Shown: in pieces, positions 1-64,000 of the stretch
Layout: the number at the start of each line of letters is the position of its first letter
How positions within the stretch are numbered: the stretch's first letter is position 1
Virus record (IMG/VR): IMGVR_UViG_3300009082_000959
DNA: 64,000 bases
From: a virus
Lineage: Duplodnaviria > Caudoviricetes
Strand: one strand, 5' to 3'
Notes under the pieces: generated by a model
Database searches by the model: none
What the model saw: only the letters and a program-made list of their open reading frames with translations
Told to the model about the DNA's origin: nothing
Made by a program: the position numbers and the translations under genes

Positions 1-1
1 T

Positions 2-289
2 GCGATTAGTGCCCACCAAAATAAGATTACCAATGTTGTTGCAACTTGTGGAACAATGTTTGGTAAAAAACAATTAGCAATACTATCCAGATATACTAAT
101 AATATATGCTTATTATTTGACAATGATGCGCCAGGGAGAACTAGTGCCATAAAGGCAGAGAAAAACTTAAAGGATATAGATGGGGCTAAAATCTTTTTAA
201 GATTCACACCAGATGGTTATAAAGATTTAGATGAATTCTTGCGAAATGGCGGAGATTATAATACGCTATTTAAAGACTCTAATGTTTGA
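2..289 (+). CDS. dnaG: DNA primase, C-terminal Toprim part (5'-truncated by window)
   Basis: Frame is open from nt 2: AISAHQNKITNVVATCGTMFGKKQLAILSRYTNNICLLFDNDAPG matches the DnaG Toprim pattern NVVAxxGT...LxFDxDxAG. Confidence 0.85.
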   Translation, partial: AISAHQNKITNVVATCGTMFGKKQLAILSRYTNNICLLFDNDAPGRTSAIKAEKNLKDIDGAKIFLRFTPDGYKDLDEFLRNGGDYNTLFKDSNV

Positions 290-298
290 GGAAATTTA

Positions 299-745
299 AT
301 GCCGAAAAATTTTGTATGCAGTGGATCTGGAGACGCAGATGTTTCTGGAAATTATATAGAAATAAGTATAGATCCAAATGTTTTAAATAATTTCTCAAAT
401 GAAGACGGAATGTCAGCATTTCTTTCATCACAATCATGTTCTGAGGAATTTAAATTATTAAAGGCAGAACTGTTACAGGAAGTTTTACTGATAATAGAAA
501 TGTGTCTTACCAAAAAACAGAAAGAGGTTATGAAAATGACATTTGTTGATGGTATGACACAGAATGAGATAGCGTCTGAACTTGGAAAGCATCAAACCAC
601 TATACATAAACTTTTGTATGGAAATTTGGACTACAATAATAAGAGAAGGCGTTATGGTGGTGCAATGAAAAAAATTAGAAAAATGTGCGCAAATAGTAAA
701 AAAATACAAGAAATACTTACAAAAATGAAACAACAGGTTGAATAA
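299..745 (+). CDS. Sigma-70 region-4 HTH domain protein
   Basis: LTKKQKEVMKMTFVDGMTQNEIASELGKHQTTIHKLL is a typical sigma region-4 HTH; no region 2 recognisable. Confidence 0.7.
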   Translation: MPKNFVCSGSGDADVSGNYIEISIDPNVLNNFSNEDGMSAFLSSQSCSEEFKLLKAELLQEVLLIIEMCLTKKQKEVMKMTFVDGMTQNEIASELGKHQTTIHKLLYGNLDYNNKRRRYGGAMKKIRKMCANSKKIQEILTKMKQQVE

Positions 746-747
746 AT

Positions 748-1788
748 ATGGGAAGAAAGAAAATAATATTGGATCCGGATAAGCTTACCAATAGTTACAA
801 ACAACTTTTATCAATTAATAAAGTTGCCTTAGAGTTAAATACTACACCATTTATTGTGCGAGAGAGATTAATTGAACTTGGGGTTAGACTGGTAAATCCA
901 GGCGGTCAACATAAATATTCGTGTAACGATGATTTTTTCTCAACTGATACTCCGGAATCTTTTTATTGGGCTGGGTATATGGCCGCAGATGGATGCGTGT
1001 CTCAATCATACCGTAATGGTAAAGTGGTGTCTGTATCAAGTATAGACATAGAACATATGGAAAAATTTAAAAAATGTGTTGAATATGATGGACCAGTAAG
1101 AATAGATACTAATTTAAATGAAATAAATAAGACCAAAACTATAAAAAGTACGAAACCATTTTCTGGCATTGGAATTCATTCTGAAAAAATGTTTTATAAT
1201 TTGGCTAGATTTGGAGTAATTCCTAATAAATCATTGATATATGTTTTCCCAGATTGGCTTAAGCAACATGCACTGGTTAATCATTTTATTCGAGGCTGCA
1301 CCGACGGAGATGGTTGCTGGTCTGAATTAAAACCGCGCGGCGGTGGAAGAACCAGAGATATATTGACATATCATTTATGTGGAACAAATAGTATGGTTGA
1401 ATCAGTTAGGGAAGTTTTTAGTAAAAATTGTGGACGAAAAATTACTCAAAAAATATATAAAAATAAAAATATTTTTTGCTTATCGTATTGTGGTAATGTT
1501 CAAGCCAAGGCAATAAGGGATTTCCTTTACGCCGGCGCAAATCAAAATATTTGGTTGAACCGCAAGCACAATATAGTATATAATGATTGGATAGATGTTT
1601 TGTCAGAGTATGCAATGGTTTCGGTAATAGGAACTAATGCGAAAACAAATGAGATAGTTGAGTTTAATGGTATGATGGAAGCGGAGCGACACGGATTTAA
1701 TCATTGCGGAATATCAGAATGTTGCTCCGGGAAAAGAAAGTTACATCATGGTTACAGTTGGAAATTTAACAAAAGGAGTTGTGTTTAA
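748..1788 (+). CDS. Free-standing LAGLIDADG homing endonuclease with C-terminal NUMOD1-like DNA-binding domain
   Basis: Two LAGLIDADG helices (YWAGYMAADG, HFIRGCTDGDG); C-terminal GFNHCGISECCSGKRKLHHGYSWKF. Confidence 0.85.
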   Translation: MGRKKIILDPDKLTNSYKQLLSINKVALELNTTPFIVRERLIELGVRLVNPGGQHKYSCNDDFFSTDTPESFYWAGYMAADGCVSQSYRNGKVVSVSSIDIEHMEKFKKCVEYDGPVRIDTNLNEINKTKTIKSTKPFSGIGIHSEKMFYNLARFGVIPNKSLIYVFPDWLKQHALVNHFIRGCTDGDGCWSELKPRGGGRTRDILTYHLCGTNSMVESVREVFSKNCGRKITQKIYKNKNIFCLSYCGNVQAKAIRDFLYAGANQNIWLNRKHNIVYNDWIDVLSEYAMVSVIGTNAKTNEIVEFNGMMEAERHGFNHCGISECCSGKRKLHHGYSWKFNKRSCV

Positions 1789-2258
1789 TGAAGGTAATGC
1801 TCATCAATGAGTCTGGAGAAAGAGTTGGGGAAGTTCTTATAGAGGAAGCAGAAAGGCAAGCAAAACTAGCGGGAAAACAGTTGGCGATGGTTGCCCAAAA
1901 TGTATATAGAATAGTTGAAATAGGCAAACTAAAATACGAAAAAAACCAAAAGCAACGCCAAAGCCGCGTACAAAAAAGGCAGCACAAGATAAAGGAAATA
2001 AAATTGGGAGTAGCAATAGAAACACACGACATAGAAGTAAAAGCAAATCATATACGAGAATTTCTTGAAAAGGGCCTTAAAACAAAGATTACTGTTCAGT
2101 TTAAGGGGCGACAAATGGCTTTTCAGGAAATAGGCTTTCAGAAGTTGAATCTATTAATTAAACCATTTCTTGATAATGGCTTAGCAACACTTGATAAAGA
2201 ACCAAAAATGGATGGTAAAAACCTGATAGCTTTTCTCATTCCAACCCGCCGAAGTTAA
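1788..2258 (+). CDS. infC: Translation initiation factor IF-3
   Basis: VMLINESGERVG...GKLKYE...IKEIKLGVAIETHDIEVK...FLEKGLKTKITVQFKGRQ follows IF-3 N- and C-domain motifs; AAGGAG Shine-Dalgarno 9 nt before ATG 1788. Confidence 0.9.
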   Translation: MKVMLINESGERVGEVLIEEAERQAKLAGKQLAMVAQNVYRIVEIGKLKYEKNQKQRQSRVQKRQHKIKEIKLGVAIETHDIEVKANHIREFLEKGLKTKITVQFKGRQMAFQEIGFQKLNLLIKPFLDNGLATLDKEPKMDGKNLIAFLIPTRRS

Positions 2259-2318
2259 TCTCACCACTTATACAGTAATCGTATAATTTTCTAAAAATCA
2301 AAACAAAAATACCATCTT

Positions 2319-2332
2319 TCTATCAATATTTT
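2319..2332 (+). promoter_or_regulatory. Putative late promoter TCTATCAATATTTT (copy 1)
   Basis: The 12-mer TCTATCAATATT recurs in four intergenic gaps (2319, 32754, 50291, 62510), each upstream of a gene block. Confidence 0.6.
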
Positions 2333-2397
2333 GAACTTATAATGTTAGGTGTGGTCTATTCTGACTACACCACATTATTTATGTGGGGTTATATTAA

Positions 2398-2871
2398 ATG
2401 GACACTCTTGATTGGACCCAGTTGGCCGGAAATGTTAATAAAGATGCAAATAAAATAGAATATGAACCAAACAAAGGTTTGTTTAGAAAAATAGCATTTG
2501 ATGTATTTCAACTAAATTCTGCGCCCGTTGAGTCTCTTTGGACACTCGAAAGTAGCGATGACGGAACACAGTATTTGGTCGCAATGTATGCCGATGATGA
2601 CACTGAGACACTAGAAGCAAAAGGTGACTGGAACGCAATTATGTGCAAAAATGCTAGCAGTGTCACACTAACCTATAAAGAAACACCATTATACAAGTTT
2701 GCTTCATCTGATTATGGTTTTATTGAGTCAGATGCTCATATTTTTCAGAGAAGTCTTATAGAAAAATTTAGTTCAGATAAAGCATTTGTGTCATTATTTT
2801 TGAAAGCACAGCCCAAAAATAAACTATCGGAAATATTAAATAAATTCCCAGAACTCAAAGATTTTGTATAA
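2398..2871 (+). CDS. Hypothetical phage protein
   Basis: 157-aa ORF in operon context; no motif recognised. Confidence 0.7.
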   Translation: MDTLDWTQLAGNVNKDANKIEYEPNKGLFRKIAFDVFQLNSAPVESLWTLESSDDGTQYLVAMYADDDTETLEAKGDWNAIMCKNASSVTLTYKETPLYKFASSDYGFIESDAHIFQRSLIEKFSSDKAFVSLFLKAQPKNKLSEILNKFPELKDFV

Positions 2872-2919
2872 TAAACTAATGGCCGCCTGGTCGGTCTAAT
2901 TTTTGGAGGAGAATGTAAC

Positions 2920-4482
2920 ATGACTAGCAATATAAATATTGGCGAGCTTGCTCGAATCGCCAAGGAAGCGCTTGATGCAAGAACCAATGGACAAGAGTTC
3001 ATGCTCAACGATGTATATAATGTTACTCGTGCTGCCTATGAGCGTCACCCAGAAGATCACGTAATAAGGCATGTTGCTGCAACAATAGAGAGAATGTATG
3101 AAAGATCAAAGGTTGGCGCAACAATAAACCAGTCCGAGATATCCAAAATATATAATCATTTCGCTAGTTTATCTGGTAATTCGAATTTTAAGAGTGTTCT
3201 TGGCCACTTGTTGCTTGGAGACGTAATAAAAAAATCCTCCCCAGATTACGATAAAATCAATAAAACAGCCCAAGAAGATTTATCTATAGACACACAAGAC
3301 GTAAGAGATGCATCGGCAGCAATACAGACCATGTTTGTTGACACCACAAATAATGTATATGATAAGAAAATTGCATCTGACGGAGTAAAAATTGTTTCTG
3401 CTGAGCTTCGAGCACTCGGCGTTCCATTTCACTCTGTTTCAGTTGTTGGTGGGGATAATAAACTATTGGTTTATTCCTCGCAATTTGATACGAGGAAAGG
3501 TCCATTACAAGTTGCAATACCAGTGGAGATTAAAAATAATCAAGTTTTATTTCCAACAAAGTTCGTAGAGAATGGGCAATTAACTGATCTCACGACTAAC
3601 AACATACGAAAACATATAGATAGGTTTGCAGAAAACAATGAGTTCTATGTAGATAGACAATTTCCAGAAAGTAAACCAGATATTAACACGCACAGTGACG
3701 TTGAAATGCCAAAGTCACTGGAACATTTGGCAAGAGACTTTGAAGATAGCGTAATAGAGGCAGCAAGCTCCTTTGGTCTTGGGTCAATTCAGTGTGGAAA
3801 GGAAATGGTTGGAAGAGAATTAAGGTCCGCTGGATTTAAGAATGCTCAGGTCAAATTTGGAAGCGAGAGCGCGGACTCGGTTGTGTATTTAGCGTCCATA
3901 CCAACGCCTAAGGGCGCAGTCGAAATAGAAGTTCCGGTTGAGATGATTGCAACAGCTGAAAATAAGTTTTCTCCACTAATTCCAACGTATTTTGCTTATG
4001 ATGGAATAATAGAGGATTTTACGGCAGCAAAACTTCAGAGATTTGCAATTAATCTACCAACACCATCAACTGAGAACAAAATTTATAGATCAGCGTTCGC
4101 ATACATGACACTCCCAGAATTAAAAGATGAGATTTTAAAGGCGGCTAGCGCAAACGATTATGTGAGTTGTGAAGCGGCATTATCAGAGATCGAAGAAAAG
4201 TTTTCAGAAGAAGATTTTAAAAATGCAGTCGCAGACTACCACTATATATTGATGCATAAGACACATTCTGAGCACTCTGAGATGCAAAAATGCAGCAGAA
4301 TGATTCCTGCTGGTAAGGGGTCTATATATCCCAGATGCGGCCATTACCTTGTTGCGATGAACAAAGTTGTGGTTGATGAGAACGGAAATTGTCATCTAAA
4401 GTCATCAATTGAGCGAGAAAAATTAAACCCGGCAGAAGACGGTGGTGCAGCCATAAGCACATCAAAGATTTTTATGGCATAA
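2920..4482 (+). CDS. Hypothetical protein with internal domain duplication
   Basis: GGAG SD; two ~80-aa copies (VSAELRALG..TRKGPLQVAIPVE / VGRELRSAG..TPKGAVEIEVPVE); Cys/His-containing C-terminus. Confidence 0.75.
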   Translation: MTSNINIGELARIAKEALDARTNGQEFMLNDVYNVTRAAYERHPEDHVIRHVAATIERMYERSKVGATINQSEISKIYNHFASLSGNSNFKSVLGHLLLGDVIKKSSPDYDKINKTAQEDLSIDTQDVRDASAAIQTMFVDTTNNVYDKKIASDGVKIVSAELRALGVPFHSVSVVGGDNKLLVYSSQFDTRKGPLQVAIPVEIKNNQVLFPTKFVENGQLTDLTTNNIRKHIDRFAENNEFYVDRQFPESKPDINTHSDVEMPKSLEHLARDFEDSVIEAASSFGLGSIQCGKEMVGRELRSAGFKNAQVKFGSESADSVVYLASIPTPKGAVEIEVPVEMIATAENKFSPLIPTYFAYDGIIEDFTAAKLQRFAINLPTPSTENKIYRSAFAYMTLPELKDEILKAASANDYVSCEAALSEIEEKFSEEDFKNAVADYHYILMHKTHSEHSEMQKCSRMIPAGKGSIYPRCGHYLVAMNKVVVDENGNCHLKSSIEREKLNPAEDGGAAISTSKIFMA

Positions 4483-4509
4483 TATATAATAATAGGAATA
4501 TATAAAAAA

Positions 4510-5490
4510 ATGGCACTTAATATCAATGAACTAGTGTTATTGTCTGAAACACTATCAAAAAGTGGCAAAATAAAGCAGGCAAAGACTATAGAAGGCATGA
4601 TTGATAAATTATCAGCCGAATGGGACACAATGGATCCAGAAAAACAAAAAAGTTGGGTAGAGAGGCAGGACTGGCACACAAATCCCATCGAATACATAAA
4701 TCGTCCCGAGAAAAAACCAGAGCCACCGACATCTGGTGTTTCAACAAAAAACGAAGACGAAACGAGTATTGATGAGGATAAAATTAATGAAAAGGCACTA
4801 GAAGATGCCAATAAAGAGTTTAGTAAATTTTTATCTTATCTTGATTCTAGCGGCATATCTCCTCAATCGTTTTTTGATACCGTTCATGGGTCTGGTGGAA
4901 TTATATTGCGCAACAATCCAGAAACAAACAAACCAGAGGTGGTGAAAGATTTTCCAGAAGATAATGAAATAGACTCTTCGGCCGCAATTAATAAAAATGA
5001 TGTATTATATAAACTTGCAGAAATGGCAGACAGATTAGATTCTATTGGGGCAACAAAAGAGGCAAATCTTATAGATAATTTCATATCAAAACACGCATCG
5101 GGTCCTGTAGTATTAAAGAGTGCAGACGACCAAGAAAAAAAGTATGATGCAAAATATCATCATTCGTTGCAGGTTAGAGAACCAAAAAATAAGGATAAAA
5201 AAGAAACAAAACATAGTGTCAAAAACTATGAAGGCGGGCACGGATGCAGCACACTTAGCACAAGATACTGCCCAGAACATCCTGGGGTTATGCTCGGAAG
5301 AATAGGCGAGCTTACATATCAGTGTTCTCTAGATGGCCATGTTTACAACTACGAAGCAGGCTGGGTTGATGCCGATGGGACAAATCACCCAGGAGGATCT
5401 GTTGCTGGCCAGACACCGGACTCTACCGGATATGATACGCCACACAGAGTATTTGATAGTAGAGAGAATACATTAAATAGGGGAAAATAA
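4510..5490 (+). CDS. Hairpin-tag protein (two tag copies) with Cys-containing C-terminal domain
   Basis: LVLLSETLSKSGKIKQAKTIEGMI and LYKLAEMADRLDSIGATKEANLIDNFISKHA; CSTLSTRYCPEHPG...CSLDGH. Confidence 0.75.
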   Translation: MALNINELVLLSETLSKSGKIKQAKTIEGMIDKLSAEWDTMDPEKQKSWVERQDWHTNPIEYINRPEKKPEPPTSGVSTKNEDETSIDEDKINEKALEDANKEFSKFLSYLDSSGISPQSFFDTVHGSGGIILRNNPETNKPEVVKDFPEDNEIDSSAAINKNDVLYKLAEMADRLDSIGATKEANLIDNFISKHASGPVVLKSADDQEKKYDAKYHHSLQVREPKNKDKKETKHSVKNYEGGHGCSTLSTRYCPEHPGVMLGRIGELTYQCSLDGHVYNYEAGWVDADGTNHPGGSVAGQTPDSTGYDTPHRVFDSRENTLNRGK

Positions 5491-5493
5491 ACA

Positions 5494-6045
5494 ATGTATA
5501 GTATTGATGAACTTATTGCAATAGCAGACTCTCTTGATGCGTGTGGATTACATTCAGAAGCAGAAACTATAGATGGTATGATAGAAAAATTGGCCGCACC
5601 GACGTCTGGTGCTATTCCATCATTTGTGACAAGGCTAAAAGAGACTTTTGTTTCTGAAATTGGTGATTCTGGGGACCGCATTAGCCTTGAATACATTTTA
5701 GAGGTAATAGACAGTGTTGCACAAAATAGTGGTCCATTTACTGGATATAAGGCTGGCCCAGAAGAAGTAAATAGACTTAAAGTTATGTCACAAGAGCCGG
5801 CGAGCAAGGCACTACACTTACTTGAGCTTCAGAGATCGGTAAAGGACATTAAATCTGAGTTAGACAAAGAAAATGACCCAGAAAAAATCAAATTGTTGCA
5901 GCGTGATTTGAAGAGCGATCAAGAAGACTTAGACGAAATACTCAAAAAAGTAGAACAATGGAAGAGTGGTAAAAGAGATAATGATATTGCATCATATGAT
6001 CTATTTACAAAGATATACAATAGTCGCGGAGAAAATATAGAATAA
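5494..6045 (+). CDS. Hairpin-tag protein
   Basis: N-terminal LIAIADSLDACGLHSEAETIDGMIEKLAA. Confidence 0.75.
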   Translation: MYSIDELIAIADSLDACGLHSEAETIDGMIEKLAAPTSGAIPSFVTRLKETFVSEIGDSGDRISLEYILEVIDSVAQNSGPFTGYKAGPEEVNRLKVMSQEPASKALHLLELQRSVKDIKSELDKENDPEKIKLLQRDLKSDQEDLDEILKKVEQWKSGKRDNDIASYDLFTKIYNSRGENIE

Positions 6046-6782
6046 TGTCTGCATCGAAAGTACTAAAGCATCCCGATAAAGATGAAATAATAGAACTACT
6101 TGCAACCAAAGGAGAGTCTGTAAGGGAAATAGAATCAATGTTGCGAAGCAAGTATCCGTCTAGTAAACATTTGTGGATATCATCAGTAACACTTCAAAAA
6201 TTCAGAAAAGAAAACTTAAAGCTTGAGGGAAGAGTTCTTAGGGATATACAAGAAGCCGGAAGAGTTCAAAAGCAGCAATCAGAAAAACAAGAGAAGATTC
6301 GTATTTTGGAATCTACCGGCGCTTACACAAAAAAAATTAATGAAATTGCTGATTCTAAACTAGATGTCCAAAAAAGAATTTTGCAGTTGGATAGAATAAT
6401 AGAATCAAGAATGGAGTACTGGTATAATGCCATTATTAGTGGTACAGAAACTGCATCAAAAGGTGACAAGGAATTAAGACAATTTATGGACAGACAAATG
6501 AATCTTTTGTCGCAATACAAGAAATTGGTTGAGGGAATGGCAGATAGAACAATAGATCATAATGTGAATATAACGGTAATGAATGAACAAATAGGAATAA
6601 TACAGGACGTAATAAGAGAGTGTATATCAAGTTTTTCGCCCGAACAAGCAATGTTGTTTATGGAAAAGCTAAACAGAAGATTAAACGCAACAACTTATCG
6701 CCCAAAAGAACTACAACCGGCATTATCATTAGTTGAACTTAAAAAATCTGAAGAAGATATTATTGACGGTGAATATGAATAA
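6045..6782 (+). CDS. Possible terminase small subunit
   Basis: N-terminal HTH-like segment, central coiled coil and TIDHNVNITV beta segment typical of TerS; lies ~6 kb upstream of TerL. Confidence 0.4.
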   Translation: MSASKVLKHPDKDEIIELLATKGESVREIESMLRSKYPSSKHLWISSVTLQKFRKENLKLEGRVLRDIQEAGRVQKQQSEKQEKIRILESTGAYTKKINEIADSKLDVQKRILQLDRIIESRMEYWYNAIISGTETASKGDKELRQFMDRQMNLLSQYKKLVEGMADRTIDHNVNITVMNEQIGIIQDVIRECISSFSPEQAMLFMEKLNRRLNATTYRPKELQPALSLVELKKSEEDIIDGEYE

Positions 6783-8238
6783 TTACCACCAAAGAATTAA
6801 AGTAGCGTATTCTGGCGGCAATGTAAACAAATATATGTCGAAACGATTGTCTGATGCGGCAGAAGACGGCATGACTGACAATTTATATGACGAATTAGAG
6901 CGAGACGCGATTGATGCCAGTGATGTGGGTGTCGAAAGTGACAGAGACTACAACATATACTTTTTTGTAAGCTCCTTAGTGGACGACATACTGCTAGACA
7001 CCTTTAATAAAAAGATTTCACCAGAAGATAAAAAAGAATTGTGTAGGTTTATCCTATCGCACAAGAATGATAAAAATTATAAACTTGACAACTTGACAGA
7101 TTACAGGATACTAATACACAAGTGGTTGTGTGATAGTTTATCAAAAAAGGCTCACCCAAATATATCTGGAAAAAACATAAAAGATCCAACATATTTGATT
7201 GATAAGTGGATAGATGCAATAAAAAAAATATACTCAATAATTCATACCAATAACATCGGACGAAGAGATGCATTTGATTATGTAACCTCAGATTGGGATG
7301 CTGACGAAAGAAGTAAGTTTGATAATTGGATGAAATACTACGAGAGTGGTAATACGGAGAAATATAACGTGAAAACCGCACAATTTAAAAATGTTTTTGG
7401 TGCAGAAATCCCAATACCGAGTACATTACTAAACAGAAGAGAACAATCAAATTCACCTATTCCAATTTCCACATATAAGGCAAATTTAGAACCAACCAAA
7501 AAAGAAATTGATGTGGAAAATGCAAAGCAATTTAAGGCCCAAATGCGTTCTCGGCTGTACTCGTTTAGAAAATTATTAGAAAAATACCACGATATATTGT
7601 CCAAACAGAACATAGACCAAATATACGATGAATTATTTGCGCTAGAAAAAAGTGTTGGAAAATTAAATGTTTATGCATCATTGAGAGATAGGGCCATACT
7701 ATCCGCAAACAGGATAAAAATATTTGGATTCCCAGAGGGAGCAGATATGCTAGAAAAATTTGCCGCCGAGCCGGCAGTTGGTCAAGGAGTAATGAGTGCT
7801 TTGCCGCAGACTGGATCAAAAGAACCAAATTTACCGCCACAAAGTACGTCTATGGCTGGAATTCAAGATGTAATAAATAGACTTGAGTCAATAGGCAAAA
7901 ACCTTAAATCTAGAGATATGATAAGAGAATTAGCTAGCATTGACATATTACTGAACGAGATGGGTATGGCTAGTTACTTCCCAGAATTAAGCGACTCTCA
8001 GGCAAAGCTAATAGAAGCTTATGGTTATGCATCGAACAAGGTTGAGGCAATAATAGCCAAATTACGCGGAAGTGGGCCAAGCAAACCAAAGAAAACCAAA
8101 GAAGAAGCCACACCAGACACTATTAATCCGTTGCCGATTAAGCAATCTCCACCTACACCAGCACAGAAACCGATGGAAACTGGAGAGATAATGGACAAGC
8201 CAGTTGGAAAAGTAGAAAACAGATTACCAATAAAATAA
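6775..8238 (+). CDS. Hypothetical protein with several K-x-A motifs
   Basis: ATG 6775 overlaps the upstream stop; contains IKVAY, LSKKAH, VKTAQ, EKFAA; Pro-rich tail. Confidence 0.7.
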   Translation: MNNYHQRIKVAYSGGNVNKYMSKRLSDAAEDGMTDNLYDELERDAIDASDVGVESDRDYNIYFFVSSLVDDILLDTFNKKISPEDKKELCRFILSHKNDKNYKLDNLTDYRILIHKWLCDSLSKKAHPNISGKNIKDPTYLIDKWIDAIKKIYSIIHTNNIGRRDAFDYVTSDWDADERSKFDNWMKYYESGNTEKYNVKTAQFKNVFGAEIPIPSTLLNRREQSNSPIPISTYKANLEPTKKEIDVENAKQFKAQMRSRLYSFRKLLEKYHDILSKQNIDQIYDELFALEKSVGKLNVYASLRDRAILSANRIKIFGFPEGADMLEKFAAEPAVGQGVMSALPQTGSKEPNLPPQSTSMAGIQDVINRLESIGKNLKSRDMIRELASIDILLNEMGMASYFPELSDSQAKLIEAYGYASNKVEAIIAKLRGSGPSKPKKTKEEATPDTINPLPIKQSPPTPAQKPMETGEIMDKPVGKVENRLPIK

Positions 8239-8240
8239 AA

Positions 8241-9008
8241 ATGAATATAAATGAGTTACTTGAGTCAATTGACAAAATATCAAAACTAAGTGGTTTGTCT
8301 AAGCCATTCATGGTTGGCGGCGTTCCAAGAGATCGTTTTTTGGGAAAGCTAGGAAAGCCCTCGGAAATAAAGGATGTTGATATTACAACAGGAAACAATG
8401 ATTCAAGAAAGCTTGCAGAAATATTGCATAAGAAATTTCCCAAAAGCACGTATAGGGAATACGATGACGGCCATATTTCATTAGATATATTTGGATTACA
8501 CATAGATTTCTCAAGTAATTTTGTTGCCCCTGGGGTATCCGAAGAATTGGCTAAAGCCGGAGTTACAGGTATATCACCAATGTTGCTTGAGGTTTATAGT
8601 CGAGATTTTACAATTAATACTCTGCTAGAGGATTTAGCTTTCTCAGGAATCTATGATTTAACAAAAGAGGGCATAAAGGACTTAAAAACCGGTGTAGTAA
8701 GGTGCCCAATAGATCCAGAAATAACAATAGGTGTTGATCCACGAAGAATATTGCGAGCAATTAAATTTTCAATAAAATATGGGTTTACAATTGAAGAAAA
8801 TCTTAAAAATGCTATTATGAATAATAGAAAAAAACTTCAATCTCTTCCTAGAAAATTTGTACAGGACAAAATAAGTGAAATTGTTACGCTCGATAGTGAT
8901 TTGGGAATCGATGAATTAATAAAATATAAAATTTTACCACTAGTTCCTTTATCAAAAACAGTTTCAGATATTTTAATACAAAAAAGAAAAATGGTTCACG
9001 CATTATAA
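8241..9008 (+). CDS. CCA-adding enzyme/poly(A) polymerase family nucleotidyltransferase (stand-alone, short)
   Basis: MVGGVPRDRFLG, KDVDIT (DxD), SRDFTINTL, DPRRILRAIKF: class II tRNA nucleotidyltransferase motifs. Confidence 0.85.
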   Translation: MNINELLESIDKISKLSGLSKPFMVGGVPRDRFLGKLGKPSEIKDVDITTGNNDSRKLAEILHKKFPKSTYREYDDGHISLDIFGLHIDFSSNFVAPGVSEELAKAGVTGISPMLLEVYSRDFTINTLLEDLAFSGIYDLTKEGIKDLKTGVVRCPIDPEITIGVDPRRILRAIKFSIKYGFTIEENLKNAIMNNRKKLQSLPRKFVQDKISEIVTLDSDLGIDELIKYKILPLVPLSKTVSDILIQKRKMVHAL

Positions 9009-9268
9009 TGGAAAAAGAATCTCAAGTCACGGCATTGCAGAATTTTCAAACACTAGAGCAAACACTGCTAAAGATCGACTCCTTGATGAAAGATTTTCAG
9101 ATAAATAGAGATATTATAAAAAACCTAATGTCACAACTCAAAGTTCAGGTTCAACAATTGGAAAAAATAAGAAACCAAGAACCGGGCATTGGAGCAACAC
9201 AAAGTGGCGCTGACGACGGAAAACACCACTCATTTTGGAGAAAAAATTTAGATTATGGCGTCAGATAA
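9008..9268 (+). CDS. Small coiled-coil hypothetical protein
   Basis: 86-aa ORF translationally coupled on both sides. Confidence 0.55.
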   Translation: MEKESQVTALQNFQTLEQTLLKIDSLMKDFQINRDIIKNLMSQLKVQVQQLEKIRNQEPGIGATQSGADDGKHHSFWRKNLDYGVR

Positions 9269-9938
9269 TATTACAAAAAAATGCATGATACGTGGAAACG
9301 GAGCATCTGCTTGTCCGTTTGGCCTACCCGCTATAGAGGCTTGTAAGTGTGCAGGAAATTGTGTTGATAGAATGGCTCCGGTCGACCAAGCAAATGAGCA
9401 GGAGACAGAGAGACTGGCACGTGCAAACAGAATAGTCTATGCATATTGTAAAGAAAAATGTAATTGCAAATATGCAGACAAAATAATTGAATCCAAGGAA
9501 AAGGTTGATTGTGATTTTGGTGATACTGGCGCTGGCCAACGAACACCATCATTTAGGGGAAGTCCGCTATACCCGCAAACATTTCATGGCATAGGTTTGG
9601 ATGGATTATATGGTTATCCACTGGGATATTACTCAGATAATAATGAAAGCAGAAATATGTTTTTTGGGTTATTTAGTTTAATCGGAACACACACAATACA
9701 AGAATTGGTTAAAGTTGGAGACCAATACGATAAGTCAGGAGAGCTAGAGAAAGCAAATATAGTTGATGATTTGTTAGTAAAATTGAAAGGAATAAGAGAT
9801 AATAATAGGGAATCGTTTGATACAATTGAATCATATTTAGAAGAATTTAGAAAAAAATACGATAGAGCCAGGTCTGACACCGGATTGTTGTGGGACTTGT
9901 CGCAAAAATGGTACGGCGCCCGACAATCTGCAAAATAA
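9255..9938 (+). CDS. Cys-rich protein with hairpin tag
   Basis: N-terminal Cys cluster (CPFGLPAIEACKCAGNC...CKEKCNCKY); LVKVGDQYDKSGELEKANIVDDLL. Confidence 0.7.
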   Translation: MASDNITKKCMIRGNGASACPFGLPAIEACKCAGNCVDRMAPVDQANEQETERLARANRIVYAYCKEKCNCKYADKIIESKEKVDCDFGDTGAGQRTPSFRGSPLYPQTFHGIGLDGLYGYPLGYYSDNNESRNMFFGLFSLIGTHTIQELVKVGDQYDKSGELEKANIVDDLLVKLKGIRDNNRESFDTIESYLEEFRKKYDRARSDTGLLWDLSQKWYGARQSAK

Positions 9939-9952
9939 TGGAGGATTAGACA

Positions 9953-10897
9953 ATGCCAGAATTTTTAGGAGATCAAGTGTTTGTTGATGAGGACGATGTT
10001 TTGCTAGGACAGCAAGACCAAGATAATGATATTTTCGTTGACGAAGACTTCGTCTTTGATGATTTAATGGTAGAGGAAGATCGACCTGGCGATGATGAAG
10101 TTGTGGTTGAGGACGAGCACAGGGACGTAATTCCAGGGTCAGACTCTGTTTTTGTTGATGAAGCTGACGACAATATTGTCGAAGAAAAGGCAAAAGATTG
10201 GTCACATGATAAGGATCACTCTCAATTTATAGCGTATATGAAGGAAAAACTCACAAAGATACCACGACACTCAGGAGAGACGGTGCCCGGTTGTGAGAGA
10301 GCTAAGGCTTATTTAAAGTCATTGGATTCAGAAATAAGCTCGGCCATGAGAAGCGATCTTGATGGCGCAATAGACGAAACAGATATAGATAATATTAGAA
10401 AGCGCATTGAGGACGACTGTGATAGGCTTGATAAACAAATAAAGAAATTGCGAGGAACCAAGAGAGCCAGTATTGATGTTAAGTTGGTTTCAGATGGCCA
10501 TTGCAGTGTGTGCAATTCGAATGTTCCCGTGTGGCACGATGTATCTAGTGATAAAACTATCTGTATGTCTTGTAATGCCTCCAACAAGCAAGAAGATAAT
10601 GAAACTCTGGAAAAAACCGCAGGGACTCCCGTTTTGAATGTATATGTTTCTGCCTTCGAGCGCGCAGTAGTTGGTACCATAATAAATTCTGCCGTTTCTG
10701 CCGGGAAAAATATCGAAGAAACATATTCGCGCATGAAGGGAAAATACAATTTTACTCCGCGTGAAGAACTGGCTATCATACAGCTTATCGCCGACTACGG
10801 ATATCCGGTTGGGTTATTGGATCGTGCAAGTATTAATGAAGATTCAGACCCATCTTCTGGTGAAAGCGCCGAGTGGATTACAAATTATAATGCCTAA
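9953..10897 (+). CDS. Hypothetical protein with acidic N-terminus and CxxC...CxxC zinc ribbon
   Basis: GGAGG SD; repeated VFVDE; CSVC...CMSC; KRAS and EKTAG motifs. Confidence 0.75.
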   Translation: MPEFLGDQVFVDEDDVLLGQQDQDNDIFVDEDFVFDDLMVEEDRPGDDEVVVEDEHRDVIPGSDSVFVDEADDNIVEEKAKDWSHDKDHSQFIAYMKEKLTKIPRHSGETVPGCERAKAYLKSLDSEISSAMRSDLDGAIDETDIDNIRKRIEDDCDRLDKQIKKLRGTKRASIDVKLVSDGHCSVCNSNVPVWHDVSSDKTICMSCNASNKQEDNETLEKTAGTPVLNVYVSAFERAVVGTIINSAVSAGKNIEETYSRMKGKYNFTPREELAIIQLIADYGYPVGLLDRASINEDSDPSSGESAEWITNYNA

Positions 10898-11999
10898 ATA
10901 TAACGGCATTGATATCGCAAATAGTATAGCTCACGAGAGGGGCGGACTATGTTTGTCTGAAAATTATACAGACTACAAGACAAAAATGTTGTGGGAGTGT
11001 GACAAGAAACACCGGTGGAATGCAAATTTAGCACAAGTAAAAACATTTAAAAAATGGTGTCCAAAGTGCGCAAAAATATCTGGAGCATCTTCTAGAAAAC
11101 TTGATGGTATAAAAGAAGCAAACCAAATTGCATTAGAAAAAAATGGCAAATGTTTGTCTAGTGAGTATATTAATATAGATAGCAAACTTGATTGGGAATG
11201 CCAACATGGTCATATTTGGAAGGCATCTTTATATGGCATTAAATCACAAAAAACATGGTGTCCTGTTTGTGCTGGTATATTAAAATTAGATGGACTTAAT
11301 GTTGCAAGAAAACTAGCAACCGATCATGGCGGAGTTTGTATGTCAGCAGACTACATAAACAACAAAACAAATATGATTTGGAAGTGTGGAAGAGGACATG
11401 TTTGGGAGGCTACGCTGAATGCAGTAAAAACAGCTAATCATTGGTGTAGAAAATGTTATGAGTTAGATACACTCCCAACACAGAAAAAGCTAAAAAATGG
11501 ACTAGAAATAGCACAACAACTAGCCAAGGCACATAGTGGAGAATGTTTATCAAACGAATATAAGCGTTCAGATAAAAAACTTTTATGGAGATGCAAAAAC
11601 AACCACCAATGGTGTGCATCTCTTAGCCATGTAAGATTCAGTAATTCATGGTGCCCGGATTGTGCACAAATAAATGGAGCGAGAGTACGAAACAACAGAT
11701 ATACAATAAAACACTGGAAAACAAACAAAGAATTGGTGTGTCAGGGTAGTTGGGAAAAACTTGTTGTTGAATATTTAAATAAAAATAATATAAATTTTAG
11801 ATGGCAACCGCGTTCATTTACTATGCCTAATGGGAAAAAATATTATCCTGATTTATATTTATTTGGAATAAAAACATGGATCGAAATAAAAGGGTATTTT
11901 TGGGGAGAATCAGAGAAAAAATGGAATTGGTTTTCGAGCACCAAGACTAATTCAGAACTGTGGAATAAAGATAAACTTAAAAAACTTGGAATTTTATAA
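10890..11999 (+). mobile_element. Zinc-ribbon-repeat PD-(D/E)XK endonuclease (homing-endonuclease-like)
   Basis: Four tandem GxCLSxxY...WxCxxxHxWxAxL...WCxxC repeats, then YYPDLYL...WIEIKG nuclease motif; ATG 10890 overlaps the upstream stop. Confidence 0.75.
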
Positions 12000-12010
12000 T
12001 AGGAAACACT

Positions 12011-12625
12011 ATGTCTGAGATATCTCGTTCTTTAATTTATGCTCGCCCAGAAAGAGGGCCGGATTGGTTTAATGATTTTTTGCTCTCTTTTGCGGAACAA
12101 AAAGATTCAACACAGGACATCCTTAATGCAATTCACAATGGGCATCAGACTGTATCAAGCGTAGTACAAGGTTATCGTGAGCAAGTAGGGCTAGACATTA
12201 TAGAATCTGCTGATGACTGCGAGGACAGTGCAATTAAAAATGCAAATGTCAAACACAAACCATTATCTGTCAGGGAAATTAGACTCACATCATCGTTTGT
12301 TCCTCTTTCTATTAGACATGCTCAAGAAGAATCATCTGTAAGTAAAATTAAGGCACAACCAGACTTAGTTGCTGCCCTCGAAAGTTTATGTCGTCATACT
12401 GGTGGAACTATAAAATTCCCATCCTTGATTAATTTTTTAAGGAAGAGGATGGGTAATGATATAAAATTCAATGATGATGAACTTAAAGAATATTTGACTG
12501 AAATAAAGAATAGATATTTGGACGCACAAGTATCCCACCAAAGCCAAGATTACGTTGGTTTGGTTGGCGTTACAAATGAAGATTATGATGACGATGTAGC
12601 GGAATATACTCGCAATGGCAGATAA
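12011..12625 (+). CDS. Hypothetical protein directly upstream of the large terminase
   Basis: AGGA SD; contains PLSVRE and PLSIRHA variants of the LSxRA motif. Confidence 0.7.
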   Translation: MSEISRSLIYARPERGPDWFNDFLLSFAEQKDSTQDILNAIHNGHQTVSSVVQGYREQVGLDIIESADDCEDSAIKNANVKHKPLSVREIRLTSSFVPLSIRHAQEESSVSKIKAQPDLVAALESLCRHTGGTIKFPSLINFLRKRMGNDIKFNDDELKEYLTEIKNRYLDAQVSHQSQDYVGLVGVTNEDYDDDVAEYTRNGR

Positions 12626-12627
12626 TT

Positions 12628-14502
12628 ATGTCAGCAAACAAGTTATTTACAACGGCAGAACAATGGTTTGAAGACCTAAAAAAAGAAGTCTTAAAGATAG
12701 ACCCAGTGTCGTTTGCTGAAAACTATCTTGTCGTAGACGGAAAACCACTAAAACTTGGCGGCGGGACCGGCTGGAAATACCTTACTGATATTTACAGGTA
12801 CATGGCAACGAAAGCCATGGAAGAAGATGGGAAACCCGTAGTATGTGTTAAGGGTCGTCAGGTAGGCGCAACAACTGCCGCCACTGCACTTGAACTTTTT
12901 TTTTGCACCAGCGGGCTATACGGAACATCTCCAAATAAACCACCAATAAGACTTCTTCATTGTTTTCCTGCACTAGCTCTTGTGCAAAAATTCGCAAAAG
13001 ATAAATTAAGTACAATGATGAGAACATCAAAGGATAATTATATCCTTAATCATTCTCTTGGCTACGACGCTGAATCAAAGAAAAAGAGAATTGATGTTCC
13101 AGAAGATACTCTCACAGAAAAACAATTCACCAATGAAAATAGGCTTTGGGTTGATTCCAACGCCAATGATGCTCAAAGACTTCATGGTATGTCTTTGGAT
13201 GGTATTTTCTATGATGAGGTTCAGAGAATGAACCAAGATGACATAGGAAATAGCAAAAGAACCCTAACATCTGCTCGATATGGGCCCCGCGGACAAGGAA
13301 TCCAGATGTATTTTGGCACTCCTTTGCAGCGCGGTTCAAATTTTCACAAAATGTGGGAATCCTCTGACAAAAGATATTATCATCTTGGGTGTGAAAATTG
13401 TGGTCATTATTTTATGCTATATTCTCCTGGGAATGATGATTGGGAGAAAATATGGCTATATGCTAATGTTGTGGCTTGTCCAAAGTGTCACCACGAACAG
13501 GATAAAGTTGATGCAATAGAGCGCGGTAAATGGATTCCAATGCAACCAGTTCTGCCAGACGGAAAGGAACCACAGTATGTTGGATTTCATTTTAATCAAT
13601 TGCTGATACCAAATTTTCATAAAGAAACGGTCATTAAAGAAAAACCAGGAATACATCCAACAAACTCAGAGCGCATTTGGCAAAACGAAATATTAGGAGA
13701 GTTTTACAGTGGTGAAGATTTGCCAATGTCGGAAGAAGAAATATATAAGTATTGTAGAGATATAGACAGAAGCATTTCATTTGGAGGCCCAGGCACATCC
13801 ATAAAAAGAGTGCAAAGCAACAAGATTTATTCTTCGAGTAAAATTCCCACTTTTTTGGGCATCGACTGGGGTGGTAAAATAGACGATCCAAATTCCAAGA
13901 TAGGAAAATCGTTTTCTTGTATGGCAATTATATCTGTTGATAAGGATGCGGTAGTGAGAATAGAGAATGCATTTAAACTAAAAAAGAATGATTTGCAACA
14001 CAAAAAAGATGTAGTAAGGGAAATGTTCAGAAGATTTGATATCAATTGCGCTGTCGCAGACTTAGGTCATGGTAATGATATAGTTCCAGAGCTTCAGGGG
14101 GAATTTGGAAACAGGTTAATAGGAAGCATAAGCAGTGGTAGTCTAACTAATCCAACGAAATATGACCCAGAGGAACTAAGACTGATTATAAATCATCACG
14201 TATTACTGGAAGATTTATTCGCGCATATGAGAAAGGGTAAAGTATTATTTCCATGGAAAAGTTATGAGCAAATTCAGTGGCTTATAGAGCACTGCTGTTC
14301 AATGGAAAAAGAAATACACACAGTTCAGGGTCGAGTCATATCAAGATTTGTAAAGGGTACCGGACCCAACGACGGTCTTATGGCTCTCCTATATGCCTAT
14401 TTGGCGTATAAATTTTATCTAACGCAAGGGTTTACGATAAAGGCCCACCAACTAAATGCAAAAAGTGCCGGACCAATATTGGCTTATTTGCCAAGTTTTT
14501 AA
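12628..14502 (+). CDS. Terminase large subunit (lambda gpA-like)
   Basis: Walker A VCVKGRQVGATT, Walker B IFYDEV, coupling motif FGTP, CENC/CPKC zinc site, GFHFNQL, nuclease FLGIDWG. Confidence 0.9.
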   Translation: MSANKLFTTAEQWFEDLKKEVLKIDPVSFAENYLVVDGKPLKLGGGTGWKYLTDIYRYMATKAMEEDGKPVVCVKGRQVGATTAATALELFFCTSGLYGTSPNKPPIRLLHCFPALALVQKFAKDKLSTMMRTSKDNYILNHSLGYDAESKKKRIDVPEDTLTEKQFTNENRLWVDSNANDAQRLHGMSLDGIFYDEVQRMNQDDIGNSKRTLTSARYGPRGQGIQMYFGTPLQRGSNFHKMWESSDKRYYHLGCENCGHYFMLYSPGNDDWEKIWLYANVVACPKCHHEQDKVDAIERGKWIPMQPVLPDGKEPQYVGFHFNQLLIPNFHKETVIKEKPGIHPTNSERIWQNEILGEFYSGEDLPMSEEEIYKYCRDIDRSISFGGPGTSIKRVQSNKIYSSSKIPTFLGIDWGGKIDDPNSKIGKSFSCMAIISVDKDAVVRIENAFKLKKNDLQHKKDVVREMFRRFDINCAVADLGHGNDIVPELQGEFGNRLIGSISSGSLTNPTKYDPEELRLIINHHVLLEDLFAHMRKGKVLFPWKSYEQIQWLIEHCCSMEKEIHTVQGRVISRFVKGTGPNDGLMALLYAYLAYKFYLTQGFTIKAHQLNAKSAGPILAYLPSF

Positions 14503-14514
14503 TAAAGAGGTTTT

Positions 14515-15180
14515 ATGAATAAAGTTTGTGGGCACTGCAAAGAAAAAAAGCAAGAATTTGAATTTGGAAAAGATAAATCAAGCAGCGACGGCTTGAAGTG
14601 TTTTTGTAAAAGTTGTATTAAACAATATTATATTAACAATAAAAGCAAAATTTCTGTTGCACAAAAACTCTATAGAGAAAAGAATAAAAACAAAATAGCG
14701 GATAAGAAAAAGCAATGGTGCGAAAAAAACAAAGACCGCGTGTTGGAGCATGCAAAACAATATTACGCAGACAACAAAAATGAAATTTTAGTGCAGAAAA
14801 AACATTATTATGAAGAAAATAAAACCGAAATTATTTATAAAAAGAAAAATTACCAAAGCAAAAGATTAAAAACTGACATTAATTTTAAAATAACTTGTGG
14901 TTTAAGGTCTCGGCTACATATAGCACTAAAAAATAATTATAAATCAGGTTCTGCTGTACGTGACTTAGGATGCACTATACCAGAATTAAAACTTCACCTC
15001 GAATCCAATTTTCAATCAGGAATGACTTGGGAAAATTACGGAGAGTGGCATATAGATCACATTTTGCCTCTTTCTAAATTTGATTTAACTGACAAAACAC
15101 AATTGCTTAAAGCCTGTCATTATACTAATCTGCAACCGCTTTGGGCTAAAGATAATTTAAAGAAATCGAATAAAATATAG
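14515..15180 (+). mobile_element. HNH homing endonuclease (paralog 1)
   Basis: MTWENYGEWHIDHILPLSKFDL...ACHYTNLQPLWAKDNLKKSN; N-terminal CxxC...CxxC and YYxxNK repeats. Confidence 0.85.
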
Positions 15181-15192
15181 GAAACAAAATAA

Positions 15193-18100
15193 ATGGAAAT
15201 ACGAAGAGGTCCATGGAAACCTGCTACAACCAATAAAGTAGCAACAGTAAAATCCAGTAGGTTCGGTGCGCGTCCAGCAACTGTTCTTAGTCCTGGTGTA
15301 TCAAATTCAGAGCACCATTTGGCTAATCGGCAGGCAGATACTGGCGCTATTCCCGAAAAAGTGTCAGAGTTTAGACAGGCAGAAATAATTAGAGCGACAG
15401 GATCCTCAAACAACCAAATCAAAGAGTCGCCTGCTCCATTATTATTATATAGTAATTCGTTCAAAAAATCTCAAGAAATAAAAGAAAATTTCCTGAGAAA
15501 AAGTGCCGCGTCTGTGACTTCTGGTGGATATAGTTCTGCTGGCGGCGGAACAACCATACAGGCACCAGAAATATATTCTCCACTATTTCAAATTGCAAAC
15601 CTACAGCTTCCGCGCGAAAGAATAACAATGAATGCGTGGAATAGAAATTTTTATGATACACATCCATTGGTTCACAACTGCATTAATTTGCACGCAACTT
15701 ATCCAATTAATAAAATAAACATTAAGTGCAAAGATGGCAAAATAGAACAATTTTTTAAGGATATGGCAGAGAACATAGACTTAATAGGTGTTTTGCAGGG
15801 AATGGCACTTGAGATTTTTAAGATTGGTGAGTGTTTCCCCTATGCCGAGTTGGATGAAAGAACTGGTGCTTGGAAAAGTATCGTAATTCAAAACCCAGAC
15901 TACATCCACATAAAAACATCTGTATTGGGAGGTGATCCAGTAATATCACTATCACCAGATGCGGCACTAAAACGATTGGTTCAAAGTAATAATCCAGCAG
16001 ACATACAATTAAGAAGCCAAATAGACGATGAAATTCTATATCACATTCGTAAGGGAAACAACATTCCTTTGGATAATTTTCACATAAGTCATTTGGCCCT
16101 TAAATCAGCTCCCTACGATGTGCATGGAACATCTCCAATAGTTACTGTCTACAAAGATCTTATGCTGTATGACAAACTTAGGGAGTGTTATTCTTCCGAT
16201 ACAGAAGTTTTGACTGATTCTGGTTTTATGAATGGTCTTGAATTGTCATTAAAGTATAAGAACAGTAATCAAAGCGATTTGCCATCTATTGCTTGTTTTA
16301 ATTCAGAAACAGAGATGGTTGAGCATCATAAACCAATAAAAACACATATATCAGAATATAATGGAAATATGTATAGGTTTAAGGGTAAAAAAGTAGATAT
16401 TCTCGTTACACCAGAGCATCGTATGTGGGTCAATAAGAACAAAAAGACTGGTTGGTCTGGATGGCATTTTGAACAAGCAAAGGATGTTAGCCCGTCCTAC
16501 TGGTACAAGTTTAGATGCCACGCAAAATACAATGAAGGCGAAAAGGTTGAATTTATTGATGTTCTTGGTAAAAAAATACCATCGGAACTTTACATGAAGG
16601 TTTTGGGACACATAATTTCGGAAGGATGTGTTTATCAAAGTTATAAAAACGGAAGATATGATAATAATGTTTCTATATGTCAAAATATAGAATCTAAATA
16701 TCAACAAAATATGAGAAATAATTTTAAGCAGTTTGCTGAATTATTGGGGAAAAATCTCGTAGAAAATACTAAGGTGGTTGGGTCTGGGTTTAGTGCACAT
16801 TCTCCAAAAAATAAGTGGGAAGCATTAGTGAGTGGTAAGGATTTAGTAAATTACTTCAAAAAAGAAATTGGAACAAATGATGTTTGTAATTCCGGAACCA
16901 AAAGAATTCCTAGGTGGATATTTGGACTACATTCTGATTTGTTAAAGTGTTTGTTGGAATCATTAATGGAGGGCGACGGGCATTTTTCAAGTAGTTTGTA
17001 TAATACAACATCAAAAGGCTTTCGTTATGACACTGGCTCAAAACAACTAGCAGATGATGTATATGAGTTAGTCTATCGCCTTGGATTTGTTCCGTTATTG
17101 CGAACAGTAGATAGGACTGGAGAAAATACTGGGAAAAATTTATTAGAATACTCTGTCTCTTGGTCAAACACACATTATGGCCGTGAGCCGCGTGTGTATG
17201 GAAAATCAGATTCAAAGCATCACGGTGCCCATATTGGTCAAACAGATTATGATGGTTTAGTTTGGTGCTTCGAAGTTCCTACTGGATTATTTATAACACG
17301 CAGAAATGGCAAAATAACTATTCAGGGAAACTCTAAATATGCACAGGCTGATAGCCTTGTAAATCCAATTACACTAATAAAAGTTGGTGGGGCTGGAGAA
17401 GGAGAATACAAAGCAACCGGTGATGACTTGGAGAAATGGCGTCAAATAATGGAGTGTCATGATGAAGAGACCGAGGTATTGACTGACCACGGTTTTAAGA
17501 AGTTTTTTGATGCAATTGATTACACAAGGAGCGATGATGTTGCTGTTTACACTGCATCACCAAAGACTGGAATAAAAATAGCTTGTTTTAATAATGATAC
17601 AAAACAACTTGAGTATCATATTCCATCCAGAGCTACTTTATATGATTATTCTGGAGAAATGTATCATTTCAGTGGCGGAAAATTAGATATCAAAGTTACA
17701 CCCAATCACAGAATGCTTGTTACAAGAAAACTAAAGAAAGGTTGGTCTAATAGTGAGATAATTACTGCTGAAAACCTTTCACTGGGGACACACTATAGGT
17801 TTAGGTCAGTCGCAAAATTCAACGGTGAAGAAAAAGAATCAATTAATGTTTGTGGGAAAAGTATAAAAACTGATGATTATTTGGAATTTTTGGGAAATGT
17901 TATAAGTGAGGGATATGTTTGTAAGATAAATGACAAGTATTATAATAGCATAACATTATATCAAGAAAATTGTTCTCCAGAAAAAAATAGTATGGAAACC
18001 AATTTAGAAAAAATAGCAAATTGTTTTGGGAAAACCATACAATCAAAAACAATTGATAATAGCCATACTCCATTTTCCGGCACAAATACAAGCACGATGT

Positions 18101-19422
18101 GGCGAGGAATTCTGTGCTCATCTGTTTTAACCAAACATTTGTTTGAAGAAATAGGTGAAAACGGAAAATGTAATTCGCACAACAAACGCATTCCAAGGTG
18201 GATTTATTCTCTATCTACACGACAAATGAAAATACTTATTAATTCTCTTGTCGCAGGAGATGGAACAAAATACACAAGTAAAACTGGTAAGAGTGGATTT
18301 AAATATAGTACAATATCTGAAAATTTGGCAAAAGACCTACATGAATTAGTGTTTTTGGCCGGGTTTGCTCCAAAAGTATATAAAACAAAGAATGGTCAAG
18401 GAAAAGACTATTGGCTTGTTACCTGGACTGAGAGTGGCAAGGGATCATTCCCGCATTTCGGTGGAGTATCAAATAAAAGAGAACAACAACTCACTAAAGA
18501 GCAATATAATGGTAAGGTTTGGTGCTTTACTGTTCCAACAGGATTATTTGTCACCAGACGAAACGGTTTAATTACAATTCAGGGTAATAGCGCTGAGTAT
18601 GATAAAAACTTTAAGATAATTACTCATGCAGGCGTTACGGTTGAAAGAGTTGGTGCTAATGGATCAATATTAGATATAAACCCAGACATGCAGGCTATTT
18701 TAGATAATATTTTGTACGGTCTTATGGTTCCAAAAGCGGTAGTGACACAGGAAGGTTCGTCTTTCAACAGCGCAACTGTTGGTCTAGAAGTTCTTAGGCA
18801 GCGCTACGAGGCTTTTAGGAACATGATGTCGCAGTGGCTCATTAAAAAGATATTTGCTCCAATCAGCGAAATACAAGAATTTTATGAGTATAAAGATGGG
18901 GATAAAAAACTTATTGTCCCAGACATTGAGTGGAATAGAATGATATTGTTTGATATGGATAACTATATCAGTGTATTAAACGGATTGGTCAAAGAAAAAG
19001 CAGTATCCAAGACTACACTTTTTAGAAGCCTTGGTCTAAACATCGATGAAGAGAATAGACTTCGTAAGGAAGAACTAATAAAAGAAGCTATAATAGGAAA
19101 AGAAACAGCTATTCTAAATTCAATGACTCTTGGTGCCTTGCGCTCACTAAAGGCAGAGGACGATATAATAGAACCAACAGACCAGGTTTCTCTACCTGGG
19201 ACACCTGGTTCAGAGGAATCAGGAATACCTGGAATGACTCCTCCTGGCGCCGGCGGATTAGGCGGTGGGGGTCTTGGTGGCTCTCCAATGCCTCCAATGG
19301 GCGGACTTGGCGGCGGCCTAGGTGAGCTTCCAACAGAGGGCCTTGGCGGCCCTGAAGCTCCTGCGGGCGGTGGAGAAACACCTCAAAGCCCAACGCCAGC
19401 ACCTACATCACCAACACAATAA
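15193..19422 (+). CDS. Portal protein precursor containing two inteins (spliced product ~649 aa)
   Basis: Follows TerL; exteins FYDTHPLVHNCINLHATYPI, GECFPY, PYDVHGTSPI resemble phage portal; Gly/Pro-rich C-tail; 1409-382-378=649 aa. Confidence 0.8.
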   Translation: MEIRRGPWKPATTNKVATVKSSRFGARPATVLSPGVSNSEHHLANRQADTGAIPEKVSEFRQAEIIRATGSSNNQIKESPAPLLLYSNSFKKSQEIKENFLRKSAASVTSGGYSSAGGGTTIQAPEIYSPLFQIANLQLPRERITMNAWNRNFYDTHPLVHNCINLHATYPINKINIKCKDGKIEQFFKDMAENIDLIGVLQGMALEIFKIGECFPYAELDERTGAWKSIVIQNPDYIHIKTSVLGGDPVISLSPDAALKRLVQSNNPADIQLRSQIDDEILYHIRKGNNIPLDNFHISHLALKSAPYDVHGTSPIVTVYKDLMLYDKLRECYSSDTEVLTDSGFMNGLELSLKYKNSNQSDLPSIACFNSETEMVEHHKPIKTHISEYNGNMYRFKGKKVDILVTPEHRMWVNKNKKTGWSGWHFEQAKDVSPSYWYKFRCHAKYNEGEKVEFIDVLGKKIPSELYMKVLGHIISEGCVYQSYKNGRYDNNVSICQNIESKYQQNMRNNFKQFAELLGKNLVENTKVVGSGFSAHSPKNKWEALVSGKDLVNYFKKEIGTNDVCNSGTKRIPRWIFGLHSDLLKCLLESLMEGDGHFSSSLYNTTSKGFRYDTGSKQLADDVYELVYRLGFVPLLRTVDRTGENTGKNLLEYSVSWSNTHYGREPRVYGKSDSKHHGAHIGQTDYDGLVWCFEVPTGLFITRRNGKITIQGNSKYAQADSLVNPITLIKVGGAGEGEYKATGDDLEKWRQIMECHDEETEVLTDHGFKKFFDAIDYTRSDDVAVYTASPKTGIKIACFNNDTKQLEYHIPSRATLYDYSGEMYHFSGGKLDIKVTPNHRMLVTRKLKKGWSNSEIITAENLSLGTHYRFRSVAKFNGEEKESINVCGKSIKTDDYLEFLGNVISEGYVCKINDKYYNSITLYQENCSPEKNSMETNLEKIANCFGKTIQSKTIDNSHTPFSGTNTSTMWRGILCSSVLTKHLFEEIGENGKCNSHNKRIPRWIYSLSTRQMKILINSLVAGDGTKYTSKTGKSGFKYSTISENLAKDLHELVFLAGFAPKVYKTKNGQGKDYWLVTWTESGKGSFPHFGGVSNKREQQLTKEQYNGKVWCFTVPTGLFVTRRNGLITIQGNSAEYDKNFKIITHAGVTVERVGANGSILDINPDMQAILDNILYGLMVPKAVVTQEGSSFNSATVGLEVLRQRYEAFRNMMSQWLIKKIFAPISEIQEFYEYKDGDKKLIVPDIEWNRMILFDMDNYISVLNGLVKEKAVSKTTLFRSLGLNIDEENRLRKEELIKEAIIGKETAILNSMTLGALRSLKAEDDIIEPTDQVSLPGTPGSEESGIPGMTPPGAGGLGGGGLGGSPMPPMGGLGGGLGELPTEGLGGPEAPAGGGETPQSPTPAPTSPTQ
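16186..17331 (+). mobile_element. Intein 1 in portal (382 aa, LAGLIDADG)
   Basis: Starts CYSSDTEVLT, block B LVTPEHRM, endonuclease helices LGHIISEG/LMEGDG, ends ITIQGN followed by Ser. Confidence 0.92.
17455..18588 (+). mobile_element. Intein 2 in portal (378 aa, LAGLIDADG)
   Basis: Starts CHDEETEVLT, block B VTPNHRM, LGNVISEG/LVAGDG, ends ITIQGN followed by Ser. Confidence 0.92.
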
Positions 19423-19431
19423 GGAAGCACA

Positions 19432-20187
19432 GTGTCTAAAAGACTCACAAGCAATAAAGTAGAAAGATCTATGTATCAACAGTGGTATTATGAAAACAAT
19501 AAAGACGAAATCACACAATATAAAAAGGCATATAACAAAAAAAATAAAAACAAAATAGCGGAAGAACAAAAACTATATTATGAAAATAATAAAGAGAAAA
19601 TAAAATCATATAAAAAGCAATATTACTTAGATAATAAAGACAAAATATCAGAGAAACAAAAACTATATTATGAAAACAATAAAGAGGTTATCGCAGAAAA
19701 AGAAAAACAATACTATGATAAAAATAAAGAAACCATATTGGTAAAAAATAAACAATACTATGAGGAAAATAAAGAAATAGTTTTAGAGAAAAATTCGGCG
19801 TATCGAAAAGAGCACAAAACAGAAATCACAGAAAAACAAAAAGAACGCTTAGAAGTTGATATTAATTTTAAGTTGTCATGTAGGTTGCGAACAAGACTTA
19901 GTGGTGCTTTAAAAAATAATCGCAAATGCGGTTCTGCAGTTAGTGACTTGGGTTGTTCAATATCAGAATTAAAAATTTGGTTGGAACAGCAATTTTATAA
20001 TCATTCTTATACTGGCGAACCTATGACTTGGGAAAACTACGGAGAATGGCATATAGATCACATTTTGCCTCTTTCTAAATTTGATTTAACTGACAAAACA
20101 CAATTATTGAAAGCTTGTAATTGGTTTAATCTACAACCTCTTTGGGCCGAAGATAATTTAAAGAAATCAGACAAAACAAAACAATGA
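19432..20187 (+). mobile_element. HNH homing endonuclease (paralog 2) with 15-aa tandem repeats
   Basis: Repeats of YYENNKEKIxxxxKx; same HNH C-terminus WHIDHILPLSKFDL as 14515..15180. Confidence 0.85.
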
Positions 20188-20459
20188 TAGATATTTTTAC
20201 TAAATTAGATAGTCTTATAAACTATGATGATAATTATAGTATTCTCAAAGCTTTTTCTACTTTGGAAAAAGAATTTAATATGTGTGTTACCAGGAAAGAC
20301 AAAAGATATGCCTATCAAATAGTTTATGCTGCAAACAAATTAGCAGGAAAACTATCATTATTGTTTGGTAATAGTGGGGTTTATTCTTCTGAAAAATTGG
20401 TAAAAATATCATCTGAGCTAGTTAGGAATTTTGGTTTCAGAATAAACAAAATATTGTAG
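20184..20459 (+). CDS. Hypothetical protein
   Basis: 91-aa ORF overlapping the upstream stop. Confidence 0.55.
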   Translation: MIDIFTKLDSLINYDDNYSILKAFSTLEKEFNMCVTRKDKRYAYQIVYAANKLAGKLSLLFGNSGVYSSEKLVKISSELVRNFGFRINKIL

Positions 20460-20466
20460 GTAAAAT

Positions 20467-23400
20467 ATGCTATTCAATAATTTTAAAATTTTATCAAAAC
20501 GCGCCAAAGTTGTCAGTGATAAACCTGCATACAAAGACAAACAAGAAAGTGACAGCGGGAACACAATTTATCACTATGACGAAAAACATTTATCAAAACG
20601 CTGGCAACACAAGCGAGATAAGGTAAAAAATCTCGAAAAAAATGTAAAGAAAATACGAGAACAATATGAGAAGGATTTAAGTTCAGATGATCCCAGAACA
20701 CGCGCTATTGCTGCTGTTGTTGGTGTTATAGATGATACGGCCGCGCGCGTTGGAAATCCTGACTCTATTAAAGATCATGACACATATGGTATAACTACGC
20801 TAAAACTAAAGCACATTTCGTTTAGCGGCGGCAAAGCAAAACTAAAATTCCCAGGAAAAGACAATGTTAATCAAGACCTTACTGTTGATAATAAGAAAGT
20901 CATTAAGGTCTTAAAAGAACTTACCAAAGACAAGAAAAAAGATGATTTCCTTTTTGAGGTTGATGGGAAAAGAATTTGGGACCGTGCTATCAATAGATAT
21001 TTGTCTCCCTTTAAGATTAGTGCAAAGGATTTGCGCGGTTTCCATGCCAATCGTTTAATGAAAGAGTTACTGAAGAAAAAAGACTTTGACGAGGCTTTAG
21101 AGGAAACGGCCTCCATTGTGGGTCATGAAAAAGCAACGCTCAAAAATCAATACCTTTTACCCGAATTAGTCGAAAAATACGAAGGCAAAAAGAAAGATGC
21201 TAGCATAATGCGTTTATCAAAACGCGCTGAACTCACACCAGAAGACTTGGCTTGGGTTAATAGCATTAAGGGTTTGACTGCTGATGTTCCTTCTGCGCCA
21301 GCAACACAAACAGGTGGCGTAAAAATAAACAGTTTAATACTAGCTGCTTGGCAAACTTTATTACCATTTTTGCCAAAGGGTTCTGTGATTACTTCCGGAG
21401 AAAGAACGGCAGATGATCAAAAACGAATCCTGGAACACTATTGGCAAAAAGCAACTGGCCAAAAAATACCAGATAAACTTAAAGCCAATGATAGCGTATG
21501 GTTCCAAGTATCTAAGTCTCTTAAAGAGGACTATGGTTATATAGTTGGACCTCCGAAAACAAATGATCCTTATTCTCACTTGAACGGAAGAGCACTTGAT
21601 GTTTCTGGTGCAAACTTAAATCAAATTGCCAATATAGCGGCTTCTGTATCAAACAACCCAAAATTACCAGTAAAATTTAGAAAACCAGTAATAGAGAAGC
21701 AAAACAATTGTGTTCATCTGGGAATAGAGAACGCAGAATATAATCCTGCGGCAATTAAAGAAGTATTAAGTAGCGGATTGGGAGTTACTGCATCTATATC
21801 TGTGCGTGCAAATAAATTTTTGGATGAAATGGGTTTTGGTCTTGAAACAGAACAGGGTGATTTATTTGAGAAATCACCAATATTCAGGCATTATGATGGC
21901 TACCAAACATACAAAATTCATGATATTAGCGAAACAGAAGCTAGCAAATTAGCAAAGAGTGAACCAGACGAATTCTTTTATCGCGGACTACACAAAGAAT
22001 ACGCTAATCTTGTTCCTGGTGCTTTACGTAGCATGATACAATCGAATGCAAAATTTTTCTTTGTATTTGATTATCACAAAGATGAAAAATATTCAGACTT
22101 GTTAATTTTGGCCGCCGAACTATTATCTCAACAGGACCCTAGGGCATTTTTCTATTTCGGCCTACATAAAAAGTTTCCAGAATTAGGCAGAGGTGCTGTT
22201 GTTCAGTTGATTGATACCAATCCGGACTCATTTTTCGATCTTGGTCTGGAAAAAGAATACAGCGATTTAGAGGGAAGTGCTGGTGCTGCCAGAAACATAA
22301 AAGACCCAAATAAAATTGAAATAGAAAAAGATTCTAATTTGAATAAAGCAGCAGAGGAAGACGACGAAGAAAAAAAGAAATTAGAGGAATATTTGAAACT
22401 TCGAGAAAAATATAAGCGATTATTTAAAGACAGAGACTATAAAGAGTTTCCACCAGAGGACCGCAAAAAGGAATTTTGGAAGCATCAATTTAATCCAAAG
22501 GAAATTGGTAGTTTTCCTAGTTTCTGGGAATATCCAAAAGAAGAAGACCCGGATCGTGAGGAAAAAGAAGAAGACCTTAAAAAAAGACGCAAACAGTACT
22601 GGCAGCACCAATTAAGTCCCACCCGGTGGCTTGGCTATGGCGCTATTCCTTTTTGGAAATATCCGAAGAGTTCTGTGATGCCAGTGCTATCAAAACGCGC
22701 AGAAGTCAATGACGTTGCTGGCGTATTTGCAGTATTGCCAAAAGAAATAGCAAAACAATTTAAGTCTCTTGGTGACCACGACAACAGTGATCCACACATA
22801 ACTGTGATTTTTTGCGGTAAAGTAAAAAAGAAAGATAGAAAGTTGCTGGAAGAAACTGTCAGAGGAGTAATAGAAAACTGGAAGCCCTTTAAAGCAGAAT
22901 TAGATAGCAAGGTCACTTATTTTCCTGCAACCAAAAATTCAGATGGCTGTAAAATAGCTAAAATGAGTGTGAAATCCAAAGAACTTCACAGACTGCACAA
23001 AGAATTAAAAGAAGCGATTGAAAGCGCCGGAATAGAAATCGATGATACATTTCCTGATTACAAACCACACGTGACATTGGAATATTTAGAAAAAGGTGCA
23101 ACAAAATACGAAGACGAAGTTCCGGAAGGCTCTTGGGAAATAGATTGTGTAGAAATTTGGGGAATTGGTAAAAATAGAAAAATTAAATTTGACAAGCACG
23201 AGAAGAAAGCGTGTCTATCAAAACGGGCATCATTCACAGAAGAAGAGGCGAAGGAACTGGCCGAAAAAGGTTCTGATACTTTTTTTTACTATCACCTACA
23301 GGAAACCTACCCACATCTCGCAGAACAGGCGGCGCGTAATCTAGCAAAAGTATCAGCATTTGATTTTTTTTATTACAGACTACACGAAACATACCCACAT

Positions 23401-26400
23401 CTTATAGAATACACAGTACAAAAGTTGGTAGAAGAGAATCCCAAAATGTTCTTTTTTCGTGGTTTTCACAAAACATATCCACATCTTACAGAACAAGCCG
23501 CCAAAAACCTAGTAGAAGAGGATTCTGGATATTTCTTTAGTTATGGACTACAGGAAACATTTCCACATCTTACAGAACAAGCCGCCAAAAGCCTAGCAGA
23601 AAAGGATCCTGATACTTTGTTTTTTAGGAAACTAGATAAAATTTATCCACAATTAGGTGAGTTGGCAGCCAAAAACCTAGCAGAAAATAAACCTGCCGAT
23701 TTCTTTTACTTCAAGCTGCATAAAACCTACCCACAAATAGGAGAACAGGTGGCCAAATACCTGGCAGAAAATAATATTAGTACATTCTTTCATTACAATT
23801 TACAAGAAATCTACCCAAAACAGGGCGAGCTACTATCAAAAAATCTAGCAGAAAAGGATCCTGATACTTTCTTTCGCAGGGAATTACACAAAATTTATCC
23901 GCAACTAGGTGAATTGGCAGCAAAGAGTACGGCAGAAGAGGATCCAAAAAAGTTCTTTCTTTTTGGATTACACAAAACCTATACACACTTTGCAGAATTG
24001 GCAGCAAAAGGCATTGCGGAAATCATTCCTGGTTATTTCTTTGATACTGAATTACATAAAATATACCCACAGTTATCAGAACAGGCTGCCGAAAATTTGG
24101 CGAAAGAAAATATTGTGTCCTTCTTTTATCGCAAAATACACGAAACCTATCCACATATCGCAGAACAAGCTGCCAAAAACCTAGCAGAAAATGATGAGGG
24201 AGAATTCTTTAAATTAAATTTGCAAAAAACTTATCCACAGTTTGCGGAACAACCAATAACAAATAGATTAAAAGCACAGAAACAATTTGATTACGAAAAT
24301 CCCGATCACAGAAATAGACCTCTTAAAGCAAAACAATTAGCCAGTAAAATGTATAATCAGGGATATAAAACCTACATACACACTAATGATTTAGATGATT
24401 TGGATGGAATCGGCAGTATTCCTGGGGAAATTTGTGTAAGTTCTTGGGACTTATCCAGAAAACTGTTTTCCTCAAGCCCAATGACTTACGCTGCAATTTT
24501 TGAGGGAAGACCTTCACATTTCTTTAATCAAGATGCTTGGTCTGACGTAGGTCAGGATGGCCTACGATTTTTGACAAGTATTGGGAGAGATAGGGACTTT
24601 TACGAAATGGATGAAAACCATGACGAAGCTTGGTTTAATCCACTAGCACCAGGAAACAAATTAGTTGGCTTTGCTTTAGTGGGAATACCGAAAGATCAAG
24701 AAACATATCAAGATGGAAAGAAAAAACTACAAAAACTGGCGGAGAAAAACGGAGTAGCGTATTTGGAGTTTGGAGAAAATCCTTGGGACTTGAAAAAAAT
24801 CAGAGAAAAACCTTTAATGAAAGAATATGAAAAACCAAACCCAATGATCAGCAAATATAAAAATCTACCAGAAATGAGAGACTACGCTAAACTGAAACTA
24901 TCAAAACGTGCCGAAGAGGAAACAACAATACAACTTACCGACAAAGAAAAACAAATCTTTGATGTTTTGCTTGAAACAATAAAGCATTTTAATTTAAAAT
25001 CCACCATTAGAGTTGCCGGCGGTTGGGCTAGAGATAAAATACTTGGGAAAAATAGTAAAGACATAGATATAGCAATTGATAATATGTCTGGTAAGCAGTT
25101 TGCCGAAAAAGTATTGCTATTTGCTCGCACGAAAAACATTCCAGTAAAATCAGTTGGAGTAATAGAGGCCAGACCAGAACAATCAAAACATCTCGAAACA
25201 GCTGTGGTTAATTTACTAGGCGAGAGTATAGACTTTGTAAATTTGCGCGCAGAAAAATATGATCCAGAAACCAGAATTCCAACGGCAGTTCCTGGAACTG
25301 CTCTTGAGGACTCATATCGTAGAGACTTGACCATTAATAGTTTATTTTACAATATTAATACTGGGAAAATAGAAGATTTGACCGGCAAAGGTATAGATGA
25401 TTTAAAAAATAAAATAATAAGAACGCCAGTTCCGCCGAAGGAAATTTGGTCACAGGTTGGAATTACAGACGAATCACAAGCAATTACTCCAAAGAAAACC
25501 TTTATGGATGACCCACTTCGTGTTCTTCGTGCAATTAGGTTTGCCTCAAGATACGGATTTTCTTTGGCACCAGAATTAATGGAAGCAGCAAAGGACCCCG
25601 AAGTTCAGGAATCATTTAAAAACAAAATATCTAGAGAGCGCATCGAGGCAGAATTAAGAAAAATGATAACTGGTCCAAATCCTGTTTGGGCTCTAAATTT
25701 AATAAACGAGTTGGGTTTTAGGTCTGAAGTATTAAAACTCCCAGAACAAACAAACTGGAAAACCGGTGATGAAGATATTTGGGGAAACATAATTCAAACA
25801 CTGGATAATTTACAAAGTATAATAAAAGAAAGAAATTTGGGTGAAGCAGACAAGTTCGTTATTAATTTTGCGGCATTCTTGCATGATGTTGGCCTACTTG
25901 ATCCAAAAAACCAAGACGCGAAAAAATTGGAGAAATCCATTGGACGATCTGAATCCAGCGTCGTAGTCGCAGAACATGTATTACGAAATTTGCCAGGCGT
26001 AAGGGTTGATGAAATAGAAAGAGTAAAGAAACTAATAGATGCCACCAAACTAATAGAAAACCAAAAACACGATTTGTCTGCTATTACACGAAAACAATTG
26101 GGTAATTTTGTTAGAGCAATAGGAGACGATTGGGAAAATGCAGTTGATATTTTGGCTGCACGAAACAAGGCCAACGAAGGATTTAGTCCAGAGTATTACA
26201 GTGGAATTAAAAAACAGGTAAAGGATTTTGGTCTTGAAAAAGCCCACACAATGAAACCGCTTTTGACTGGCGAAGAATTAATGAAATTGTTTGAAAGAAA
26301 GGGCGGAAAGTGGATGGGAGACCTAAATAGAGAACTAATTCAATGGCAGTTAGAAAATCCAAACGCAACGAAGGATGATGCAATTGTCGCAGCAAAAGAC

Positions 26401-28275
26401 ATTTATGGTAAGTTTGGGTTAGATAAAAAATCATCTCTTGGCCGTTTGTCTAAATTGGCTAGTGCTGGTTTTTCAGATAAAGATGTAATTGATTTATACA
26501 AATTTATGTATTTGCGAAACCAATTAGAAAGAAGAGGAGACCCGGAAAGCGATAGTTATATTGAGTATTTAGATGAAACTATGAATGATAAACTAAAGCA
26601 TATTTTTTATGTCCTGTCGACGGTATTTGAAAAATGGCTAAAAAGACATCGAGCTATGTTTGGTGATTTAAATAATCTAGAGAATTTTGAAACCGCCGTT
26701 GCATGGTATGTTGGTAATTTAATGGATCATGTGCATGAAAAAGACATCAACAAGGCGGAGCAATACTTACCACAGTCTCGTGATGAGGTTTTAAAGTGGA
26801 AAAATACATTTAATACAATACACGAAATATACGAAAATCTTGCAAAAGGTCCATCCAGAGACATGAATAGTAATTTCTCTATAATAAGTCGCGCAATTGG
26901 GGCATCACATATCCATGGTGATATGTTGTCGTATATTAAAGAAACAGTCGATGATCCAAACCAACAAATTACGCCAGAATTAATGTCTCAATTGACTTCT
27001 GGAAAACACGAAGATTTTAAAGAGTGGAACAAAGAACTGCGAAGAATTGGTTGTAAAAAATTACACTTATCGAAGAGAGCGTCTGTTTCTGAAGAAGAAG
27101 CAAAAGACCTAGCAGAAAAAGATCCAGATAGTTTCTTTATAGACAAACTACACAAAATATACCCCAAACTTGGTGGGTTAGCTGCAAAGAATTTAGCAGA
27201 AAAAGATCCTAATAAATTCTTTTCTAGATCACTACATATAACCTACCCACATCTTGAGGAATTAGCAGCCAAAAACCTATCAGAAAATGATCATTATAGT
27301 TTTTTTTATAATGGATTACACGAAATTTATCCGCAACTAGGTGAGCAAGCTGCCAAAAACCTAGCAGAAAATGATTTTCATGAGTTCCTTGCTTTTGGGT
27401 TACACAAAATCTATCCCCAAACCGCAGTTCAAGCAGCAAAAAATCTGTCAGAAAAAGATCCAGAAAATTTCTTTTATTTCGAACTACAGCAAATCTATCC
27501 ACAATTCGGGGCCCTGGCGGCCAAAAAGATAGCAGAAGATGATGCAGAGAAATTCTTTAAATTAAATTTGCAAAAAACTTACCCACAGTTTTCAGAACAA
27601 CTCATAAAAAACAGACTAAAAGCACAGAAACAATTTGACGAGGAAAATCCAAATCGCAAAAATAGGCCACTTAAAGCAAAGCAATTGGCTAATGAAATGT
27701 ATAATCATGGATATAAAACCTACATACACACTAATCACCTAGAAGATTTAGACGGAATTGGTAGTATTCCTGGGGAAATTTGTGTAAGTTCTTGGGATTT
27801 GTCTCGTAAGCTTTTTTCTGCAAACCCAATGACTTATGCTGCTATTTTTGAGGGGAAGCCTTCACACTTTTTTAATCAAGATGTTTATTCTAATATAGGC
27901 AAAGATGGCTTGCGGGTTTTGACAGACACCATGCGTGATGACACCTCTATTTACGAAATGGATGAAAACCATGACGAAGCTTGGTTTAATCCACTTACTC
28001 CGGGAAACAAACTGGTTGGTTTTGCTTTAGTGGGAATACCAAAAGACGAAAAAGAATACCAAGAAGCCAAGAAACAGCTACAAAAACTAGCGGAGAAAAA
28101 TGGAGTATCTTTCCTAGAATTTGGTGAAAGTCCCTGGGACTTGAAAAAAATCAGAGAAAAACCTTTGATGAAAGAATATGAAAAACCAAACCCAATGATC
28201 AGCAAATATAAAAATCTACCAGAAATGAGAGACTACGCTAAACTGAAACTATCAAAACGAACCAACATTGGTTGA
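20467..28275 (+). CDS. 2602-aa multi-enzyme protein (probable polyprotein) segmented by LSKRA motifs
   Basis: One uninterrupted ORF; six exact LSKRA plus ISVRA, LNKAA, LSKLA and LSKRT fall at domain boundaries. Confidence 0.9.
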   Translation: MLFNNFKILSKRAKVVSDKPAYKDKQESDSGNTIYHYDEKHLSKRWQHKRDKVKNLEKNVKKIREQYEKDLSSDDPRTRAIAAVVGVIDDTAARVGNPDSIKDHDTYGITTLKLKHISFSGGKAKLKFPGKDNVNQDLTVDNKKVIKVLKELTKDKKKDDFLFEVDGKRIWDRAINRYLSPFKISAKDLRGFHANRLMKELLKKKDFDEALEETASIVGHEKATLKNQYLLPELVEKYEGKKKDASIMRLSKRAELTPEDLAWVNSIKGLTADVPSAPATQTGGVKINSLILAAWQTLLPFLPKGSVITSGERTADDQKRILEHYWQKATGQKIPDKLKANDSVWFQVSKSLKEDYGYIVGPPKTNDPYSHLNGRALDVSGANLNQIANIAASVSNNPKLPVKFRKPVIEKQNNCVHLGIENAEYNPAAIKEVLSSGLGVTASISVRANKFLDEMGFGLETEQGDLFEKSPIFRHYDGYQTYKIHDISETEASKLAKSEPDEFFYRGLHKEYANLVPGALRSMIQSNAKFFFVFDYHKDEKYSDLLILAAELLSQQDPRAFFYFGLHKKFPELGRGAVVQLIDTNPDSFFDLGLEKEYSDLEGSAGAARNIKDPNKIEIEKDSNLNKAAEEDDEEKKKLEEYLKLREKYKRLFKDRDYKEFPPEDRKKEFWKHQFNPKEIGSFPSFWEYPKEEDPDREEKEEDLKKRRKQYWQHQLSPTRWLGYGAIPFWKYPKSSVMPVLSKRAEVNDVAGVFAVLPKEIAKQFKSLGDHDNSDPHITVIFCGKVKKKDRKLLEETVRGVIENWKPFKAELDSKVTYFPATKNSDGCKIAKMSVKSKELHRLHKELKEAIESAGIEIDDTFPDYKPHVTLEYLEKGATKYEDEVPEGSWEIDCVEIWGIGKNRKIKFDKHEKKACLSKRASFTEEEAKELAEKGSDTFFYYHLQETYPHLAEQAARNLAKVSAFDFFYYRLHETYPHLIEYTVQKLVEENPKMFFFRGFHKTYPHLTEQAAKNLVEEDSGYFFSYGLQETFPHLTEQAAKSLAEKDPDTLFFRKLDKIYPQLGELAAKNLAENKPADFFYFKLHKTYPQIGEQVAKYLAENNISTFFHYNLQEIYPKQGELLSKNLAEKDPDTFFRRELHKIYPQLGELAAKSTAEEDPKKFFLFGLHKTYTHFAELAAKGIAEIIPGYFFDTELHKIYPQLSEQAAENLAKENIVSFFYRKIHETYPHIAEQAAKNLAENDEGEFFKLNLQKTYPQFAEQPITNRLKAQKQFDYENPDHRNRPLKAKQLASKMYNQGYKTYIHTNDLDDLDGIGSIPGEICVSSWDLSRKLFSSSPMTYAAIFEGRPSHFFNQDAWSDVGQDGLRFLTSIGRDRDFYEMDENHDEAWFNPLAPGNKLVGFALVGIPKDQETYQDGKKKLQKLAEKNGVAYLEFGENPWDLKKIREKPLMKEYEKPNPMISKYKNLPEMRDYAKLKLSKRAEEETTIQLTDKEKQIFDVLLETIKHFNLKSTIRVAGGWARDKILGKNSKDIDIAIDNMSGKQFAEKVLLFARTKNIPVKSVGVIEARPEQSKHLETAVVNLLGESIDFVNLRAEKYDPETRIPTAVPGTALEDSYRRDLTINSLFYNINTGKIEDLTGKGIDDLKNKIIRTPVPPKEIWSQVGITDESQAITPKKTFMDDPLRVLRAIRFASRYGFSLAPELMEAAKDPEVQESFKNKISRERIEAELRKMITGPNPVWALNLINELGFRSEVLKLPEQTNWKTGDEDIWGNIIQTLDNLQSIIKERNLGEADKFVINFAAFLHDVGLLDPKNQDAKKLEKSIGRSESSVVVAEHVLRNLPGVRVDEIERVKKLIDATKLIENQKHDLSAITRKQLGNFVRAIGDDWENAVDILAARNKANEGFSPEYYSGIKKQVKDFGLEKAHTMKPLLTGEELMKLFERKGGKWMGDLNRELIQWQLENPNATKDDAIVAAKDIYGKFGLDKKSSLGRLSKLASAGFSDKDVIDLYKFMYLRNQLERRGDPESDSYIEYLDETMNDKLKHIFYVLSTVFEKWLKRHRAMFGDLNNLENFETAVAWYVGNLMDHVHEKDINKAEQYLPQSRDEVLKWKNTFNTIHEIYENLAKGPSRDMNSNFSIISRAIGASHIHGDMLSYIKETVDDPNQQITPELMSQLTSGKHEDFKEWNKELRRIGCKKLHLSKRASVSEEEAKDLAEKDPDSFFIDKLHKIYPKLGGLAAKNLAEKDPNKFFSRSLHITYPHLEELAAKNLSENDHYSFFYNGLHEIYPQLGEQAAKNLAENDFHEFLAFGLHKIYPQTAVQAAKNLSEKDPENFFYFELQQIYPQFGALAAKKIAEDDAEKFFKLNLQKTYPQFSEQLIKNRLKAQKQFDEENPNRKNRPLKAKQLANEMYNHGYKTYIHTNHLEDLDGIGSIPGEICVSSWDLSRKLFSANPMTYAAIFEGKPSHFFNQDVYSNIGKDGLRVLTDTMRDDTSIYEMDENHDEAWFNPLTPGNKLVGFALVGIPKDEKEYQEAKKQLQKLAEKNGVSFLEFGESPWDLKKIREKPLMKEYEKPNPMISKYKNLPEMRDYAKLKLSKRTNIG
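20506..21213 (+). other. Polyprotein module: DNA topoisomerase IB catalytic domain
   Basis: ARVGN, TYGITTL, FPGK, AKDLR, VGH, NQYL: the R-K-R-H-Y catalytic set is present. Confidence 0.9.
21229..21795 (+). other. Polyprotein module: peptidase M15-type Zn peptidoglycan hydrolase
   Basis: ITSGERTADDQ, YSHLNGRALDV (SxHxxGxAxD) and CVHLG supply the H/D/H ligands. Confidence 0.75.
22702..23214 (+). other. Polyprotein module: 2H phosphoesterase (2'-5' RNA ligase/LigT-like)
   Basis: Two HxT motifs: DPHITV and YKPHVTL. Confidence 0.88.
23257..24264 (+). repeat. 12 tandem 84-nt (28-aa) repeats, consensus LAEKDPDxFFxxxLHKxYPQLGEQAAKN
   Basis: Counted directly in the translation; 12x84=1008 nt ends exactly at ...PITN. 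Confidence 0.9.
24265..24897 (+). other. Polyprotein module: unknown enzyme-like domain, copy A (possibly ADP-ribosyltransferase fold)
   Basis: YIHT...EICVSSW...NHDEAWF spacing resembles the ART H/R-S-E triad; fold call is weak. Confidence 0.35.
24913..26445 (+). other. cca: Polyprotein module: CCA-adding tRNA nucleotidyltransferase with HD-like segment
   Basis: RVAGGWARDKILG, KDIDIA, DFVNLRAEKY, EDSYRRDLTIN, DDPLRVLRAIRFA, KISRERI, FLHDVG. Confidence 0.92.
27109..27612 (+). repeat. 6 tandem 84-nt (28-aa) repeats of the same family as 23257..24264
   Basis: Counted in the translation; 6x84=504 nt. Confidence 0.9.
27613..28248 (+). other. Polyprotein module: unknown enzyme-like domain, copy B (duplicate of 24265..24897)
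   Basis: High amino-acid and nucleotide identity to copy A; the last ~125 nt differ at one position by my reading. Confidence 0.8.
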
Positions 28276-28319
28276 AATATACTAATAAAATCACATTTAT
28301 CAGTAGAAGGAGAGAGTTT

Positions 28320-29000
28320 ATGAAAAAAATCGCATCTGGCGCCGAGATTATGAGCACCATACTATCTTTTACTGAAGCACTCGAAGAAATGTATGAGCAT
28401 ATGCATTGGAGGGCTTCTGGACCAAATTACTACGGTGATCATCTTTTGTATCAGAGACTGTATGAAGACATAGAGGGCGAAATAGATGGAATAGCTGAAA
28501 AGGCAGTTGGTGTTTTTGGGCCAGATTCGATAGGCCCAAACAAAAATATTTCAGAAACAGCCAAAATAACTGAAAAACTTATTTCTGATACTGATACAGC
28601 AGAAAAATTTCCAGAGATAGCAATATCCGCAGAGGAAAAGTTTGTTGAATTGGTTTCTCGCGCGCTTAAAGAAATGGATAAAAGCAACGAATTAACCAAT
28701 GGCATAGATAATATGCTACAGGGTGTGGTAGATAGCCACGAAGGTCACTTGTATTTATTAAAGCAAAGGGCTAATAAAAAGGAATCAAGCACAGTCATAA
28801 GACTGTTTAAGTTGGCATACTATTTGGATAGAAAGTCCTTATACAACGAAGCACGAGAAATAGAAGAAGTTATGCTACAATTGGCAAAACGAGTGGGCAT
28901 AAATCAAGAAGAAATGGTATCACTGGCTGATGAATTGGATCAAATTGGGGATACTGTCGTAGCGGATAAAATAGATAATATGATTAAATCAAATAAATAA
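28320..29000 (+). CDS. Ferritin/Dps-like domain protein with two C-terminal hairpin tags
   Basis: AGGAG SD then MKKIAS; HMHWRASGPNYYGDHLLYQRLYE...IDGIAEK is a Dps-like signature; tags LFKLAYYLD.. and VSLADELDQIG.. Confidence 0.75.
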   Translation: MKKIASGAEIMSTILSFTEALEEMYEHMHWRASGPNYYGDHLLYQRLYEDIEGEIDGIAEKAVGVFGPDSIGPNKNISETAKITEKLISDTDTAEKFPEIAISAEEKFVELVSRALKEMDKSNELTNGIDNMLQGVVDSHEGHLYLLKQRANKKESSTVIRLFKLAYYLDRKSLYNEAREIEEVMLQLAKRVGINQEEMVSLADELDQIGDTVVADKIDNMIKSNK

Positions 29001-29001
29001 T

Positions 29002-29376
29002 ATGCGTCCTCTATCAATTCGGCACAAAATAGCAACAATTGAAGCCTCCAAGTCTGGTGTCGGCGTAAGTGCTGGTGCGAGAAAATATATGAGAACCGCT
29101 ATGCCCGAATATAAGAGCGTTGGAAATGCTGAACTAAACGAGCTAATCGTGTTTGAGTTTTCAAAGTGCGCGCCGTGGAGCAGATTCAAACTAAATAAAA
29201 CACTAGATGGAATAGCCGAAATAAGAAAAAGTTCGAGGTTTGTATTCGTCGCTAGAATAAGAGATAGAGGGACATCGCAGTCTGGGTATGATATTATAAC
29301 GATACAACCAAACTCTAAAGAGGTTTCAGAAAAAATTAGAAAACTACGCCTACAGCCCGGTTGGGGCTTTGAATAA
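29002..29376 (+). CDS. Hypothetical basic protein
   Basis: Starts MRPLSIRHKIA (motif variant). Confidence 0.65.
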   Translation: MRPLSIRHKIATIEASKSGVGVSAGARKYMRTAMPEYKSVGNAELNELIVFEFSKCAPWSRFKLNKTLDGIAEIRKSSRFVFVARIRDRGTSQSGYDIITIQPNSKEVSEKIRKLRLQPGWGFE

Positions 29377-29387
29377 CGGAGAACAAT

Positions 29388-29789
29388 ATGGAAATCCTTA
29401 AAAAACTAGCTACTTTGGCAAATGAACTTGATAAGATGGGGCTTACTGCTGAAGCAACTGAAATAGACCTTATAATTGAAAAGTTGGGCCAAAACGGAAT
29501 TGATAATGTTTTTGAGCAAATAAAAAATGAGATTACTCCGTTTATTCCAGCAGGAACGCTTAAATGGAATCCCAAAAAGCCAGTATTATCCCTTCGTCCA
29601 GTATTAGATGAGTATTATCCTGGATTATTTAGAAAGGGAATGACTGCGGACGGATTACTGGAGGCCATAAGAAATTCCAACAAAACAAAGACAAAACCAA
29701 CCACAGCTCCAATTGGTCAAACGAGAGACCCTGGACCAATTAAAGTCGATTTTCAAATGCCATCGCCTGGACCACAACCTAAACTATAA
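29388..29789 (+). CDS. Hairpin-tag protein
   Basis: GGAG SD; LKKLATLANELDKMGLTAEATEIDLII. Confidence 0.75.
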   Translation: MEILKKLATLANELDKMGLTAEATEIDLIIEKLGQNGIDNVFEQIKNEITPFIPAGTLKWNPKKPVLSLRPVLDEYYPGLFRKGMTADGLLEAIRNSNKTKTKPTTAPIGQTRDPGPIKVDFQMPSPGPQPKL

Positions 29790-30685
29790 TGGACAAGCTT
29801 GCTATTATTAAAAAACTTCCAAACGGAAAATATCGTCTTTATAGCAAGAAGAAAGATAAAAATGGCAAAAGACGAAATCTTGGGACATTTGATTCCATTT
29901 CAGCCGCGAAAGATAGGGAAAAAGATATAAATTATTTTAAACATAATGCTGATGATGGTGAGACAGATTCAGAGTTGGATAAACTTATTTCTGACCTCTC
30001 CACTATTGCTGCATATTTAGAGGAGGCAGGAATGTCTGGAGCAAACGAAATAAGCAAAGCTATGGACGCAATAGATGGAAGTTTTGCAGATGATGGTATT
30101 CCAGAGTGGGAAATGGAACTTGCTAATATGGATATTTCTCCCAAAGCGCGTAAAAAAGAAAAACTATATCGAAAACACGAAATATTAACTGACCCAGAAG
30201 AAATGGATGAAATGACAGGAGAGAACCCTGATTTATACGACTTAATGTCTTACAATAAAATAAATAAAGAGTTGGATGAAATTTACAGAACAGAAAGCGC
30301 TGGTGGCTACGCAAAAGCACAAAGATGGATAGAGGAAAATGTAGATCAAATGAAACTTTCTGACAATATGAAACAATCTTTATTAGATAGAGTTTCATCA
30401 CCAATGTGGGAAATTTTTGATGCTAACGACGGCGATTATGCTGACGATCCGATAATGGCTAGTGTTCCTGATGTCCAAATGAACTACCCTGGTTCTGGAA
30501 ATTATGAAATGACTGGTGAGGTTGCTGGTGGAACACAAGCACTTTTCTCAATTCCAGAAGCAACCGTAATGGCGCATCTTGTTGAAAAATTAACAAAACT
30601 AGCAAATCATCTTGATGGTATTGGATACTTTGATTGTGCCAGTGAAATAGATGAAATAACCAAATCATTACGAAAAACAAAATAA
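29789..30685 (+). CDS. Hairpin-tag protein with basic N-terminal domain
   Basis: IIKKLPNGKYRLYSKK...NLGTFDS; C-terminal LTKLANHLDGIGYFDCASEIDEI. Confidence 0.75.
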   Translation: MDKLAIIKKLPNGKYRLYSKKKDKNGKRRNLGTFDSISAAKDREKDINYFKHNADDGETDSELDKLISDLSTIAAYLEEAGMSGANEISKAMDAIDGSFADDGIPEWEMELANMDISPKARKKEKLYRKHEILTDPEEMDEMTGENPDLYDLMSYNKINKELDEIYRTESAGGYAKAQRWIEENVDQMKLSDNMKQSLLDRVSSPMWEIFDANDGDYADDPIMASVPDVQMNYPGSGNYEMTGEVAGGTQALFSIPEATVMAHLVEKLTKLANHLDGIGYFDCASEIDEITKSLRKTK

Positions 30686-30699
30686 TAGGAGAGAGAACC

Positions 30700-31515
30700 A
30701 TGAAATTTTTGCAGAGACTTATTAAATTAGCAAATGATTTGGACAGCCGCGGTCTTTTTGGCGAGGCTGACGAACTTGATGCAATTATACGAAATGCAGC
30801 GGACGGCGTCTTTGGCCCAGGAACAGGCGGATTGGCTGGATTACCAACACCATCTATGGAGGGAGCCTATCAAAGATACAAATCACGAACCAGTCCAGAC
30901 AATATAAAAACCTGGCAATCACAATATAATGCCGCCCTTCAATTGCTACAAAAACGCTTGGGATTTTTGCCAAGCGGAATGACACCGCTTAAAGTAGATG
31001 GAATAAGGGGCAAAAACACTATTATGGCCATGAATTATGTAAAGCAAATTCTTGGCGGAAAAGGAACACTAAAAAACTTTGTAGAAACAGTTGTCGCTAA
31101 CGAAATGAACAATAAACAATTAGGTAGTCCAGCAGTTGCAACACGAGAACAAATTACCGATGCTCTAAAAAAATATGTTGAACAGAACATGAGCATTACT
31201 GATGCTCCACTCGACGCAGAAGTTCAAAATAATATAACTGGTGTCGCCAATAAATTATTCGAACAAGTTGCACAAGGACAACTAACCCAAAAACAACTAC
31301 TCTCTGCCATAGTTGATTCCGCAAGGTCAATAGGTTCGCAGTTTGAGGAAAGAATGTATGCACAAATGGGTGAAAACCCTCTTAAAGATTTCGAGATCTC
31401 CGCACCAACACAACCAAAACCATCAATGATTAGAGAGCCACGCGGAGGACAGATAGGAACCTATATGCCAATCCCAGACAGCGTAATGCCAACCACAAAT
31501 TACCCAATAAAGTAA
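30700..31515 (+). CDS. Hairpin-tag protein with peptidoglycan-binding-like motif
   Basis: LIKLANDLDSRGLFGEADELDAIIRNAA; LKVDGIRGKNT resembles PG_binding_1 (VDGxxGxxT). Confidence 0.7.
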   Translation: MKFLQRLIKLANDLDSRGLFGEADELDAIIRNAADGVFGPGTGGLAGLPTPSMEGAYQRYKSRTSPDNIKTWQSQYNAALQLLQKRLGFLPSGMTPLKVDGIRGKNTIMAMNYVKQILGGKGTLKNFVETVVANEMNNKQLGSPAVATREQITDALKKYVEQNMSITDAPLDAEVQNNITGVANKLFEQVAQGQLTQKQLLSAIVDSARSIGSQFEERMYAQMGENPLKDFEISAPTQPKPSMIREPRGGQIGTYMPIPDSVMPTTNYPIK

Positions 31516-31527
31516 AAGAGGACTAAA

Positions 31528-32418
31528 ATGATCACCAAACTTGTAAAACTAGCAAATCACCTAGACTCAATTGGAGAACACGATTTAGCAGACCAAATTG
31601 ATGCTATAGTAAAAAGCGCCGCATTGTTGAGCGCAAGAAATAGTTTAATTGATGCGCTTAAAAACGACGACACCAAAAAGGCCAATGACGCAATTATGGA
31701 ATTGGTGTCTCAAATTCCGCGCGGCTCTAATGCCGCTGATGAATTGGGTATTTCCAGCAAAGAATTCAAAGAACTTGCTAATGCCATACACACAGGTGAT
31801 CTTGAATCAGCGCGCAAAGTATTTAATGTTGGCAAAGCGGTAAGCAAGGACCCAAATAAAATAAATCCCTTTACAGGACAACCATGGCCATCCGGAGAAG
31901 TAAAAGAGGAACCAAAGCAGTCTGATACGGGTAAAAAGAAATATGAATTTACGGGGAAAGAAACATCCACAAGAGGGTTTGGTGGAGTAAAAGTAAAAGA
32001 AATTATGCGGTTAAGTGATGGCAAGATTGGTGGGTGGATAGAGAAAGAAGAAAACCTATCACATGAGGGTCAGTGTTTTGTTTATGATAATGCCATGGTT
32101 TACAATGACGCAACGGTTACTGAAGACGCCATTGTTTGTGGTAATGCACATGTTTATGGAACAGTTAGTGTTAGTGGTAGAACCCATGTTGCTGAAAAAG
32201 CACATGTTCATGGAAATGCGAAAATTTCTGGTATAGGATATATTGGTGGTAATGCAGAAATACTTGAAGATGCAGAAATATCTGAAGATGCATCGGTTTA
32301 CGATGACGCCATTGTTGGAGGGTCTGCAAAAATTAGTGGAACTGCTGACATACGCGGAAATGCAAAAGTGTTTATAGATTTTTCGAGTGGTACTGTTTCA
32401 TCAGGAACACATGTATAA
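31528..32418 (+). CDS. Hairpin-tag protein with left-handed beta-helix (hexapeptide) repeats
   Basis: LVKLANHLDSIGEHDLADQIDAIVKSAA; GGWIEKEENLS followed by VYDNAM/VCGNAH/VHGNAK hexapeptides. Confidence 0.8.
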   Translation: MITKLVKLANHLDSIGEHDLADQIDAIVKSAALLSARNSLIDALKNDDTKKANDAIMELVSQIPRGSNAADELGISSKEFKELANAIHTGDLESARKVFNVGKAVSKDPNKINPFTGQPWPSGEVKEEPKQSDTGKKKYEFTGKETSTRGFGGVKVKEIMRLSDGKIGGWIEKEENLSHEGQCFVYDNAMVYNDATVTEDAIVCGNAHVYGTVSVSGRTHVAEKAHVHGNAKISGIGYIGGNAEILEDAEISEDASVYDDAIVGGSAKISGTADIRGNAKVFIDFSSGTVSSGTHV

Positions 32419-32737
32419 TTCAATTTTTAATAAATTGGTTGTTTTGGCTAATGCGCTAGATTCCAAGGGTTTTTATTTAGAAGCCTCGGAACTAGACAAA
32501 ATATTGAGTGATTTATGCAGCGATGAAATGTCTGATATAATAGAGAAATTGGAAGACACAGAAAACAGCAAAAAATCAGTAAGAGTGGATAAACCAGAGA
32601 AAGAAAAACAGAAAAGTGATGTTGTTCCTAATTCAACCGGGCATGTTGGAAGTGGTTTAATAGATAATCCAAATTCCGGAATGGGCCAGGGTTTCAGCGA
32701 GGCATATATGTACTCCACTTTTGGTGATTTAAGTTAA
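32411..32737 (+). CDS. Small hairpin-tag protein
   Basis: ATG 32411 overlaps the upstream stop; LVVLANALDSKGFYLEASELDKIL. Confidence 0.7.
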   Translation: MYNSIFNKLVVLANALDSKGFYLEASELDKILSDLCSDEMSDIIEKLEDTENSKKSVRVDKPEKEKQKSDVVPNSTGHVGSGLIDNPNSGMGQGFSEAYMYSTFGDLS

Positions 32738-32753
32738 GCCAAAAAACCATAAA

Positions 32754-32767
32754 TCTATCAATATTAT
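32754..32767 (+). promoter_or_regulatory. Putative late promoter TCTATCAATATTAT (copy 2)
   Basis: Intergenic copy of the recurring motif. Confidence 0.6.
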
Positions 32768-32825
32768 TGAAATATATTGTACGGACCGGCCTATCTGGGC
32801 CTTATCTTATTTGTAGGAAATATAA

Positions 32826-33419
32826 ATGAAACAATTAAATGCCAATGTCGGTCCAAAAATGGTTCTCGAAATTACCGATACAGAACGTGAAACAGCAAAA
32901 CAGGTAAAAGAAGAGTTTAAAGCGATCCTTAAAAAATTGACCTCCGCAATCCGCGTTGTCACTAGTTTAAGGGATGCAATAGTTGAAGAGCACCCATCAC
33001 GAGAGGATCTAAAAACCAAATACCACGGTCGTCTTTTAAGATATCGTAGAAAGATTTTAGATACCTTCAATGATTTACTGACCGATGTAAAAACCTCCCT
33101 AGAAAAATTATCACATATAAGCGATCCAGAAATGATTAGGTTGCGTGAAGTAATAATAGCAGAGGTTGGCGAATTATCTGATGGCGTTGAAGCTATTGTT
33201 GATTTACTTAAAGACTCTAATAGGGAAAGTTTTACCAAAACACTCGAACGAATTACCTCACAAATCGAAAAAAGACAGCGATCAATTATTGATGTAATAG
33301 ACAACCAATTGACAAATCACATAAACAATGATATATTTGGTAGAATGAAGATTAGTGATTTGCGTTTTAGAATTATGCGCAGAGCACGATTGGTTAGATT
33401 AGCAATAAGGGAAAATTAG
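32826..33419 (+). CDS. Helical hypothetical protein
   Basis: AGGA SD; 197-aa ORF. Confidence 0.7.
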   Translation: MKQLNANVGPKMVLEITDTERETAKQVKEEFKAILKKLTSAIRVVTSLRDAIVEEHPSREDLKTKYHGRLLRYRRKILDTFNDLLTDVKTSLEKLSHISDPEMIRLREVIIAEVGELSDGVEAIVDLLKDSNRESFTKTLERITSQIEKRQRSIIDVIDNQLTNHINNDIFGRMKISDLRFRIMRRARLVRLAIREN

Positions 33420-33599
33420 ATGGCACTTGTAAAATATGGAACAGAAATGCCAGTCATTTCCTATTACGACCAGAATGGCGTGAAAGAAGTTTGCCCCGAT
33501 TGTGGAAAACTTCTCACGGTTGTTGTGCTGGACGACAATGATACCATCCTTGTGTGCGAGTACTGTATTAAAAAAGAAATCAAGCAGGAGTCCCGTTAA
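33420..33599 (+). CDS. 59-aa zinc-ribbon protein (not in the ORF track)
   Basis: MALVKYG...VCPDCGK...VCEYCIK; fills the gap exactly (ATG follows the upstream TAG; TAA overlaps the next ATG). Confidence 0.7.
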   Translation: MALVKYGTEMPVISYYDQNGVKEVCPDCGKLLTVVVLDDNDTILVCEYCIKKEIKQESR

Positions 33600-34216
33600 T
33601 GAATCAAAAAGAAAATGAAATTCTTTCACTACTGGTCAAAATGGCAGACGAATTTGATCAAACCGGTGACCATGATTTGGCAGCCAATGTAGACAAAACA
33701 ATTACGTCTATGGCCAGCAGAAGGACACCACTAAAAGAACTAGACGACGAAACCAAGAAAAACCTTATAATTTTTATTCATGATGCAAACCAAAATACCT
33801 CTAAATCAGTCAAAGGCTTAAAAGAGTTATTTAGACGACTTAGATATTTTGATTTAGTTGATTCAATTAAAGACCTTGGTTTGGATAGAGTTGTCAAGGA
33901 TATGAGCAAAACGCAAGAGTGTCTCGATGGCGCAAAAAAGAAATTTTTTGAGTTAATACACGGAAAGAAACCATCAAGACAGGACTTGGAAAAATTATTT
34001 GATACGTTGTCTGATGCTGCCGAAAAATCAGGTGGCCCACTAGATTTCTTTGAATCACAGCTTAAAAAAGAAATTGTGGATAGTGAAAACGAAGACAGCG
34101 ATGACGAAGAGGAAAACGAGGACACGGAAGAAGATGAGAAAGAAACAGAGATAGACGAAGAATCACTCAAAGAATTTTGGTCCGATTTAGAAAACTACAA
34201 GGACAAAGAAGAATAA
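33599..34216 (+). CDS. Hairpin-tag protein with acidic C-tail
   Basis: LVKMADEFDQTGDHDLAANVDKTI. Confidence 0.75.
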   Translation: MNQKENEILSLLVKMADEFDQTGDHDLAANVDKTITSMASRRTPLKELDDETKKNLIIFIHDANQNTSKSVKGLKELFRRLRYFDLVDSIKDLGLDRVVKDMSKTQECLDGAKKKFFELIHGKKPSRQDLEKLFDTLSDAAEKSGGPLDFFESQLKKEIVDSENEDSDDEEENEDTEEDEKETEIDEESLKEFWSDLENYKDKEE

Positions 34217-34219
34217 AGA

Positions 34220-35062
34220 ATGAGTTATAGTTTAGAAGAGATTAGTAATTGGGCAAAATATTATAGCGAATGTCATTCGTTTAATAAGGTTGCCAAAAAA
34301 TTCCGTGTTAATATAAAAACAGTTAATAAGCATTTGACAAAAAATAAAGAACTGTTATCTATATCTCTTTCGCACGAAGAATCGAAAAAACTAAAAGAGG
34401 CAGGAGTTAAAAGGTGCAATAAGTGCAATACTACACTTACACTAGATAAGTTTGAGTTCAATAAGTCAAACAATTCGCATAGATCCGAATGTATTGTTTG
34501 TCGCAGAAACGAAAATAAAAAATACAGGGACTCTCATAAAACAGAGTCAGCAGAGTATCAAAAAGAGTATAGGGAAATAAACGCAGACAAAATTAAAGAA
34601 CACGATTACCAACGGCACCAGAACAACAAGCAAGTATGGAATGCAAACGTAAAAGAATGGTATTATGCAAATTGGTCTGTTATAAGACAAACACGAAACG
34701 AAAGACATAAAGAAAGAATGCGTGACGACCCAAAATATAGAATTGCTAGAACTTTGCGCGGCAGACTTCATACAATGGCCAGAAAATCTAAACTTAATAA
34801 AAAAGAACAACACACACTTGATTATCTCGGTTGTTCTATTGAGTTTTTTGTTTCTTATATTGAAAATAAGTTTTATCAAAGAGTAGAAACAAAAGAAAGT
34901 ATGACTTGGGACAACTATGGATTTTATGGTTGGCACATAGACCACATAAAGCCATTGGATTCATTTAATCTATTTGATGAGGAAGAAATAAAACTAGCAT
35001 GTCATTATACTAATCTTCAACCTCTTTGGTCGGAGGATAATTGGAGTAAAGGAAACAGGTAG
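34220..35062 (+). mobile_element. HNH homing endonuclease (paralog 3)
   Basis: WHIDHIKPLDSFNL...ACHYTNLQPLWSEDNWSKGN; N-terminal HTH and CxxC pairs. Confidence 0.85.
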
Positions 35063-35063
35063 A

Positions 35064-35732
35064 ATGGAAAAGAAGTGCAAGAGATGTAATGAAACAAAGA
35101 CCGAGGAATGTTTTTATCTCAATAAAAAAACATTAAAACGCGCAAATATATGTATTGCTTGTGACAAGAAGAGATTAAAGGAATATAGAATCAAAAACAA
35201 GGACAAGTTGTCTGCGCGGACGAAAGAGTGGCAAAAACAAAACCCAGAAAAAGCAAAAAAGAATAGGGACAATTGGGCAAGAAAACACAAAGAAAAAGTA
35301 AATGCAAAAAGCAAGCGGTGGAAGGATAAGAATAAAAAACATTCATTAGAATATAATAGTGCTGTATATGCCAGTAGAAAACATGATCCAATGTATATGC
35401 TTCCTAGAAATTTGAGGACTAGACTATATCAGGCAATTAAACATAATTTTAAGTCTGGCTCAGCAGTGGCGAGTCTTGGTTGTTCTATAAAGAGTTTTAA
35501 AAAATATATGGAATCTAAATTTTATGATAATAAAAAAACAAAAATGAAGATGTCTTGGGATAACTATGGCAAAAATGGCTGGCACATTGATCACATTATC
35601 CCTTTGGCAAGTTTTGATTTAAGTGACGCTAGTCAGCTTGCAATAGCATGTCACTATACTAATTTACAACCGTTGTGGGCAGAAGAAAATTTTAAAAAGG
35701 GCAATAGAGTTGAGGAGATCAAAAATGTTTAA
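35064..35732 (+). mobile_element. HNH homing endonuclease (paralog 4)
   Basis: WHIDHIIPLASFDL...ACHYTNLQPLWAEENFKKGN. Confidence 0.85.
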
Positions 35733-38700
35733 AAAACTTGGAGAAAATTTTGATTTTTCTTCATCCAGTTTGCTTGAACCAAAACAAGCACTACAAGACA
35801 CGGAAATTGCTGCACGTTTTGTTAAAATGGCAAAAAAGTTACGTCGAATTGCGCCAAAGGCTAAAGATTTCGTGTACGGAGATGCCATTATTATGCACTC
35901 GGCCGAGGCTTCGTTGATCGACTTGAATACAGGAAAACCAATATTAAACAAAAATGGAGAGCCGGTTCAGGGATGTTTTGAGGACTTTATAAACAAAAAA
36001 GGCGTAAAATCTGTTAGATGGATTTCAAAAGATGGTATTAAGCCATATAAAAATAAAAACGGTGATATTTTCAGTGAAGCAGAGTTGTTAAAAGCATACA
36101 AAAAATGGATAGGTAAGCCTCTGTGTAAAGATCATATCTCTGATTCGGTTGATGGTATTCGAGGAATAATCATTGATACATATTATGATAGTAAATTCAA
36201 GAGGGTACGCGCTCTTTTTGCCTTAGACCGCAAAAACTACGGTGACTTGGCTCGTAAAGTTGAGTCTGGTTATGCTACAGCGGTTTCCATGGGCACTGCG
36301 GTTGGTAGAGCGGTTTGCACAGAATGCGGAAATGTTGCAGTTACCGAGAAAGAGTACTGCAATTGTATTCGTTCCCACGCAAACTATGGCGAAATAAACC
36401 TGGACCTAAGCCCACTAGAACTATCTCTCGTTGTTAATGGTGCTGATGGACTCGCTCATGTTAGAAATGTCATCGCTTCTATGAATAATTATGTAGAAAC
36501 TAAACAGGCACGAATTTGCGAGTTGGTTAATGATAGATGCGTTAATCCAACAGAACTACAGAGTATAGCCGATTCTCTCTCGGATATGCAAACCAAAATA
36601 AGTGGATTACTTGGTCTTACGAAAAAAGCAGATCTCGGAGAAGATGTCGCTGCTTTAAGGGAAATTTCAAAAATGGAAGAGTCCCTCAATGATCCAGAAA
36701 AATCAGAAGAGACCAAGGAAAAACTTAAAAAACGAATCCATGATCTTGAAATACAACTTGATCGCGCTGGTGAAGAACAAAAACAAGAAAAAACTTGGCC
36801 ACCAGTTAGACCAGGACCAGTTCCTTCATTGCCAAGTTCTATGGACGGTGATGCAAGCGATTTAGGCAAACCAAGCACAACTACTTTCAATGGATTTGCC
36901 GAACCAAACCTACGATATGCGAGTTTAGAAGGAGACAAACAGGGTGCTTTGTCAGTTGAATTAGGTCTCCTTCGATCCAAAATAGATAAAATGCAAGACA
37001 GTTTGAATGTATTGAATACAAAAGTCTCTAAGGAGGAGAATATTATGAATTCTGCTAGATTACGTGCGCGTGCTAAGGCACGAAGGGCTTATTGGCTTGG
37101 CGGTGGTGGTATCAATGAACCAACACCTGGACAACCAAAGTATGAGAAAGATCCTATGGCCGAGAAAGTGCGAGATAGTGAAGATAAGCAAATGGTGGGA
37201 GAACCACTTGAAACTGGATCCGAAGGCTTGCACCCTGGTGATGAAGAGAAATTGAGAGACGCTGGTCGCAATGGTCTAAACCTAAGTAAGGCCGAACTCA
37301 AAGAACGCGCTTTAAAGCGTCGTGGTTATTTCCAAGGTGGCGGCGGCATTAATGAACCAACACCTGGGCAGCCAAAGTATGAGAAAGATCCTATGGCCGA
37401 GAATGTTCGTGACAAGGAAGATAAGCAGTTGGAGACCTATGACATGGGCGGGACCGATGGAACCGTTCCTGGTGATATGGAAATAAAGAAAACACTATTG
37501 CGTGCCAAGTTGCGCGCAAAGTTTGTTAAGGTTGCTGATAGAACCGGTGGAATCAATAAGGCTGCTTCTCGTTGGGAAGTTTATGCTGGCGATAAGATGA
37601 TTCTTACTGCTACCGGCAAAGAAATCTTTGATGACCAGCTCGAAGGTAGTTGGGATTATCTAAGTTCAAGAGATTACGGCAAAGATGTTATCGCTGCAAT
37701 TAGGTCTGACGGTTTTGATCGTGTTGCCTACTTGCTTAAGGGCGCAGCCGATCCAATGCCTGCCGATCCGTTGGCAGGAGATCCTTTGGCTGGTCTTCCA
37801 GCCGCTGCTCCAGCTCCGGATGCGGCTCCACCAGCCGCAGAAGCACCTGCTGAGCCAAAGAAAGAAGAGGGCGGGGTTAAAGAGAAGGTAGATTCTGCTC
37901 TCGGCGAAATGGAGGAAGCAATTGAGTCAGTTAGATCCGCCGTTACAGAGGGTGGCGAAAAGTTGGTTGATATAGAGGTAAAGGTTGATGAGGATGCAAA
38001 GGGTGAAGGCAAAGATTCAACCCCAGTTGCTGCCCTTACTGCCGCTGAAAGAAGCGAGTTAATGGAATTGCATGCGTTGCTAAATGAATCAGCAGACGAA
38101 TTGGCCCTAATAAGTGAAGCACTAGAGTCAAATAAGTCAGACCGCAGGGTTGTTAATGCCGCTTACCAGGCTCTTTCTGATGCTCAAATTATCCTAGAGG
38201 CCAAGAAAAAGAAGGTGAAGGACGACGAAGAGGAAGACAAGGAAGATGGTAAGGGTTTCTTTGGCAAAAAGGACAAGAAGGACGAAGACAAGGACGACAA
38301 GAAAGATAAGAAGGACGAGGATAAAGACGACAAGAAGGAAGATAAGGACGAGAAGAAAGATAAGAAGGATGCGAAAAAGGACAAGAAGGACGAAGACAAG
38401 GAAGATGAGAAGGAATCAAAGGCACAGAAGTTGCTAAATGACGCTCTTCGCGTTCGTTCTGAAAACCGCGCCGCATTGCTGTCAAAGATGGCAGAGCCCG
38501 AATTAAAAGACATGGTTAAGGAAAAGGTTAATACAGAAATTAAGAAGGAGTTAGAGGGCGGATTGCCAGCCGATGATGCAATGCTAGATGACAGTGGGTG
38601 TCTTGGTTGCACAGATGACGTTGTAGAAAGCGATGAATCTGCAAAGCTGGCTCGACGGAAGGCTCGTGAAGAATTGGTTGCTAATGCCGCCAAGAGTCTT

Positions 38701-39399
38701 TTGGGCAAGTACGAGTTGGATCTTGGTCCAGCATCAAACGCCACCGAACCAACTTATTTCCAAGCTCATCCAAGTGGCAAGGGAACTGTTACCGAGCTTA
38801 CTCACACAAAAACACCTGAAGCTAAGGTTGAGACAATTTCAGAAGTTCATGATGTTATGCGTGATGTAGCAGAGTCAGGTCCTCGTAATGTTCGTGAAGC
38901 CGCTGCTCTATTACAGGAAGCAATTGTTAAGGGTGCTTTCTCGTCTGCCGATGTGGACGGCTTAGTTGCAGAGGGTAAGGTTGATGCTGCTGCTGCCGCT
39001 TATTGGAAGAAATACTTTGCTATGGCTCCCGATTCAAATAATTTTGGAGCGGAACTAAGCAAGGAATTTGCTACCAAGAAGAAGGCATCAGAGGATACCA
39101 ATTATAAGGTTAAGCTTCGCAGAGCTTATGACATTGGTCTCATGGCACAGGAAAAGGGAATGATAGGTGAAACCCGTGCATCACTTGATACCTATGTTGA
39201 TGAGGTTATGCAGTTTGATGACGCTGCATTTGAATCAACCAAGCGTATTGTTGCTGGTATGAGCGGCCGTAGTAAGAAGTCGTCTCTTCCAAGGGTTGGA
39301 GCTGATGCAGCTAATGAAGCTATGAATGTTACTGCCAGCTCAGATGTTGCTCCTGTTGTAAGTTTGACAGACCAACTCGGTAGCTTGGGTTGGAAGTAA
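35725..39399 (+). CDS. Prohead (maturation) protease fused to a scaffold-like region
   Basis: GAGGAG SD; NKNGDIF...KPLCKDH...VSMG...ELSLVVNGAD fits the HK97/assemblin-type His/Ser protease; long coiled-coil and low-complexity C-terminal region. Confidence 0.75.
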   Translation: MFKKLGENFDFSSSSLLEPKQALQDTEIAARFVKMAKKLRRIAPKAKDFVYGDAIIMHSAEASLIDLNTGKPILNKNGEPVQGCFEDFINKKGVKSVRWISKDGIKPYKNKNGDIFSEAELLKAYKKWIGKPLCKDHISDSVDGIRGIIIDTYYDSKFKRVRALFALDRKNYGDLARKVESGYATAVSMGTAVGRAVCTECGNVAVTEKEYCNCIRSHANYGEINLDLSPLELSLVVNGADGLAHVRNVIASMNNYVETKQARICELVNDRCVNPTELQSIADSLSDMQTKISGLLGLTKKADLGEDVAALREISKMEESLNDPEKSEETKEKLKKRIHDLEIQLDRAGEEQKQEKTWPPVRPGPVPSLPSSMDGDASDLGKPSTTTFNGFAEPNLRYASLEGDKQGALSVELGLLRSKIDKMQDSLNVLNTKVSKEENIMNSARLRARAKARRAYWLGGGGINEPTPGQPKYEKDPMAEKVRDSEDKQMVGEPLETGSEGLHPGDEEKLRDAGRNGLNLSKAELKERALKRRGYFQGGGGINEPTPGQPKYEKDPMAENVRDKEDKQLETYDMGGTDGTVPGDMEIKKTLLRAKLRAKFVKVADRTGGINKAASRWEVYAGDKMILTATGKEIFDDQLEGSWDYLSSRDYGKDVIAAIRSDGFDRVAYLLKGAADPMPADPLAGDPLAGLPAAAPAPDAAPPAAEAPAEPKKEEGGVKEKVDSALGEMEEAIESVRSAVTEGGEKLVDIEVKVDEDAKGEGKDSTPVAALTAAERSELMELHALLNESADELALISEALESNKSDRRVVNAAYQALSDAQIILEAKKKKVKDDEEEDKEDGKGFFGKKDKKDEDKDDKKDKKDEDKDDKKEDKDEKKDKKDAKKDKKDEDKEDEKESKAQKLLNDALRVRSENRAALLSKMAEPELKDMVKEKVNTEIKKELEGGLPADDAMLDDSGCLGCTDDVVESDESAKLARRKAREELVANAAKSLLGKYELDLGPASNATEPTYFQAHPSGKGTVTELTHTKTPEAKVETISEVHDVMRDVAESGPRNVREAAALLQEAIVKGAFSSADVDGLVAEGKVDAAAAAYWKKYFAMAPDSNNFGAELSKEFATKKKASEDTNYKVKLRRAYDIGLMAQEKGMIGETRASLDTYVDEVMQFDDAAFESTKRIVAGMSGRSKKSSLPRVGADAANEAMNVTASSDVAPVVSLTDQLGSLGWK
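37099..37427 (+). repeat. Direct repeat pair encoding GGGGINEPTPGQPKYEKDPMAExVRDxEDKQ
   Basis: Copies at ~37099-37190 and ~37336-37427. Confidence 0.9.
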
Positions 39400-39427
39400 A
39401 TAATATATAGCACATTGCAGAATTCAT

Positions 39428-39456
39428 AGGAGGAGCGGTAAAACGCTCCTCCTTTC
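39428..39456 (+). terminator. Intrinsic terminator-like hairpin after the protease/scaffold gene
   Basis: AGGAGGAGCG-gtaaaa-CGCTCCTCCT perfect 10-bp stem; short T tract. Confidence 0.7.
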
Positions 39457-39474
39457 TCCTAATAGAGAAATAAA

Positions 39475-39645
39475 ATGAACATTGATGGTTTAATTGCGTG
39501 CTTAGAGTTTAATTTAGAGTTGCAAAACCTTAGGAAGATTGGATTATCAGAGGAAGAGATAGAGGGTTTCTTTGATTTCAATTGGTGCTCCGATAAGGAC
39601 ATAATAAATTCTCTCTTGGAATTGGTAAAAGATGATGATAACTAG
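39475..39645 (+). CDS. 56-aa hypothetical protein (not in the ORF track)
   Basis: MNIDGLIACLEFNLELQNLRKIG...KDDDN*; GAGA SD; overlaps the next start. Confidence 0.5.
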   Translation: MNIDGLIACLEFNLELQNLRKIGLSEEEIEGFFDFNWCSDKDIINSLLELVKDDDN

Positions 39646-40927
39646 CGACGAGATACTAAACAAATTGGCTGGTATTCTGAGTGTTGCCATAGAACCGCCA
39701 CCAGAAGAAGAGGAATTTATAGAAGTAGAGCCGGAACAAATAATTGGTCCTGCTGACGAAGAATCCAATCAAAAAACAATCGACATCACAGAAGATGAAA
39801 AGAGCATAAAAGTTCCACTAGATGACCTTTCTTGGTCAGACCCAAGAGCTGGGTCACCTGATTGGGTTGCAAGTAATCATCCCTATGTTTATTTGCGTGG
39901 CACTGGAGCACAATATCTTGGCTATTTAAATCCAGCCAATTCAAAAACATCTGATCAATTAGTTAAGCAAGTCTTGAATAAAAACCCCGAACTGTATTAT
40001 GAGTGGGAAATAGATAAGGCCGAACCAAAGGCCGGCCAAGACGCAGCTAGTTGGAAAAAAACAGCATTGGATAATTTGATTAAATCAAATCCGCAATATG
40101 CTTTAATTTTGGGTGTTTTCCAGGATAGATTACAGGACACGCAACTTGATAAAGAAATGCTTGGGAATTTATTTAAGAATGCAATTGCAAGCGAAAGCAA
40201 GAACTATTCGAATATTTATGAGATGTTTCCAGGCGTATTGCACAACAGAATGCAGGAATTAGTTAAGACAATAAAATCATCGTATCCCGATTTATATGCT
40301 TCTCTTATTGCTGGGACAGAGTGGGAATATAGACTTGCCCCTGGAACGACTGCTCCAGAACAAAAAAACAAACTAAGCTCAAGAGAGCCAGCTAGAGGTT
40401 CATATGAGTGGATGGCCCAAAATTACCCACACACTTATTTGCGTGGACAAAATACAATGAAACATGGATTTATTCGCGAGAAACAGGATCCAAAAATCAT
40501 TCAACCGTTGATGGACACAATAGTTAAAGAAAATCCAGATAAATACTTTGCTTGGCATTTAAATCTGGTTGGTGGGCAGCCAAGAAAAAGGGATAGTAGC
40601 GCGATTAATTTCAAAGATTGGTTGCGTCCGGCGATATCTTCCATAGTTGATAAGAGCCCCTACGGCGCACTAGTGTATGATGTGACTAGGTTCAAGAATG
40701 AGTCTGCACCGTATCTGGAAAAATTATGGAATAATCTACAAAATATTGCAAATAATAGGTTTGAACAGGGTTTGGATCCATATCCTGGTCAAATAGCTGG
40801 CAGTATGAGGAAATTGGCCGGAAGAATGGCAGTAGTTCGACCTGATTTATATATTCAGCATGTAATTGGAACACGATTTGAGGACAAGGATTTCACAGAT
40901 CGCGCTAAACAAAACTTGAAACAATAG
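39632..40927 (+). CDS. Hypothetical helical-repeat protein with two divergent ~160-aa halves
   Basis: WVASNHPYVYLRG...NKNPELYY versus WMAQNYPHTYLRG...KENPDKYF. Confidence 0.75.
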   Translation: MMITSDEILNKLAGILSVAIEPPPEEEEFIEVEPEQIIGPADEESNQKTIDITEDEKSIKVPLDDLSWSDPRAGSPDWVASNHPYVYLRGTGAQYLGYLNPANSKTSDQLVKQVLNKNPELYYEWEIDKAEPKAGQDAASWKKTALDNLIKSNPQYALILGVFQDRLQDTQLDKEMLGNLFKNAIASESKNYSNIYEMFPGVLHNRMQELVKTIKSSYPDLYASLIAGTEWEYRLAPGTTAPEQKNKLSSREPARGSYEWMAQNYPHTYLRGQNTMKHGFIREKQDPKIIQPLMDTIVKENPDKYFAWHLNLVGGQPRKRDSSAINFKDWLRPAISSIVDKSPYGALVYDVTRFKNESAPYLEKLWNNLQNIANNRFEQGLDPYPGQIAGSMRKLAGRMAVVRPDLYIQHVIGTRFEDKDFTDRAKQNLKQ

Positions 40928-40937
40928 GAGAATAAAA

Positions 40938-41420
40938 ATGTCACAGTCTGGAGAAGAGATGATTGCGGGACTTTCGAAACTTTTGGACAGTAAAGTGGTA
41001 ACAAAAACAGCTTCTACAAAGGTAGAAACACAGAAAGTTCCCAAAAAGAAGGCAAACGTAATAAGCATATTGAAAGAACTTTCTAAATTAGCATCAACAC
41101 TTGATGAGTCTGGAGCATGGGTTGCTGCTCAACTGGTTGATGATTCTATAACCGCGATTTCATCGAACATGGACGAAGACGAAGATCCCACAGAGATTTT
41201 TGAGGAAGAACTACCAGTCAGTGGTAACGAAGAAGGAATGGGGTCTAGGATGGAACGCACCTTACAGGATGATGGCCAGCCGCCACAAGAAATGACTCCA
41301 GAAGGACTTGGAATGAGTGATTTCAATGAAGCCGGTGGGACGGTGCATGAAGACAAAATGGACGCACTATTCCGCGATCCAGCTTTCCGCGCAAAAGTAA
41401 AAGAATTTTTGGGCCAATAA
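40938..41420 (+). CDS. Hairpin-tag protein
   Basis: AGGAG SD; VTKTAS motif; LSKLASTLDESGAWVAAQLVDD. Confidence 0.75.
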   Translation: MSQSGEEMIAGLSKLLDSKVVTKTASTKVETQKVPKKKANVISILKELSKLASTLDESGAWVAAQLVDDSITAISSNMDEDEDPTEIFEEELPVSGNEEGMGSRMERTLQDDGQPPQEMTPEGLGMSDFNEAGGTVHEDKMDALFRDPAFRAKVKEFLGQ

Positions 41421-41435
41421 TCAAGGAGAAGTAAG

Positions 41436-42128
41436 TTGCTTAAACTTATTCAAATCGGACAGTCATTACCTGTTAGTTTCCCAGTAGACCCAACTGCGCA
41501 GTTTCAGCCAGGACAAATTGCGCAACTTAAAGTTCTTGGAAACGAAGTTGTGTGCGGTGTTTCTGATGGAACTGCTCCATTTGGAATTATAGATGAAATA
41601 AATACATCTGCTTTTACTGCCCCAGTGAGAGATGAGGTTGTCGTAATATCCACCGTTGGAATGAATGATGGATACGGAAGATATGTGTCTATCATAGAGT
41701 CTATGAAAAATTTGAGATTTTCCAACATAGTTAGAAGTAGTTTTAGTTGCGATGTAGAGGGCTTAATACTAAATGATGTGAATGGTTTGGTTATTGCGCC
41801 AGCAGGAACACCACTTAATTATGACTACGATGGTGATGGGGTTCTCGATTCAATTAGGGTTATTTGCACATATATTTATAGGATAGCCAATATACCAGGA
41901 GACAACACAACGATAGGTAGCGGAAGAATGACAATCTGGTTTCAGAGAGGTATATTTGAAACCGATCAATATGACACACGGGCAGCATATGTCGTTGGTG
42001 CAGTTTTGTTTTGTAATGCAGAAGGATATCTAACCACTAATCAATTAACACCACAACATCCTGGTTTTGCTATGGTAACTGGACCCCCAACAGGTCTTAA
42101 TAATACATTAGAATTTTTGTTTTACTAG
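41436..42128 (+). CDS. Probable capsid decoration/cement protein (paralog A)
   Basis: TTG start with AAGGAG SD; beta-rich, GSGRMTIW...GIFETDQYD; shares a motif with 50393..51082. Confidence 0.5.
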   Translation: MLKLIQIGQSLPVSFPVDPTAQFQPGQIAQLKVLGNEVVCGVSDGTAPFGIIDEINTSAFTAPVRDEVVVISTVGMNDGYGRYVSIIESMKNLRFSNIVRSSFSCDVEGLILNDVNGLVIAPAGTPLNYDYDGDGVLDSIRVICTYIYRIANIPGDNTTIGSGRMTIWFQRGIFETDQYDTRAAYVVGAVLFCNAEGYLTTNQLTPQHPGFAMVTGPPTGLNNTLEFLFY

Positions 42129-42138
42129 TGGATTTATT

Positions 42139-42870
42139 ATGATTTTTAAAATTTGTCCTCATTGTGGCGTCCAAAAAGACGAAAATGAATTTGGAAAAAA
42201 TAAAAACAGACGTGATGGCCTACAAGGTTATTGTAAAATTTGTAGAAAGCAACAGTATGAGGAAAATAAAGAAGAAATTTTAGAATGTAATAGAAAATTC
42301 TATGAAGAAAATAAAGAAATGATTTCCGCAAGAAACAAAGATTGGCGCGCAAAAAATCCAGAAAAAGTTAAAGCAAGAAAAAAACATTATCGCGAAACAA
42401 ATAAAGAAAAAATTGCTGTGGGAAACAGATGCTATCGCACAGAGAACGCAGAAAAAATTAAAACACACTATAAATCATATTACGAACAAAATACAGATAT
42501 GCTTAAAACAAAAAGCAGTCTATACAAAAAAACACATCCAGAAAAGATACGCGAACAAACAAGAAAACGACGCGCCATGAAACGATCAGTTAATGAAAAT
42601 TTTACCGCACAAGATGAGCTACTTGTTTTTGAAGTTTTTGGCAATCGGTGTGCGAATTGTGGTTCGATAGAAAATTTATGTATTGATCATTTTTACCCCC
42701 TTTCGGCTGGAAACGCCTTAACTATCAATAATGCGTGTTTATTATGTGGCCATTGTAATTGTTCCAAACGAAATAGTGATCCAAAATGTTTCTTTACCGC
42801 AGATAAATATAATGAAATTACACAACTAATGTCAAAAGCGATAGAACTCAATTGGAGACAAAATGTTTGA
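42139..42870 (+). mobile_element. HNH endonuclease (classical CxxC-HNH type)
   Basis: CANCGS...IDHFYPLSAG...NACLLCGHCNCSK. Confidence 0.85.
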
Positions 42871-43297
42871 ATTTGATGATGGGCTTTTGTTTAAATCAAT
42901 AGCTTCGTTGATTAGTGACGAAGCAAGTCGCATCGTGTCACTTGGGCTAGCCTGTCACGCAGATATGAAAAATTGGCTGGACCACTCAATTGGCGATTTG
43001 AACCAACACGATAGGGACACTGCACTAGGTGAATTAGCAGAAACGCATAAGACTCTTTCTGCAATTTGGCTTCCCGGCGACTTTGAAAAAATAGCAATAG
43101 TAGAAGAAGAAGAAAAAATAGAAGAAGTTCCGGAAAAAACAAGTGAAACAAAAACGATTGTTGATAATAATATGTCAATAATTCGTTCAGGTCTTACTGG
43201 AATTGCATATAAACTTGGTAGTTCGGGCAACCATAAGGCGGCCTATCTGATCGAAAGAGCGTTATTTGATATAGAAAATATTATTGACCGTAAATAA
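42863..43297 (+). CDS. Hypothetical protein with a degenerate hairpin tag
   Basis: LTGIAYKLGSSGNHKAAYLIERAL; EKIA motif. Confidence 0.65.
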   Translation: MFEFDDGLLFKSIASLISDEASRIVSLGLACHADMKNWLDHSIGDLNQHDRDTALGELAETHKTLSAIWLPGDFEKIAIVEEEEKIEEVPEKTSETKTIVDNNMSIIRSGLTGIAYKLGSSGNHKAAYLIERALFDIENIIDRK

Positions 43298-43309
43298 TTG
43301 GAGACAACA

Positions 43310-45508
43310 ATGAAACACATAGGATTTAGCGAAAGCACTGTTATGGGAGAATACGCAAGAATAGCGAGTGAGCAAGGACTCATTAAGGTTGCTGATATTC
43401 AGTTTGGAGAGCCAGAGATAAAAACGGATACAAGGTGGTCTCCATCTATGTCTGTGGATGACTACACTGACTATGTTCTTAAAAATGTATTTAAACTAGA
43501 TACATCTGTTGCTCCAACAATTCAGTCGGCACAACTATTTCCACAATTATTGGTCAAATACGAACAGTATCTCCGCAGTGTTGTTTCTGCACAGGTTGGT
43601 GCGCTGTCTGGTAGAGAAGATCGCGCTGCCGCTCACAAATTTCATTCTGATGTAAGAAAGGCAATTGGCAATAAGGTATCAGAATGGTATAAACTTAATA
43701 AATTACCAGTAGCGCAGAGCGAAGTTTCTTTTATTGTCCCGGCTCAAAAATTATATTCAGCAATAGTTGAGGGCATTGCCCCAATTAGCCAAGAAGCAAA
43801 TGACGGTGGTGCAAACCCACTGACACCTCATATGCAACGTCTTAACAGTACATTTGCAAATCTTATGAAGCAGTATGGTAACGATCAGGCAAAGGTGAGA
43901 CCACTATACAACAAAAAAGTTGATGAAATGATGAAATCATTAGAGAAATTTAAAAGTAATCCCGCCAATATACCTGTGCTAAAACAATTCGAGAGTTCTG
44001 CCAGACAAATTGGAATAGATGTAGACAAAAAGAAATCCAGCAAACTTGATATTGATTTATCCAAGCGAGCCAAGGGTAATTCTGGCGGAGTTTATGATGT
44101 TTCTGGCGAAACCGGAGAACAATTGATAGATTCTGCTCACCCAGGCAAAATGAGAACAGAACTAACCAGCAAAACCGATGAAAATTTGGTAGAAACAATC
44201 ATAGAACAGCAGGTTCGTGACATCGAAGTTGCAAACAGTATTCCAAAGGGAACATACGCTGCCCTAGTAAGTCTTGTCGCTAAACTCAATAAGATGGGGT
44301 ATTCAAAGCAGGCAGAACCGCTAAAGAAAATGATCGTTAAATTAAACGGCTTTAATATGGTGGATGTAGAACTTATATCTCTGGCTATGAAACTAAAAGA
44401 CGGTGGCCTTAAAAAAGAGGCAGTAAAAGTAATACGATTACTATCAAAAAAAGCACAGGGAACCCAGGAATCGGTTAATGAGACACTACCTAAGGTTTCC
44501 GGAAATCTATCAAGTCTAGTGTCTTCAATGAATGCCTTGGGACTTGGAAACAACCAGGAATTCGCAGGTATTTTAGATGAATTAAAGAGAGACCTTACTA
44601 ATATACAGAACATACAAGCTGTAGCAGCGATGGATAGAAAAACGGCAGATGGGGCTCAAAATTCACTTAAAGAGATATTAGCAAACCTCAATAAAGCACA
44701 ATCAGTAATTGTTGTTGCATCAAGGTCTGGCGAATTTACTGGTATGCCCGGTGATATAAGTAGTGTAAGCAAAAGTATAGGTTCCACAATTTCATCTGTT
44801 GTTGCTGCATCAGTGGCGGTTAGGTCATTTGCAGAGACCCTGCCGCAAGAAGTTGCACAGCCAACCGAACAAGAAAAGAAAAAGATACCGTTCATAAAGC
44901 AGTTGTTGTCTGAAGAGAAATTTGCCAATGAGTGGGGTAAGAGATTTAATGCACAATTAGAGGAAATAAGGGAAAAGAATGATGTCTCCGAACAGTATCT
45001 TCCTGATGAAATTAGTGCACTGCGAGCAAAAACCGATGGAAGTTGGGATGAGCTAAAACGAAGCCTAAGCAATATAGTTAAGGTATGGCGATCTAAAGGA
45101 AAGTGGAATGATTTTATTAAATACATAGATGATGTTATGAAGAATGTTAATATGGATTTTAAGGACAAGGACAGTCCCTCTGACACAGTTCCCGATGTAG
45201 AACAAGAAACAAAGATATCAGGTGACCGCAGCGCAGAGGATATTAGAAGATATAATCAAATGATTCATGATCGCGCATTGGAGCTAACAAAGTGGTCTTA
45301 TGCAAATTCCGCAAAATTAATCGGAGTTGATTTGAGGAATTCTGGCATTACCCCAGCACAAGCACGGCAATGGAGAGATAAACTATATGAAGACGCTTTT
45401 AGTTTCATAAGGGATGTGACGCCGTATGTGCTGGATGCTGCTGCAAGCCCGCTTCAAGACTTAAGACAAGATTTTACTGATTTTGTTAAAGAGAAATATA
45501 AGAAATAA
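43310..45508 (+). CDS. Large probable internal virion protein with LSKRA/LSKKA sites and degenerate tags
   Basis: GGAG SD before ATG 43310; IKVAD, LSKRA (44057), LSKKA (44441); AHP...LVE...EQQ block shared with 47960..48541. Confidence 0.75.
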   Translation: MKHIGFSESTVMGEYARIASEQGLIKVADIQFGEPEIKTDTRWSPSMSVDDYTDYVLKNVFKLDTSVAPTIQSAQLFPQLLVKYEQYLRSVVSAQVGALSGREDRAAAHKFHSDVRKAIGNKVSEWYKLNKLPVAQSEVSFIVPAQKLYSAIVEGIAPISQEANDGGANPLTPHMQRLNSTFANLMKQYGNDQAKVRPLYNKKVDEMMKSLEKFKSNPANIPVLKQFESSARQIGIDVDKKKSSKLDIDLSKRAKGNSGGVYDVSGETGEQLIDSAHPGKMRTELTSKTDENLVETIIEQQVRDIEVANSIPKGTYAALVSLVAKLNKMGYSKQAEPLKKMIVKLNGFNMVDVELISLAMKLKDGGLKKEAVKVIRLLSKKAQGTQESVNETLPKVSGNLSSLVSSMNALGLGNNQEFAGILDELKRDLTNIQNIQAVAAMDRKTADGAQNSLKEILANLNKAQSVIVVASRSGEFTGMPGDISSVSKSIGSTISSVVAASVAVRSFAETLPQEVAQPTEQEKKKIPFIKQLLSEEKFANEWGKRFNAQLEEIREKNDVSEQYLPDEISALRAKTDGSWDELKRSLSNIVKVWRSKGKWNDFIKYIDDVMKNVNMDFKDKDSPSDTVPDVEQETKISGDRSAEDIRRYNQMIHDRALELTKWSYANSAKLIGVDLRNSGITPAQARQWRDKLYEDAFSFIRDVTPYVLDAAASPLQDLRQDFTDFVKEKYKK

Positions 45509-45526
45509 TTAAACTAGGATTATATT

Positions 45527-47332
45527 ATGCAAAAAATTTCTTGGACCTGGCGAGATATAGTTACGGAGCTTGGAGTTGGGGCCGTCACTGACCTGGCAAT
45601 TGCTGGCGGTGCCGCAGCTCTTGGTCTTGGCACTGGTCCAATAGGATGGACTCTATTGGCTGGAGCAGGAATTACAGCGGCAGTTTGGTATTTTACGCGC
45701 CAAATGGACGACAACTTACCAGACCTCATAGATAGACTTGAAGACCTTGATCCAAAACCAGAGTATGAACTCAAAATAAATAATTGGATTGACACACTAA
45801 AATCAATACTGCCCACAATTTCTGCTCCACCAACCACTACTGATGTTGCACAAAGAGGACAACTCAATGCTCAACAGTATGTTGCTATGAGAAATTTGCT
45901 TGCTTATATGGAGCAATTAGAGAAAGAGTGGAGAACAGATGTATATCCAAATGGACTTACGGATATCGTTTTTGATGCAGGTCAGGTAAATTATACTATA
46001 TCTGAAACCCTAAATGCTATAAAGACTTCTATCACAAAAATGCGTGAAGCTGCAAAACAAGATGCTGACACACTATTGAACCAAATTAAAGAAAAATCAA
46101 AGATTGATTACAAGCAATTATCCACAGATATAGTTGGTTTATATGACCAATTGACCAGTTTATATGGAAAGGCACCAGAGTGGGAAACAAATGAAAGAAA
46201 TTTGGAGGCAGCTTTTAATTTTGCAAAAAATATAGTTGGCCGAGGCGAGGAATTCAAAGCATTCACACAGCAGGATTTGACTGCTATGTTGCCCCTGATG
46301 AATAAAGTTAAGGAATTGTTTTCTCGTGCCCTACAAGCAAAACAACCTGCTCAAAAAACATCATCTCACCAGGCTTTATCTAAACGGGCACTTATATTGG
46401 GTGATGGTAGTCGTATTTCAGACACAGAATCTCCAATTCCACATGGCCAGTTAAGGCAGGCACCACTTACCTCAAAATCTCCAACTGTGGCAAAATTACA
46501 AATGGCGCTTAATGTAATAAACGAAAAGATTGGCAGTCCAACAAAATGCATAGTTGATGGGCTGTATGGAAAACAAACAGCCGGCGCAGTTGTTGAGTTA
46601 ATGGGAAAAAGCAAAGCAGTTGCAGATATGGTTGCACCTCTTGATGCAGAACAAATATCTAATGTCTCCGCCATGAATCAAAATCCAGGCAATATAAAAG
46701 ATTTGTTTGACGCGTTTTATTCAATTGCCCTACAATTAAAAGAGAGCGGCGGTAAAGGCACAGAGCAACCAGCAGCACAGTGTAATCCAGAAAAATTCAA
46801 TCCAACTCCGGCAGAAATGTTGGCTTGTTTAAAGGAAGAATTGCAAGTAGAGGAACCAAATACTGGTAAAAGAATGTATGCCTATGATTGGATGAGAAGT
46901 CTTGGTGTAAGTGATTCCACAATGATTTCTTGGGTCACGAGTTTATTTCCGCCAAGTGATTATAGACCAAAGGACTGGTCTCCTTCGGTTTTGGTATCTC
47001 ACGTAAAATCAGAGTTTGCTAGGGCTCAAAAAAACAAAAACCCAACACAATTGGGAAATATATCAATACCAAAGGATGATAATAGCCTAATAAGATATAT
47101 GAAAAATTATTTTGAAGTAATAGACCCACCAACCAATGAAAAAATGGGAGTATATTTCTGGCTACAAGGAAAAGGATTGGATAAATACATATCATTAAAA
47201 ATGATGAATGATTTCATAAACAAACAACAAGGTGGCCAGAGAATTTGGAACACAGCAACAACTCCAAGACAATTCACCTCTTTTGTTGAATCACTTATGG
47301 GAGGCCGAGAAGGTGCAGCACGTATTATCTAA
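45527..47332 (+). CDS. Probable internal virion/ejection protein with glycine-rich hydrophobic N-terminus and PG-binding-like motif
   Basis: LGVGAVTDLAIAGGAAALGLGTGPIGWTLLAGAG; LSKRA at 46376; LQMALN...IVDGLYGKQT. Confidence 0.7.
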   Translation: MQKISWTWRDIVTELGVGAVTDLAIAGGAAALGLGTGPIGWTLLAGAGITAAVWYFTRQMDDNLPDLIDRLEDLDPKPEYELKINNWIDTLKSILPTISAPPTTTDVAQRGQLNAQQYVAMRNLLAYMEQLEKEWRTDVYPNGLTDIVFDAGQVNYTISETLNAIKTSITKMREAAKQDADTLLNQIKEKSKIDYKQLSTDIVGLYDQLTSLYGKAPEWETNERNLEAAFNFAKNIVGRGEEFKAFTQQDLTAMLPLMNKVKELFSRALQAKQPAQKTSSHQALSKRALILGDGSRISDTESPIPHGQLRQAPLTSKSPTVAKLQMALNVINEKIGSPTKCIVDGLYGKQTAGAVVELMGKSKAVADMVAPLDAEQISNVSAMNQNPGNIKDLFDAFYSIALQLKESGGKGTEQPAAQCNPEKFNPTPAEMLACLKEELQVEEPNTGKRMYAYDWMRSLGVSDSTMISWVTSLFPPSDYRPKDWSPSVLVSHVKSEFARAQKNKNPTQLGNISIPKDDNSLIRYMKNYFEVIDPPTNEKMGVYFWLQGKGLDKYISLKMMNDFINKQQGGQRIWNTATTPRQFTSFVESLMGGREGAARII

Positions 47333-47963
47333 ACGAGCCTTTGAAATAGAGGATTTATGGCAACAGATTAGTTCTGTTTGGCACACTAACGAGGGTTTTT
47401 GTGAAAATCTGTTTAGGATTTCATCATACCTTTTGCCATTTGTTCCTGGTTTGGGGTGGAGTGTTTTTATACTTGAAAAAATTGCTGCGTTTTTTGGATT
47501 TGGTTTAGCAGACTTGGGTGCAGCAATTGATAGGTTTGCTGGGTGGGAACCTAGTAATAATTTAAACATTGGTCAGAGCGAGTTTTCTTCTGTTTTGGTA
47601 GATTTCATAACCACTCAATCTAAATCTGTAAATGCTTCTAAAAACCTAGAGCAAATAACAAAAACTGCTTGGTTTGGTGGTCTAATAAAACTAATCCAAT
47701 TATTGCCAAGAGCAATTGTTCCACTAACGAATGCAGTCAAGTTTATGCTACTGACATTTGGATTTTCAAAGGTTGGTGAAATATATTCTGCCGTAAGTGG
47801 AACAACAAAGGCCCCGGGTGCCTTGATGTTGGAAAACTCAAAACCCCAAAAAACAGAATTGCTATCAGAAGAGAACATTAGTGCGTTTAAAGACCTTATA
47901 TCAAACCCACTCAATGTTGTAAAACCACTAACAGACCTATATAAAGTAATGGAGACAAAATGA
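47313..47963 (+). CDS. Hydrophobic probable virion protein with a short LSKRA leader
   Basis: GGGAGG SD 8 nt before GTG 47313 gives MQHVLSKRA|F; internal ITKTAW; hydrophobic segments. Confidence 0.65.
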   Translation: MQHVLSKRAFEIEDLWQQISSVWHTNEGFCENLFRISSYLLPFVPGLGWSVFILEKIAAFFGFGLADLGAAIDRFAGWEPSNNLNIGQSEFSSVLVDFITTQSKSVNASKNLEQITKTAWFGGLIKLIQLLPRAIVPLTNAVKFMLLTFGFSKVGEIYSAVSGTTKAPGALMLENSKPQKTELLSEENISAFKDLISNPLNVVKPLTDLYKVMETK

Positions 47964-48541
47964 GTATTACTAAAAACGAAATCATGGATGAATTTTTCAG
48001 ATTAGCAAAAGAACAGGGATTCGCTGATGAAGTTGAACCAAATCCTTATCAAGAGGACGAAAAGGTTATACGTGAAAAGAGAGTTAAAACTCCTGAAAAA
48101 AATATCATAGAAGAAGCTCATCCGGAACCAATTTATGTTGCAGAGGCTTTTGGAGATGGTGGTTTGGTTGAAAATCAAGTTGAACAGCAAAAGAAATTAA
48201 TTGATATGATAAATAAAATGCCAACAGGTAATCTCACTGCTCATTATGCATCAACCGCAATAGAGTTGCTTAAAATTGCCAACAAATGCGATGACTTGGG
48301 ACACACAAAGGCTGCTGATTTAATTACCACTGCGGCAGAAAACTTACTTGAAATGGCTGAAAAAAATGATCTTGGATTTGAATGCCCTGGGTGTGAGAAA
48401 CCAGAAGACCAATGCACTTGCGACAAATCAAATGATGCTGAGTATTGTGATAAGTGCGACCGAAGTATGGAAAATTGCATTTGCGATAAAGAATCAGGCA
48501 ACGAGAAAGCCTTCCCTTTTACCAAGGCTCCTATCGTTTAA
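47960..48541 (+). CDS. Hairpin-tag protein with Cys-rich C-terminus; 0-frame partner of a candidate -1 frameshift
   Basis: LLKIANKCDDLGHTKAADLI; CPGC..CTC..CDKC..CIC; ends F-P-F over C CCT TTT. Confidence 0.75.
   Translation: MSITKNEIMDEFFRLAKEQGFADEVEPNPYQEDEKVIREKRVKTPEKNIIEEAHPEPIYVAEAFGDGGLVENQVEQQKKLIDMINKMPTGNLTAHYASTAIELLKIANKCDDLGHTKAADLITTAAENLLEMAEKNDLGFECPGCEKPEDQCTCDKSNDAEYCDKCDRSMENCICDKESGNEKAFPFTKAPIV
48514..48520 (+). promoter_or_regulatory. Candidate -1 ribosomal frameshift heptamer C CCT TTT
   Basis: Perfect X XXY YYZ in the frame of ORF 47960; the -1 frame is open from 48490 to 50283. Confidence 0.6.
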
Positions 48542-48591
48542 GCGCTAGGGTAAGTCCGCTATTAAAGAAAGCCTGGATAGGAAGTGCTATT

Positions 48592-50283
48592 TTGGCCGGC
48601 GCTCGTGCTTTTTTAAAGGGAGTTGGAGCAAAAGGTGCACAAAAACTTGGAGTCAATACTGCAAAGACCATAGAAAATGCAGGACCAGGTGTTTTAAAAA
48701 CACTAACCAATTGGTGGGATGGCGGAATGAAACAAGCCGCCAAAGAAGCACAGGAGTTTGCCGGGAAATCATCACAAGAAATGATTCAGGCTCTTGACCC
48801 TGGATTGTTGTCTCGTGTAAGTTCTGAAACCGCAACTAGGCTAAATGCATCCTTGGCTAGCGCAAGACAAAAAATGGCAGAAACGGCGGTGAGACTTTCT
48901 GAGGAACTAACAAGAATACCAGGTGCTCCCAGATTATTGCCAGGTGTTTCTATGTCAGAGGCCAATGCTGCCAAACAGACCATTAAAAATACTGCTAATT
49001 CTGTGGCAAAACAACTAGACGAAGTAAAAAACAAAGCTGGTGCTCTTGAAGAACAAATGGAGCATATGGTTGGTGAAAACTCAAAAGATGCAGTTCAAAT
49101 GGCAACTTTTATGCGAAGTGAACTAAATTCTCTTGCATCAAAACAAGTAAAGTTAGAAAATCAATTGGTTGGGCTTGAACACGCAAAAAAGATTGTTGGA
49201 AAACTCTCTCATGTGTCTGAACTTGATAATCTACTAATTCAGAAAAAATACGACGAAATTCTAAAAAGAATGTATTCCTATGACCCAAATATTTCAAAAT
49301 GGACATCTGACTTAATGGGGCACGATGTAGCGGCTCAAGTTGAAGCAGCACGTCATTCACTGTCTGCTGCAAGCAAAAACTTAAACAAACCAAAAGCTCT
49401 TTTACAAGAATATTTGGATATGATTAATAGGGGCGATAAAGTAAATGCCGATGCCTTTAGAACAAATCCGCACAATGCCTCTGTTTTGCTAGACATAACC
49501 AAGAGACGCCCTGATTTAATGGCACAAGTAACCAAGGGAGAAATTACAAGGGTTCCGCTTAGGCAATCTTTGGTTGGTCTCACTCGTGGTGATACGGTAA
49601 AAAGGCTTGGTCTTGGTGCTGCTGGTCTAACTGCTACTGGATTTGGCGCAGTGAAAGCTTTTGACTGGTTTGGTAAAAACGATCCAGCACAAACAGCAAA
49701 AGACAGCACCTTGGTTCGTGGTTCTATTTCTTCACTACGAGTAAAGGAACCAGGCGCTTCCGTTCTTAGGTCAGCACAAAATGCCGTCACAAGAATAGGC
49801 GAAATAGCAAACAACACCAACACTCAATTGGCCCAAGAAACCACTTCTGCTTCCGCCGCAGGCAATTTTGTTACCGGAATTTCTTCAGAGCTTTCAATTT
49901 TAGTTAAGGCTCTGGAACAATGGGACCTAGTTGAACAAAATGCAGAGGACCCCCAACAAGCAAGAGAAGTTGGAGAAGATTTGGCTGAATTTGCAAACGG
50001 AATAGCTAGCAGTTTGGGTGAGTTAAATACACAAGTTGCCAGTGGTTCTGATAGCAATCCGTCAGTTGGTTCCGAGAATTTATCAAAAATTCAGGGGTTT
50101 TTAAATATACCAGTGACAGGGAAATTAGATGAACCCACCGCAACTGGATTAAAAAACCTAGAGAAGCAGTTTAATGCGAAGACAAATGACACTGCTTTTA
50201 CTGGGGCTTTAATAAAAAACGATGGAAGTGTGATATCTTATGATAATTTAATCAAAGCATATCAAAAATTACAGAATTATTAA
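48592..50283 (+). CDS. Probable internal virion protein (likely the -1 extension of 47960..48541, or a TTG start)
   Basis: Frame open upstream to 48490 and reads ..LLKKAWIGSAILAG..; glycine-rich hydrophobic segment; C-terminal PVTGKLDEPT PG-binding-like motif. Confidence 0.75.
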   Translation: MAGARAFLKGVGAKGAQKLGVNTAKTIENAGPGVLKTLTNWWDGGMKQAAKEAQEFAGKSSQEMIQALDPGLLSRVSSETATRLNASLASARQKMAETAVRLSEELTRIPGAPRLLPGVSMSEANAAKQTIKNTANSVAKQLDEVKNKAGALEEQMEHMVGENSKDAVQMATFMRSELNSLASKQVKLENQLVGLEHAKKIVGKLSHVSELDNLLIQKKYDEILKRMYSYDPNISKWTSDLMGHDVAAQVEAARHSLSAASKNLNKPKALLQEYLDMINRGDKVNADAFRTNPHNASVLLDITKRRPDLMAQVTKGEITRVPLRQSLVGLTRGDTVKRLGLGAAGLTATGFGAVKAFDWFGKNDPAQTAKDSTLVRGSISSLRVKEPGASVLRSAQNAVTRIGEIANNTNTQLAQETTSASAAGNFVTGISSELSILVKALEQWDLVEQNAEDPQQAREVGEDLAEFANGIASSLGELNTQVASGSDSNPSVGSENLSKIQGFLNIPVTGKLDEPTATGLKNLEKQFNAKTNDTAFTGALIKNDGSVISYDNLIKAYQKLQNY

Positions 50284-50290
50284 CAATAAA

Positions 50291-50304
50291 TCTATCAATA
50301 TTTT
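50291..50304 (+). promoter_or_regulatory. Putative late promoter TCTATCAATATTTT (copy 3), upstream of the capsid operon
   Basis: Intergenic copy of the recurring motif. Confidence 0.65.
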
Positions 50305-50392
50305 CTAATTAGATAAGCGGTTATTCTCTATGACCAACTAAGTTTTTCACCGAGAATTCACCCAAAAAACAAATTTTGGAGGAAATGCATAA

Positions 50393-51082
50393 ATGGCATT
50401 ATTTATTTTTCAATCAGGTCTTACACCCCTTGGTGATTTTGACTGCCTAGACACCGATCAAGCTAGTATTCTTGGTGGAGAGGTAATGTGTTTGGATGAG
50501 GCAGCTGCGGCCAATTCAGCAACTGAAAAGGCTGCTTACGATGTTTTCGATGGTTATATCGCTAATGCAGTAAGCGAAAATTCACCAACAAGAACCAGAA
50601 CCATTGCGCGTATTGCCGATGAAAGCACTGAGACCTATAATCTCTTTTATCTCTCAGATGAAGGCACTACGAGTTACGGCGTTATGTTTGGGTCAGTGAT
50701 TGGCGCTCCTGTTGGCCAATCAACTACCGGGACCAATCTTGGGCCACACACTCAGTCTGGGTCTGGCAAGGTTACTCTTTGGGGTATGGCCGGCATGTAT
50801 GGCGTGTCTTTGACCGCTTTGGCTACCGATGTAGTTCCAACCACAACTGGAGCTGGTTCAGCAGCTGTCAATCTTTATGACACTCCACTTCCCGGTGACT
50901 TGCTCTATCGTTCTACTGCTGGTCGTTTGACTCGTGCAACTGGAACATCGGACAAGATTGCCTTGTTCGTAGAGCTTACCAACAATGGTTCCTTGGTCAC
51001 TACTCCAGCTAAGTTGGTTGGTGCCGCTGAAACATTTGACCGCATCAAGATCCAGTATCTTGGCGCGACTCATAATGCGTAA
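50393..51082 (+). CDS. Probable capsid decoration/cement protein (paralog B)
   Basis: GGAGG SD; sits just before the MCP; GSGKVTLWGMAGMYGV motif shared with 41436..42128. Confidence 0.55.
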   Translation: MALFIFQSGLTPLGDFDCLDTDQASILGGEVMCLDEAAAANSATEKAAYDVFDGYIANAVSENSPTRTRTIARIADESTETYNLFYLSDEGTTSYGVMFGSVIGAPVGQSTTGTNLGPHTQSGSGKVTLWGMAGMYGVSLTALATDVVPTTTGAGSAAVNLYDTPLPGDLLYRSTAGRLTRATGTSDKIALFVELTNNGSLVTTPAKLVGAAETFDRIKIQYLGATHNA

Positions 51083-51151
51083 TTAGTTGATTAGTCTACT
51101 GGGTTTGGTCCGAACCCGAACCCAGTAGAATTTTGGAAATGGAAAGGTAAG

Positions 51152-51904
51152 ATGATAGATAGAGATACATTGTATAGACTATATGATGTTGAAGAAAAAA
51201 CGACATATGAAATTGCAGACATTTTTTCGGTTGATCGCTCCTCTGTGTGTCTTTGGTTAAAGAAATATAATATTAAAACAAGAATTGCCAAAAGAGATGA
51301 AGCAGTATTGGATAGAAAACTTACAGAAATACAAAAAAATTTTTTAATTGGCTCAATTCTTGGTGACGGACATATTACAGACAACAGAAAAACACCAGTA
51401 TATACAACAAGCCATAGTGACAAACAAAAAGAATATATCTACTGGAATTGGAAAATTTTTGGTGATTTGGGAAATGAACCTAAACTATTTAAAACCATAA
51501 ACAAAACAAATAATAAGACGTATTCATTTTATAATTTTAGAACAAAGTGTATCCCAGAGTTAAAAATATTTAGAGAAATATTTTACACAGAAAGCAGAAC
51601 AAAGATTATTCCAGAAAATATTAAAGATATTATTGTTAGTCCGTTTTCTTTTGCTGTGTGGTTAATGGAAGATGGTTCTTTTGCGAGAAGAGGAAAGCAA
51701 ACAATTTTATGCACTGATTGTTTTACATATCGAGAGCACGAAATACTTAAAGATGCTATTGAATGTAATTTTAAACTTAAAGCAAATATAATAAAATACA
51801 ACGATAGACATTTTAGGTTAAGATTTGGCGCAAGTGAAGCGCAAAAGATAAAAGAATTACTGGAAGAACACATAATAGAAAGTATGAAGTATAAAATTTT
51901 TTAG
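51152..51904 (+). mobile_element. Free-standing LAGLIDADG homing endonuclease with N-terminal HTH
   Basis: FLIGSILGDG and FAVWLMEDGS helices; TTYEIADIFSVDRSSVCLWLKK HTH. Confidence 0.88.
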
Positions 51905-51989
51905 TCGTGAGCCTGTCGGTAACAACCGACTTAAAATTTTAAAATAACTCGGCCGGTTTTCCGCTCGGGTAAAACATAGGAGTTTCTAT

Positions 51990-53015
51990 ATGAGTCTTTT
52001 TAATACCCAAGGTGAGCTAAATGCGCTTAACGATCGTGACGCACTTAGCCAAATCGTAAAATATGCTTCGATTATCCAAAATAATCAATCAGCAAGTCAG
52101 GGTCTTGCCGGCCGTCCATCTTTTACTGAAGAGCAAAAAGATGAGCTGCTTCGCAAGGCTTTGATGTCAACTGAAGGTAAGGTTGCTCTAGGTCAGGCTA
52201 TGGCTAACCCAATCCGCCGAAACTTAGATTATCAGGGTGTAGGCCGTCGGGTTCTTGTTGTAGACCCACTACCACAAGGTGCTTTGCCTGTTTACGACCG
52301 TGATATCGATGTTTCAGCCGTAGTGATTTCAAGCAACGGTTCAGCTCCAGAATCTCGCGTGTTCTCAGATCGCGTGACCATTCCTGAGTTTGAAGTTGTT
52401 TCTAATCCAACCGTTCGTATTGCTGAAGTAAAGCGACGTCGGTTTAACGTCATTGATCGTGCGCAGCAAAAAGCTCGCCAAGAAATTCAGGCCCAAGAAG
52501 ATGCTAACATTTTCGCGGCTCTAGATTTCGCTGGTGACCTAAGTCTTGGTGGCGAAAACACCGCACAGGACATCGCTGACGCTGGTCTACTTAAGCGTGA
52601 CCTCTCAGAAGTCAAAGTTCAGGTTGATCGTTGGGACCTAGTGACCTCAAAGTTCCTCATGAATATCGTTGAGTTTAACGACATTCTAAACTGGGGCTCA
52701 GGTGGTGGTCAGGCTGCCGGTTCTGGTGGTGAGTTGGACATGGTAAGCCAACGCGAAATTCTCCAGACTGGTCTTTTCGCTCACATTTGGGGCGCTGACA
52801 TTATCGTAAGCAAGGTAGTTCCAGCGGGCACAGTGTTCGGTGTTGCGGATCCAGAGTTTGTTGGTGTGATGCCTATCAGGCAAGATATAGAGGTGCTCCC
52901 CGCAGACGAGCCGAAGCAGCTTAAGTTGGGCTGGGTGGTGAATGAGATCATTGGTATCGGAATTGTGAACCCAAGAGGTGTAAGCGTTGGTCGTAAGAGC
53001 GTGACTGCCGGCTAA
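51990..53015 (+). CDS. Major capsid protein (HK97 fold)
   Basis: AGGAG SD, strong terminator after it, 341 aa; LGQAMANPIRRNLDYQGVGRRVLVVDPLPQG...PEFEVVSNP..., typical MCP position after protease and decoration genes. Confidence 0.8.
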   Translation: MSLFNTQGELNALNDRDALSQIVKYASIIQNNQSASQGLAGRPSFTEEQKDELLRKALMSTEGKVALGQAMANPIRRNLDYQGVGRRVLVVDPLPQGALPVYDRDIDVSAVVISSNGSAPESRVFSDRVTIPEFEVVSNPTVRIAEVKRRRFNVIDRAQQKARQEIQAQEDANIFAALDFAGDLSLGGENTAQDIADAGLLKRDLSEVKVQVDRWDLVTSKFLMNIVEFNDILNWGSGGGQAAGSGGELDMVSQREILQTGLFAHIWGADIIVSKVVPAGTVFGVADPEFVGVMPIRQDIEVLPADEPKQLKLGWVVNEIIGIGIVNPRGVSVGRKSVTAG

Positions 53016-53049
53016 TTGCCTGATTTAGATAGTAAAATAGAATAGCATT

Positions 53050-53082
53050 AAGGCGACCCACTGGGTCGCCTTTTTGTTTTTT
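53050..53082 (+). terminator. Rho-independent terminator after the MCP
   Basis: AAGGCGACCC-act-GGGTCGCCTT followed by a T-rich tract. Confidence 0.85.
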
Positions 53083-53244
53083 GTGTTTCGTGACGTCTGA
53101 TTCGCTCATTTTTTTGGTTCATCTGCTGGCAGACCTTGTTTAAAATAATTTAAAATTTTTCAACAATGTGCTTTAAATTTTTATTGGCTTGGCGTATTAC
53201 TATAGACAGCAGGGAATCTTTTCCCACCTAACAATGGAGACATT

Positions 53245-54777
53245 ATGAAAAAGTTTACGGACACAGAGATTTTAAATGAAATGAAAAAAATATTTGAAGA
53301 ACATGGATCTATACCTTCCATAAAAGAGTGGAGGAAACTAGGACGCATTTCGGCAGATGCAATTCTACGAGCATTCGGAACTTGGACAAAAGCGTGGCAA
53401 GCGGCAGGGTTGCTAAGCAGTGAGGGTCCTGTATATCAGATTAAAGAAAAAATGATTATTGAAATACAAAAAGCATTCATTGAATACAAAAAGGCCGGAG
53501 AAGCGTTTGGCGTTCAAGAATTAGTAAGAGCGTCTGGTCATTCTCGCCCAACCGTAGTAAAATATTTTGGGTCAGTATCAAATTTATTGAGTGCCGCCAA
53601 AATAGATATAAACAAGCAAATCACCAAAGATGACCTTATTAATGATTTTTTGGCAACCCACAAGAAACTAAGCAGAATACCTACAGCAAAAGATATAGAA
53701 AATAATTGCGAACACGCAAAATCAACTTTTCTTAGAGTATTTGGTTCTCTTGATGCGGTTATCTCTGCTGCTGGCCTTGAAAAACCAGAGGTAAAAGATG
53801 GTTTATCTGATGATGAATTATTGGAAGATCTTAAACGACTTCATGCAGAATTATCTCATACGCCAACCAATGAAGACATAATGATTCACGGAAAATTTAG
53901 TCCAAATGCTTATTCGAGAAACTTTGGTTCTTTCTCTAATGCTTTGGCTAAAATTGGTCTCTCTGCCGCCACACAAACAAAAAGTAATCAGGTTTGCCGT
54001 GTATGTGGGATTAACACAGTCTCAATGATATCACATGTGTCAAAAGATCATCCCGAAGAATTTAAAAAGCAAGAGCAGTCTGTAGTAGAATTATATCGTT
54101 CTGGACTAAGCTCAAAAAAGATTTGTGCTCGCGATGATCATATATTTATTAGTTCAACCAGCGTTGCCCGTATTATTAAAAAATACACTACGGCAGAAGA
54201 ACGAGAATTGCTTAGAAAACAGAAAATTGAAACTACTTTAAAAAAGGATTACGCCGATGGCAAATATAATTGGGTAAACGAATTAAATTCTAATCGAAAT
54301 ATATCCTCTGAGGCGCGACAAAAGAATTCCGACGGACTTAAAGAGGCTTATTTGAGTGGTGATCGCGAACCATGGAATAAAGGCGCCACCAAAGAAACGG
54401 ACCCGAGATTGGCTCTGGCTGCCATTAATACAAGTATATCTATGAAAACTCTATTTAAAGCAGGAGAGATAGACAAGAAAATAGGACCAGAAAGCAGTAG
54501 ATGGATCGAAGACCGTGGAAAGGTTGCAAAGAGATATAGGTTGGGCCTTAGTTTTAATTATGAAGAACGCTCTAATATTAAGAAAAGAGCCAACTATTGC
54601 TGTCAGCACTGCGGAATTTCACAAGAACAATTGGAAGAAAGCAACCAGACTTTGGAATGCGACCACATTATAGCTATTACAGATGGCGGGCTTAGAGATT
54701 GGGAAACCAATGGCCAAGCCCTTTGTCCAATTTGTCATTTAAAGAAAACCGCCAGTGATGCAGAAAGGTCAAAATGA
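53245..54777 (+). mobile_element. HNH endonuclease with four N-terminal homing-endonuclease-associated repeats
   Basis: Repeats like DELLEDLKRLHAELSHTPT...YSRNFGSFSNALAKIG; C-terminal CQHC...LECDHII...NGQALCPICH. Confidence 0.8.
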
Positions 54778-55406
54778 AATGTAAAAATTGTAAGAACGAA
54801 GCCACTATCGATAGGTCATTGTGCCAATCGTGTTTGGATAAAGCTCGTCTTAAGTCAGAAAAACGTAGACAGGTTTTGTTGTCTGTTGGTAAATGCATTA
54901 GTTGCGGCAAAAACAATCACTTAGAACAAAAGGAATTATGTCAAGTTTGTTTGGATAAAAAAACAATTTCATCAAAAAACAGAAAAGAAAGATATAAAAG
55001 TGAAAATAAGTGTGCAAAATGTTCTAGAACAAAATCTAATGTTGTGTTGTGGAGTAACGCTTGCTGTGCTGGATGCCATTTAAAATATAAATTTGGATTC
55101 AGCGGCACCAAAGAAGAGGCAGAAAAAATAATAAACGACTTATTGATAAAACAGAACTTTTGTTGCGCTCTTACTGGCAGGGATTTAAAAATAAACAAAT
55201 TTCATATCGATCATATAGTTTCACGCTCTACTGATCCATTAAGAATATCGGATCCAACCAATTGGCAGTTGATAGTTGAAGACGCCAATATGTTTAAAGA
55301 GACAGCATCACAAGAAACAATCATTGCTCTTGCTCGCGATATCGTTGTAAAAGCACTGCACGATGGTGTATTATGTATCGATGACATACAGAAAGGACCA
55401 AAATGA
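54774..55406 (+). mobile_element. Cys-rich HNH-like endonuclease
   Basis: Three CxxC...CxxC units; CALTGRDL...HIDHIVSR...NWQLI. Confidence 0.7.
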
Positions 55407-56521
55407 ACACTACACCTTACGACGCCACTAATTCAACTAATCCGTGGCTGATGAATAAAAAATCCACACCAATAATTGGGCCAGAGAACCTACCATTAAC
55501 AGCCGAAAATATATGGAGCAAACAGGGCCAGGACCGCATAGATTTAGTTGATTGGATTTTTAATTATTATCGGACCAAAGGTTTTCCGTATTTTAAGCTA
55601 ACCGACCAAGAATTATTTGACGAATTTCAAAATCTTAAATCAAAAGACCCTAATATTATATTTGACGGACAAATTATAAAAAACTCAAATACCGCTGGCC
55701 TTAATATCGCTAAACATTTTACCAGCGAATTATTTTACGCATCCAGAGAAAAAACAGGGAAATCGTGTATAGATGTTTTCAATGATGATGAATTATTTAA
55801 GAAAGTTCTTCAAAATCGAATGGGTTTTTGTACGAGCAAAGAAGATGGAACAGAGCGACCTTATATTTTTGCCATTGATGATGATATGATTTTGCAAGGA
55901 TTTAGATCATCCAAAATTGGGGGTGCGAGCAGTATCAGTCACTTCAAGCCTATGATTGCAAAATATATTTATGCAAAATATAATACAAAGAAAACATTAG
56001 ATTTTTCATGTGGTTGGTCGGCTCGTTGTGTGGCAGCTTTGTCGCTTGGAATAGAGTATTATGGCATTGACCCACTTACCGCAGAAAAAATAAATGAAAC
56101 TATAAAGTATTTTGGTGGAACTGGGAAATGCATAAAGGACTGTTCTGAAAGCGCTGACTATAGTGTTTTTCCGCAAGTTGATTTGTGTTTTAGTTGTTGT
56201 CCATATTTCAACATAGAAATATACAGCAACGATACAACGCAAAGCAGTAATTATGGCGACTATCAGGACTGGTTGGATAAGTATTGGAAAGCAACGGTTT
56301 TAAATTGCTACCAAAAAACTAATTATTTCGGTTTCGTTGCCATGGAAAATGTTAGAAAATTTAGTTTTTTGGCCGACCTAATGAAAATTTGTTCTGATTG
56401 TGGCGGTGTTTTGGTGGAAGATACTTTGATTTCTGCCGCACGAAGTCATTTAAGCGGTAAAAAGAAAAGTGGTCAAGTTAATAAAAAGACAGAGCATTTA
56501 GTGGTTTATAAGGTAAGGTAA
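55403..56521 (+). CDS. DNA amino-methyltransferase-like protein
   Basis: SAM-binding LDFSCGWSAR, YYGIDP, and motif-IV-like FSCCPYFNIEIY. Confidence 0.7.
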   Translation: MNTTPYDATNSTNPWLMNKKSTPIIGPENLPLTAENIWSKQGQDRIDLVDWIFNYYRTKGFPYFKLTDQELFDEFQNLKSKDPNIIFDGQIIKNSNTAGLNIAKHFTSELFYASREKTGKSCIDVFNDDELFKKVLQNRMGFCTSKEDGTERPYIFAIDDDMILQGFRSSKIGGASSISHFKPMIAKYIYAKYNTKKTLDFSCGWSARCVAALSLGIEYYGIDPLTAEKINETIKYFGGTGKCIKDCSESADYSVFPQVDLCFSCCPYFNIEIYSNDTTQSSNYGDYQDWLDKYWKATVLNCYQKTNYFGFVAMENVRKFSFLADLMKICSDCGGVLVEDTLISAARSHLSGKKKSGQVNKKTEHLVVYKVR

Positions 56522-56524
56522 TAA

Positions 56525-57247
56525 ATGTTTGAATATAATTCAAAGTATTGTATTTTAGGCATGATGTCAGCAAAAACTGTTCCTTCACCAGACTGGAAGT
56601 GGTTTAAGAAAAATAGAACCACTGCGGTTTGTTTTGATGCCAACTTTAAACCAGATTTTCCAAAAGTATCTTATTCTTATATTTACAACAAACCACCAAA
56701 ACCGATCAAATCATATAAAAGCACACAATTAACCTCCAAATTGGATGCTGGTTTTTTTGATTTGTCTGGTAAAAAATATCAAGAGATACGAGAAACACGA
56801 AACCATTTTGATAGAATTATCACAACCAGGGATTACAACAAACAAGATGTTCTCGATTTAATAGATTTTTGGGACACACATACAGGGAAACCCAAGTATA
56901 AATGGCAGTTACACTCAGGCTATGATCGTAATTTTTTTAATATTTGGTATGATCAAGAAAAGGATAATTTATTTTCCAGATTTTATTATATTGAAGACCG
57001 TATGGTGGGATATTCTATTCTTCATAAAGGCGTAGATTGCTGGGAATACTTGCTGCGTAAGGCAGACAATACATTAAGAAACACTTGTTTGTATATTGAT
57101 TATAAAACATTCGAGTCTATTTATCAGCAAGAACAACGGGATTTCTTTGTTTGTTGGGGGTCCAGTAAAGGTAGTTTATTGATTTATAAAAGAAAGTTTG
57201 GTAGTTACGACGAAAGACCAACATATTTTTATAAGATTGGTGGATAA
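56525..57247 (+). CDS. Hypothetical protein, possibly GNAT/DUF2156-like acyltransferase fold
   Basis: RMVGYSILH...EYLLRKAD...WGSSKGSLLIYKRKF loosely resembles the GNAT-type C-terminus. Confidence 0.3.
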   Translation: MFEYNSKYCILGMMSAKTVPSPDWKWFKKNRTTAVCFDANFKPDFPKVSYSYIYNKPPKPIKSYKSTQLTSKLDAGFFDLSGKKYQEIRETRNHFDRIITTRDYNKQDVLDLIDFWDTHTGKPKYKWQLHSGYDRNFFNIWYDQEKDNLFSRFYYIEDRMVGYSILHKGVDCWEYLLRKADNTLRNTCLYIDYKTFESIYQQEQRDFFVCWGSSKGSLLIYKRKFGSYDERPTYFYKIGG

Positions 57248-57248
57248 A

Positions 57249-57581
57249 ATGGGTTTTGTTCCAATCACGCAGGGTAGAAAAACAAAGAGAGCAAAGAAAC
57301 TGGATAGAGCGAGTCGTAGGTCTTGTTTGAAGGGAAAAAATAAACTAGCGAGTGCTGGTTTAGGTGATTTTTATTTTTCGCCTGGCATTTGCTGTTATGT
57401 GGCTACCAAACAAACGAACGAATGCATATTTTATATTAAAGAGGAGCGCGCAATAAACACTTTATTGAAAAGTGATTGTAAAATATACTACGAAGATGAA
57501 AAAACATGGTTTTATAACATAGAAGAATTTAGAAAATATTTATTGATATTAAAACTATCTTGTTTGGAGAAAAATGAATGA
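57249..57581 (+). CDS. Hypothetical protein
   Basis: ORF in operon context. Confidence 0.55.
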   Translation: MGFVPITQGRKTKRAKKLDRASRRSCLKGKNKLASAGLGDFYFSPGICCYVATKQTNECIFYIKEERAINTLLKSDCKIYYEDEKTWFYNIEEFRKYLLILKLSCLEKNE

Positions 57582-57849
57582 TACTATTGGCCTCAAGGCT
57601 GCCTTTGGTTTAGAGAACCTTTGTTTTTATGAAAAGGGAAGTAAAAAGCGCGGCAAATACCATTGCTTATACATTTCTGATCCAGACTCCAAACACGACA
57701 CCATACCAACAGAAGAATTGGAGTTTTTGCTGCAATCATTGTCAAGGCAACAGGGAGTAATTTATTTCGATGATTACCAAAAAACCTGCACTGGACTAGA
57801 TGAATTAAAAACACTGTTGCTAACAATTAAATTAGCTGGTCTCTACTGA
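57574..57849 (+). CDS. Hypothetical protein
   Basis: GGAG SD; overlaps the upstream stop. Confidence 0.6.
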   Translation: MNDTIGLKAAFGLENLCFYEKGSKKRGKYHCLYISDPDSKHDTIPTEELEFLLQSLSRQQGVIYFDDYQKTCTGLDELKTLLLTIKLAGLY

Positions 57850-57960
57850 TATTTCAAAAGTTGCAACTCCTTTTCGACAAACCGAATTTATTCAGACCAT
57901 ATTTAAAAATATACTAATATTTTTTGATAATGTGTATATTTTGACCAATGGTGGATCATT

Positions 57961-58254
57961 ATGACCAGAAATAGAGATAATAATTTTTTTGAAGAATTAC
58001 ATGTATCATCAACTAATTTTGTTGTTTCAGTAAGTTGGAATTTTGTTTCTGTTGGAATTGCTCTTATGATAGAGAGTAATGATGCTAATGATATAATCCA
58101 TTATTCATTTGATGGTTCTACTGTTCATGGCTCTATGCATGCCACTTTCCCATCCGAAGCCATTATATTTGATAACAGAAGCCAGTGTCAAGTCTGGTTT
58201 AAGCGGGCGTCTGGAAGCACGCCGGTTTTGGTGCGAGTTGAGGCTTGGCGGTAA
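57961..58254 (+). CDS. Small beta-rich probable virion protein
   Basis: First gene after the TACTAATA promoter-like variant; beta-strand pattern. Confidence 0.6.
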   Translation: MTRNRDNNFFEELHVSSTNFVVSVSWNFVSVGIALMIESNDANDIIHYSFDGSTVHGSMHATFPSEAIIFDNRSQCQVWFKRASGSTPVLVRVEAWR

Positions 58255-59009
58255 TGAGTCATTTCTTTGGACGAAACATCTACAAACCGGCTTTAGCGGA
58301 TTTAACAGATGTATCTGATACAGATACTCCAGCCTCTAATGATGTTCTTATTTTTAATGGAACAGAATGGGTTTTTGCTCCATACAATACTACATTTTCA
58401 TTTTCAATTGCATCATTTACCGACTCACAATCTTCAACAATTTTGATTGGAACTGGTGTTTGGAAAGCTATTGGAGCATTATCCTATACCGCTTCCTACT
58501 CTAATGGACCAGCTACTGGGGGGTACGTCTCTCACAATGGATGGACTGGAAACCTAACTTTAACCAGTACTTTCCAGGGCCCTACGGTGTCCACAGAGAA
58601 TACTAGTTACCCAGCATCTCCTGGGTCTCTTTCTTTTGTATTACATGCAGCCAAGGGAGCCGAAACTGCTACCTCCACTATCACCAGAAACTTTTACAAT
58701 TATCGTTTTTGGGGAGTAACAACAACTGCTGGTGGATATACCGAAGCAGATATTGAAGCATTTAATAGCAGCGAACTTTCCAACTTGCGGACCAAAACTT
58801 TTACTGTTGTTCCAGCTGCTGGTGAGTACATTGTCTACGCTTACCCCAGTAGATTGGGAACTGCTACGTTTTTTGTGGGAGGATTCGAAGGGGGATTTGT
58901 TGGGCCCGAAACGGTTTCTGTAACAAATTCCGCGGGCTATGTTGAAAATTACTACGCCTATTATTCAACTAATTCTGGTCTTGGAAGTACAACAGTGAGT
59001 GTAACCTAA
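58254..59009 (+). CDS. Probable tail/fibre structural protein
   Basis: LADLTDVS...NDVLIFNGTEW fibre-type repeat; Ser/Thr/Gly-rich beta domains. Confidence 0.65.
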   Translation: MSHFFGRNIYKPALADLTDVSDTDTPASNDVLIFNGTEWVFAPYNTTFSFSIASFTDSQSSTILIGTGVWKAIGALSYTASYSNGPATGGYVSHNGWTGNLTLTSTFQGPTVSTENTSYPASPGSLSFVLHAAKGAETATSTITRNFYNYRFWGVTTTAGGYTEADIEAFNSSELSNLRTKTFTVVPAAGEYIVYAYPSRLGTATFFVGGFEGGFVGPETVSVTNSAGYVENYYAYYSTNSGLGSTTVSVT

Positions 59010-60397
59010 TGGCTATTAATTTAATTGATAAAATTGTTGCGAAAAATAACGCTTTTACTGGGCTTGTGGACGCCGAGCAAATTATTGGCGACGGGGCAAC
59101 CAATGTGCTTCCGGACGCTGTAGTTTCTGTTTCTAATGTTACACAACATGAGATTTCAATAGACCACGAAAACCTACTTAATGCCGGAATCGACATAAGA
59201 AACGAGGGGCTGGCTATTTATGTTGACCCAGCCGGTAGCGATGATGCCTCTGGAGACATTGGTCATCCAGTACAAACGATTTGGGGTGCAATTCAAAAAA
59301 TTCCTGTGCAGGGGCTCACTTATGTTTATTTAGCAGCAGGAACTTATACCCTTCCAAACTGGACTGCAGATGTTAACTACTACAAAAACACCATCATTCA
59401 GTCAGAAGGCCGAGTGGCTGTTATTGGAACAGTAACTACTCTCGAATCTTTTACCGTTCTTTCTTGTGTTAATAATATTGTAACCGCTACGCCTGATCCG
59501 GGGTGGACGATTAATGAACATCGTGGAAAATGTCTTCGTTGGGGAACCAGTAGTCATTATTGGATAATTAGCAATACTTCAGACGCGTTGACTGTTGCCA
59601 TTACAACCTCTGATATTGGCGGATCTAATGCAAAGCCAACCGGAACTGTAAATATTTGTGAGCTTTCCTCTATTATAGCCCCGGGCACAAGTAATAATTA
59701 TAGTTCCTATCTTTATGCTACTGGTCGTACTATTTTTTGGGATATACATTTTAATGGATCGGCTGGTGGTTCGGCGGGGAGAATTGGGCTTAACGGAATT
59801 GGCGGGAACGAACTTACGGTTAAAGAGTGTAAATTTTCCAATTGGTCTTGGTATGGCATAGTAGGCGCTTATTATATAGCTGTCACTAAAACCATGTTCG
59901 ACAACTGCGCAATTGGAATTGCTCCTGGTTATGGAGCAACTATCAATGGCAATAACTTTTTTTATAACAAGCTAACAGGAGTAGCTATTGAAAGCCGTTA
60001 CACAAACAGTTTAGTTACGCTCAACCATGATTGCGCAGCCTGGATGCATGACATTGGAACTTATTTGAGAATCGGCAACAATACAATGGTTGATGATTCG
60101 TCGTTTCGTGTTTGGGCAAGCGGAACATGCCAAACATATGCAAATCTTTGGGCTCTTGCTATTTATAAAAATAGTGGCCATGGTCTAATTGGAATGCCCG
60201 GAGCACTTACCTTCACCGTTCAAGTGTTTTATTTCAAAGAAGAGCATAACAAGCTTGTTCTTTATGATTCCACAACCTCCACGCTTCAACCCGACGCTAG
60301 CTATTTTAAAAGTGATACTTACACTTTGTCTTTAACAGACTATATAGCAGAAGGCTCGTCAGTTGAGTTTGATGACGGAAACACGGCAATAGGTTAA
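59009..60397 (+). CDS. Tailspike-like protein with pectin-lyase-type beta-helix
   Basis: IYVDPAGSDDASG...VQTIWGAI...VYLAAGTY, then beta-helix-like repeats. Confidence 0.6.
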   Translation: MAINLIDKIVAKNNAFTGLVDAEQIIGDGATNVLPDAVVSVSNVTQHEISIDHENLLNAGIDIRNEGLAIYVDPAGSDDASGDIGHPVQTIWGAIQKIPVQGLTYVYLAAGTYTLPNWTADVNYYKNTIIQSEGRVAVIGTVTTLESFTVLSCVNNIVTATPDPGWTINEHRGKCLRWGTSSHYWIISNTSDALTVAITTSDIGGSNAKPTGTVNICELSSIIAPGTSNNYSSYLYATGRTIFWDIHFNGSAGGSAGRIGLNGIGGNELTVKECKFSNWSWYGIVGAYYIAVTKTMFDNCAIGIAPGYGATINGNNFFYNKLTGVAIESRYTNSLVTLNHDCAAWMHDIGTYLRIGNNTMVDDSSFRVWASGTCQTYANLWALAIYKNSGHGLIGMPGALTFTVQVFYFKEEHNKLVLYDSTTSTLQPDASYFKSDTYTLSLTDYIAEGSSVEFDDGNTAIG

Positions 60398-60399
60398 AC

Positions 60400-61170
60400 A
60401 TGAAGTATAATATAGGCGACAGAGTTTTTGCAAACGACGTAGAAATACGGGGCAATCTTACAATTGTGGGAGCAACCACGGGTCTTGCTCTAGACGGTTA
60501 TGCATTAGATTCTGCGCTAGACTCCAATTGGGCCGAGCTTAACTCTCAAACACAAGCTTTACGAGACGCTTGTGACGGTTATGGTGCGCCAGATACTACA
60601 ACCATAGATGCCCATTGGACTGAGTTAAATAGCCAAACACAAAGCCTGCGCGATGTTCTAGATGATTCAGACGGGTATGTGCTTTGTGATGGTTCTCGTC
60701 CTTTAACCGGTTTATTGAAATTTGAGGGAACTACGGCAGATTACCCGGCTCTCAAGGCCGTAGGAAATGGTTTACATGCACGATTGGCTAGTGACGACGG
60801 CTATTGTTTTGTCTCTGTTGGCAACTTAGAAATTAATGGACAAGCCTGGAGCACAATACCCGCTGTCCTAACTCCTACTGGCACCACACAGAACATAGAC
60901 TGGAGCTTGGGTGCATATCAGATACTAGACTTGGAATCGGCCAGTGGTAACGTTACTTTAACCTTTTCTGACGAAAAAGCTGGTGCAAGTTATGTTTTAG
61001 AAATACGTCAAGATTCGTCGGTAGCTCTAACCGTAACTTTCCCAGATAATGTGTGGTGGGCAGACGGAATCAGCCCTGTCATATCTATTGGCGCAAATGC
61101 TGTAGATGTATGCACTTTCGTCTTTAACGGCGCTAATTTTTTTGGTAGCTGTGGTAAAAACTACTCCTAA
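60400..61170 (+). CDS. Tail-fibre-associated protein
   Basis: Repeated WxELNSQTQxLRD..DGY; C-terminal IDWSLG...VTLTF...TFPDNVWW fibre domain. Confidence 0.6.
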   Translation: MKYNIGDRVFANDVEIRGNLTIVGATTGLALDGYALDSALDSNWAELNSQTQALRDACDGYGAPDTTTIDAHWTELNSQTQSLRDVLDDSDGYVLCDGSRPLTGLLKFEGTTADYPALKAVGNGLHARLASDDGYCFVSVGNLEINGQAWSTIPAVLTPTGTTQNIDWSLGAYQILDLESASGNVTLTFSDEKAGASYVLEIRQDSSVALTVTFPDNVWWADGISPVISIGANAVDVCTFVFNGANFFGSCGKNYS

Positions 61171-61410
61171 TGCTTTATAATAACCTACTACAAAACATTG
61201 GCTGCCAAAACCCCCACTTTTAAGATTTTTGACGGTGTAAATAATTTAATTTCATTCGAGGTAGTGCTGCCCCAACAAGGAAATAAGAGTCACTAACAAA
61301 TAATCAGATTGACGACCGAATATTGGCTATTGAAACTTTACTCACAGATTTACAAGAAGATATTAACCAGCTACCAGAAAACTTGTACTGGTTTGGCTGA
61401 AATAAAACAC
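61170..61410 (+). pseudogene. Possible decayed small ORF(s)
   Basis: ATG 61170 frame stops after 17 codons at a C5 run but continues in another frame; a start-less frame reads SLTNNQIDDRILAIETLLTDLQEDINQL. Confidence 0.3.
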
Positions 61411-61558
61411 CACTGTCGACAATGAAATTCACAACTCTCTACTAATATTTATTTTAATTTATGGGGAAACCCAATAAACCTTTTGAGAGAAACGATGCCT
61501 GAACTATTAGAGCAAGAAACGCAAGAAGACTCCGAACCTCCAAGTAAAAGAGCAAGTT

Positions 61559-61825
61559 ATGCTAACCCTAATATTGCTGTTCACGATATCCGTTGTGTTA
61601 GAGGTCCTAATAGTTGGATGCACTCTTGCTATAACACATCGAAAAATATTATTAGCCGCGCTTTTGTCGGCCTCTATAGAGCCATTAAAAGCAGCAGCAA
61701 TTATACTAGTTGTGGATGGGGACCAAAGGATAATAATGATTTTGCTGCTATCTATATCTTGCTTCGTAGGTAATATTTTAGCATTTTATGGATTTGATAG
61801 GATTTTCAAAAAGAAAGAAAAATAA
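61559..61825 (+). CDS. Small three-TM membrane protein
   Basis: Three hydrophobic segments and a basic C-tail (KKKEK); holin-like topology is possible. Confidence 0.55.
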   Translation: MLTLILLFTISVVLEVLIVGCTLAITHRKILLAALLSASIEPLKAAAIILVVDGDQRIIMILLLSISCFVGNILAFYGFDRIFKKKEK

Positions 61826-61844
61826 CTAACTTTTTGAGGCACCT

Positions 61845-62501
61845 ATGCGTACTTTAGTTGTTTCTGATTTGCATTCTGGCGATCCAAGATGTGAAAACAC
61901 TAGTTTTGTTTTAAAAGTATTGCGCGAAACTAATTACGATCAGCTAATATTGAACGGCGATATAGTTGATTTATGGTTAGTTAGCCCAGCCCAAATAAAA
62001 ACTCATCCGGTTGTAATCGAGTTATCGCGGATAGCAAAAAACAAAAAGGTTATCTGGGTTCTTGGAAATCATGACTGGGATGCTCGTGGCCAAAACATAA
62101 TACCGGGCGCAGAAGAAGTAGAATCCTATACTTTAAAAACCAGCAACCATGATGTGTTTTTTATACACGGGCACCAGGTTTATGAATTTCAGAATATGCC
62201 GTGGTATTCTAAATTACTAACAAAAATAAATTTTTGGTTTTGGCAAAAAACTGGAATTAATTTTCAAAGATTTCTTAATCGCGGTCCAATGTATGTGTGG
62301 CTAATTAGATATAGAAGAAAAGAAATAATAAAACAATATAAAGATAAATCAAACACAATAGTTATTGGTCATACTCACCTTTTTGGTTGCTCTAGTTCGT
62401 CTAAAACAACCGTCTTTGATATCGGTAGTCTTCCGATACGCAAAACCTACTGCATCATAAACGATAACGGTGACGTTTTGCTTCAAAAATTCCAATATTA
62501 G
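61845..62501 (+). CDS. Calcineurin-like metallophosphoesterase (LpxH-like)
   Basis: SDLH, NGDIVD, GNHD, HGH and GHTH motifs. Confidence 0.9.
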   Translation: MRTLVVSDLHSGDPRCENTSFVLKVLRETNYDQLILNGDIVDLWLVSPAQIKTHPVVIELSRIAKNKKVIWVLGNHDWDARGQNIIPGAEEVESYTLKTSNHDVFFIHGHQVYEFQNMPWYSKLLTKINFWFWQKTGINFQRFLNRGPMYVWLIRYRRKEIIKQYKDKSNTIVIGHTHLFGCSSSSKTTVFDIGSLPIRKTYCIINDNGDVLLQKFQY

Positions 62502-62509
62502 TTGCTCAA

Positions 62510-62523
62510 TCTATCAATATTTT
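62510..62523 (+). promoter_or_regulatory. Putative late promoter TCTATCAATATTTT (copy 4)
   Basis: Intergenic copy of the recurring motif, upstream of the csp gene. Confidence 0.6.
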
Positions 62524-62618
62524 GACTTTAAATTGTAAGGATTGGTTTGCCTTGCGTTAGGCAGGCACCAATCTAATCAAGGCGGGAAGTAACCCGCAAA
62601 TTAAAGGAGAAGTACAAG

Positions 62619-62849
62619 ATGGCGCAAGTTTTTACAGGAAAGGTTTGTTGGTTTGATCCGGCTCGTGGAATTGGTTTTATTTCAAAGGATGACGGAACTG
62701 GTGATGTTTTCGTTCACTGGACCAATATAGAAATGGAAGGATTTAAGACACTAAAACCAGGTCAGCCTGTTTCTTTTGAGATGGGCGAGAATAACCGCGG
62801 CCCGCAAAGTATAAAAGTAAAATTGTTGGGAACACCAGCAAAGAGCTAA
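62619..62849 (+). CDS. csp: Cold-shock domain protein (CspA family)
   Basis: GKVCWFD..GIGFI (RNP1), DVFVHW (RNP2), GFKTL..GQ.VSFE..RGPQ; AAGGAG SD. Confidence 0.92.
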   Translation: MAQVFTGKVCWFDPARGIGFISKDDGTGDVFVHWTNIEMEGFKTLKPGQPVSFEMGENNRGPQSIKVKLLGTPAKS

Positions 62850-62872
62850 ACCAGCAAAAGAGGAGCAAAAAA

Positions 62873-63883
62873 ATGAAAGTTAAGAACAACAATGTTTTGT
62901 GGTTGTTGAATACCACGAAACATGCCGTAAGTATTAGTGATTTGGGCGTTAAAGTTGCACCAGGAAACACCGTGAATATTTACAAACACAACCCATATTT
63001 GACAAAGGAACAGGTCGATTGTTCCCTTAAGTCTGGATCACTTGCTAGCCATCTTGCATCAAAAACTGTAAAAATAGTTAATAAGAATGTAAGTTCTGTG
63101 GCAGATACTATTGGCAAAATAAAAGCAAGTAAAGAGGGTAATAGCAAGGCAATAAAGACAAAATCATCTGTAGTATTAGATTCCAGTTCCCAAAACGAAG
63201 AAGATGGAGAGTCCTTTGATTTTGCAGACTATGGTGTATCTGACATAGGTGCGCTTAGTAAAAGGCAAAATGATGGTTCAGTTGTTATGAAAACAGAACC
63301 ACTTGCAGAAAAACCCCAAAGCACTGAGACCAAATTAGAACCACAAGTTGAATCTGGCGTAAGCAAGCAATCTCAAATTGTTATGAAAGTAACACAGGAA
63401 GCAATGGTTGATCCCACTGGTCCTATTGCTCCTGCATCACAACCAACAACATCACAACCATTCACCGTTGTAAAACCTGAGGAAAAAGAAGGTGTTTGGT
63501 GTGCTGTGGCCGATGATGGAAAAATTCTCACATCCAAAGACGGTAGTGTTTTGGTTGAGGGAGCGCAAGAATCAGAAGAACCAACTAGCTTTTCACAAGA
63601 GCAGCAGACGTACAAGTCCTATGTTCGCGACACCCACAAGGACGAAAGTGGAGCAATTGTGGTAGGAAATGCTCCTGCTCGCTCAATAAAGAAAATTTCA
63701 CAGCAACCGGAATCAGAAGCAGATGGAGCACTTGGTGACGCAGATGATTCTGTTATAGTGTTTGGTGACGTTGGAGAACAGGTAAGGGAACCCGAAAAAC
63801 TAGACGATGGCGCAATCGTTATGAAGGTTGAACCAGAGCCAGAGCCTGTTAAGAGAGTTAGAAAGAAGAAAGTGAAAGAATAA
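62873..63883 (+). CDS. Hypothetical protein with a low-complexity repeated C-terminal region
   Basis: GAGGAG SD; repeated DG(S/A)(V/I)V(M/L) segments. Confidence 0.7.
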   Translation: MKVKNNNVLWLLNTTKHAVSISDLGVKVAPGNTVNIYKHNPYLTKEQVDCSLKSGSLASHLASKTVKIVNKNVSSVADTIGKIKASKEGNSKAIKTKSSVVLDSSSQNEEDGESFDFADYGVSDIGALSKRQNDGSVVMKTEPLAEKPQSTETKLEPQVESGVSKQSQIVMKVTQEAMVDPTGPIAPASQPTTSQPFTVVKPEEKEGVWCAVADDGKILTSKDGSVLVEGAQESEEPTSFSQEQQTYKSYVRDTHKDESGAIVVGNAPARSIKKISQQPESEADGALGDADDSVIVFGDVGEQVREPEKLDDGAIVMKVEPEPEPVKRVRKKKVKE

Positions 63884-63905
63884 TATTTTATTTGGAGCGT
63901 AGTAA

Positions 63906-64000
63906 ATGGCCTGTCATCGTGTCGGAATACGCGGAAGAACAGTGGAATTGTATGTTCAATTCGTCGATTCTGCTGGAAATCCAACAAACGCCGATGACAC
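63906..64000 (+). CDS. Start of a probable structural protein (3'-truncated)
   Basis: GGAG SD; MACHRVGIRGRTVELYVQFVDSAGNPTNADD open to the window end. Confidence 0.5.
   Translation, partial: MACHRVGIRGRTVELYVQFVDSAGNPTNADD

What the first reader, a model, noticed from the sequence alone, without database searches (positions are those of the whole stretch)
4510..48541. A shared ~28-aa helical-hairpin tag on at least 14 unrelated proteins: candidate capsid-loading signal
Seen in sequence: consensus L-x-K-L-A-[ND]-x-L-D-x-x-G-x(4)-A-x-x-[IV]-D occurs in ORFs 4510 (x2), 5494, 9255, 28320 (x2), 29388, 29789, 30700, 31528, 32411, 33599, 40938 and 47960, with degenerate copies in 42863 and 43310. 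It is attached N-terminally, internally or C-terminally to different cargo (Dps-like, hexapeptide beta-helix, PG-binding-like, Cys-rich). It is often followed directly by a K/R-x-A site (SKHA, EKLA, VKSA, RNA-A). It is absent from TerL, primase, IF-3, the endonucleases and the tail genes. Inference: it is a modular docking tag that recruits proteins to the scaffold or core and is then trimmed off, analogous in role to the T4 capsid-targeting sequence but unrelated in sequence.
Basis: partly seen in the sequence, partly recalled or inferred. Interest (0 to 1): 0.9.

Follow-up and report, generated by a model that had tools for sequence, protein, structure and literature searches.

The report
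Portable helical-hairpin tag on phage proteins
An uncultivated giant phage from freshwater sediment, and many related phages, attach the same 34-residue two-helix module to a dozen otherwise unrelated proteins encoded among the head-assembly genes; it is most likely an address or docking label for proteins built into the young capsid, but where it sends them has not been shown.

Summary
A profile built only from sequences outside the window finds 13 clear copies of the motif in 12 plus-strand ORFs. Two more copies are marginal (4510 copy 1, 43298). The copy in ORF 42863 is not supported. Minus-strand ORFs give nothing.

The motif is a 34-residue helix-turn-helix with TPR-like spacing: L-x-K-L-A-[DN]-x-L-D-x-x-G-x3-E-A-[DN]-x-[IVL]-D-x2-[IL]-x-K-x-A. 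It matches no Pfam or PHROG family. It occurs in 2,366 cluster representatives of a 1.84-billion-protein library, at N-terminal, internal and C-terminal positions, often 2-3 copies per protein.

Evidence for a head-targeting role is indirect:
- Here and in close relatives the tagged genes lie inside the head block, between portal and protease-scaffold and upstream of the capsid gene.
- The most over-represented pentapeptide, [LI]SKRA, separates the enzyme modules of the neighbouring 2602-aa polyprotein. It has the same shape as the tag's end (phi-x-K-x-A), which is rare when the tag is C-terminal.
- Modules that are embedded in the polyprotein here carry the tag as separate genes in other phages.

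No binding partner was found, and trimming is plausible only for some copies. This scan found the same tag earlier on another genome (e1-5337359). Best reading: a prohead docking module (confidence about 0.5).

The parts
4519..4617 (+). Tag copy 1 of ORF 4510 (aa 4-36), N-terminal, degenerate
   Evidence: External profile iE 0.021. AF2 gives a helical hairpin with pLDDT >90. The copy is conserved across the 4510 family. It ends in IDKLS.
4999..5100 (+). Tag copy 2 of ORF 4510 (aa 164-197), internal, ending in ISKHA
   Evidence: External profile iE 3e-14. ISKHA lies at the end of helix B and is followed by a disordered linker. K194 is conserved in >=90% of the family.
5500..5598 (+). N-terminal tag of ORF 5494 (aa 3-35), ending in IEKLA
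   Evidence: iE 3e-13.
9690..9785 (+). Internal tag of ORF 9255 (aa 146-177)
   Evidence: iE 7e-8 with the external profile.
28794..28997 (+). Tandem double tag at the C-terminus of the Dps/ferritin-like protein 28272 (aa 175-206 and 210-242)
   Evidence: iE 2e-8 and 3e-12. The cargo matches Pfam DUF5856/Ferritin and phrog_3636. AF2 on aa 168-242 gives four helices, pLDDT 80, pTM 0.62. The double tag is a conserved unit in 30 other proteins.
29391..29492 (+). N-terminal tag of ORF 29388 (aa 2-35), ending in IEKLG
   Evidence: iE 1e-11.
30575..30676 (+). C-terminal tag of ORF 29789 (aa 263-296)
   Evidence: iE 7e-10.
30703..30804 (+). N-terminal tag of ORF 30700 (aa 2-35)
   Evidence: iE 1e-13.
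31528..31626 (+). N-terminal tag of ORF 31528 (aa 1-33). The cargo is a hexapeptide beta-helix (aa 136-283).
   Evidence: iE 3e-15. The beta-helix domain (phrog_5070) is widespread in other phages without the tag.
32420..32521 (+). Near-N-terminal tag of ORF 32387 (aa 12-45)
   Evidence: iE 2e-11.
33617..33718 (+). N-terminal tag of ORF 33599 (aa 7-40)
   Evidence: iE 2e-8.
41064..41165 (+). Tag of the small acidic protein 40938 (aa 43-76), two ORFs (39632, then 40938) downstream of the protease-scaffold gene
   Evidence: iE 7e-6. The small ORF next after the protease-scaffold gene in the tag-poor relative G003 (which has no 39632 homologue) keeps a borderline tag, iE 0.005.
44351..44455 (+). 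Marginal tag in ORF 43298 (aa 352-386), ending in LSKKA
   Evidence: External profile iE 0.045. The spacing to LSKKA is the same as tag to ISKHA in 4510.
48257..48349 (+). Internal tag of the Cys-rich protein 47960 (aa 100-130)
   Evidence: iE 8e-7.
20467..28275 (+). 2602-aa polyprotein whose enzyme modules are separated by six LSKRA motifs (aa 9, 250, 741, 917, 1478, 2201). It carries no tag.
   Evidence: LSKRA is the most over-represented pentapeptide (8 copies, 228-fold over expectation). The sites are conserved as ISKRA in G001. Pfam finds TopoIB, a 2H phosphoesterase/Acb1-like domain and PolyA_pol. Modules of it occur as tagged stand-alone genes in G009 and G007.
35710..39399 (+). Prohead protease (N-terminal about 300 aa) fused to a scaffold-like region. 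LTKKA lies at aa 303 and LSKMA at aa 924.
   Evidence: phrog_18299 matches aa 115-223. Alignment of 64 homologues shows K-x-A conserved at the protease/scaffold junction. Profile-profile comparison finds no tag-like hairpin.
51990..53015 (+). Major capsid protein (HK97 fold)
   Evidence: phrog_2522, E 8e-77. There are 1798 homologues, many carrying PF25209.
15193..19422 (+). Portal protein, enlarged by an intein with a LAGLIDADG endonuclease
   Evidence: phrog_16240. Pfam LAGLIDADG_3 and Intein_splicing.
12628..14502 (+). Large terminase
   Evidence: phrog_675, E 1e-57.

Best explanation
The tag is an autonomous 34-residue helix-turn-helix with TPR-like spacing and an acidic surface. The phage lineage fuses it through flexible linkers to either end, or the interior, of unrelated proteins. 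It most likely works as a common docking module that brings these proteins into the assembling prohead core, alongside the untagged enzyme polyprotein.

In a subset of copies, the tag's last turn (phi-x-K-x-A) probably doubles as a cutting site for the HK97-type prohead protease, so the cargo would be released from its acidic tag before or during DNA packaging.

Shown:
- the motif, its modularity and its predicted fold
- its wide distribution
- its position in the head block
- the over-represented [LI]SKRA motif

Inferred:
- that [LI]SKRA is a protease site
- that the tag docks to a head component or to other tags
- that tagged proteins are packaged
For: 1. Reality and modularity
- 13 copies score iE <= 7e-6 with a profile built from non-window tag copies.
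- A1 finds 2,366 representatives at E <= 1e-3.
- Among the best 150 proteins, 105 copies are N-terminal, 167 internal and 42 C-terminal.
- D-8, G-5, A0 and D+4 are 88-98% conserved.
- AF2 gives confident hairpins with disordered linkers and pTM 0.27 for 4510.

2. Head context
- In the window the tagged genes run from portal/polyprotein to protease-scaffold and on towards the MCP, all on one strand.
- In G001, 10 of 10 tagged genes lie in the 43-92.5 kb head block of a 162-kb contig (P about 3e-6).
- In G010 the tags lie 6-19 kb from the MCP.
- The gene order portal, small proteins, protease, scaffold, MCP is that of the T4 head module, where the interval encodes prohead core proteins (established knowledge).

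3. Protease link
- [LI]SKRA is the top over-represented pentapeptide in WIN and G001 and is conserved at orthologous module borders.
- The same motif ends the tags of 4510 and 43298.
- phi-x-[KR]-x-[ASG] follows 38-43% of N-terminal and internal tags but 9% of C-terminal ones. A small residue at +11 occurs in 67% against 26%.

4. Rosetta-stone evidence
- A polyprotein repeat module is a stand-alone, N-tagged gene in G009.
- The polyprotein nucleotidyltransferase module is a C-tagged gene in G007.

5. Cargo
- Cargo includes DNA-binding types (ferritin/Dps, HMG box, AP2).
- In G007 the tagged genes neighbour large lysozyme-domain proteins and a tail-fibre gene.

6. Ancient copies
- Three conserved head-block proteins (the 4510, 40938 and 47960 families) keep degenerate tags even in the tag-poor relative G003.
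Against: - No virion proteomics exists for any tag-bearing phage, and no cultured phage with the tag was found.
- No binding partner was identified. Profile comparison finds no tag-like element in the scaffold or MCP.
- In G009 most tagged genes form a cluster about 100 kb from the head genes, and in G007 they are scattered over about 90 kb.
- C-terminal tags have no upstream protease-like site, so removal cannot be general.
- The phi-x-K-x-A pattern could be only the amphipathic end of helix B plus a helix cap.
- The beta-helix cargo is an accessory, non-structural gene in many temperate phages.
Confidence: 0.5

Rival explanations
1. The hairpin is a general hetero-oligomerisation module. Tags pack against each other, as neighbouring TPR repeats do. 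Multi-tag proteins such as 4510 would cross-link single-tag clients into a multi-protein assembly. That assembly need not be inside the capsid: it could be an intracellular complex or condensate, or a virion-external structure.
For: - Tandem double tags are a conserved autonomous unit, and some proteins consist of nothing else (71-74 aa).
- AF2 packs the double tag as one four-helix unit, pTM 0.62.
- Many proteins carry 2-3 tags on long disordered linkers.
- A second conserved hydrophobic stripe (-19, -15, +6, +10) must be buried by something.
- No tag-specific receptor gene distinguishes tag-rich from tag-poor relatives within the head block.
Against: - The near-invariant Asp residues give an acidic surface that would repel a like surface unless bridged.
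- The two distant tags of 4510 are not predicted to pack together (pTM 0.27).
- This reading does not by itself explain the head-block location or the protease-like motif. It is compatible with the best explanation if the assembly is the prohead core.
Confidence: 0.22
2. The tag anchors diverse proteins to the outside of the particle (capsid decoration, neck, tail or baseplate), in the way that shared N-terminal adaptor domains anchor alternative tail spikes.
For: - Conserved tag with variable cargo, in runs of consecutive small genes.
- In G007 the tagged genes lie near a tail-fibre gene and lysozyme-domain proteins.
- One cargo is a beta-helix.
Against: - In the window and in G001 the tagged genes lie upstream of the MCP, between portal and protease, and not among the tail genes.
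- Cargo such as Dps/ferritin, HMG box, AP2 and small acidic proteins does not resemble fibres.
- Tags also occur internally and C-terminally.
Confidence: 0.1
3. The tag binds a conserved host protein (a chaperone, protease adaptor or other hub) and so recruits many phage proteins to one host machine.
For: - Tags are 55-60% identical between phages whose other shared genes are few.
- TPR-type hairpins are classic peptide and partner binders (established knowledge).
Against:
- This reading explains neither the head-block clustering nor the protease-like motif.
- A single hairpin lacks the groove of a multi-repeat TPR domain.
Confidence: 0.08
4. The copies are only diverged solitary TPR-like repeats spread by duplication and domain shuffling, with no common function.
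For: - The profile also picks up genuine TPR proteins (P0022, P0112).
- The weak PDB sequence hits and top structural neighbours are TPR/PPR proteins.
Against: - Near-invariant residues that are not TPR features (D-8 98%, D+4 88%) are kept across thousands of proteins and in all positions.
- No Pfam TPR model matches.
- 7-21 copies per phage contig, with clustering.
Confidence: 0.05

Closest known systems
Phage T4 capsid-targeting sequence (CTS) of internal proteins IPI-III and Alt (Mullaney and Black 1996, as cited in PMC10052503)
   Same: - One shared element on unrelated proteins encoded in or near the head module.
- Proposed delivery into the prohead core.
- Proposed removal by the prohead protease.
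- Acidic character.
   Different: - The T4 CTS is a roughly 10-residue N-terminal linear peptide cut at L/I-x-E.
- The element here is a folded 34-residue helical hairpin. It also occurs internally, C-terminally and in multiple copies.
- It shows no sequence similarity to the CTS, has a different candidate cut motif (phi-x-K-x-A), and packaging is not demonstrated.
Tetratricopeptide (TPR) / PPR helical-hairpin repeats
   Same: - 34-residue helix-turn-helix with the same spacing of small and hydrophobic positions (LA-x2-L-x3-G-x3-EA).
- Tandem copies with a 35-residue period in the Dps-like protein.
- TPR/PPR proteins are the best, though weak, sequence and fold matches.
   Different: - Solitary or paired rather than in arrays of three or more.
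- No Pfam TPR model matches.
- Two near-invariant Asp residues that are not TPR features.
- No significant structural match (best Foldseek E 0.3).
Encapsulin cargo-loading (targeting) peptides
   Same: A terminal tag that would direct cargo, here including a ferritin-like protein with a C-terminal tag, to the inside of an HK97-fold shell.
   Different: - Encapsulin tags are short linear peptides that bind a pocket on the shell protein.
- Here the tag is a folded hairpin of unrelated sequence, on many cargo types, in a DNA-packaging virus.
- Binding to the capsid protein is not shown.
P22 scaffolding protein C-terminal helix-turn-helix coat-binding domain
   Same: A small helix-turn-helix that docks a protein to the inside of a procapsid and leaves at maturation.
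   Different: - The P22 domain is basic and sits only on the scaffolding protein (from general knowledge, not tested here).
- The tag here is acidic and sits on many non-scaffold proteins.
- The protease-scaffold protein of this phage has no tag-like element.
Propeptides of head proteins in giant phages SPN3US / phiKZ (PMC10052503)
   Same: Many head and ejection proteins of a giant phage are made with regions that the prohead protease removes. That paper suggests a targeting role for them.
   Different: Those propeptides are long (mostly 111-254 residues), N-terminal, not a shared portable motif, and cut at a different motif.

Membership tests
T4-type capsid-targeting sequence | Short (about 10 residues) strictly N-terminal leader | tested here: not met
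   The element is a 34-residue hairpin. 105 copies are N-terminal, 167 internal and 42 C-terminal.
T4-type capsid-targeting sequence | Removed by the prohead protease at a defined site directly after the tag | tested here: inconclusive
   The candidate motif [LI]SKRA is over-represented and conserved. It sits at the tag end in 4510 and 43298. A looser phi-x-K-x-[ASG] follows about 40% of non-C-terminal tags. Cleavage itself has not been observed.
T4-type capsid-targeting sequence | Sufficient to load a foreign protein into the capsid | not testable with these tools
   This needs a tag-reporter fusion in an infected host.
TPR repeat | 34-residue helix-turn-helix with the TPR spacing of small and hydrophobic residues | tested here: met
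   The consensus spacing is LA-x2-L-x3-G-x3-EA-x2-phi. AF2 gives helix-turn-helix. The profile also retrieves true TPR proteins.
TPR repeat | Significant match to curated TPR models or solved TPR structures | tested here: not met
   No Pfam TPR family matches at E <= 1e-3 in the window proteins or in 129 representatives. The best PDB sequence hit has E 0.009, made of repeated 13-residue pieces. The best Foldseek hit has E 0.3.
TPR repeat | Tandem arrays of three or more repeats forming a superhelical groove | tested here: not met
   Copies are solitary or paired, and multi-copy proteins have long disordered spacers.
Encapsulin targeting peptide | Short linear terminal peptide that binds the HK97-fold shell protein | tested here: inconclusive
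   The element is folded and 34 residues long, so the 'short linear' part is not met. Binding to the MCP could not be assessed.
P22-type scaffold coat-binding helix-turn-helix | Located on the scaffolding protein | tested here: not met
   hhalign of the tag profile against 64 protease-scaffold homologues finds nothing.

The most novel reading that the evidence does not exclude
The hairpins from many different proteins, together with multi-tag hub proteins such as the 4510 family, assemble with one another into the prohead core itself. The cargo would then be its own scaffold. The protease would dissolve this network by cutting at the tag ends, so the packaged and injected protein set of a whole clade of giant phages could be read from sequence alone. 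That set includes a ferritin-like protein, as in encapsulins.
Probability: 0.2. Interest if true: 0.85.

Novelty: new variant of a known kind. Interest (0 to 1): 0.62.

Why it matters
If the tag is a capsid address label, three things follow.
- The packaged, and probably injected, proteins of a large and abundant clade of uncultivated giant phages could be listed from sequence alone. The clade's capsid family has about 1,800 members (E <= 1e-10).
- It would be a folded, portable, position-independent loading module. That is unlike the short linear T4 and encapsulin signals, and it could be useful for loading foreign proteins into HK97-fold shells.
- It would tie the tagged proteins to the neighbouring polyprotein as one pre-made cargo delivered with the DNA. 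The polyprotein holds topoisomerase IB, an Acb1-like 2H phosphoesterase and a nucleotidyltransferase.

Even without a known function, the hairpin is a well-defined family of thousands of members that no Pfam or PHROG model matched in my scans.

Tried and rejected
- **Co-fold.** I folded the tag (29388 aa 1-42) with the MCP and two scaffold segments (35710 aa 396-700 and 929-1229), using my own alignments. The verdict was 'no answer' (score 0.00). This is no evidence for or against binding.
- **Cultured phages.** tblastn of a tag-only peptide and of a three-tag protein against 50,697 phage records found nothing. The tag is too short for tblastn at that database size, so this does not show absence.
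- **Related loci from the tag alignment.** I used a degenerate DNA pattern instead; about half of its 33 hits were chance.
- **Fold searches.** Foldseek against the PDB gave no significant match for the double-tag model or the 4510 model. Only a weak rubredoxin-like resemblance appeared for the 4510 C-terminus.
- **Tag-like elements in head proteins.** hhalign of the tag profile against the protease-scaffold and MCP alignments found none.
- **Rejected idea: the tag is more conserved than the capsid genes, so it binds a host factor.** G007 is a fragment that ends at the gene normally just upstream of the MCP, so the comparison is unsound.
- **Rejected idea: a receptor gene is present only in tag-rich relatives.** None is apparent within the head block.
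- **Whole genome.** No whole genome is held for this window, so I could not scan the full phage. I used the 162-kb relative G001 instead.
- **Literature.** Three full-text searches found no description of this tag.
Full report
**What the window is**

All long ORFs lie on the plus strand. Family searches identify the following.
- Large terminase: 12628-14502.
- Portal: 15193-19422, enlarged by an intein with a LAGLIDADG endonuclease.
- A 2602-aa polyprotein: 20467-28275. It contains topoisomerase IB, a 2H phosphoesterase/Acb1-like domain and a PolyA_pol-type nucleotidyltransferase.
- A 1229-aa protein: 35710-39399. Its first roughly 300 residues are a prohead protease (phrog_18299). The rest is a charged, repeat-rich scaffold-like region.
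- An HK97-fold major capsid protein: 51990-53015 (phrog_2522, E 8e-77).
- Many homing endonucleases interrupt the block.

The phage is uncultivated.
- Its protease-scaffold protein lies on a 289-kb contig.
- The DNA is held by one freshwater-sediment metagenome run.
- Close relatives are fragments of genomes that CheckV puts at several hundred kilobases.

**The observation**

Looser forms hit seven, and none hits the minus strand. A profile built from those seven and iterated on the window gives 11 domains with iE below 1e-11. The best minus-strand ORF scores 2.2.

To reduce circularity I rebuilt the profile from 311 tag copies taken from proteins outside the window; those proteins were themselves first retrieved with the window-derived profile A1. 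Results:
- 13 copies with iE <= 7e-6 in 12 ORFs: 4510 copy 2, 5494, 9255, 28272 twice, 29388, 29789, 30700, 31528, 32387, 33599, 40938, 47960.
- Two marginal copies: 4510 copy 1 (0.021) and 43298 (0.045).
- No support for 42863 (1.4).
- Best minus-strand score 3.9.

**What the motif is**

Over 313 copies from the best 150 library hits, the consensus is [IL]-x2-L-[IV]-K-L-A-[DN]-x-L-D-x2-G-x3-E-A-[DN]-x-[IVL]-D-x-phi-[IL]-x-K-x-A. Counting from the invariant Ala (position 0), the conserved positions are L-16 85%, A-12 91%, L-9 86%, D-8 98%, G-5 96%, A0 98% and D+4 88%.

Both helices carry the same A-[DN]-x-phi-D element, which gives an acidic face.

The spacing (LA-x2-L-x3-G-x3-EA) is that of a TPR unit. 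Several results agree with this, though none is significant.
- The profile's weak PDB hits are PPR/TPR proteins.
- The profile also drags in genuine multi-repeat TPR proteins (P0022, P0112).
- The Foldseek neighbours of the modelled double tag are almost all TPR proteins, but the best E is 0.3.

No Pfam or PHROG family matches the tag, either in the window proteins or in 129 representatives.

AF2 models:
- The tandem pair at the end of the Dps-like protein folds as four helices (pLDDT 80, pTM 0.62).
- Both tags of 4510 fold as confident hairpins (pLDDT about 90). They are joined to the rest by disordered linkers, with overall pTM 0.27.

So it is an autonomous module, not part of the cargo folds.

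**Distribution**

Against 1.84 billion cluster representatives, the 15-copy window profile finds 2,366 proteins at E <= 1e-3 and 98 at E <= 1e-10. These proteins are 35 to over 1,000 residues long. The tag is N-terminal in 105 copies, internal in 167 and C-terminal in 42. Almost every one of the best 150 proteins has two or three copies. Named sources give only 'hypothetical protein' or, once, 'DNA-binding ferritin-like protein'.

Large viral contigs hold 7-21 copies each, often as runs of consecutive small genes that start directly with the tag.

Recognisable cargo among 129 representatives includes ferritin/DUF5856, AP2, HMG box and zinc ribbons. Most cargo has no family.

The beta-helix cargo of 31528 is common in other phages without the tag. 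This shows that the tag was added to pre-existing domains.

**Link to the head: position**
- In the window the tagged genes sit between portal/polyprotein and protease-scaffold, and on towards the MCP.
- In the close relative G001 (162 kb), all 10 tagged genes lie in the 43-92.5 kb head block, which holds 47 of 154 genes (P about 3e-6).
- In G010 the tags lie 6-19 kb from an MCP that is 88% identical to the window's.
- The order portal, small proteins, protease, scaffold, MCP matches the T4 head module, whose portal-protease interval encodes prohead core proteins (established knowledge).
- Against this, in G009 (TerL 47%, MCP 73%) seven tagged genes form a cluster about 100 kb from the head genes, and only one lies between portal and protease. 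Parts of that cluster are homologous, beyond the tag, to the window's 28-34 kb cluster. The cassette therefore appears to have moved as a block.

**Link to the head: a protease-like motif**

- LSKRA is the most over-represented pentapeptide of the window (8 copies, 228-fold over expectation). ISKRA plays the same part in G001 (6 copies, 101-fold).
- The sites are conserved at orthologous module borders while the upstream sequence diverges.
- Related forms lie at the protease/scaffold junction (LTKKA). There, K-x-A is conserved in the majority of 64 homologues.
- The same motif lies in exact register at the end of the tag in 4510 (ISKHA) and 43298 (LSKKA). 4510 copy 1 (IDKLS), 5494 (IEKLA) and 29388 (IEKLG) have the same shape.
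- In the 4510 model, ISKHA is the last turn of helix B and is followed by a disordered stretch.
- Across the library set, phi-x-[KR]-x-[ASG] at +7..+11 follows 38% of N-terminal and 43% of internal tags but only 9% of C-terminal ones. A small residue at +11 occurs in 67% against 26%. So this feature belongs to the junction with the cargo, not to the hairpin fold.

That fits a cutting site, though a helix cap before a linker would also fit. C-terminal tags have no such site upstream, so removal cannot be general.

**Link to the head: exchange with the polyprotein**
- G009_38242 is an N-tagged 206-residue protein homologous to the repeated module that follows LSKRA in the polyprotein.
- G007_110494 is a C-tagged protein homologous to the polyprotein's nucleotidyltransferase module.

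Being tagged and being part of the polyprotein thus look like alternative ways of handling the same cargo.

**Ancient and recent copies**

G003 is a complete 472-kb relative with an MCP 70% identical and a syntenic head block. It has no strong tags. However, its orthologues of 4510 and 47960 hold degenerate tag-like hairpins. The small ORF right after its protease-scaffold gene, the counterpart of window ORF 40938, holds a borderline tag (iE 0.005).

So three conserved head-block proteins seem to carry old copies. The spread onto accessory cargo is lineage-specific.

The 4510 family is the most widespread tagged protein. It has two tags, a conserved W-x-E-x-DTEQSKRYD segment and a C-terminal rubredoxin-like zinc ribbon.

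**What is not shown**

No partner was identified, so whether the tags bind each other, the scaffold, the capsid protein or something else is open.
- Profile-profile comparison finds no tag-like element in the scaffold or MCP.
- No gene within the head block distinguishes tag-rich from tag-poor relatives.
- No cultured phage with the tag was found, so no virion proteome can be consulted.

**Comparison with known systems**

In role the closest analogue is the T4 capsid-targeting sequence. The giant-phage propeptides discussed in PMC10052503 are also close; that paper notes that T4 propeptides target proteins to the prohead core. In form the tag differs from both: it is folded, 34 residues long, independent of position and multi-copy.

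In sequence pattern it is TPR-like, but it fails the membership tests for curated TPR models and for tandem arrays.

The ferritin-like cargo with a C-terminal tag recalls encapsulin loading, but the signal is of a different kind.

Three full-text literature searches found no description of this tag.

This scan reported the same TPR-like hairpin tag on another genome (e1-5337359). I reached the TPR-like reading before seeing that note, so the two agree. They are not independent evidence of function.

**Verdict**

Estimated confidences:
- Docking module for proteins of the prohead interior, with protease trimming in a subset: about 0.5.
- Self-associating module without a proven capsid link: about 0.2.
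- External virion anchor: about 0.1.
- Host-factor binding: about 0.08.
- No common function: about 0.05.

It is a new variant of a known kind of system, pending any experiment.

Noticed in passing
window 20467-28275: The 2602-aa polyprotein is encoded two small ORFs downstream of the portal gene. Pfam finds topoisomerase IB (aa 47-240), a 2H phosphoesterase / 2'-5' RNA ligase / Acb1-like domain (aa 769-883) and a PolyA_pol nucleotidyltransferase (aa 1515-1652). Six LSKRA motifs separate the modules, and the first ends a 13-residue leader. This looks like a pre-made enzyme cargo cut apart by the prohead protease.
   Followed up: partly
window 15193-19422: The portal gene is 1409 codons against 560 in relative G009. 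The extra part matches Intein_splicing and LAGLIDADG_3, so it is an intein with a homing endonuclease inside the portal.
   Followed up: partly
G001 (loci L163) 89221-92470: In the close relative, the capsid gene matches the window MCP in three separate ORFs (aa 1-98, 108-163, 164-341) spaced about 1.1 kb apart. The gene is probably interrupted by introns or other insertions.
   Followed up: no
window 748-1788, 10761-11999, 34220-35732, 42139-42870, 51152-51904, 53245-54777: The head block is unusually dense in HNH, endonuclease VII-like and LAGLIDADG homing endonuclease genes.
   Followed up: no
window 39300-39399 (C-terminus of 35710): The protease-scaffold protein ends in ...SLTDQLGSLGWK, and alignment A3 shows SLxxQLxxLW conserved. 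From memory, this resembles the G-S-L core of encapsulin targeting peptides. It could be the tail that binds the capsid protein. This is a lead only and was not tested.
   Followed up: no
P0026, P0094, P0104, P0117 and G001 67739-68671 (after the double tag): Many double tags are followed by a conserved basic stretch of the form K-T-P-Y-K-T-[HW]-K-G-K-D-E-K-P. More generally, C-terminal tags end in short Lys/Arg-rich tails (36% K+R).
   Followed up: no
window 299-745: A 148-aa protein with a sigma-70 region 4 match lies at the start of the head block. It is conserved at the same place in G009 and G003 and may be a phage late-transcription factor.
   Followed up: no
window 41436-42128 and 50393-51082: Two beta-rich proteins of unknown family are conserved across all relatives (41436: 52% identity to G009). 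50393 always lies just upstream of the MCP, also in G007. They are candidate minor capsid or decoration proteins.
   Followed up: partly
G003 122721-121882 and 124237-123521: In the tag-poor relative, the portal-protease interval encodes a protein with a tyrosine-phosphatase-like HCxxGxxRTG motif and a protein that looks like a lytic transglycosylase. These are possible untagged head cargo.
   Followed up: no

Follow-up and report, generated by a model that had tools for sequence, protein, structure and literature searches.

One open reading frame in the head-gene block of an uncultured phage encodes a 2602-aa chain of unrelated modules joined by copies of a single pentapeptide, LSKRA or a variant of it, and the question raised by this locus is what the pentapeptide does. 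The reading favoured here, with a probability of about 0.55, is that the protein (P0001) is head cargo of the polyvalent kind, a polyprotein with a processing motif peculiar to its lineage, for which a protease of the T4 gp21 fold would be the most likely cutter.

The stretch of DNA analysed (the window, 64 kb) is from a huge uncultured phage that is a relative of Bacillus phage G. Its major capsid protein (P0025, 51990-53015; phrog_2522, E 8e-77), which has 1784 relatives at E <= 1e-40, shows 52% identity to phage G gp27, and its protease-scaffold protein (P0020) shows 32% identity to phage G gp19. An ORF at 39632-40927 was also considered as the capsid gene and was ruled out; a search of phage records gave no match to it. 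All window features given with coordinates are on the + strand. The polyprotein gene (20467-28275) is a single reading frame within the head-morphogenesis block, where it is placed between the portal and protease-scaffold genes. Upstream are the large terminase gene (12628-14502; phrog_675, E 1e-57) and a portal gene with intein/LAGLIDADG insertions (15193-19422; phrog_16240, E 9e-43; PF14528), the ortholog of which in contig L001 encodes 670 aa; downstream are the gene of a 124-aa protein with the N-terminus MRPLSIRH (29002-29376) and the protease-scaffold fusion (35710-39399, 1229 aa, with a probable start at ATG 35725). The synteny of terminase, portal, polyprotein, small proteins and protease-scaffold is kept in two other contigs (L001 and L002).

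Modules of the polyprotein and the motif between them

A re-scan of the sequence found the motif copies and positions listed in the original prediction to be correct throughout, with six exact copies of LSKRA in P0001. Behind an eight-residue leader, site 1 (aa 9-13, 20491-20505) precedes a topoisomerase IB (Topo IB) module (aa 14-249, 20506-21213), which is matched by PF01028 at 106 bits (cutoff 23.7; Pfam aa 47-240) and by variola and bacterial TopIB in Foldseek (E 4e-9); its catalytic pentad (R94, K131, R190, H220 and Y229), as aligned to variola TopIB, is invariant in the 13 sequences of a collinear alignment. Site 2 (aa 250-254, 21214-21228) leads into a segment that may be a VanY/M15-like peptidase (aa 255-443, 21229-21795). 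The module has a folded domain in the AlphaFold model (283-436), weak matches to the VanY/VanXY (VanXYc) fold (E 0.04-0.13, prob 0.85-0.99), and SHLNGRALD and CVH motifs recognised by eye; a Pfam search of aa 240-460 gave no match, and a paralogous peptidase module in the homolog P0003 has a weak Pfam VanY match (E 0.0017) that is under the cutoff. An ISVRA variant (aa 444-448, 21796-21810), at a junction where homologs show ISKRA, ISVRA or ISKLA, is followed by a helical module, Hel (aa 449-624, 21811-22338), which has an all-helical AlphaFold fold (482-612) and is found in 15 of the 16 homologs with a sequence that is almost invariant in the collinear alignment. The next site is a degenerate LNKAA (aa 625-629, 22339-22353), in a position where homologs have [LI]S[LVI]RD[KR]NA.

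A Trp-rich duplicated segment seen in the sequence (aa 630-740, 22354-22686), with partial matches in P0003 and P0009, extends to site 3 (aa 741-745, 22687-22701), and beyond this is a 2H phosphoesterase (aa 746-916, 22702-23214; PF13563, 45.6 bits, cutoff 27, Pfam aa 769-879) that also matches PF02834 (28.8 bits) and, weakly, Acb1, and that has both H-x-T motifs (PHITV and PHVTL). Site 4 (aa 917-921, 23215-23229) is followed by twelve 28-aa helical repeats with an exact 28-residue period and by domain X (aa 922-1477, 23230-24897), and site 5 (aa 1478-1482, 24898-24912) by a CCA-adding/poly(A) polymerase-family module (aa 1483-1993, 24913-26445). Matched by PF01743 (88.3 bits, cutoff 23; envelope aa 1515-1975) and weakly by PF12627 and PF13735, and containing GGWARD...DIDIA, this module is, by its sequence features, of the class II nucleotidyltransferase family, with either CCA or poly(A) as the product. 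An LSKLA variant (aa 1994-1998, 26446-26460) precedes module U1 (aa 1999-2200, 26461-27066), which is common to P0010 and P0011 and has no Pfam match. Site 6 (aa 2201-2205, 27067-27081) is followed by six 28-aa repeats and a second copy of domain X (aa 2206-2594, 27082-28248), and an LSKRT variant (aa 2595, 28249-28263) closes the chain three residues before the stop codon. The same domain X (~167 aa) ends both repeat arrays; it had no family match in a Pfam search, and a Protein Atlas search returned low-score leads alone (0.81-0.85), to DarT and OspC-type clusters.

The domain order originally proposed holds for Topo IB, 2H and CCA, on Pfam evidence, and for the repeat arrays (twelve copies, then six, with domain X), whereas the M15 peptidase in it stays a candidate on weak matches. 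The proposal of about nine enzymes was overstated: four segments can be recognised as enzymes (Topo IB, 2H, CCA and, as a candidate, the VanY-like peptidase), the others being repeats or uncharacterised domains.

Protein shuffles give a mean of 0.0035 LSKRA, against six observed. Codons of the copies vary synonymously (TTA/CTA, TCA/TCG, AAA/AAG, CGC/CGG/CGT/AGA and GCC/GCT/GCA/GCG), and the motif is thus conserved at the protein level. Six-frame translation of the window contains nine [LI]SKRA, every one in a coding frame; six are in P0001 and three in ORFs 43298, 45527 and 47232, where 0.03 would be expected outside P0001 (P(>=3) = 4e-6).

Position of the motif among homologs

Fifteen metagenomic proteins of 1613-3753 aa, on contigs that reach 468 kb, have this motif as well and make up a family of 16 with P0001. 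None of the cultured phages in INPHARED has the P0001 protein; megablast and tblastn searches of its 50,697 phage records with the P0001 gene, domain X and the M15b and Hel modules gave no match. The family contains at least 27 module types, including Topo IB, two VanY-like peptidases, 2H, the CCA enzyme, LigD-type PE and PrimPol, an ATP ligase and a zincin, and its 16 proteins have 16 different module orders. CCA, for example, comes first in P0004 and Topo IB is internal in six proteins, and a motif stands just before Topo IB in 14 of the 16. The motif is kept through this reshuffling, in agreement with the proposal that orthologs would differ in cassette content and conserve the linkers.

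All sites in P0001 are outside Pfam domains and outside homology blocks. AlphaFold modelling of aa 1-640 gives three confident domains, and the low-confidence segments, 1-37 as well as 240-282, 437-481 and 613-640 (pLDDT < 50), hold one motif each. The 80 exact [LI]SKRA in the 16 family proteins include none inside module interiors, which constitute 76.6% of residues (binomial P ~4e-51 for zero). Modules were mapped from seeds, in place of a single-linkage clustering of motif-cut segments that had produced one cluster because some boundaries have no recognisable motif. By this map 79 of 110 module starts are located no more than five residues downstream of a motif, a figure that is partly built in for the seed proteins, as their seeds were cut at motifs; the count of zero in the interiors is independent of how the seeds were cut. 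Pfam envelopes, homology blocks in the 16 proteins and AlphaFold linkers agree with the original description of unrelated modules with the motif always between them.

Copies at the termini differ from those inside the chain. The first 30 residues contain [LI]S.R[AG] or ISKLA in 14 of the 16 family members, so that these polyproteins, and likewise stand-alone genes of L001, begin M-x(1-25)-[LI]S.R[AG] or ISKLA; ISKLA is also present at junctions in P0003, P0004, P0005 and P0007. Seven of the 16 end in [LI]S.R-x at the C-terminus. Among the internal sites, of which 145 match loosely, 91 have Ala and 21 have Asp at position 5, and all 80 exact sites have Ala there by definition; Ala is never found at this position in the C-terminal copies (0/7) or in nine first N-terminal copies. 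This difference would fit a role of Ala or Asp in licensing a cut only where a neighbour needs release. The ATP-ligase cassette of P0014 has the motif on both flanks, whereas stand-alone ligase copies in L001 and L002 (67-70% identical), which are outside the cargo block, have none.

More distant Topo-IB polyproteins occur in related head modules, with proteases 33-37% and capsid proteins 36-38% identical, and at the position ahead of Topo IB that corresponds to the motif site they have repeated junction motifs of a different sequence. Beside [LI]SKRA, the junction motifs of the analysis are [DE][DE]W-x-[KR]LA[GA], ARVAARW and LDLIKKLA. Strict patterns made from the clade-specific motifs of two of them, P0018 and P0019, were not found in neighbouring genes.

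Candidate protease, proposed processing and alternatives

LSKRA is also present in three further proteins of the head block. P0022 (43298-45508) has it at aa 254 (nt 44057-44071), and the membrane-anchored P0023 (45527-47332) at aa 284 (nt 46376-46390). P0023 has a hydrophobic N-terminal segment and a C-terminal part that by eye resembles a peptidoglycan-binding domain, and in this second family all 7 orthologs that extend across the site keep [LI]SKRA, inside a linker otherwise variable in sequence and length. In the hydrophobic protein P0024 (47232-47963) the motif is at nt 47325-47339, and use of a GTG at 47310, as the sequence suggests, would give the N-terminus MQHVLSKRA. The same block of L001 contains a stand-alone NUDIX gene that starts MYISKRA and the 122-aa ortholog of the window's 124-aa protein, which starts MHISKLA.

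The protease placed at 35725 by the original prediction is borne out as a domain of T4 gp21/assemblin fold, encoded from 35710 or 35725. P0020 matches phrog_18299 (head maturation protease), and its protease domain (~aa 30-260; AlphaFold pLDDT 85) has T4 gp21 (5JBL) as its best PDB fold match (prob 0.98), with H142 and S193 invariant in 74 sequences. Proteases of the T4 and phiKZ type act on scaffold, capsid and cargo at one and the same motif. Here, 150 representative protease-scaffold proteins (175,141 residues) contain one exact and four loose motif matches, none of them in P0020, and no LSKRA-type site was found in 121 capsid orthologs; this absence weakens the case for the prohead protease as cutter. 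An F[VI]K[YAV]A element is the only feature of the scaffold part that shares the hydrophobic-x-K-x-A skeleton, and a predicted complex between the protease domain and junction residues 232-275 scored 0.01, which speaks neither for nor against this enzyme. The gp21-fold protease of the scaffold fusion (ORF 35710-39399) is nevertheless the most likely cutter, at odds somewhat short of even.

Under the processing reading, P0001 would be made late as one polypeptide of independently folding modules, with [LI]-S-K-R-A as the processing signal, placed N-terminally and at each boundary between modules, any residue being tolerated at position 3, Leu at position 4 and Asp at position 5. A phage protease would cut at the signal (R|A or A|x), the modules becoming separate proteins inside the capsid that would leave it together with the DNA. 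In the cell they may act on DNA by relaxing or repairing it, mend the 3' ends of tRNA, break down 2',3'-cyclic species or cyclic nucleotides and breach peptidoglycan, and the same signal would mark at least three more head-block proteins. A role of the motif as the place where capsid cargo is processed by proteolysis is somewhat better than an even bet. It is favoured by the motif statistics and synonymous codon variation, by the zero interior motifs, reshuffled modules, low-pLDDT linkers, head-block context and gp21 fold, by the motif in P0022-P0024 and at the NUDIX and 122-aa starts, by the contrast between the P0014 ligase and its stand-alone copies, and by the distant polyproteins' own junction motifs. 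T4 gp21 leader removal, the processing of ejection proteins in giant phages and the predicted processing of polyvalent proteins (see below) point the same way. The reading is weakened by the departure of a strict five-residue motif from the L/I-x-E rule of the protease closest in structure, by the zincin in five of 16 homologs, which may be an alternative enzyme, and by the N4 virion RNA polymerase (vRNAP), which is packaged uncut.

That zincin is central to one alternative, in which the motif is cut not by the prohead protease but by a zincin-type metallopeptidase, in the polyprotein or encoded elsewhere (the MPTase model, published for polyvalent proteins; PMC5512222). The absence of the motif from scaffold and capsid would fit this, as would a ~530-aa module with HEL[VIT]H[ML]MQ in P0002, P0006, P0013, P0014 and P0016 (5/16), in which a conserved A-G-x-x-D-Y-P-K-K-M start follows the motif directly, as though a free N-terminus mattered; P0014 holds two full copies and a partial one, and U6 of P0011 also has HExxH. 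P0001, however, has no HExxH, nor was one found in + strand ORFs of at least 90 aa in the window, where tblastn gave no match to the zincin module; 11 of the 16 homologs do not have the module, and it has no Pfam match and so is at most a candidate peptidase. This cutter is improbable. It is far harder to credit that a host protease, or a chymotrypsin-fold enzyme secreted by the phage, cuts behind the dibasic Lys-Arg, for instance at or after passage through the envelope on ejection. The K-R pair is like dibasic sites, P0023 and P0024 have hydrophobic membrane-type segments, and a 234-aa Trypsin_2 protease, which has a signal peptide and lipobox-like end, is encoded by the same genome 22.5 kb beyond the window (L008:19464-20168). 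The accepted variants ISIRA, ISVRA, ISLRD and ISKLA, however, are without the dibasic pair, and the secreted enzyme has Ala/Ser in place of Asp six residues ahead of its catalytic Ser and would be outside the cytoplasm, where heads assemble and Topo IB and CCA act.

The motif might also be left uncut and serve for docking or as a linker signature, for example as a site that binds scaffold core, portal or DNA and so brings the chain into the capsid, with P0001 remaining a giant multifunctional polypeptide like N4 vRNAP. Cuts at the extreme termini would free just 2-9 residues, stand-alone proteins start with the motif, the usual prohead-protease substrates do not have it, and its basic K-R core might bind nucleic acid or an acidic surface. 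A docking tag, however, needs neither a place at every boundary, nor absence from module interiors, nor Ala/Asp restricted to internal copies, and enzymes acting on peptidoglycan, DNA and tRNA would be hard to use tethered (an argument made in PMC5512222); moreover, a helical L-x-K-L-A-N-x-L-D tag with the look of a loading signal is present in further small proteins of the block. We regard this as an unlikely alternative, although one to be taken seriously. A signal in the DNA itself, either a site for cassette-exchange recombination or an internal start, with the peptide as a by-product, would account for reshuffled cassettes with breakpoints at the motif, but it was rejected on the synonymous variation of the copies and is scarcely conceivable: nearly every 15-nt copy has synonymous differences, all nine [LI]SKRA of the window are in coding frames and no start codons follow the motifs.

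A speculative elaboration of the processing reading, unlikely to hold as a whole, is a two-part 'address and cut' code, in which [LI]-S-K-R would dock onto the protease-scaffold core and Ala/Asp license cleavage, so that internal copies release modules and terminal non-Ala copies stay as uncut anchors. The phage G-like lineage would in this way load exchangeable cassettes that are delivered with the genome, and sister lineages would use other codes and diverged proteases; as part of the same doubtful proposal, the cassettes (Topo IB, LigD-type phosphoesterase, PrimPol, ligase, CCA, 2H and NUDIX) would form a DNA/RNA repair and counter-defence kit. Should the motif be a real processing code, it would provide a sequence rule for reading the capsid cargo of an abundant uncultured huge-phage lineage and a compact, portable tag to load and release foreign proteins from phage capsids. 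It would also mean that these phages carry pre-made nucleic-acid and tRNA-repair enzymes into the cell, a counter-defence preceding phage gene expression, and polyvalent-protein processing could then be put to a direct test using a protease domain with a short reporter.

Relation to known systems

Herpesvirus assemblin-fold proteases cut after Ala, and in polyproteins of eukaryotic RNA viruses a repeated specific site releases unrelated enzymes. These are analogies alone, there being no substrate homology, and Ala as P1 in the present motif would be an assumption. Closer are the polyvalent proteins of phages and conjugative elements, for which delivery with the DNA and processing by a peptidase are predicted (Iyer, Burroughs, Anand, de Souza and Aravind, 2017; PMC5512222). 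As multidomain proteins of this kind were described in 2017, the view that such an arrangement is unusual for a phage needs qualifying. P0001 resembles them in having many unrelated enzymatic domains on one polypeptide, in the place of its gene among late/virion genes and in being mosaic between relatives, and the 2H and DD-peptidase domains of polyvalent proteins (PMC5512222) have counterparts here in the 2H and VanY-like modules. In polyvalent proteins the proposed processing agents are embedded MPTase or assemblin-like domains, which are frequent but not obligatory, whereas P0001 has no peptidase of that type; the present family differs further in its strict pentapeptide at boundaries, its Topo IB, CCA and LigD-type PE/PrimPol/ligase cargo and its phage G relatives. 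A text search of PMC5512222 found no 'linker', three matches to 'cleavage' that concern RNA and a cited title, and no description of a linker code; topoisomerase appears in its reference list alone, and CCA is absent. Literature searches turned up neither an account of a code like LSKRA nor one of huge-phage polyproteins. The kind of system is known (polyvalent proteins; T4 Alt and internal proteins), and the strict pentapeptide code and the cargo set are new.

Phage P1 DdrB and N4 vRNAP are very large head-packaged proteins that act on entry, the latter being packaged uncut (PMC5512222); unlike P0001, they are single-function or few-domain proteins with no repeated boundary motif. In phage T4, gp21 removes capsid-targeting leaders from internal proteins and Alt, and P0001 is like T4 IPI-III and Alt in its short N-terminal leader ending in the motif and in the gp21-fold protease encoded among the head genes. 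The T4 cargo enzymes are packaged in the head and injected, a fate that the P0001 modules would share, and are encoded by separate small genes rather than as one 2602-aa chain; the T4 motif, L/I-x-E, is also present in scaffold and capsid, from which [LI]SKRA is absent. In the giant phages phiKZ, 201phi2-1 and SPN3US, many capsid-borne or ejection proteins are trimmed by the prohead protease at a short motif before DNA packaging (PMC5694885, PMC10052503). Their sites are of the (S/A/G)-x-E type, and the precursors lose propeptides and are not split into unrelated enzymes; the strict five-residue motif here is more specific than known prohead-protease sites. The capsid protein of the present phage is longer than phage G gp27 by ~41 N-terminal residues, and an L-x-x-R propeptide site was considered there for that reason; it was ruled out, since the N-terminus is conserved throughout but Arg42 is not.

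A pentapeptide at the module boundaries of the polyprotein

The polyprotein of the window (P0001) is encoded by an uninterrupted frame of 2602 codons on the + strand (20467-28275), in which exact LSKRA is found at residues 9, 250, 741, 917, 1478 and 2201, against an average of 0.0035 copies expected by chance in the shuffled protein. The observation is thus confirmed, far beyond chance, and the variants ISVRA (residue 444), LNKAA (625), LSKLA (1994) and LSKRT (2595) lie where the original prediction had placed them. The 15-nt stretches coding for LSKRA differ synonymously in nearly all copies, and the constraint therefore acts on the peptide and not on the DNA. The proposal that the motif falls between domains was also borne out. 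The Pfam domains, Topo IB (residues 47-240), 2H phosphoesterase (769-879) and a PolyA_pol/CCA head with RNA-binding extension (1515-1975), all lie between motifs, and in the AlphaFold model of residues 1-640 (13 collinear sequences; three confident domains) pLDDT falls below 50 in exactly four segments (1-37, 240-282, 437-481 and 613-640), each containing one motif. The first modelled domain can be superimposed on the Topo IB of poxviruses and bacteria, with an invariant catalytic pentad, and the second gives weak matches to the VanY/VanXY fold. The repeat arrays are exact: the 28-residue unit occurs 12 times in the first and 6 times in the second, and each array is followed by the same ∼167-residue domain of no assigned function.

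In variola Topo IB (PDB 2h7f), the active-site sequence is ISKRAY and so includes the junction pentapeptide of the phage lineage, probably by coincidence; P0001 has TLKNQY at this place (residues 220-229 region). A separate PolyA_pol-head gene (8241-9008), which shares 29% identity with the CCA cassette's first half, is located upstream of the terminase, an arrangement also present in a syntenic contig (L001) and at the locus of a distant polyprotein (L005).

Homologs, module shuffling and lineage-specific motifs

A search of 5.8 billion proteins yielded 15 clear homologs (1613-3753 residues), encoded on metagenomic contigs that reach 468 kb; in two of these contigs the order of terminase, portal, polyprotein, small proteins and protease-scaffold is kept. 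All homologs carry [LI]S-x-R-[AD] or ISKLA, in 4-17 copies each. When 27 module types were placed on the 16 proteins, Topo IB and one VanY-like module were found in all, a helical module in 15 and a second VanY-like module in 14, accompanied by accessory modules comprising a CCA enzyme (11 proteins), 2H (10), a LigD-type PrimPol (7), a LigD 3′-phosphoesterase (6), an HExxH module (5), an ATP ligase (1) and numerous unknown modules. The module order is unique to each of the 16. Not one of the 80 exact [LI]SKRA copies is found deeper than 10 residues within a homology block, block interiors constituting 76.6% of residues (P ∼4e-51), and 79 of 110 module starts are situated within 5 residues downstream of a motif. 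The flanks show no further conservation, being Lys/Ser-rich upstream and mixed or acidic downstream. The reading of the architecture as a modular polyprotein, its boundaries marked by a code and its gene located in the head block, is well supported; we further infer cleavage, an enzyme for it, packaging and injection.

The last residue of the motif (position 5) is Ala in 91 internal copies and Asp in 21. Seven polyproteins carry a C-terminal [LI]S-x-R-x 0-9 residues from the stop, with Ala at position 5 in none, and in nine the first copy, at residues 3-5, has a non-Ala position 5, a full second copy following 7-9 residues later in eight of these. From sequence, this pattern fits a mechanism in which [LI]S-x-R would be recognized and Ala or Asp at position 5 would be required for the cut, and would be compatible with either scissile bond, R|A or A|x.

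Three distant polyproteins (P0017, P0018 at L004:10001-22732 and P0019 at L005:10001-18502; 1472-4243 aa) have only the Topo IB module in common with the family, and at least two of them are encoded in head modules (protease 33-37% and capsid protein 36-38% identical). LSKRA is absent from all three, each having a repeated boundary motif of its own, [DE][DE]W-x-[KR]LA[GA] (eight copies), ARVAARW-like (five) or LDLIKKLA-like (four), with one copy immediately ahead of Topo IB. Such distinct motifs would be expected if each lineage had a reader of its own with which the code co-evolves. The distant polyproteins also contain several HExxH modules, an RNA ligase, an InPase and a CCA head.

That a multidomain phage protein may enter the host together with the DNA and undergo processing is an idea already covered by the polyvalent proteins, which combine many unrelated domains, 2H, DD-peptidase and assemblin-like peptidases among those listed (Iyer et al., 2017; PMC5512222). 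No description of a defined linker code, Topo IB/CCA/LigD-type cargo or polyproteins in this lineage was found in that paper or in publications on jumbo/huge phages and phage G. The boundary code is unusually strict, is common to several proteins and many phages, and is testable by simple experiments.

Motif-bearing neighbors and candidate processing enzymes

Translation of the window in all six frames gives nine [LI]SKRA, all in coding frames, including three in adjacent genes (43298-45508, 45527-47332 and 47232-47963; 0.03 expected, P = 4e-6). The second product (P0023) combines a hydrophobic N-terminal segment with a C-terminal part resembling, by eye, a peptidoglycan-binding domain; its motif is invariant in all seven orthologs spanning the site, within a linker variable in length and sequence. 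The third (P0024) probably starts at GTG, giving the N-terminus MQHVLSKRA. In the same block of L001, a stand-alone NUDIX gene starts MYISKRA and a 122-residue gene MHISKLA, the window ortholog of the latter starting MRPLSIRH. The ATP-ligase cassette of homolog P0014 has motifs on both flanks, whereas the 67-70% identical stand-alone copies that precede the terminase in L001 and L002 lack them, such that the motif tracks membership of the head-cargo block and not enzyme family. Since some polyprotein junctions deviate at position 4 (ISKLA, ISKHA, ISKFA, ISKCA), LSKKA in the first product (P0022, residue 382, nt 44441) may be a further site.

Genomic context, together with the analogy to T4 and phiKZ-like phages, makes the protease of the protease-scaffold fusion (P0020; 1229 residues, 35710-39399, probable start ATG 35725) the obvious candidate for the cutter; its domain (74 sequences, pLDDT 85) matches T4 gp21 (5JBL, prob 0.98) and, more weakly, herpesvirus assemblins, with His142 and Ser193 invariant. 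The usual corroboration is missing: no LSKRA-type site was found in the protease-scaffold of the window or two orthologs, nor in the window's capsid protein or the best 120 of its 1784 relatives, and 150 protease-scaffold cluster representatives yielded one exact motif in 175,141 residues. An F-[VI]-K-[YAV]-A element that recurs in the scaffold part (79 occurrences across 58 of 136 proteins, 2.9 expected) shares a hydrophobic-x-K-x-A skeleton with the motif, although it is a lead only, being embedded in a longer conserved pattern. The HExxH module of five homologs could instead be the processing enzyme, as in the published polyvalent-protein model (PMC5512222), but HExxH is absent from P0001 and the window's + strand ORFs of at least 90 aa, and nothing within the window matches the module. 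A secreted Trypsin_2-family serine protease of the same genome (234 aa, L008:19464-20168, ∼22.5 kb beyond the window's end) was also considered as a candidate. Its N-terminal signal peptide terminates in a lipobox-like FCSC, and the enzyme does not have the Asp that Arg specificity would call for.

The Trypsin_2 gene is preceded by a 338-aa gene with an N-terminal hydrophobic segment (L008:18419-19435). The scaffold part of P0020 (residues 455-575 and about 595-612) holds F-[VI]-K-x-A and a duplicated, strongly conserved element (...RRAYWLGGGG-I/V-NEPTPG-x-PKYEK...).

The head block and its relatives

The window, which lies on an NCBI assembly contig of 223 kb, constitutes a head-morphogenesis block in the order large terminase (12628-14502), portal (15193-19422), HNH gene, polyprotein, small proteins, protease-scaffold, several unknown proteins and major capsid protein (P0025, 51990-53015). 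Approximately ten small proteins separate polyprotein and protease-scaffold, and many small head-block proteins carry an N- or C-terminal helical tag, L-x-K-L-A-N-x-L-D-x-x-G...A-x-x-I-D (28272-34216, e.g., ORFs 29388, 30700, 31528, 32387 and 33599; 40938-41420; 47960-48541), which is absent from the polyprotein and could serve as a capsid-loading signal of its own. The portal, enlarged by intein/LAGLIDADG insertions, is 1409 aa in the window (LAGLIDADG and intein-splicing matches) and 1413 aa in L002 versus 670 aa in L001; some phages of the lineage therefore have a portal interrupted by at least one intein. HNH/endonuclease VII-type homing-endonuclease-like genes (748-1788, 10761-11999, 19432-20187, 34220-35062, 35064-35732, 42139-42870 and 53245-54777) are dispersed in the structural block, five assigned by PHROG matches and two judged from sequence.

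The nearest cultured relative is Bacillus phage G (capsid 52% identical to gp27, protease 32% to gp19), which lacks such a polyprotein. Relatives of the capsid protein number 1784 at E ≤ 1e-40; their contigs reach 452 kb, and the best-scoring 120 share 78-93% identity. One relative bears a Patescibacteria MAG label, probably through a binning error.

Follow-up and report, generated by a model that had tools for sequence, protein, structure and literature searches.

We propose that P0001, an open reading frame in the window (the whole 64-kb stretch of viral DNA that was analysed), encodes a cargo polyprotein from the head module of a huge tailed phage, and that its 2H phosphoesterase and CCA-adding modules would keep tRNA ends repaired. 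We rate this reading at slightly below an even chance. It builds on the intact catalytic motifs and folds of the modules, the short tags at the module borders, the conserved position of the gene in the head module, and the recurrent association of 2H and CCA modules among relatives. The features of the window are listed in Table 1.

Table 1. Features of the window that bear on the P0001 polyprotein
Feature	Coordinates	Strand	Basis
Portal protein gene with intein/LAGLIDADG insert	15193..19422	+	phrog_16240, 9e-43; LAGLIDADG_3 and Intein_splicing matches
Polyprotein ORF P0001	20467..28275	+	2,602 aa, single uninterrupted frame
N-terminal leader, 12 aa, ending in LSKR	20467..20502	+	Same start in relatives: short leader, then [LI]SKRA
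Topoisomerase IB (TopoIB) module, aa 13-253	20503..21225	+	PF01028, 113 bits
LAS/M15-like peptidase domain (aa 254-450), then helical repeats	21226..22698	+	Invariant motif pattern, AF2, VIA matches
2H phosphoesterase module, aa 745-920	22699..23226	+	PF13563, HxT motifs, AF2 fold
About twelve 28-aa repeats and domain X (aa 1285-1481)	23227..24909	+	Paralogue of aa 2205-2598
Predicted class II CCA-adding enzyme module, aa 1482-1997, with degenerate HD domain	24910..26457	+	PF01743, motifs A/B/D
207-aa module (family match none)	26458..27078	+	Homologous modules in P0011 and P0010
Second repeat and domain X module	27079..28260	+	Paralogy with the 23227..24909 module
1,229-aa protein with N-terminal head-maturation-protease-like domain and scaffold-like tail	35710..39399	+	phrog_18299, 1.1e-11, aa 115-223
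Three more head-module ORFs, one LSKRA each	43298-45508, 45527-47332, 47232-47963	+	Within 43298..47963
Major head protein	51990..53015	+	phrog_2522, 7.7e-77

The preliminary description covered positions 22702-26445 (aa 746-1993), that is, the 2H, repeat/domain X, and CCA modules, and called the product a polyprotein. The label was borne out by the [LI]SK[RL][AT] tags of P0001, eight in number (aa 9, 250, 741, 917, 1478, 1994, 2201, and 2595), each of which lies at a module border. Six are strict [LI]SKRA tags, against 0.007 expected, and the 2H and CCA modules are each flanked by tags. The tag was also found at module borders in P0002-P0016 and is carried by 47 of the 164 sampled proteins; P0001 has 18 long relatives. 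Outside the polyprotein, three LSKRA were observed in the window against 0.055 expected. On a related 171-kb contig (L002), a NUDIX protein starts with a Met-Tyr leader followed by an ISKRA tag. The C-terminal tag region of the 2H module (module residues 168-176) was disordered in the AF2 model, with pLDDT <50. A motif shared by domain borders and other head proteins is the mark of cargo processed by a prohead protease, which suggests that P0001 may be cleaved in the same way. Literature searches on the tag, on phage polyproteins with TopoIB, and on huge-phage cleavage motifs gave nothing relevant.

The two HxT motifs of the 2H module, at aa 777-779 (nt 22795-22803) and aa 868-870 (nt 23068-23076), were invariant across 10 homologous modules. 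PF13563 scored 51.3 bits on the isolated module (cut-off 27; E 9.5e-12 in the whole chain), and LigT_PEase (PF02834) scored 37.1 bits, above its cut-off. The AF2 model (pLDDT 82.6) showed the 2H fold and matched 53 PDB 2H chains at E<=1e-3. With both HxT motifs and this fold, the module belongs to the 2H phosphoesterase superfamily, and the intact HxT/HxT domain noted earlier was confirmed. As modelled, the fold is nearest to the LigT/ThpR RNA 2',3'-cyclic phosphodiesterases rather than to Acb1. The closest folds were 5h7e, 1iuh, 4qak, and 5ldm (TMq 0.59-0.71, E ~1e-7), with 5h7e at TMq 0.71; the HxT pair is in place as in these enzymes, whereas identity to them is only 16-18%, and the score of 43.9 bits with the LigT/ThpR equivalog TIGR02258 is under the 65.7 cut-off. 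The best matches in BFVD were 2H domains inside large phage structural or morphogenesis proteins.

For the CCA module, motifs A (GGWARD and DIDIA, aa 1518-1536), B (RRD, 1618-1620), and D (DDPLR, 1681-1685) were all present and invariant in relatives. PF01743 gave 90.6 bits, PolyA_pol_RNAbd was also found, and the module aligned end to end with TIGR02692 and with solved CCA enzymes (9kma, E 1e-86; 9ns2, E 5e-64). Including the tRNA-binding body and tail, it is 37-41% identical to bona fide eukaryotic CCA enzymes. By its pol-beta head motifs, neck, body, and tail, the module is classed from sequence as a class II CCA-adding enzyme, in agreement with the intact CCA nucleotidyltransferase reported before. 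It reached none of the NCBIfam equivalog cut-offs, and addition of C, C, and A is predicted.

At the HD site of the module, three of the four motif elements have been lost, and only the HD dyad (LHDVG) is kept: Asn takes the place of the first His and follows a 7-aa deletion, a further deletion has removed the HGHE block, and Arg occupies the position of the final Asp. Relatives that keep the complete set (H...HD...H...D) number seven among the polyproteins and five among the stand-alone proteins. Among the compared proteins, HD integrity showed no link with the presence of a 2H module, and the HD of the window alone was degenerate. The E. coli-type CCA addition/repair protein (NF008137) combines a class II NTase with an HD phosphohydrolase, as do the relatives with their complete HD set, whereas the module of the window matched it weakly (57.5 bits against a cut-off of 451) and resembles eukaryotic CCA enzymes much more closely (~300 bits). 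Lacking the complete HD set, it falls outside the multifunctional CCA/repair class, in which an NTase is joined to an active HD. Given this degenerate HD phosphatase site, no complete heal-and-extend pathway is apparent in P0001. In E. coli ThpR, the LigT-type enzyme leaves a 2'-phosphate, and with such a product and a degenerate HD site, the phosphatase step is missing from P0001.

The remaining modules extend the enzyme content of the chain. The R, K, R, H, and Y columns of TopoIB were invariant in 19 sequences, and TopoIB was found in every relative. The peptidase domain has an invariant SGxR..Q..H..G..D..H pattern and was modelled at pLDDT 89.6. In VIA-align, the matches to the model formed one coherent cluster of LAS/M15 type (Z 6-7.8), with VanXYg (Z 7.8), VanYB (Z 7.3), and the T5 L-Ala-D-Glu peptidase (Z 6.2) as top matches; there was no Pfam match for this domain, and Foldseek of the model gave nothing at E<=1e-3. 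That P0001 includes a peptidoglycan peptidase of this type speaks for a role of the chain during cell entry. The two domain X copies are 84% identical. Neither Pfam nor NCBIfam had a match for aa 921-1481, 1998-2204, or 2205-2602, and the Atlas feature search with domain X returned only unnamed clusters (<=0.90). Extra modules in relatives are a LigD 3'-phosphoesterase, LigD Prim-Pol, and an ATP-dependent ligase; Pfam searches found no LigD or ligase module in P0001 itself. With TopoIB and a wall peptidase in the chain and these additions in relatives, the earlier term "kit" for the 2H and CCA pair is too narrow for its context.

The preliminary description had named a failure of the two modules ever to co-occur in relatives as one observation that would count against its reading. 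On the contrary, the pair was found in 7 of the 16 close relatives and in 13 of the 164 sampled proteins, so this objection does not hold. They are directly adjacent in both orders, CCA then 2H in P0004 and P0006 and 2H then CCA in P0064, P0066, P0091, and P0109; in the window they are 561 aa apart with another module between. Among 150 proteins of a TopoIB-anchored sample, co-occurrence exceeded chance (OR 6.1, p=0.003, uncorrected for kinship), and most of these cases came from one distant subgroup, possibly of shared ancestry. Within the closest subgroup (LSKRA), 7 proteins had both modules, 9 only 2H, 7 only CCA, and 24 neither (p=0.18), an association that is not significant. Many of the sampled proteins are contig fragments, either module often occurs singly, and 2H was found without CCA in 17-19 polyproteins.

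A second line of comparison comes from single-chain enzymes, which Burroughs and Aravind reportedly named in 2016 as the "Swiss Army Knife" (SAK) RNA-repair class. Such CCA+HD+2H chains (Pfam 2H-SAK, PF22547) are the stand-alone proteins closest to the CCA clade of the window; at least 12 stand-alone clusters with this make-up are 42-47% identical to the CCA module over ~95% of its length. SAK proteins resemble P0001 in joining an NTase of this clade to a 2H domain with two intact HxT motifs. They differ in being single chains of 646-690 aa with an intact HD and a 2H domain of another clade (hhalign probability 0.3% against the window-type 2H), whereas in the window a LigT-like 2H occupies its own tag-bounded module in a head-module polyprotein with a degenerate HD. 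PF22547 had no match in P0001 at E<=1, and this chain, whose 2H is a separate upstream module, is not a SAK protein. Since the SAK 2H belongs to a different clade from that of the polyproteins, the 2H/CCA association arose more than once, and the polyprotein would provide a case for a functional coupling of 2H and CCA that is independent of the SAK fusions. The contigs with SAK genes are large and virus-like, with tRNA genes nearby: two SAK genes were found among virus tRNA genes, where six of the seven neighbouring tRNAs have no encoded CCA, and one adjoins TROVE/Ro60. Taken together, the SAK fusions, the adjacency in both orders, and the co-occurrence lend comparative support to tRNA-end repair.

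The gene order in the window is terminase, portal, polyprotein, protease/scaffold, and major head protein. The 171-kb contig has the same order (terminase-portal-small ORF-polyprotein-...-protease/scaffold), with a homologous 1,278-aa protease/scaffold gene in the position of ORF 35710-39399, and a 520-kb contig (L007) likewise has its polyprotein in a head-module setting. The position between portal and protease/scaffold is thus conserved on phage contigs of 171-520 kb, and the product of ORF 35710-39399 is a candidate processing enzyme. Delivery together with the virion would be in keeping with this head-module location, the wall peptidase in the chain, and the neighbours that also bear tags.

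Capsid-internal proteins that are processed by the prohead protease and ejected with the DNA include T4 IPI-III and Alt (cut by gp21) and the inner-body proteins of phiKZ-like phages. As in textbook accounts of these, P0001 has a short N-terminal leader and a consensus motif repeated across several head proteins, which suggests that it may likewise be cut and ejected. The T4 and phiKZ-like proteins are separate products with Glu-type cut motifs, whereas P0001 carries many enzymes on one chain with a basic [LI]SK[RL]A tag. P0001 also resembles the polyvalent proteins (Iyer, Burroughs, Anand, de Souza, Aravind 2017, PMC5512222), which are long multi-enzyme chains beside portal/terminase genes, are predicted to be packaged and injected, and can include 2H domains and wall hydrolases. 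With at least four enzyme domains of unrelated kinds encoded between portal and protease/scaffold in conserved synteny, P0001 has the features by which that group is recognised and may be packaged as well. It differs in that CCA has no occurrence in that paper and topoisomerase appears only in its reference list, and in that no counterpart of a regular five-residue delimiter at each module border is described there. Domain searches of P0001 found none of the hallmark MuF, zincin-like metallopeptidase (MPTase), or ArdC domains.

Cleavage, packaging, ejection, substrates, and 2H-CCA cooperation could then be pictured as follows. The polyprotein would be made late and taken into the prohead, where cleavage would occur at, or next to, every [LI]SK[RL]A tag. 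The maturation protease of the phage, with its domain encoded by ORF 35710-39399, would probably do the cutting. Cutting would free about seven proteins, among them topoisomerase IB, the wall peptidase, the LigT-like 2H cyclic phosphodiesterase, the CCA-adding enzyme, and modules without assigned function, which would leave the capsid along with the DNA. The 2H and CCA proteins would work on RNA 3' ends: the former may open 2',3'-cyclic phosphates left by metal-independent RNases, the latter may rebuild the tRNA 3' tail, and together they could ensure that the tRNAs of the host, as well as those of the phage if it has any, can be charged from the first minutes after infection. The co-delivery for tRNA repair put forward in the preliminary description is upheld in part. 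In its favour, the modules look intact, recur together, and sit in a head-module setting; against it stand the p value in the LSKRA subgroup and the degenerate HD, and delivery is what we infer.

Toxins that target tRNA, together with defence nucleases, form a major second line of bacterial immunity. Known phage answers, such as T4 Pnkp/Rnl and phage tRNAs, are made only after infection starts. If P0001 is packaged, an RNA-repair set would enter with the DNA and be ready before phage gene expression, which would be a new counter-defence strategy. A wider proposal, which we consider possible but somewhat doubtful, is that huge phages of sediments and wetlands pre-load their capsids with a modular set of shuffled nucleic-acid end-repair enzymes, synthesised as a single chain and released at the basic [LI]SK[RL]A tag. 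It would include the first known case of a CCA enzyme injected alongside a viral genome; together with the 2H esterase, this enzyme would undo tRNA 3'-end damage by defence or toxin RNases before phage expression. A simple sequence tag would then predict capsid cargo for a whole clade of uncultured huge phages, for which the TopoIB profile gave 695 matches below 1e-30, and the cleanly delimited modules offer a natural set for expression and testing.

Substrate choice by the 2H module is something that neither sequence nor fold can reveal, and the module might instead act alone on entry as an Acb1-like or 2'-5' phosphodiesterase-like enzyme against the messengers of CBASS, type III CRISPR, and related systems, with its CCA neighbour the result of incidental shuffling. 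Like the module, T4 Acb1 (PF23474; 7t26) is a 2H enzyme from a phage, ~150-175 aa long and with a pair of HxT motifs, and its profile scored 30.0 bits on the isolated module (cut-off 27). Yet this match spans only profile positions 61-120 of 144, drops to 21.9 bits in the whole chain, and is outscored by PF13563 and LigT. Acb1, viral 2'-5' PDEs, and the poxvirus cGAMP PDE were all among the fold matches, but 7t26 ranked only 35 in PDB (TMq 0.42) and Acb1 34 in BFVD, behind LigT/ThpR-type enzymes at TMq 0.6-0.7. The Acb1 alternative raised earlier keeps its partial profile match, while the fold sides with LigT/ThpR. Iyer et al. 2017 (PMC5512222) considered polyvalent-protein 2H domains more likely to be RNases or signal degraders, and the polyproteins with 2H and no CCA agree with a signalling target. 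The repeated, convergent CCA association is left unexplained by this account, and we consider it unlikely.

Attention may also be turned from the 2H to the CCA module, which could mature or maintain CCA-less tRNAs of the phage itself, the polyprotein being an expression format processed in the cytoplasm with no injection. This is the usual reading of jumbo-phage CCA enzymes (PMC7824862), and the virus tRNA genes without encoded CCA beside SAK-type relatives point to such a simpler role for viral CCA enzymes. The 64-kb window contains no tRNA genes, however, and the head-module location, the tag common to other head-module proteins, and the fusion to a wall peptidase all speak against it, as does the 2H link, for which it offers no explanation; we judge it improbable. 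Quite unlikely in our view is that P0001 in its entirety serves general nucleic-acid end processing, mainly for injected DNA (topology, end healing, and rejoining after restriction or CRISPR cuts), with 2H and NTase acting on non-tRNA ends. Such a role would suit the constant TopoIB, the LigD and ligase modules of relatives, and the fusion of CCA-clade proteins to LigD_N (P0167) or Prim-Pol (P0175). It is at odds with the full-length match of the CCA module to eukaryotic CCA enzymes, in which the templating motif D is kept, and with the lack of LigD or ligase modules in the chain of the window.

Relatives of P0001 were also sought in sequence collections. Megablast against GenBank phages returned nothing, and IMG/VR pattern scans with the 2H and CCA modules found no close relative, the sole locus (L001) being a CCA gene of 32% identity. 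Tblastn against GenBank phages gave only distant CCA matches (<=33% identity) and TopoIB matches of ~30%, the latter in Xanthomonas/Erwinia jumbo phages, inside a 668-aa protein encoded close to structural genes.

The window comes from a large tailed phage that has not been cultured. Its 2,602-aa polyprotein P0001 was scanned with Pfam, which identified a topoisomerase IB (TopoIB) at aa 47-240, a 2H phosphoesterase at aa 769-879, and a poly(A)-polymerase/CCA head domain with an RNA-binding neck at aa 1515-1759. A five-residue tag, [LI]SK[RL][AT], was found at aa 9, 250, 741, 917, 1478, 1994, 2201, and 2595; its strict form, [LI]SKRA, occurred 6 times versus 0.007 expected from composition. The tags split P0001 into all the segments listed in the table. 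The preliminary description, which placed a 2H phosphoesterase and a CCA enzyme in one polyprotein, was correct, and the interval it covered (22702-26445) corresponds to the 2H, repeat/domain X, and CCA modules. In each of the two paralogous modules (aa 921-1481 and 2205-2598), helical repeats of 28 residues precede an unknown domain X of ~197 aa (the two copies of X are 84% identical), and no family was found for them. This repeat type also follows the peptidase domain of P0001 and recurs in relatives.

Features of the head module and of polyprotein P0001 (nearly all window genes lie on the + strand)
Feature	Window coordinates	P0001 residues (aa)	Setting
Large terminase	12628-14502		Head-module gene, before portal
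Portal with intein/LAGLIDADG insert	15193-19422		After large terminase
P0001 ORF, 2,602 codons	20467-28275		After portal
Leader		1-12	Tag-delimited
TopoIB		13-253	Tag-delimited
Peptidase-like domain and helical repeats		254-744	Tag-delimited
2H		745-920	Tag-delimited
About twelve 28-residue repeats and unknown domain X	23227-24909	921-1481	
CCA enzyme	24910-26457	1482-1997	
Unknown module		1998-2204	Tag-delimited
Paralogue of aa 921-1481	27079-28260	2205-2598	
Ferritin/Dps-like gene			Head module, between P0001 and 1,229-aa protease-like protein
1,229-aa protein, N-terminal part matching head-maturation proteases	35710-39399		After ferritin/Dps-like gene
Major head protein	51990-53015		After 1,229-aa protein
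HNH/endonuclease VII-type genes	14515-15180, 19432-20187, 34220-35732, 42139-42870, 53245-54777		Free-standing, many between head genes

The CCA module aligned end to end with CCA-adding enzymes, and its matches to solved structures reached E values of 1e-86 for 9kma ('polynucleotide adenylyltransferase family protein') and 5e-64 for S. pombe cca1. It spanned the full length of TIGR02692, with a score below every NCBIfam equivalog cut-off. Plant and fungal CCA enzymes were the closest named cellular homologues (37-41% identity, ~94-96% query coverage); bacterial NCBIfam models scored far lower than these eukaryotic enzymes. Unlike the eukaryotic enzymes, the phage CCA clade has an HD domain, and downstream of the neck all elements of the HD phosphohydrolase motif are kept in 7 polyprotein and 5 stand-alone relatives. 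The degeneration of this site is confined to the window phage, in which (25700-26200, aa ~1745-1910) only the HD dyad was kept and two small deletions and two substitutions were found: a 7-aa deletion with His to Asn, loss of the HGHE block, and a final Asp to Arg. All three of motifs A, B, and D are intact and do not vary among relatives; therefore, judging from these motifs, the nucleotidyltransferase looks active, and the HD phosphatase is probably inactive.

When the 2H module was scanned alone, PF13563 (51.3 bits) and LigT_PEase (37.1 bits) exceeded the Pfam cut-offs, and the LigT/ThpR equivalog TIGR02258 fell short of its own (43.9 versus 65.7 bits). Both HxT motifs were invariant across 10 homologous modules of related polyproteins (47-71% identical). 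The AlphaFold2 model (pLDDT 82.6), whose ends are disordered exactly at the tag positions, was closest to LigT/ThpR-type RNA 2',3'-cyclic phosphodiesterases, namely the D. radiodurans CPDase (TMq 0.71), T. thermophilus TT0787, and E. coli LigT. The other proposed role, degradation of defence signals as by Acb1, is a weaker but possible reading: the isolated module did match the Pfam Acb1 profile at 30.0 bits, but only partially (profile positions 61-120 of 144), and Acb1 ranked 35th among solved structures (TMq 0.42). Among predicted viral structures, Acb1 ranked 34th and several top matches were 2H domains within large phage proteins, some of which, from actinophages, have a capsid morphogenesis or structural annotation.

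The preliminary description had named co-occurrence of the two modules in relatives as one of two points on which its tRNA 3'-end repair proposal could fail. Local HMMs of both modules were run on 164 collected proteins, and both were found in 13, 2H only in 19, CCA only in 12, and neither in 120 (OR 6.8, p=6e-5); the corresponding numbers were 7, 17, 8, and 118 for the 150 TopoIB-anchored proteins, a sample unbiased toward either module (OR 6.1, p=0.003), and 7, 9, 7, and 24 for proteins with at least two tags (p=0.18), with kinship and truncated contigs uncorrected throughout. The arrangement is more telling than these counts. CCA directly precedes 2H in two related polyproteins (P0004 and P0006), and 2H directly precedes CCA at the N-terminus of four (P0064, P0066, P0091, and P0109); elsewhere the two are separated. 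Furthermore, among the closest stand-alone homologues of the CCA module are at least 12 clusters whose proteins (646-690 aa) combine PolyA_pol, RNA-binding, and HD domains with a '2H-SAK' domain at the C-terminus. The SAK 2H domains keep both HxT motifs, and their relation to the window 2H family is detectable only at superfamily level (hhalign probability 0.3%). Thus, two different 2H clades have been combined with one CCA clade, one through fusion and the other within polyproteins, which is good comparative evidence for a task common to the pair. Two SAK genes are found amid virus tRNA genes, and a TROVE/Ro60 gene adjoins one SAK gene; at two loci with SAK-type CCA+HD+2H genes (L004, 2346-5343; L005, 5624-17391), 6 of the 7 nearby virus tRNA genes lack an encoded 3' CCA.

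In the repair reading, the 2H enzyme would act first, opening the 2',3'-cyclic phosphates at RNA ends produced by metal-independent RNases. The leftover phosphate would then be removed by a phosphatase, which in relatives would be the HD domain, and the nucleotidyltransferase would afterwards re-add C, C, and A. This proposal is partly supported: the 2H/CCA association is recurrent, but a phosphatase is not evident in the window, which is its main internal weakness for this phage. Relatives also have LigD 3'-phosphoesterase, Prim-Pol, and ATP-dependent ligase modules; thus, the cargo as a whole appears to be a shuffled nucleic-acid end-processing set, with the 2H/CCA pair as one recurrent sub-unit.

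The domain at aa 254-450 (21226-21816) carries an invariant SGxR..Q..H..G..D..H pattern. The best structural neighbours of its model (pLDDT 89.6) were all LAS/M15 peptidoglycan peptidases with modest Z values (VanXYg 7.8, VanYB 7.3, phage T5 L-alanoyl-D-glutamate peptidase 6.2, and Ply500 6.0), suggesting that this is a LAS/M15-like zinc peptidase, one that Pfam does not detect. A whole-length search yielded 18 long relatives of P0001 (1,472-4,243 aa, contigs up to 468 kb); 15 of them carry [LI]SK[RL]A at module borders, and most start with a short leader ending in the tag. The LAS/M15-like domain directly follows TopoIB in nearly all tag-bearing relatives, indicating that TopoIB and the peptidase form a conserved core and the other enzymes variable cargo. 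When 1.84 billion representatives were searched with a TopoIB profile, 7,441 matches were obtained (695 below 1e-30), the best 150 of which were almost all multi-domain chains with TopoIB in varying positions.

The related polyprotein P0002 has the same setting as P0001, in the order terminase, portal, 93-aa ORF, polyprotein, and a homologue (1,278 aa) of the protease/scaffold protein; a distant relative, encoded on a contig of 520 kb, likewise adjoins capsid genes. Intein-splicing and LAGLIDADG homing-endonuclease insertions extend the window portal gene to 1,409 codons, compared with 670 aa for its homologue in the related phage locus L002 (171-kb contig). A 431-aa head-module protein (39632-40927), for which no family match was found, contains two internal repeats resembling, by eye, the polyprotein helical repeat motif. 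LSKRA occurs once in each of three further head-module ORFs (43298-47963; aa 254, 287, and 36 of stop-to-stop frames; 3 versus 0.055 expected), making them candidate protease substrates or cargo. In the head module of L002, a 178-aa NUDIX hydrolase (20629-21165) has ISKRA immediately after its two leader residues, Met-Tyr; thus, the same tag can also form the N-terminal leader of an enzyme with one domain. Taken together, the tags, synteny, tagged head-module ORFs, and LAS/M15-like domain are most economically explained if P0001 is a capsid cargo processed by a protease, and its modules could plausibly be delivered with the virion. Iyer et al. 2017 (PMC5512222) described polyvalent proteins, among them fusions of 2H domains to MuF or portal, and favoured an RNase or signal-degrading role for 2H because no RNA ligase link was seen; that text leaves CCA enzymes unmentioned and has 'topoisomerase' in the reference list only. 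Iyer et al. 2021 (PMC7824862) listed CCA and 2H enzymes among jumbo-phage RNA-repair genes, not as capsid cargo. The LSKRA form was not found in the literature searched, and the ISKRA search was swamped by unrelated names. LSKRA is absent from five distant polyproteins (P0019, P0091, P0097, P0105, and P0141), in which ARVAA/SRVAA-like pentamers are repeated at least three times and may be an equivalent delimiter in another clade.
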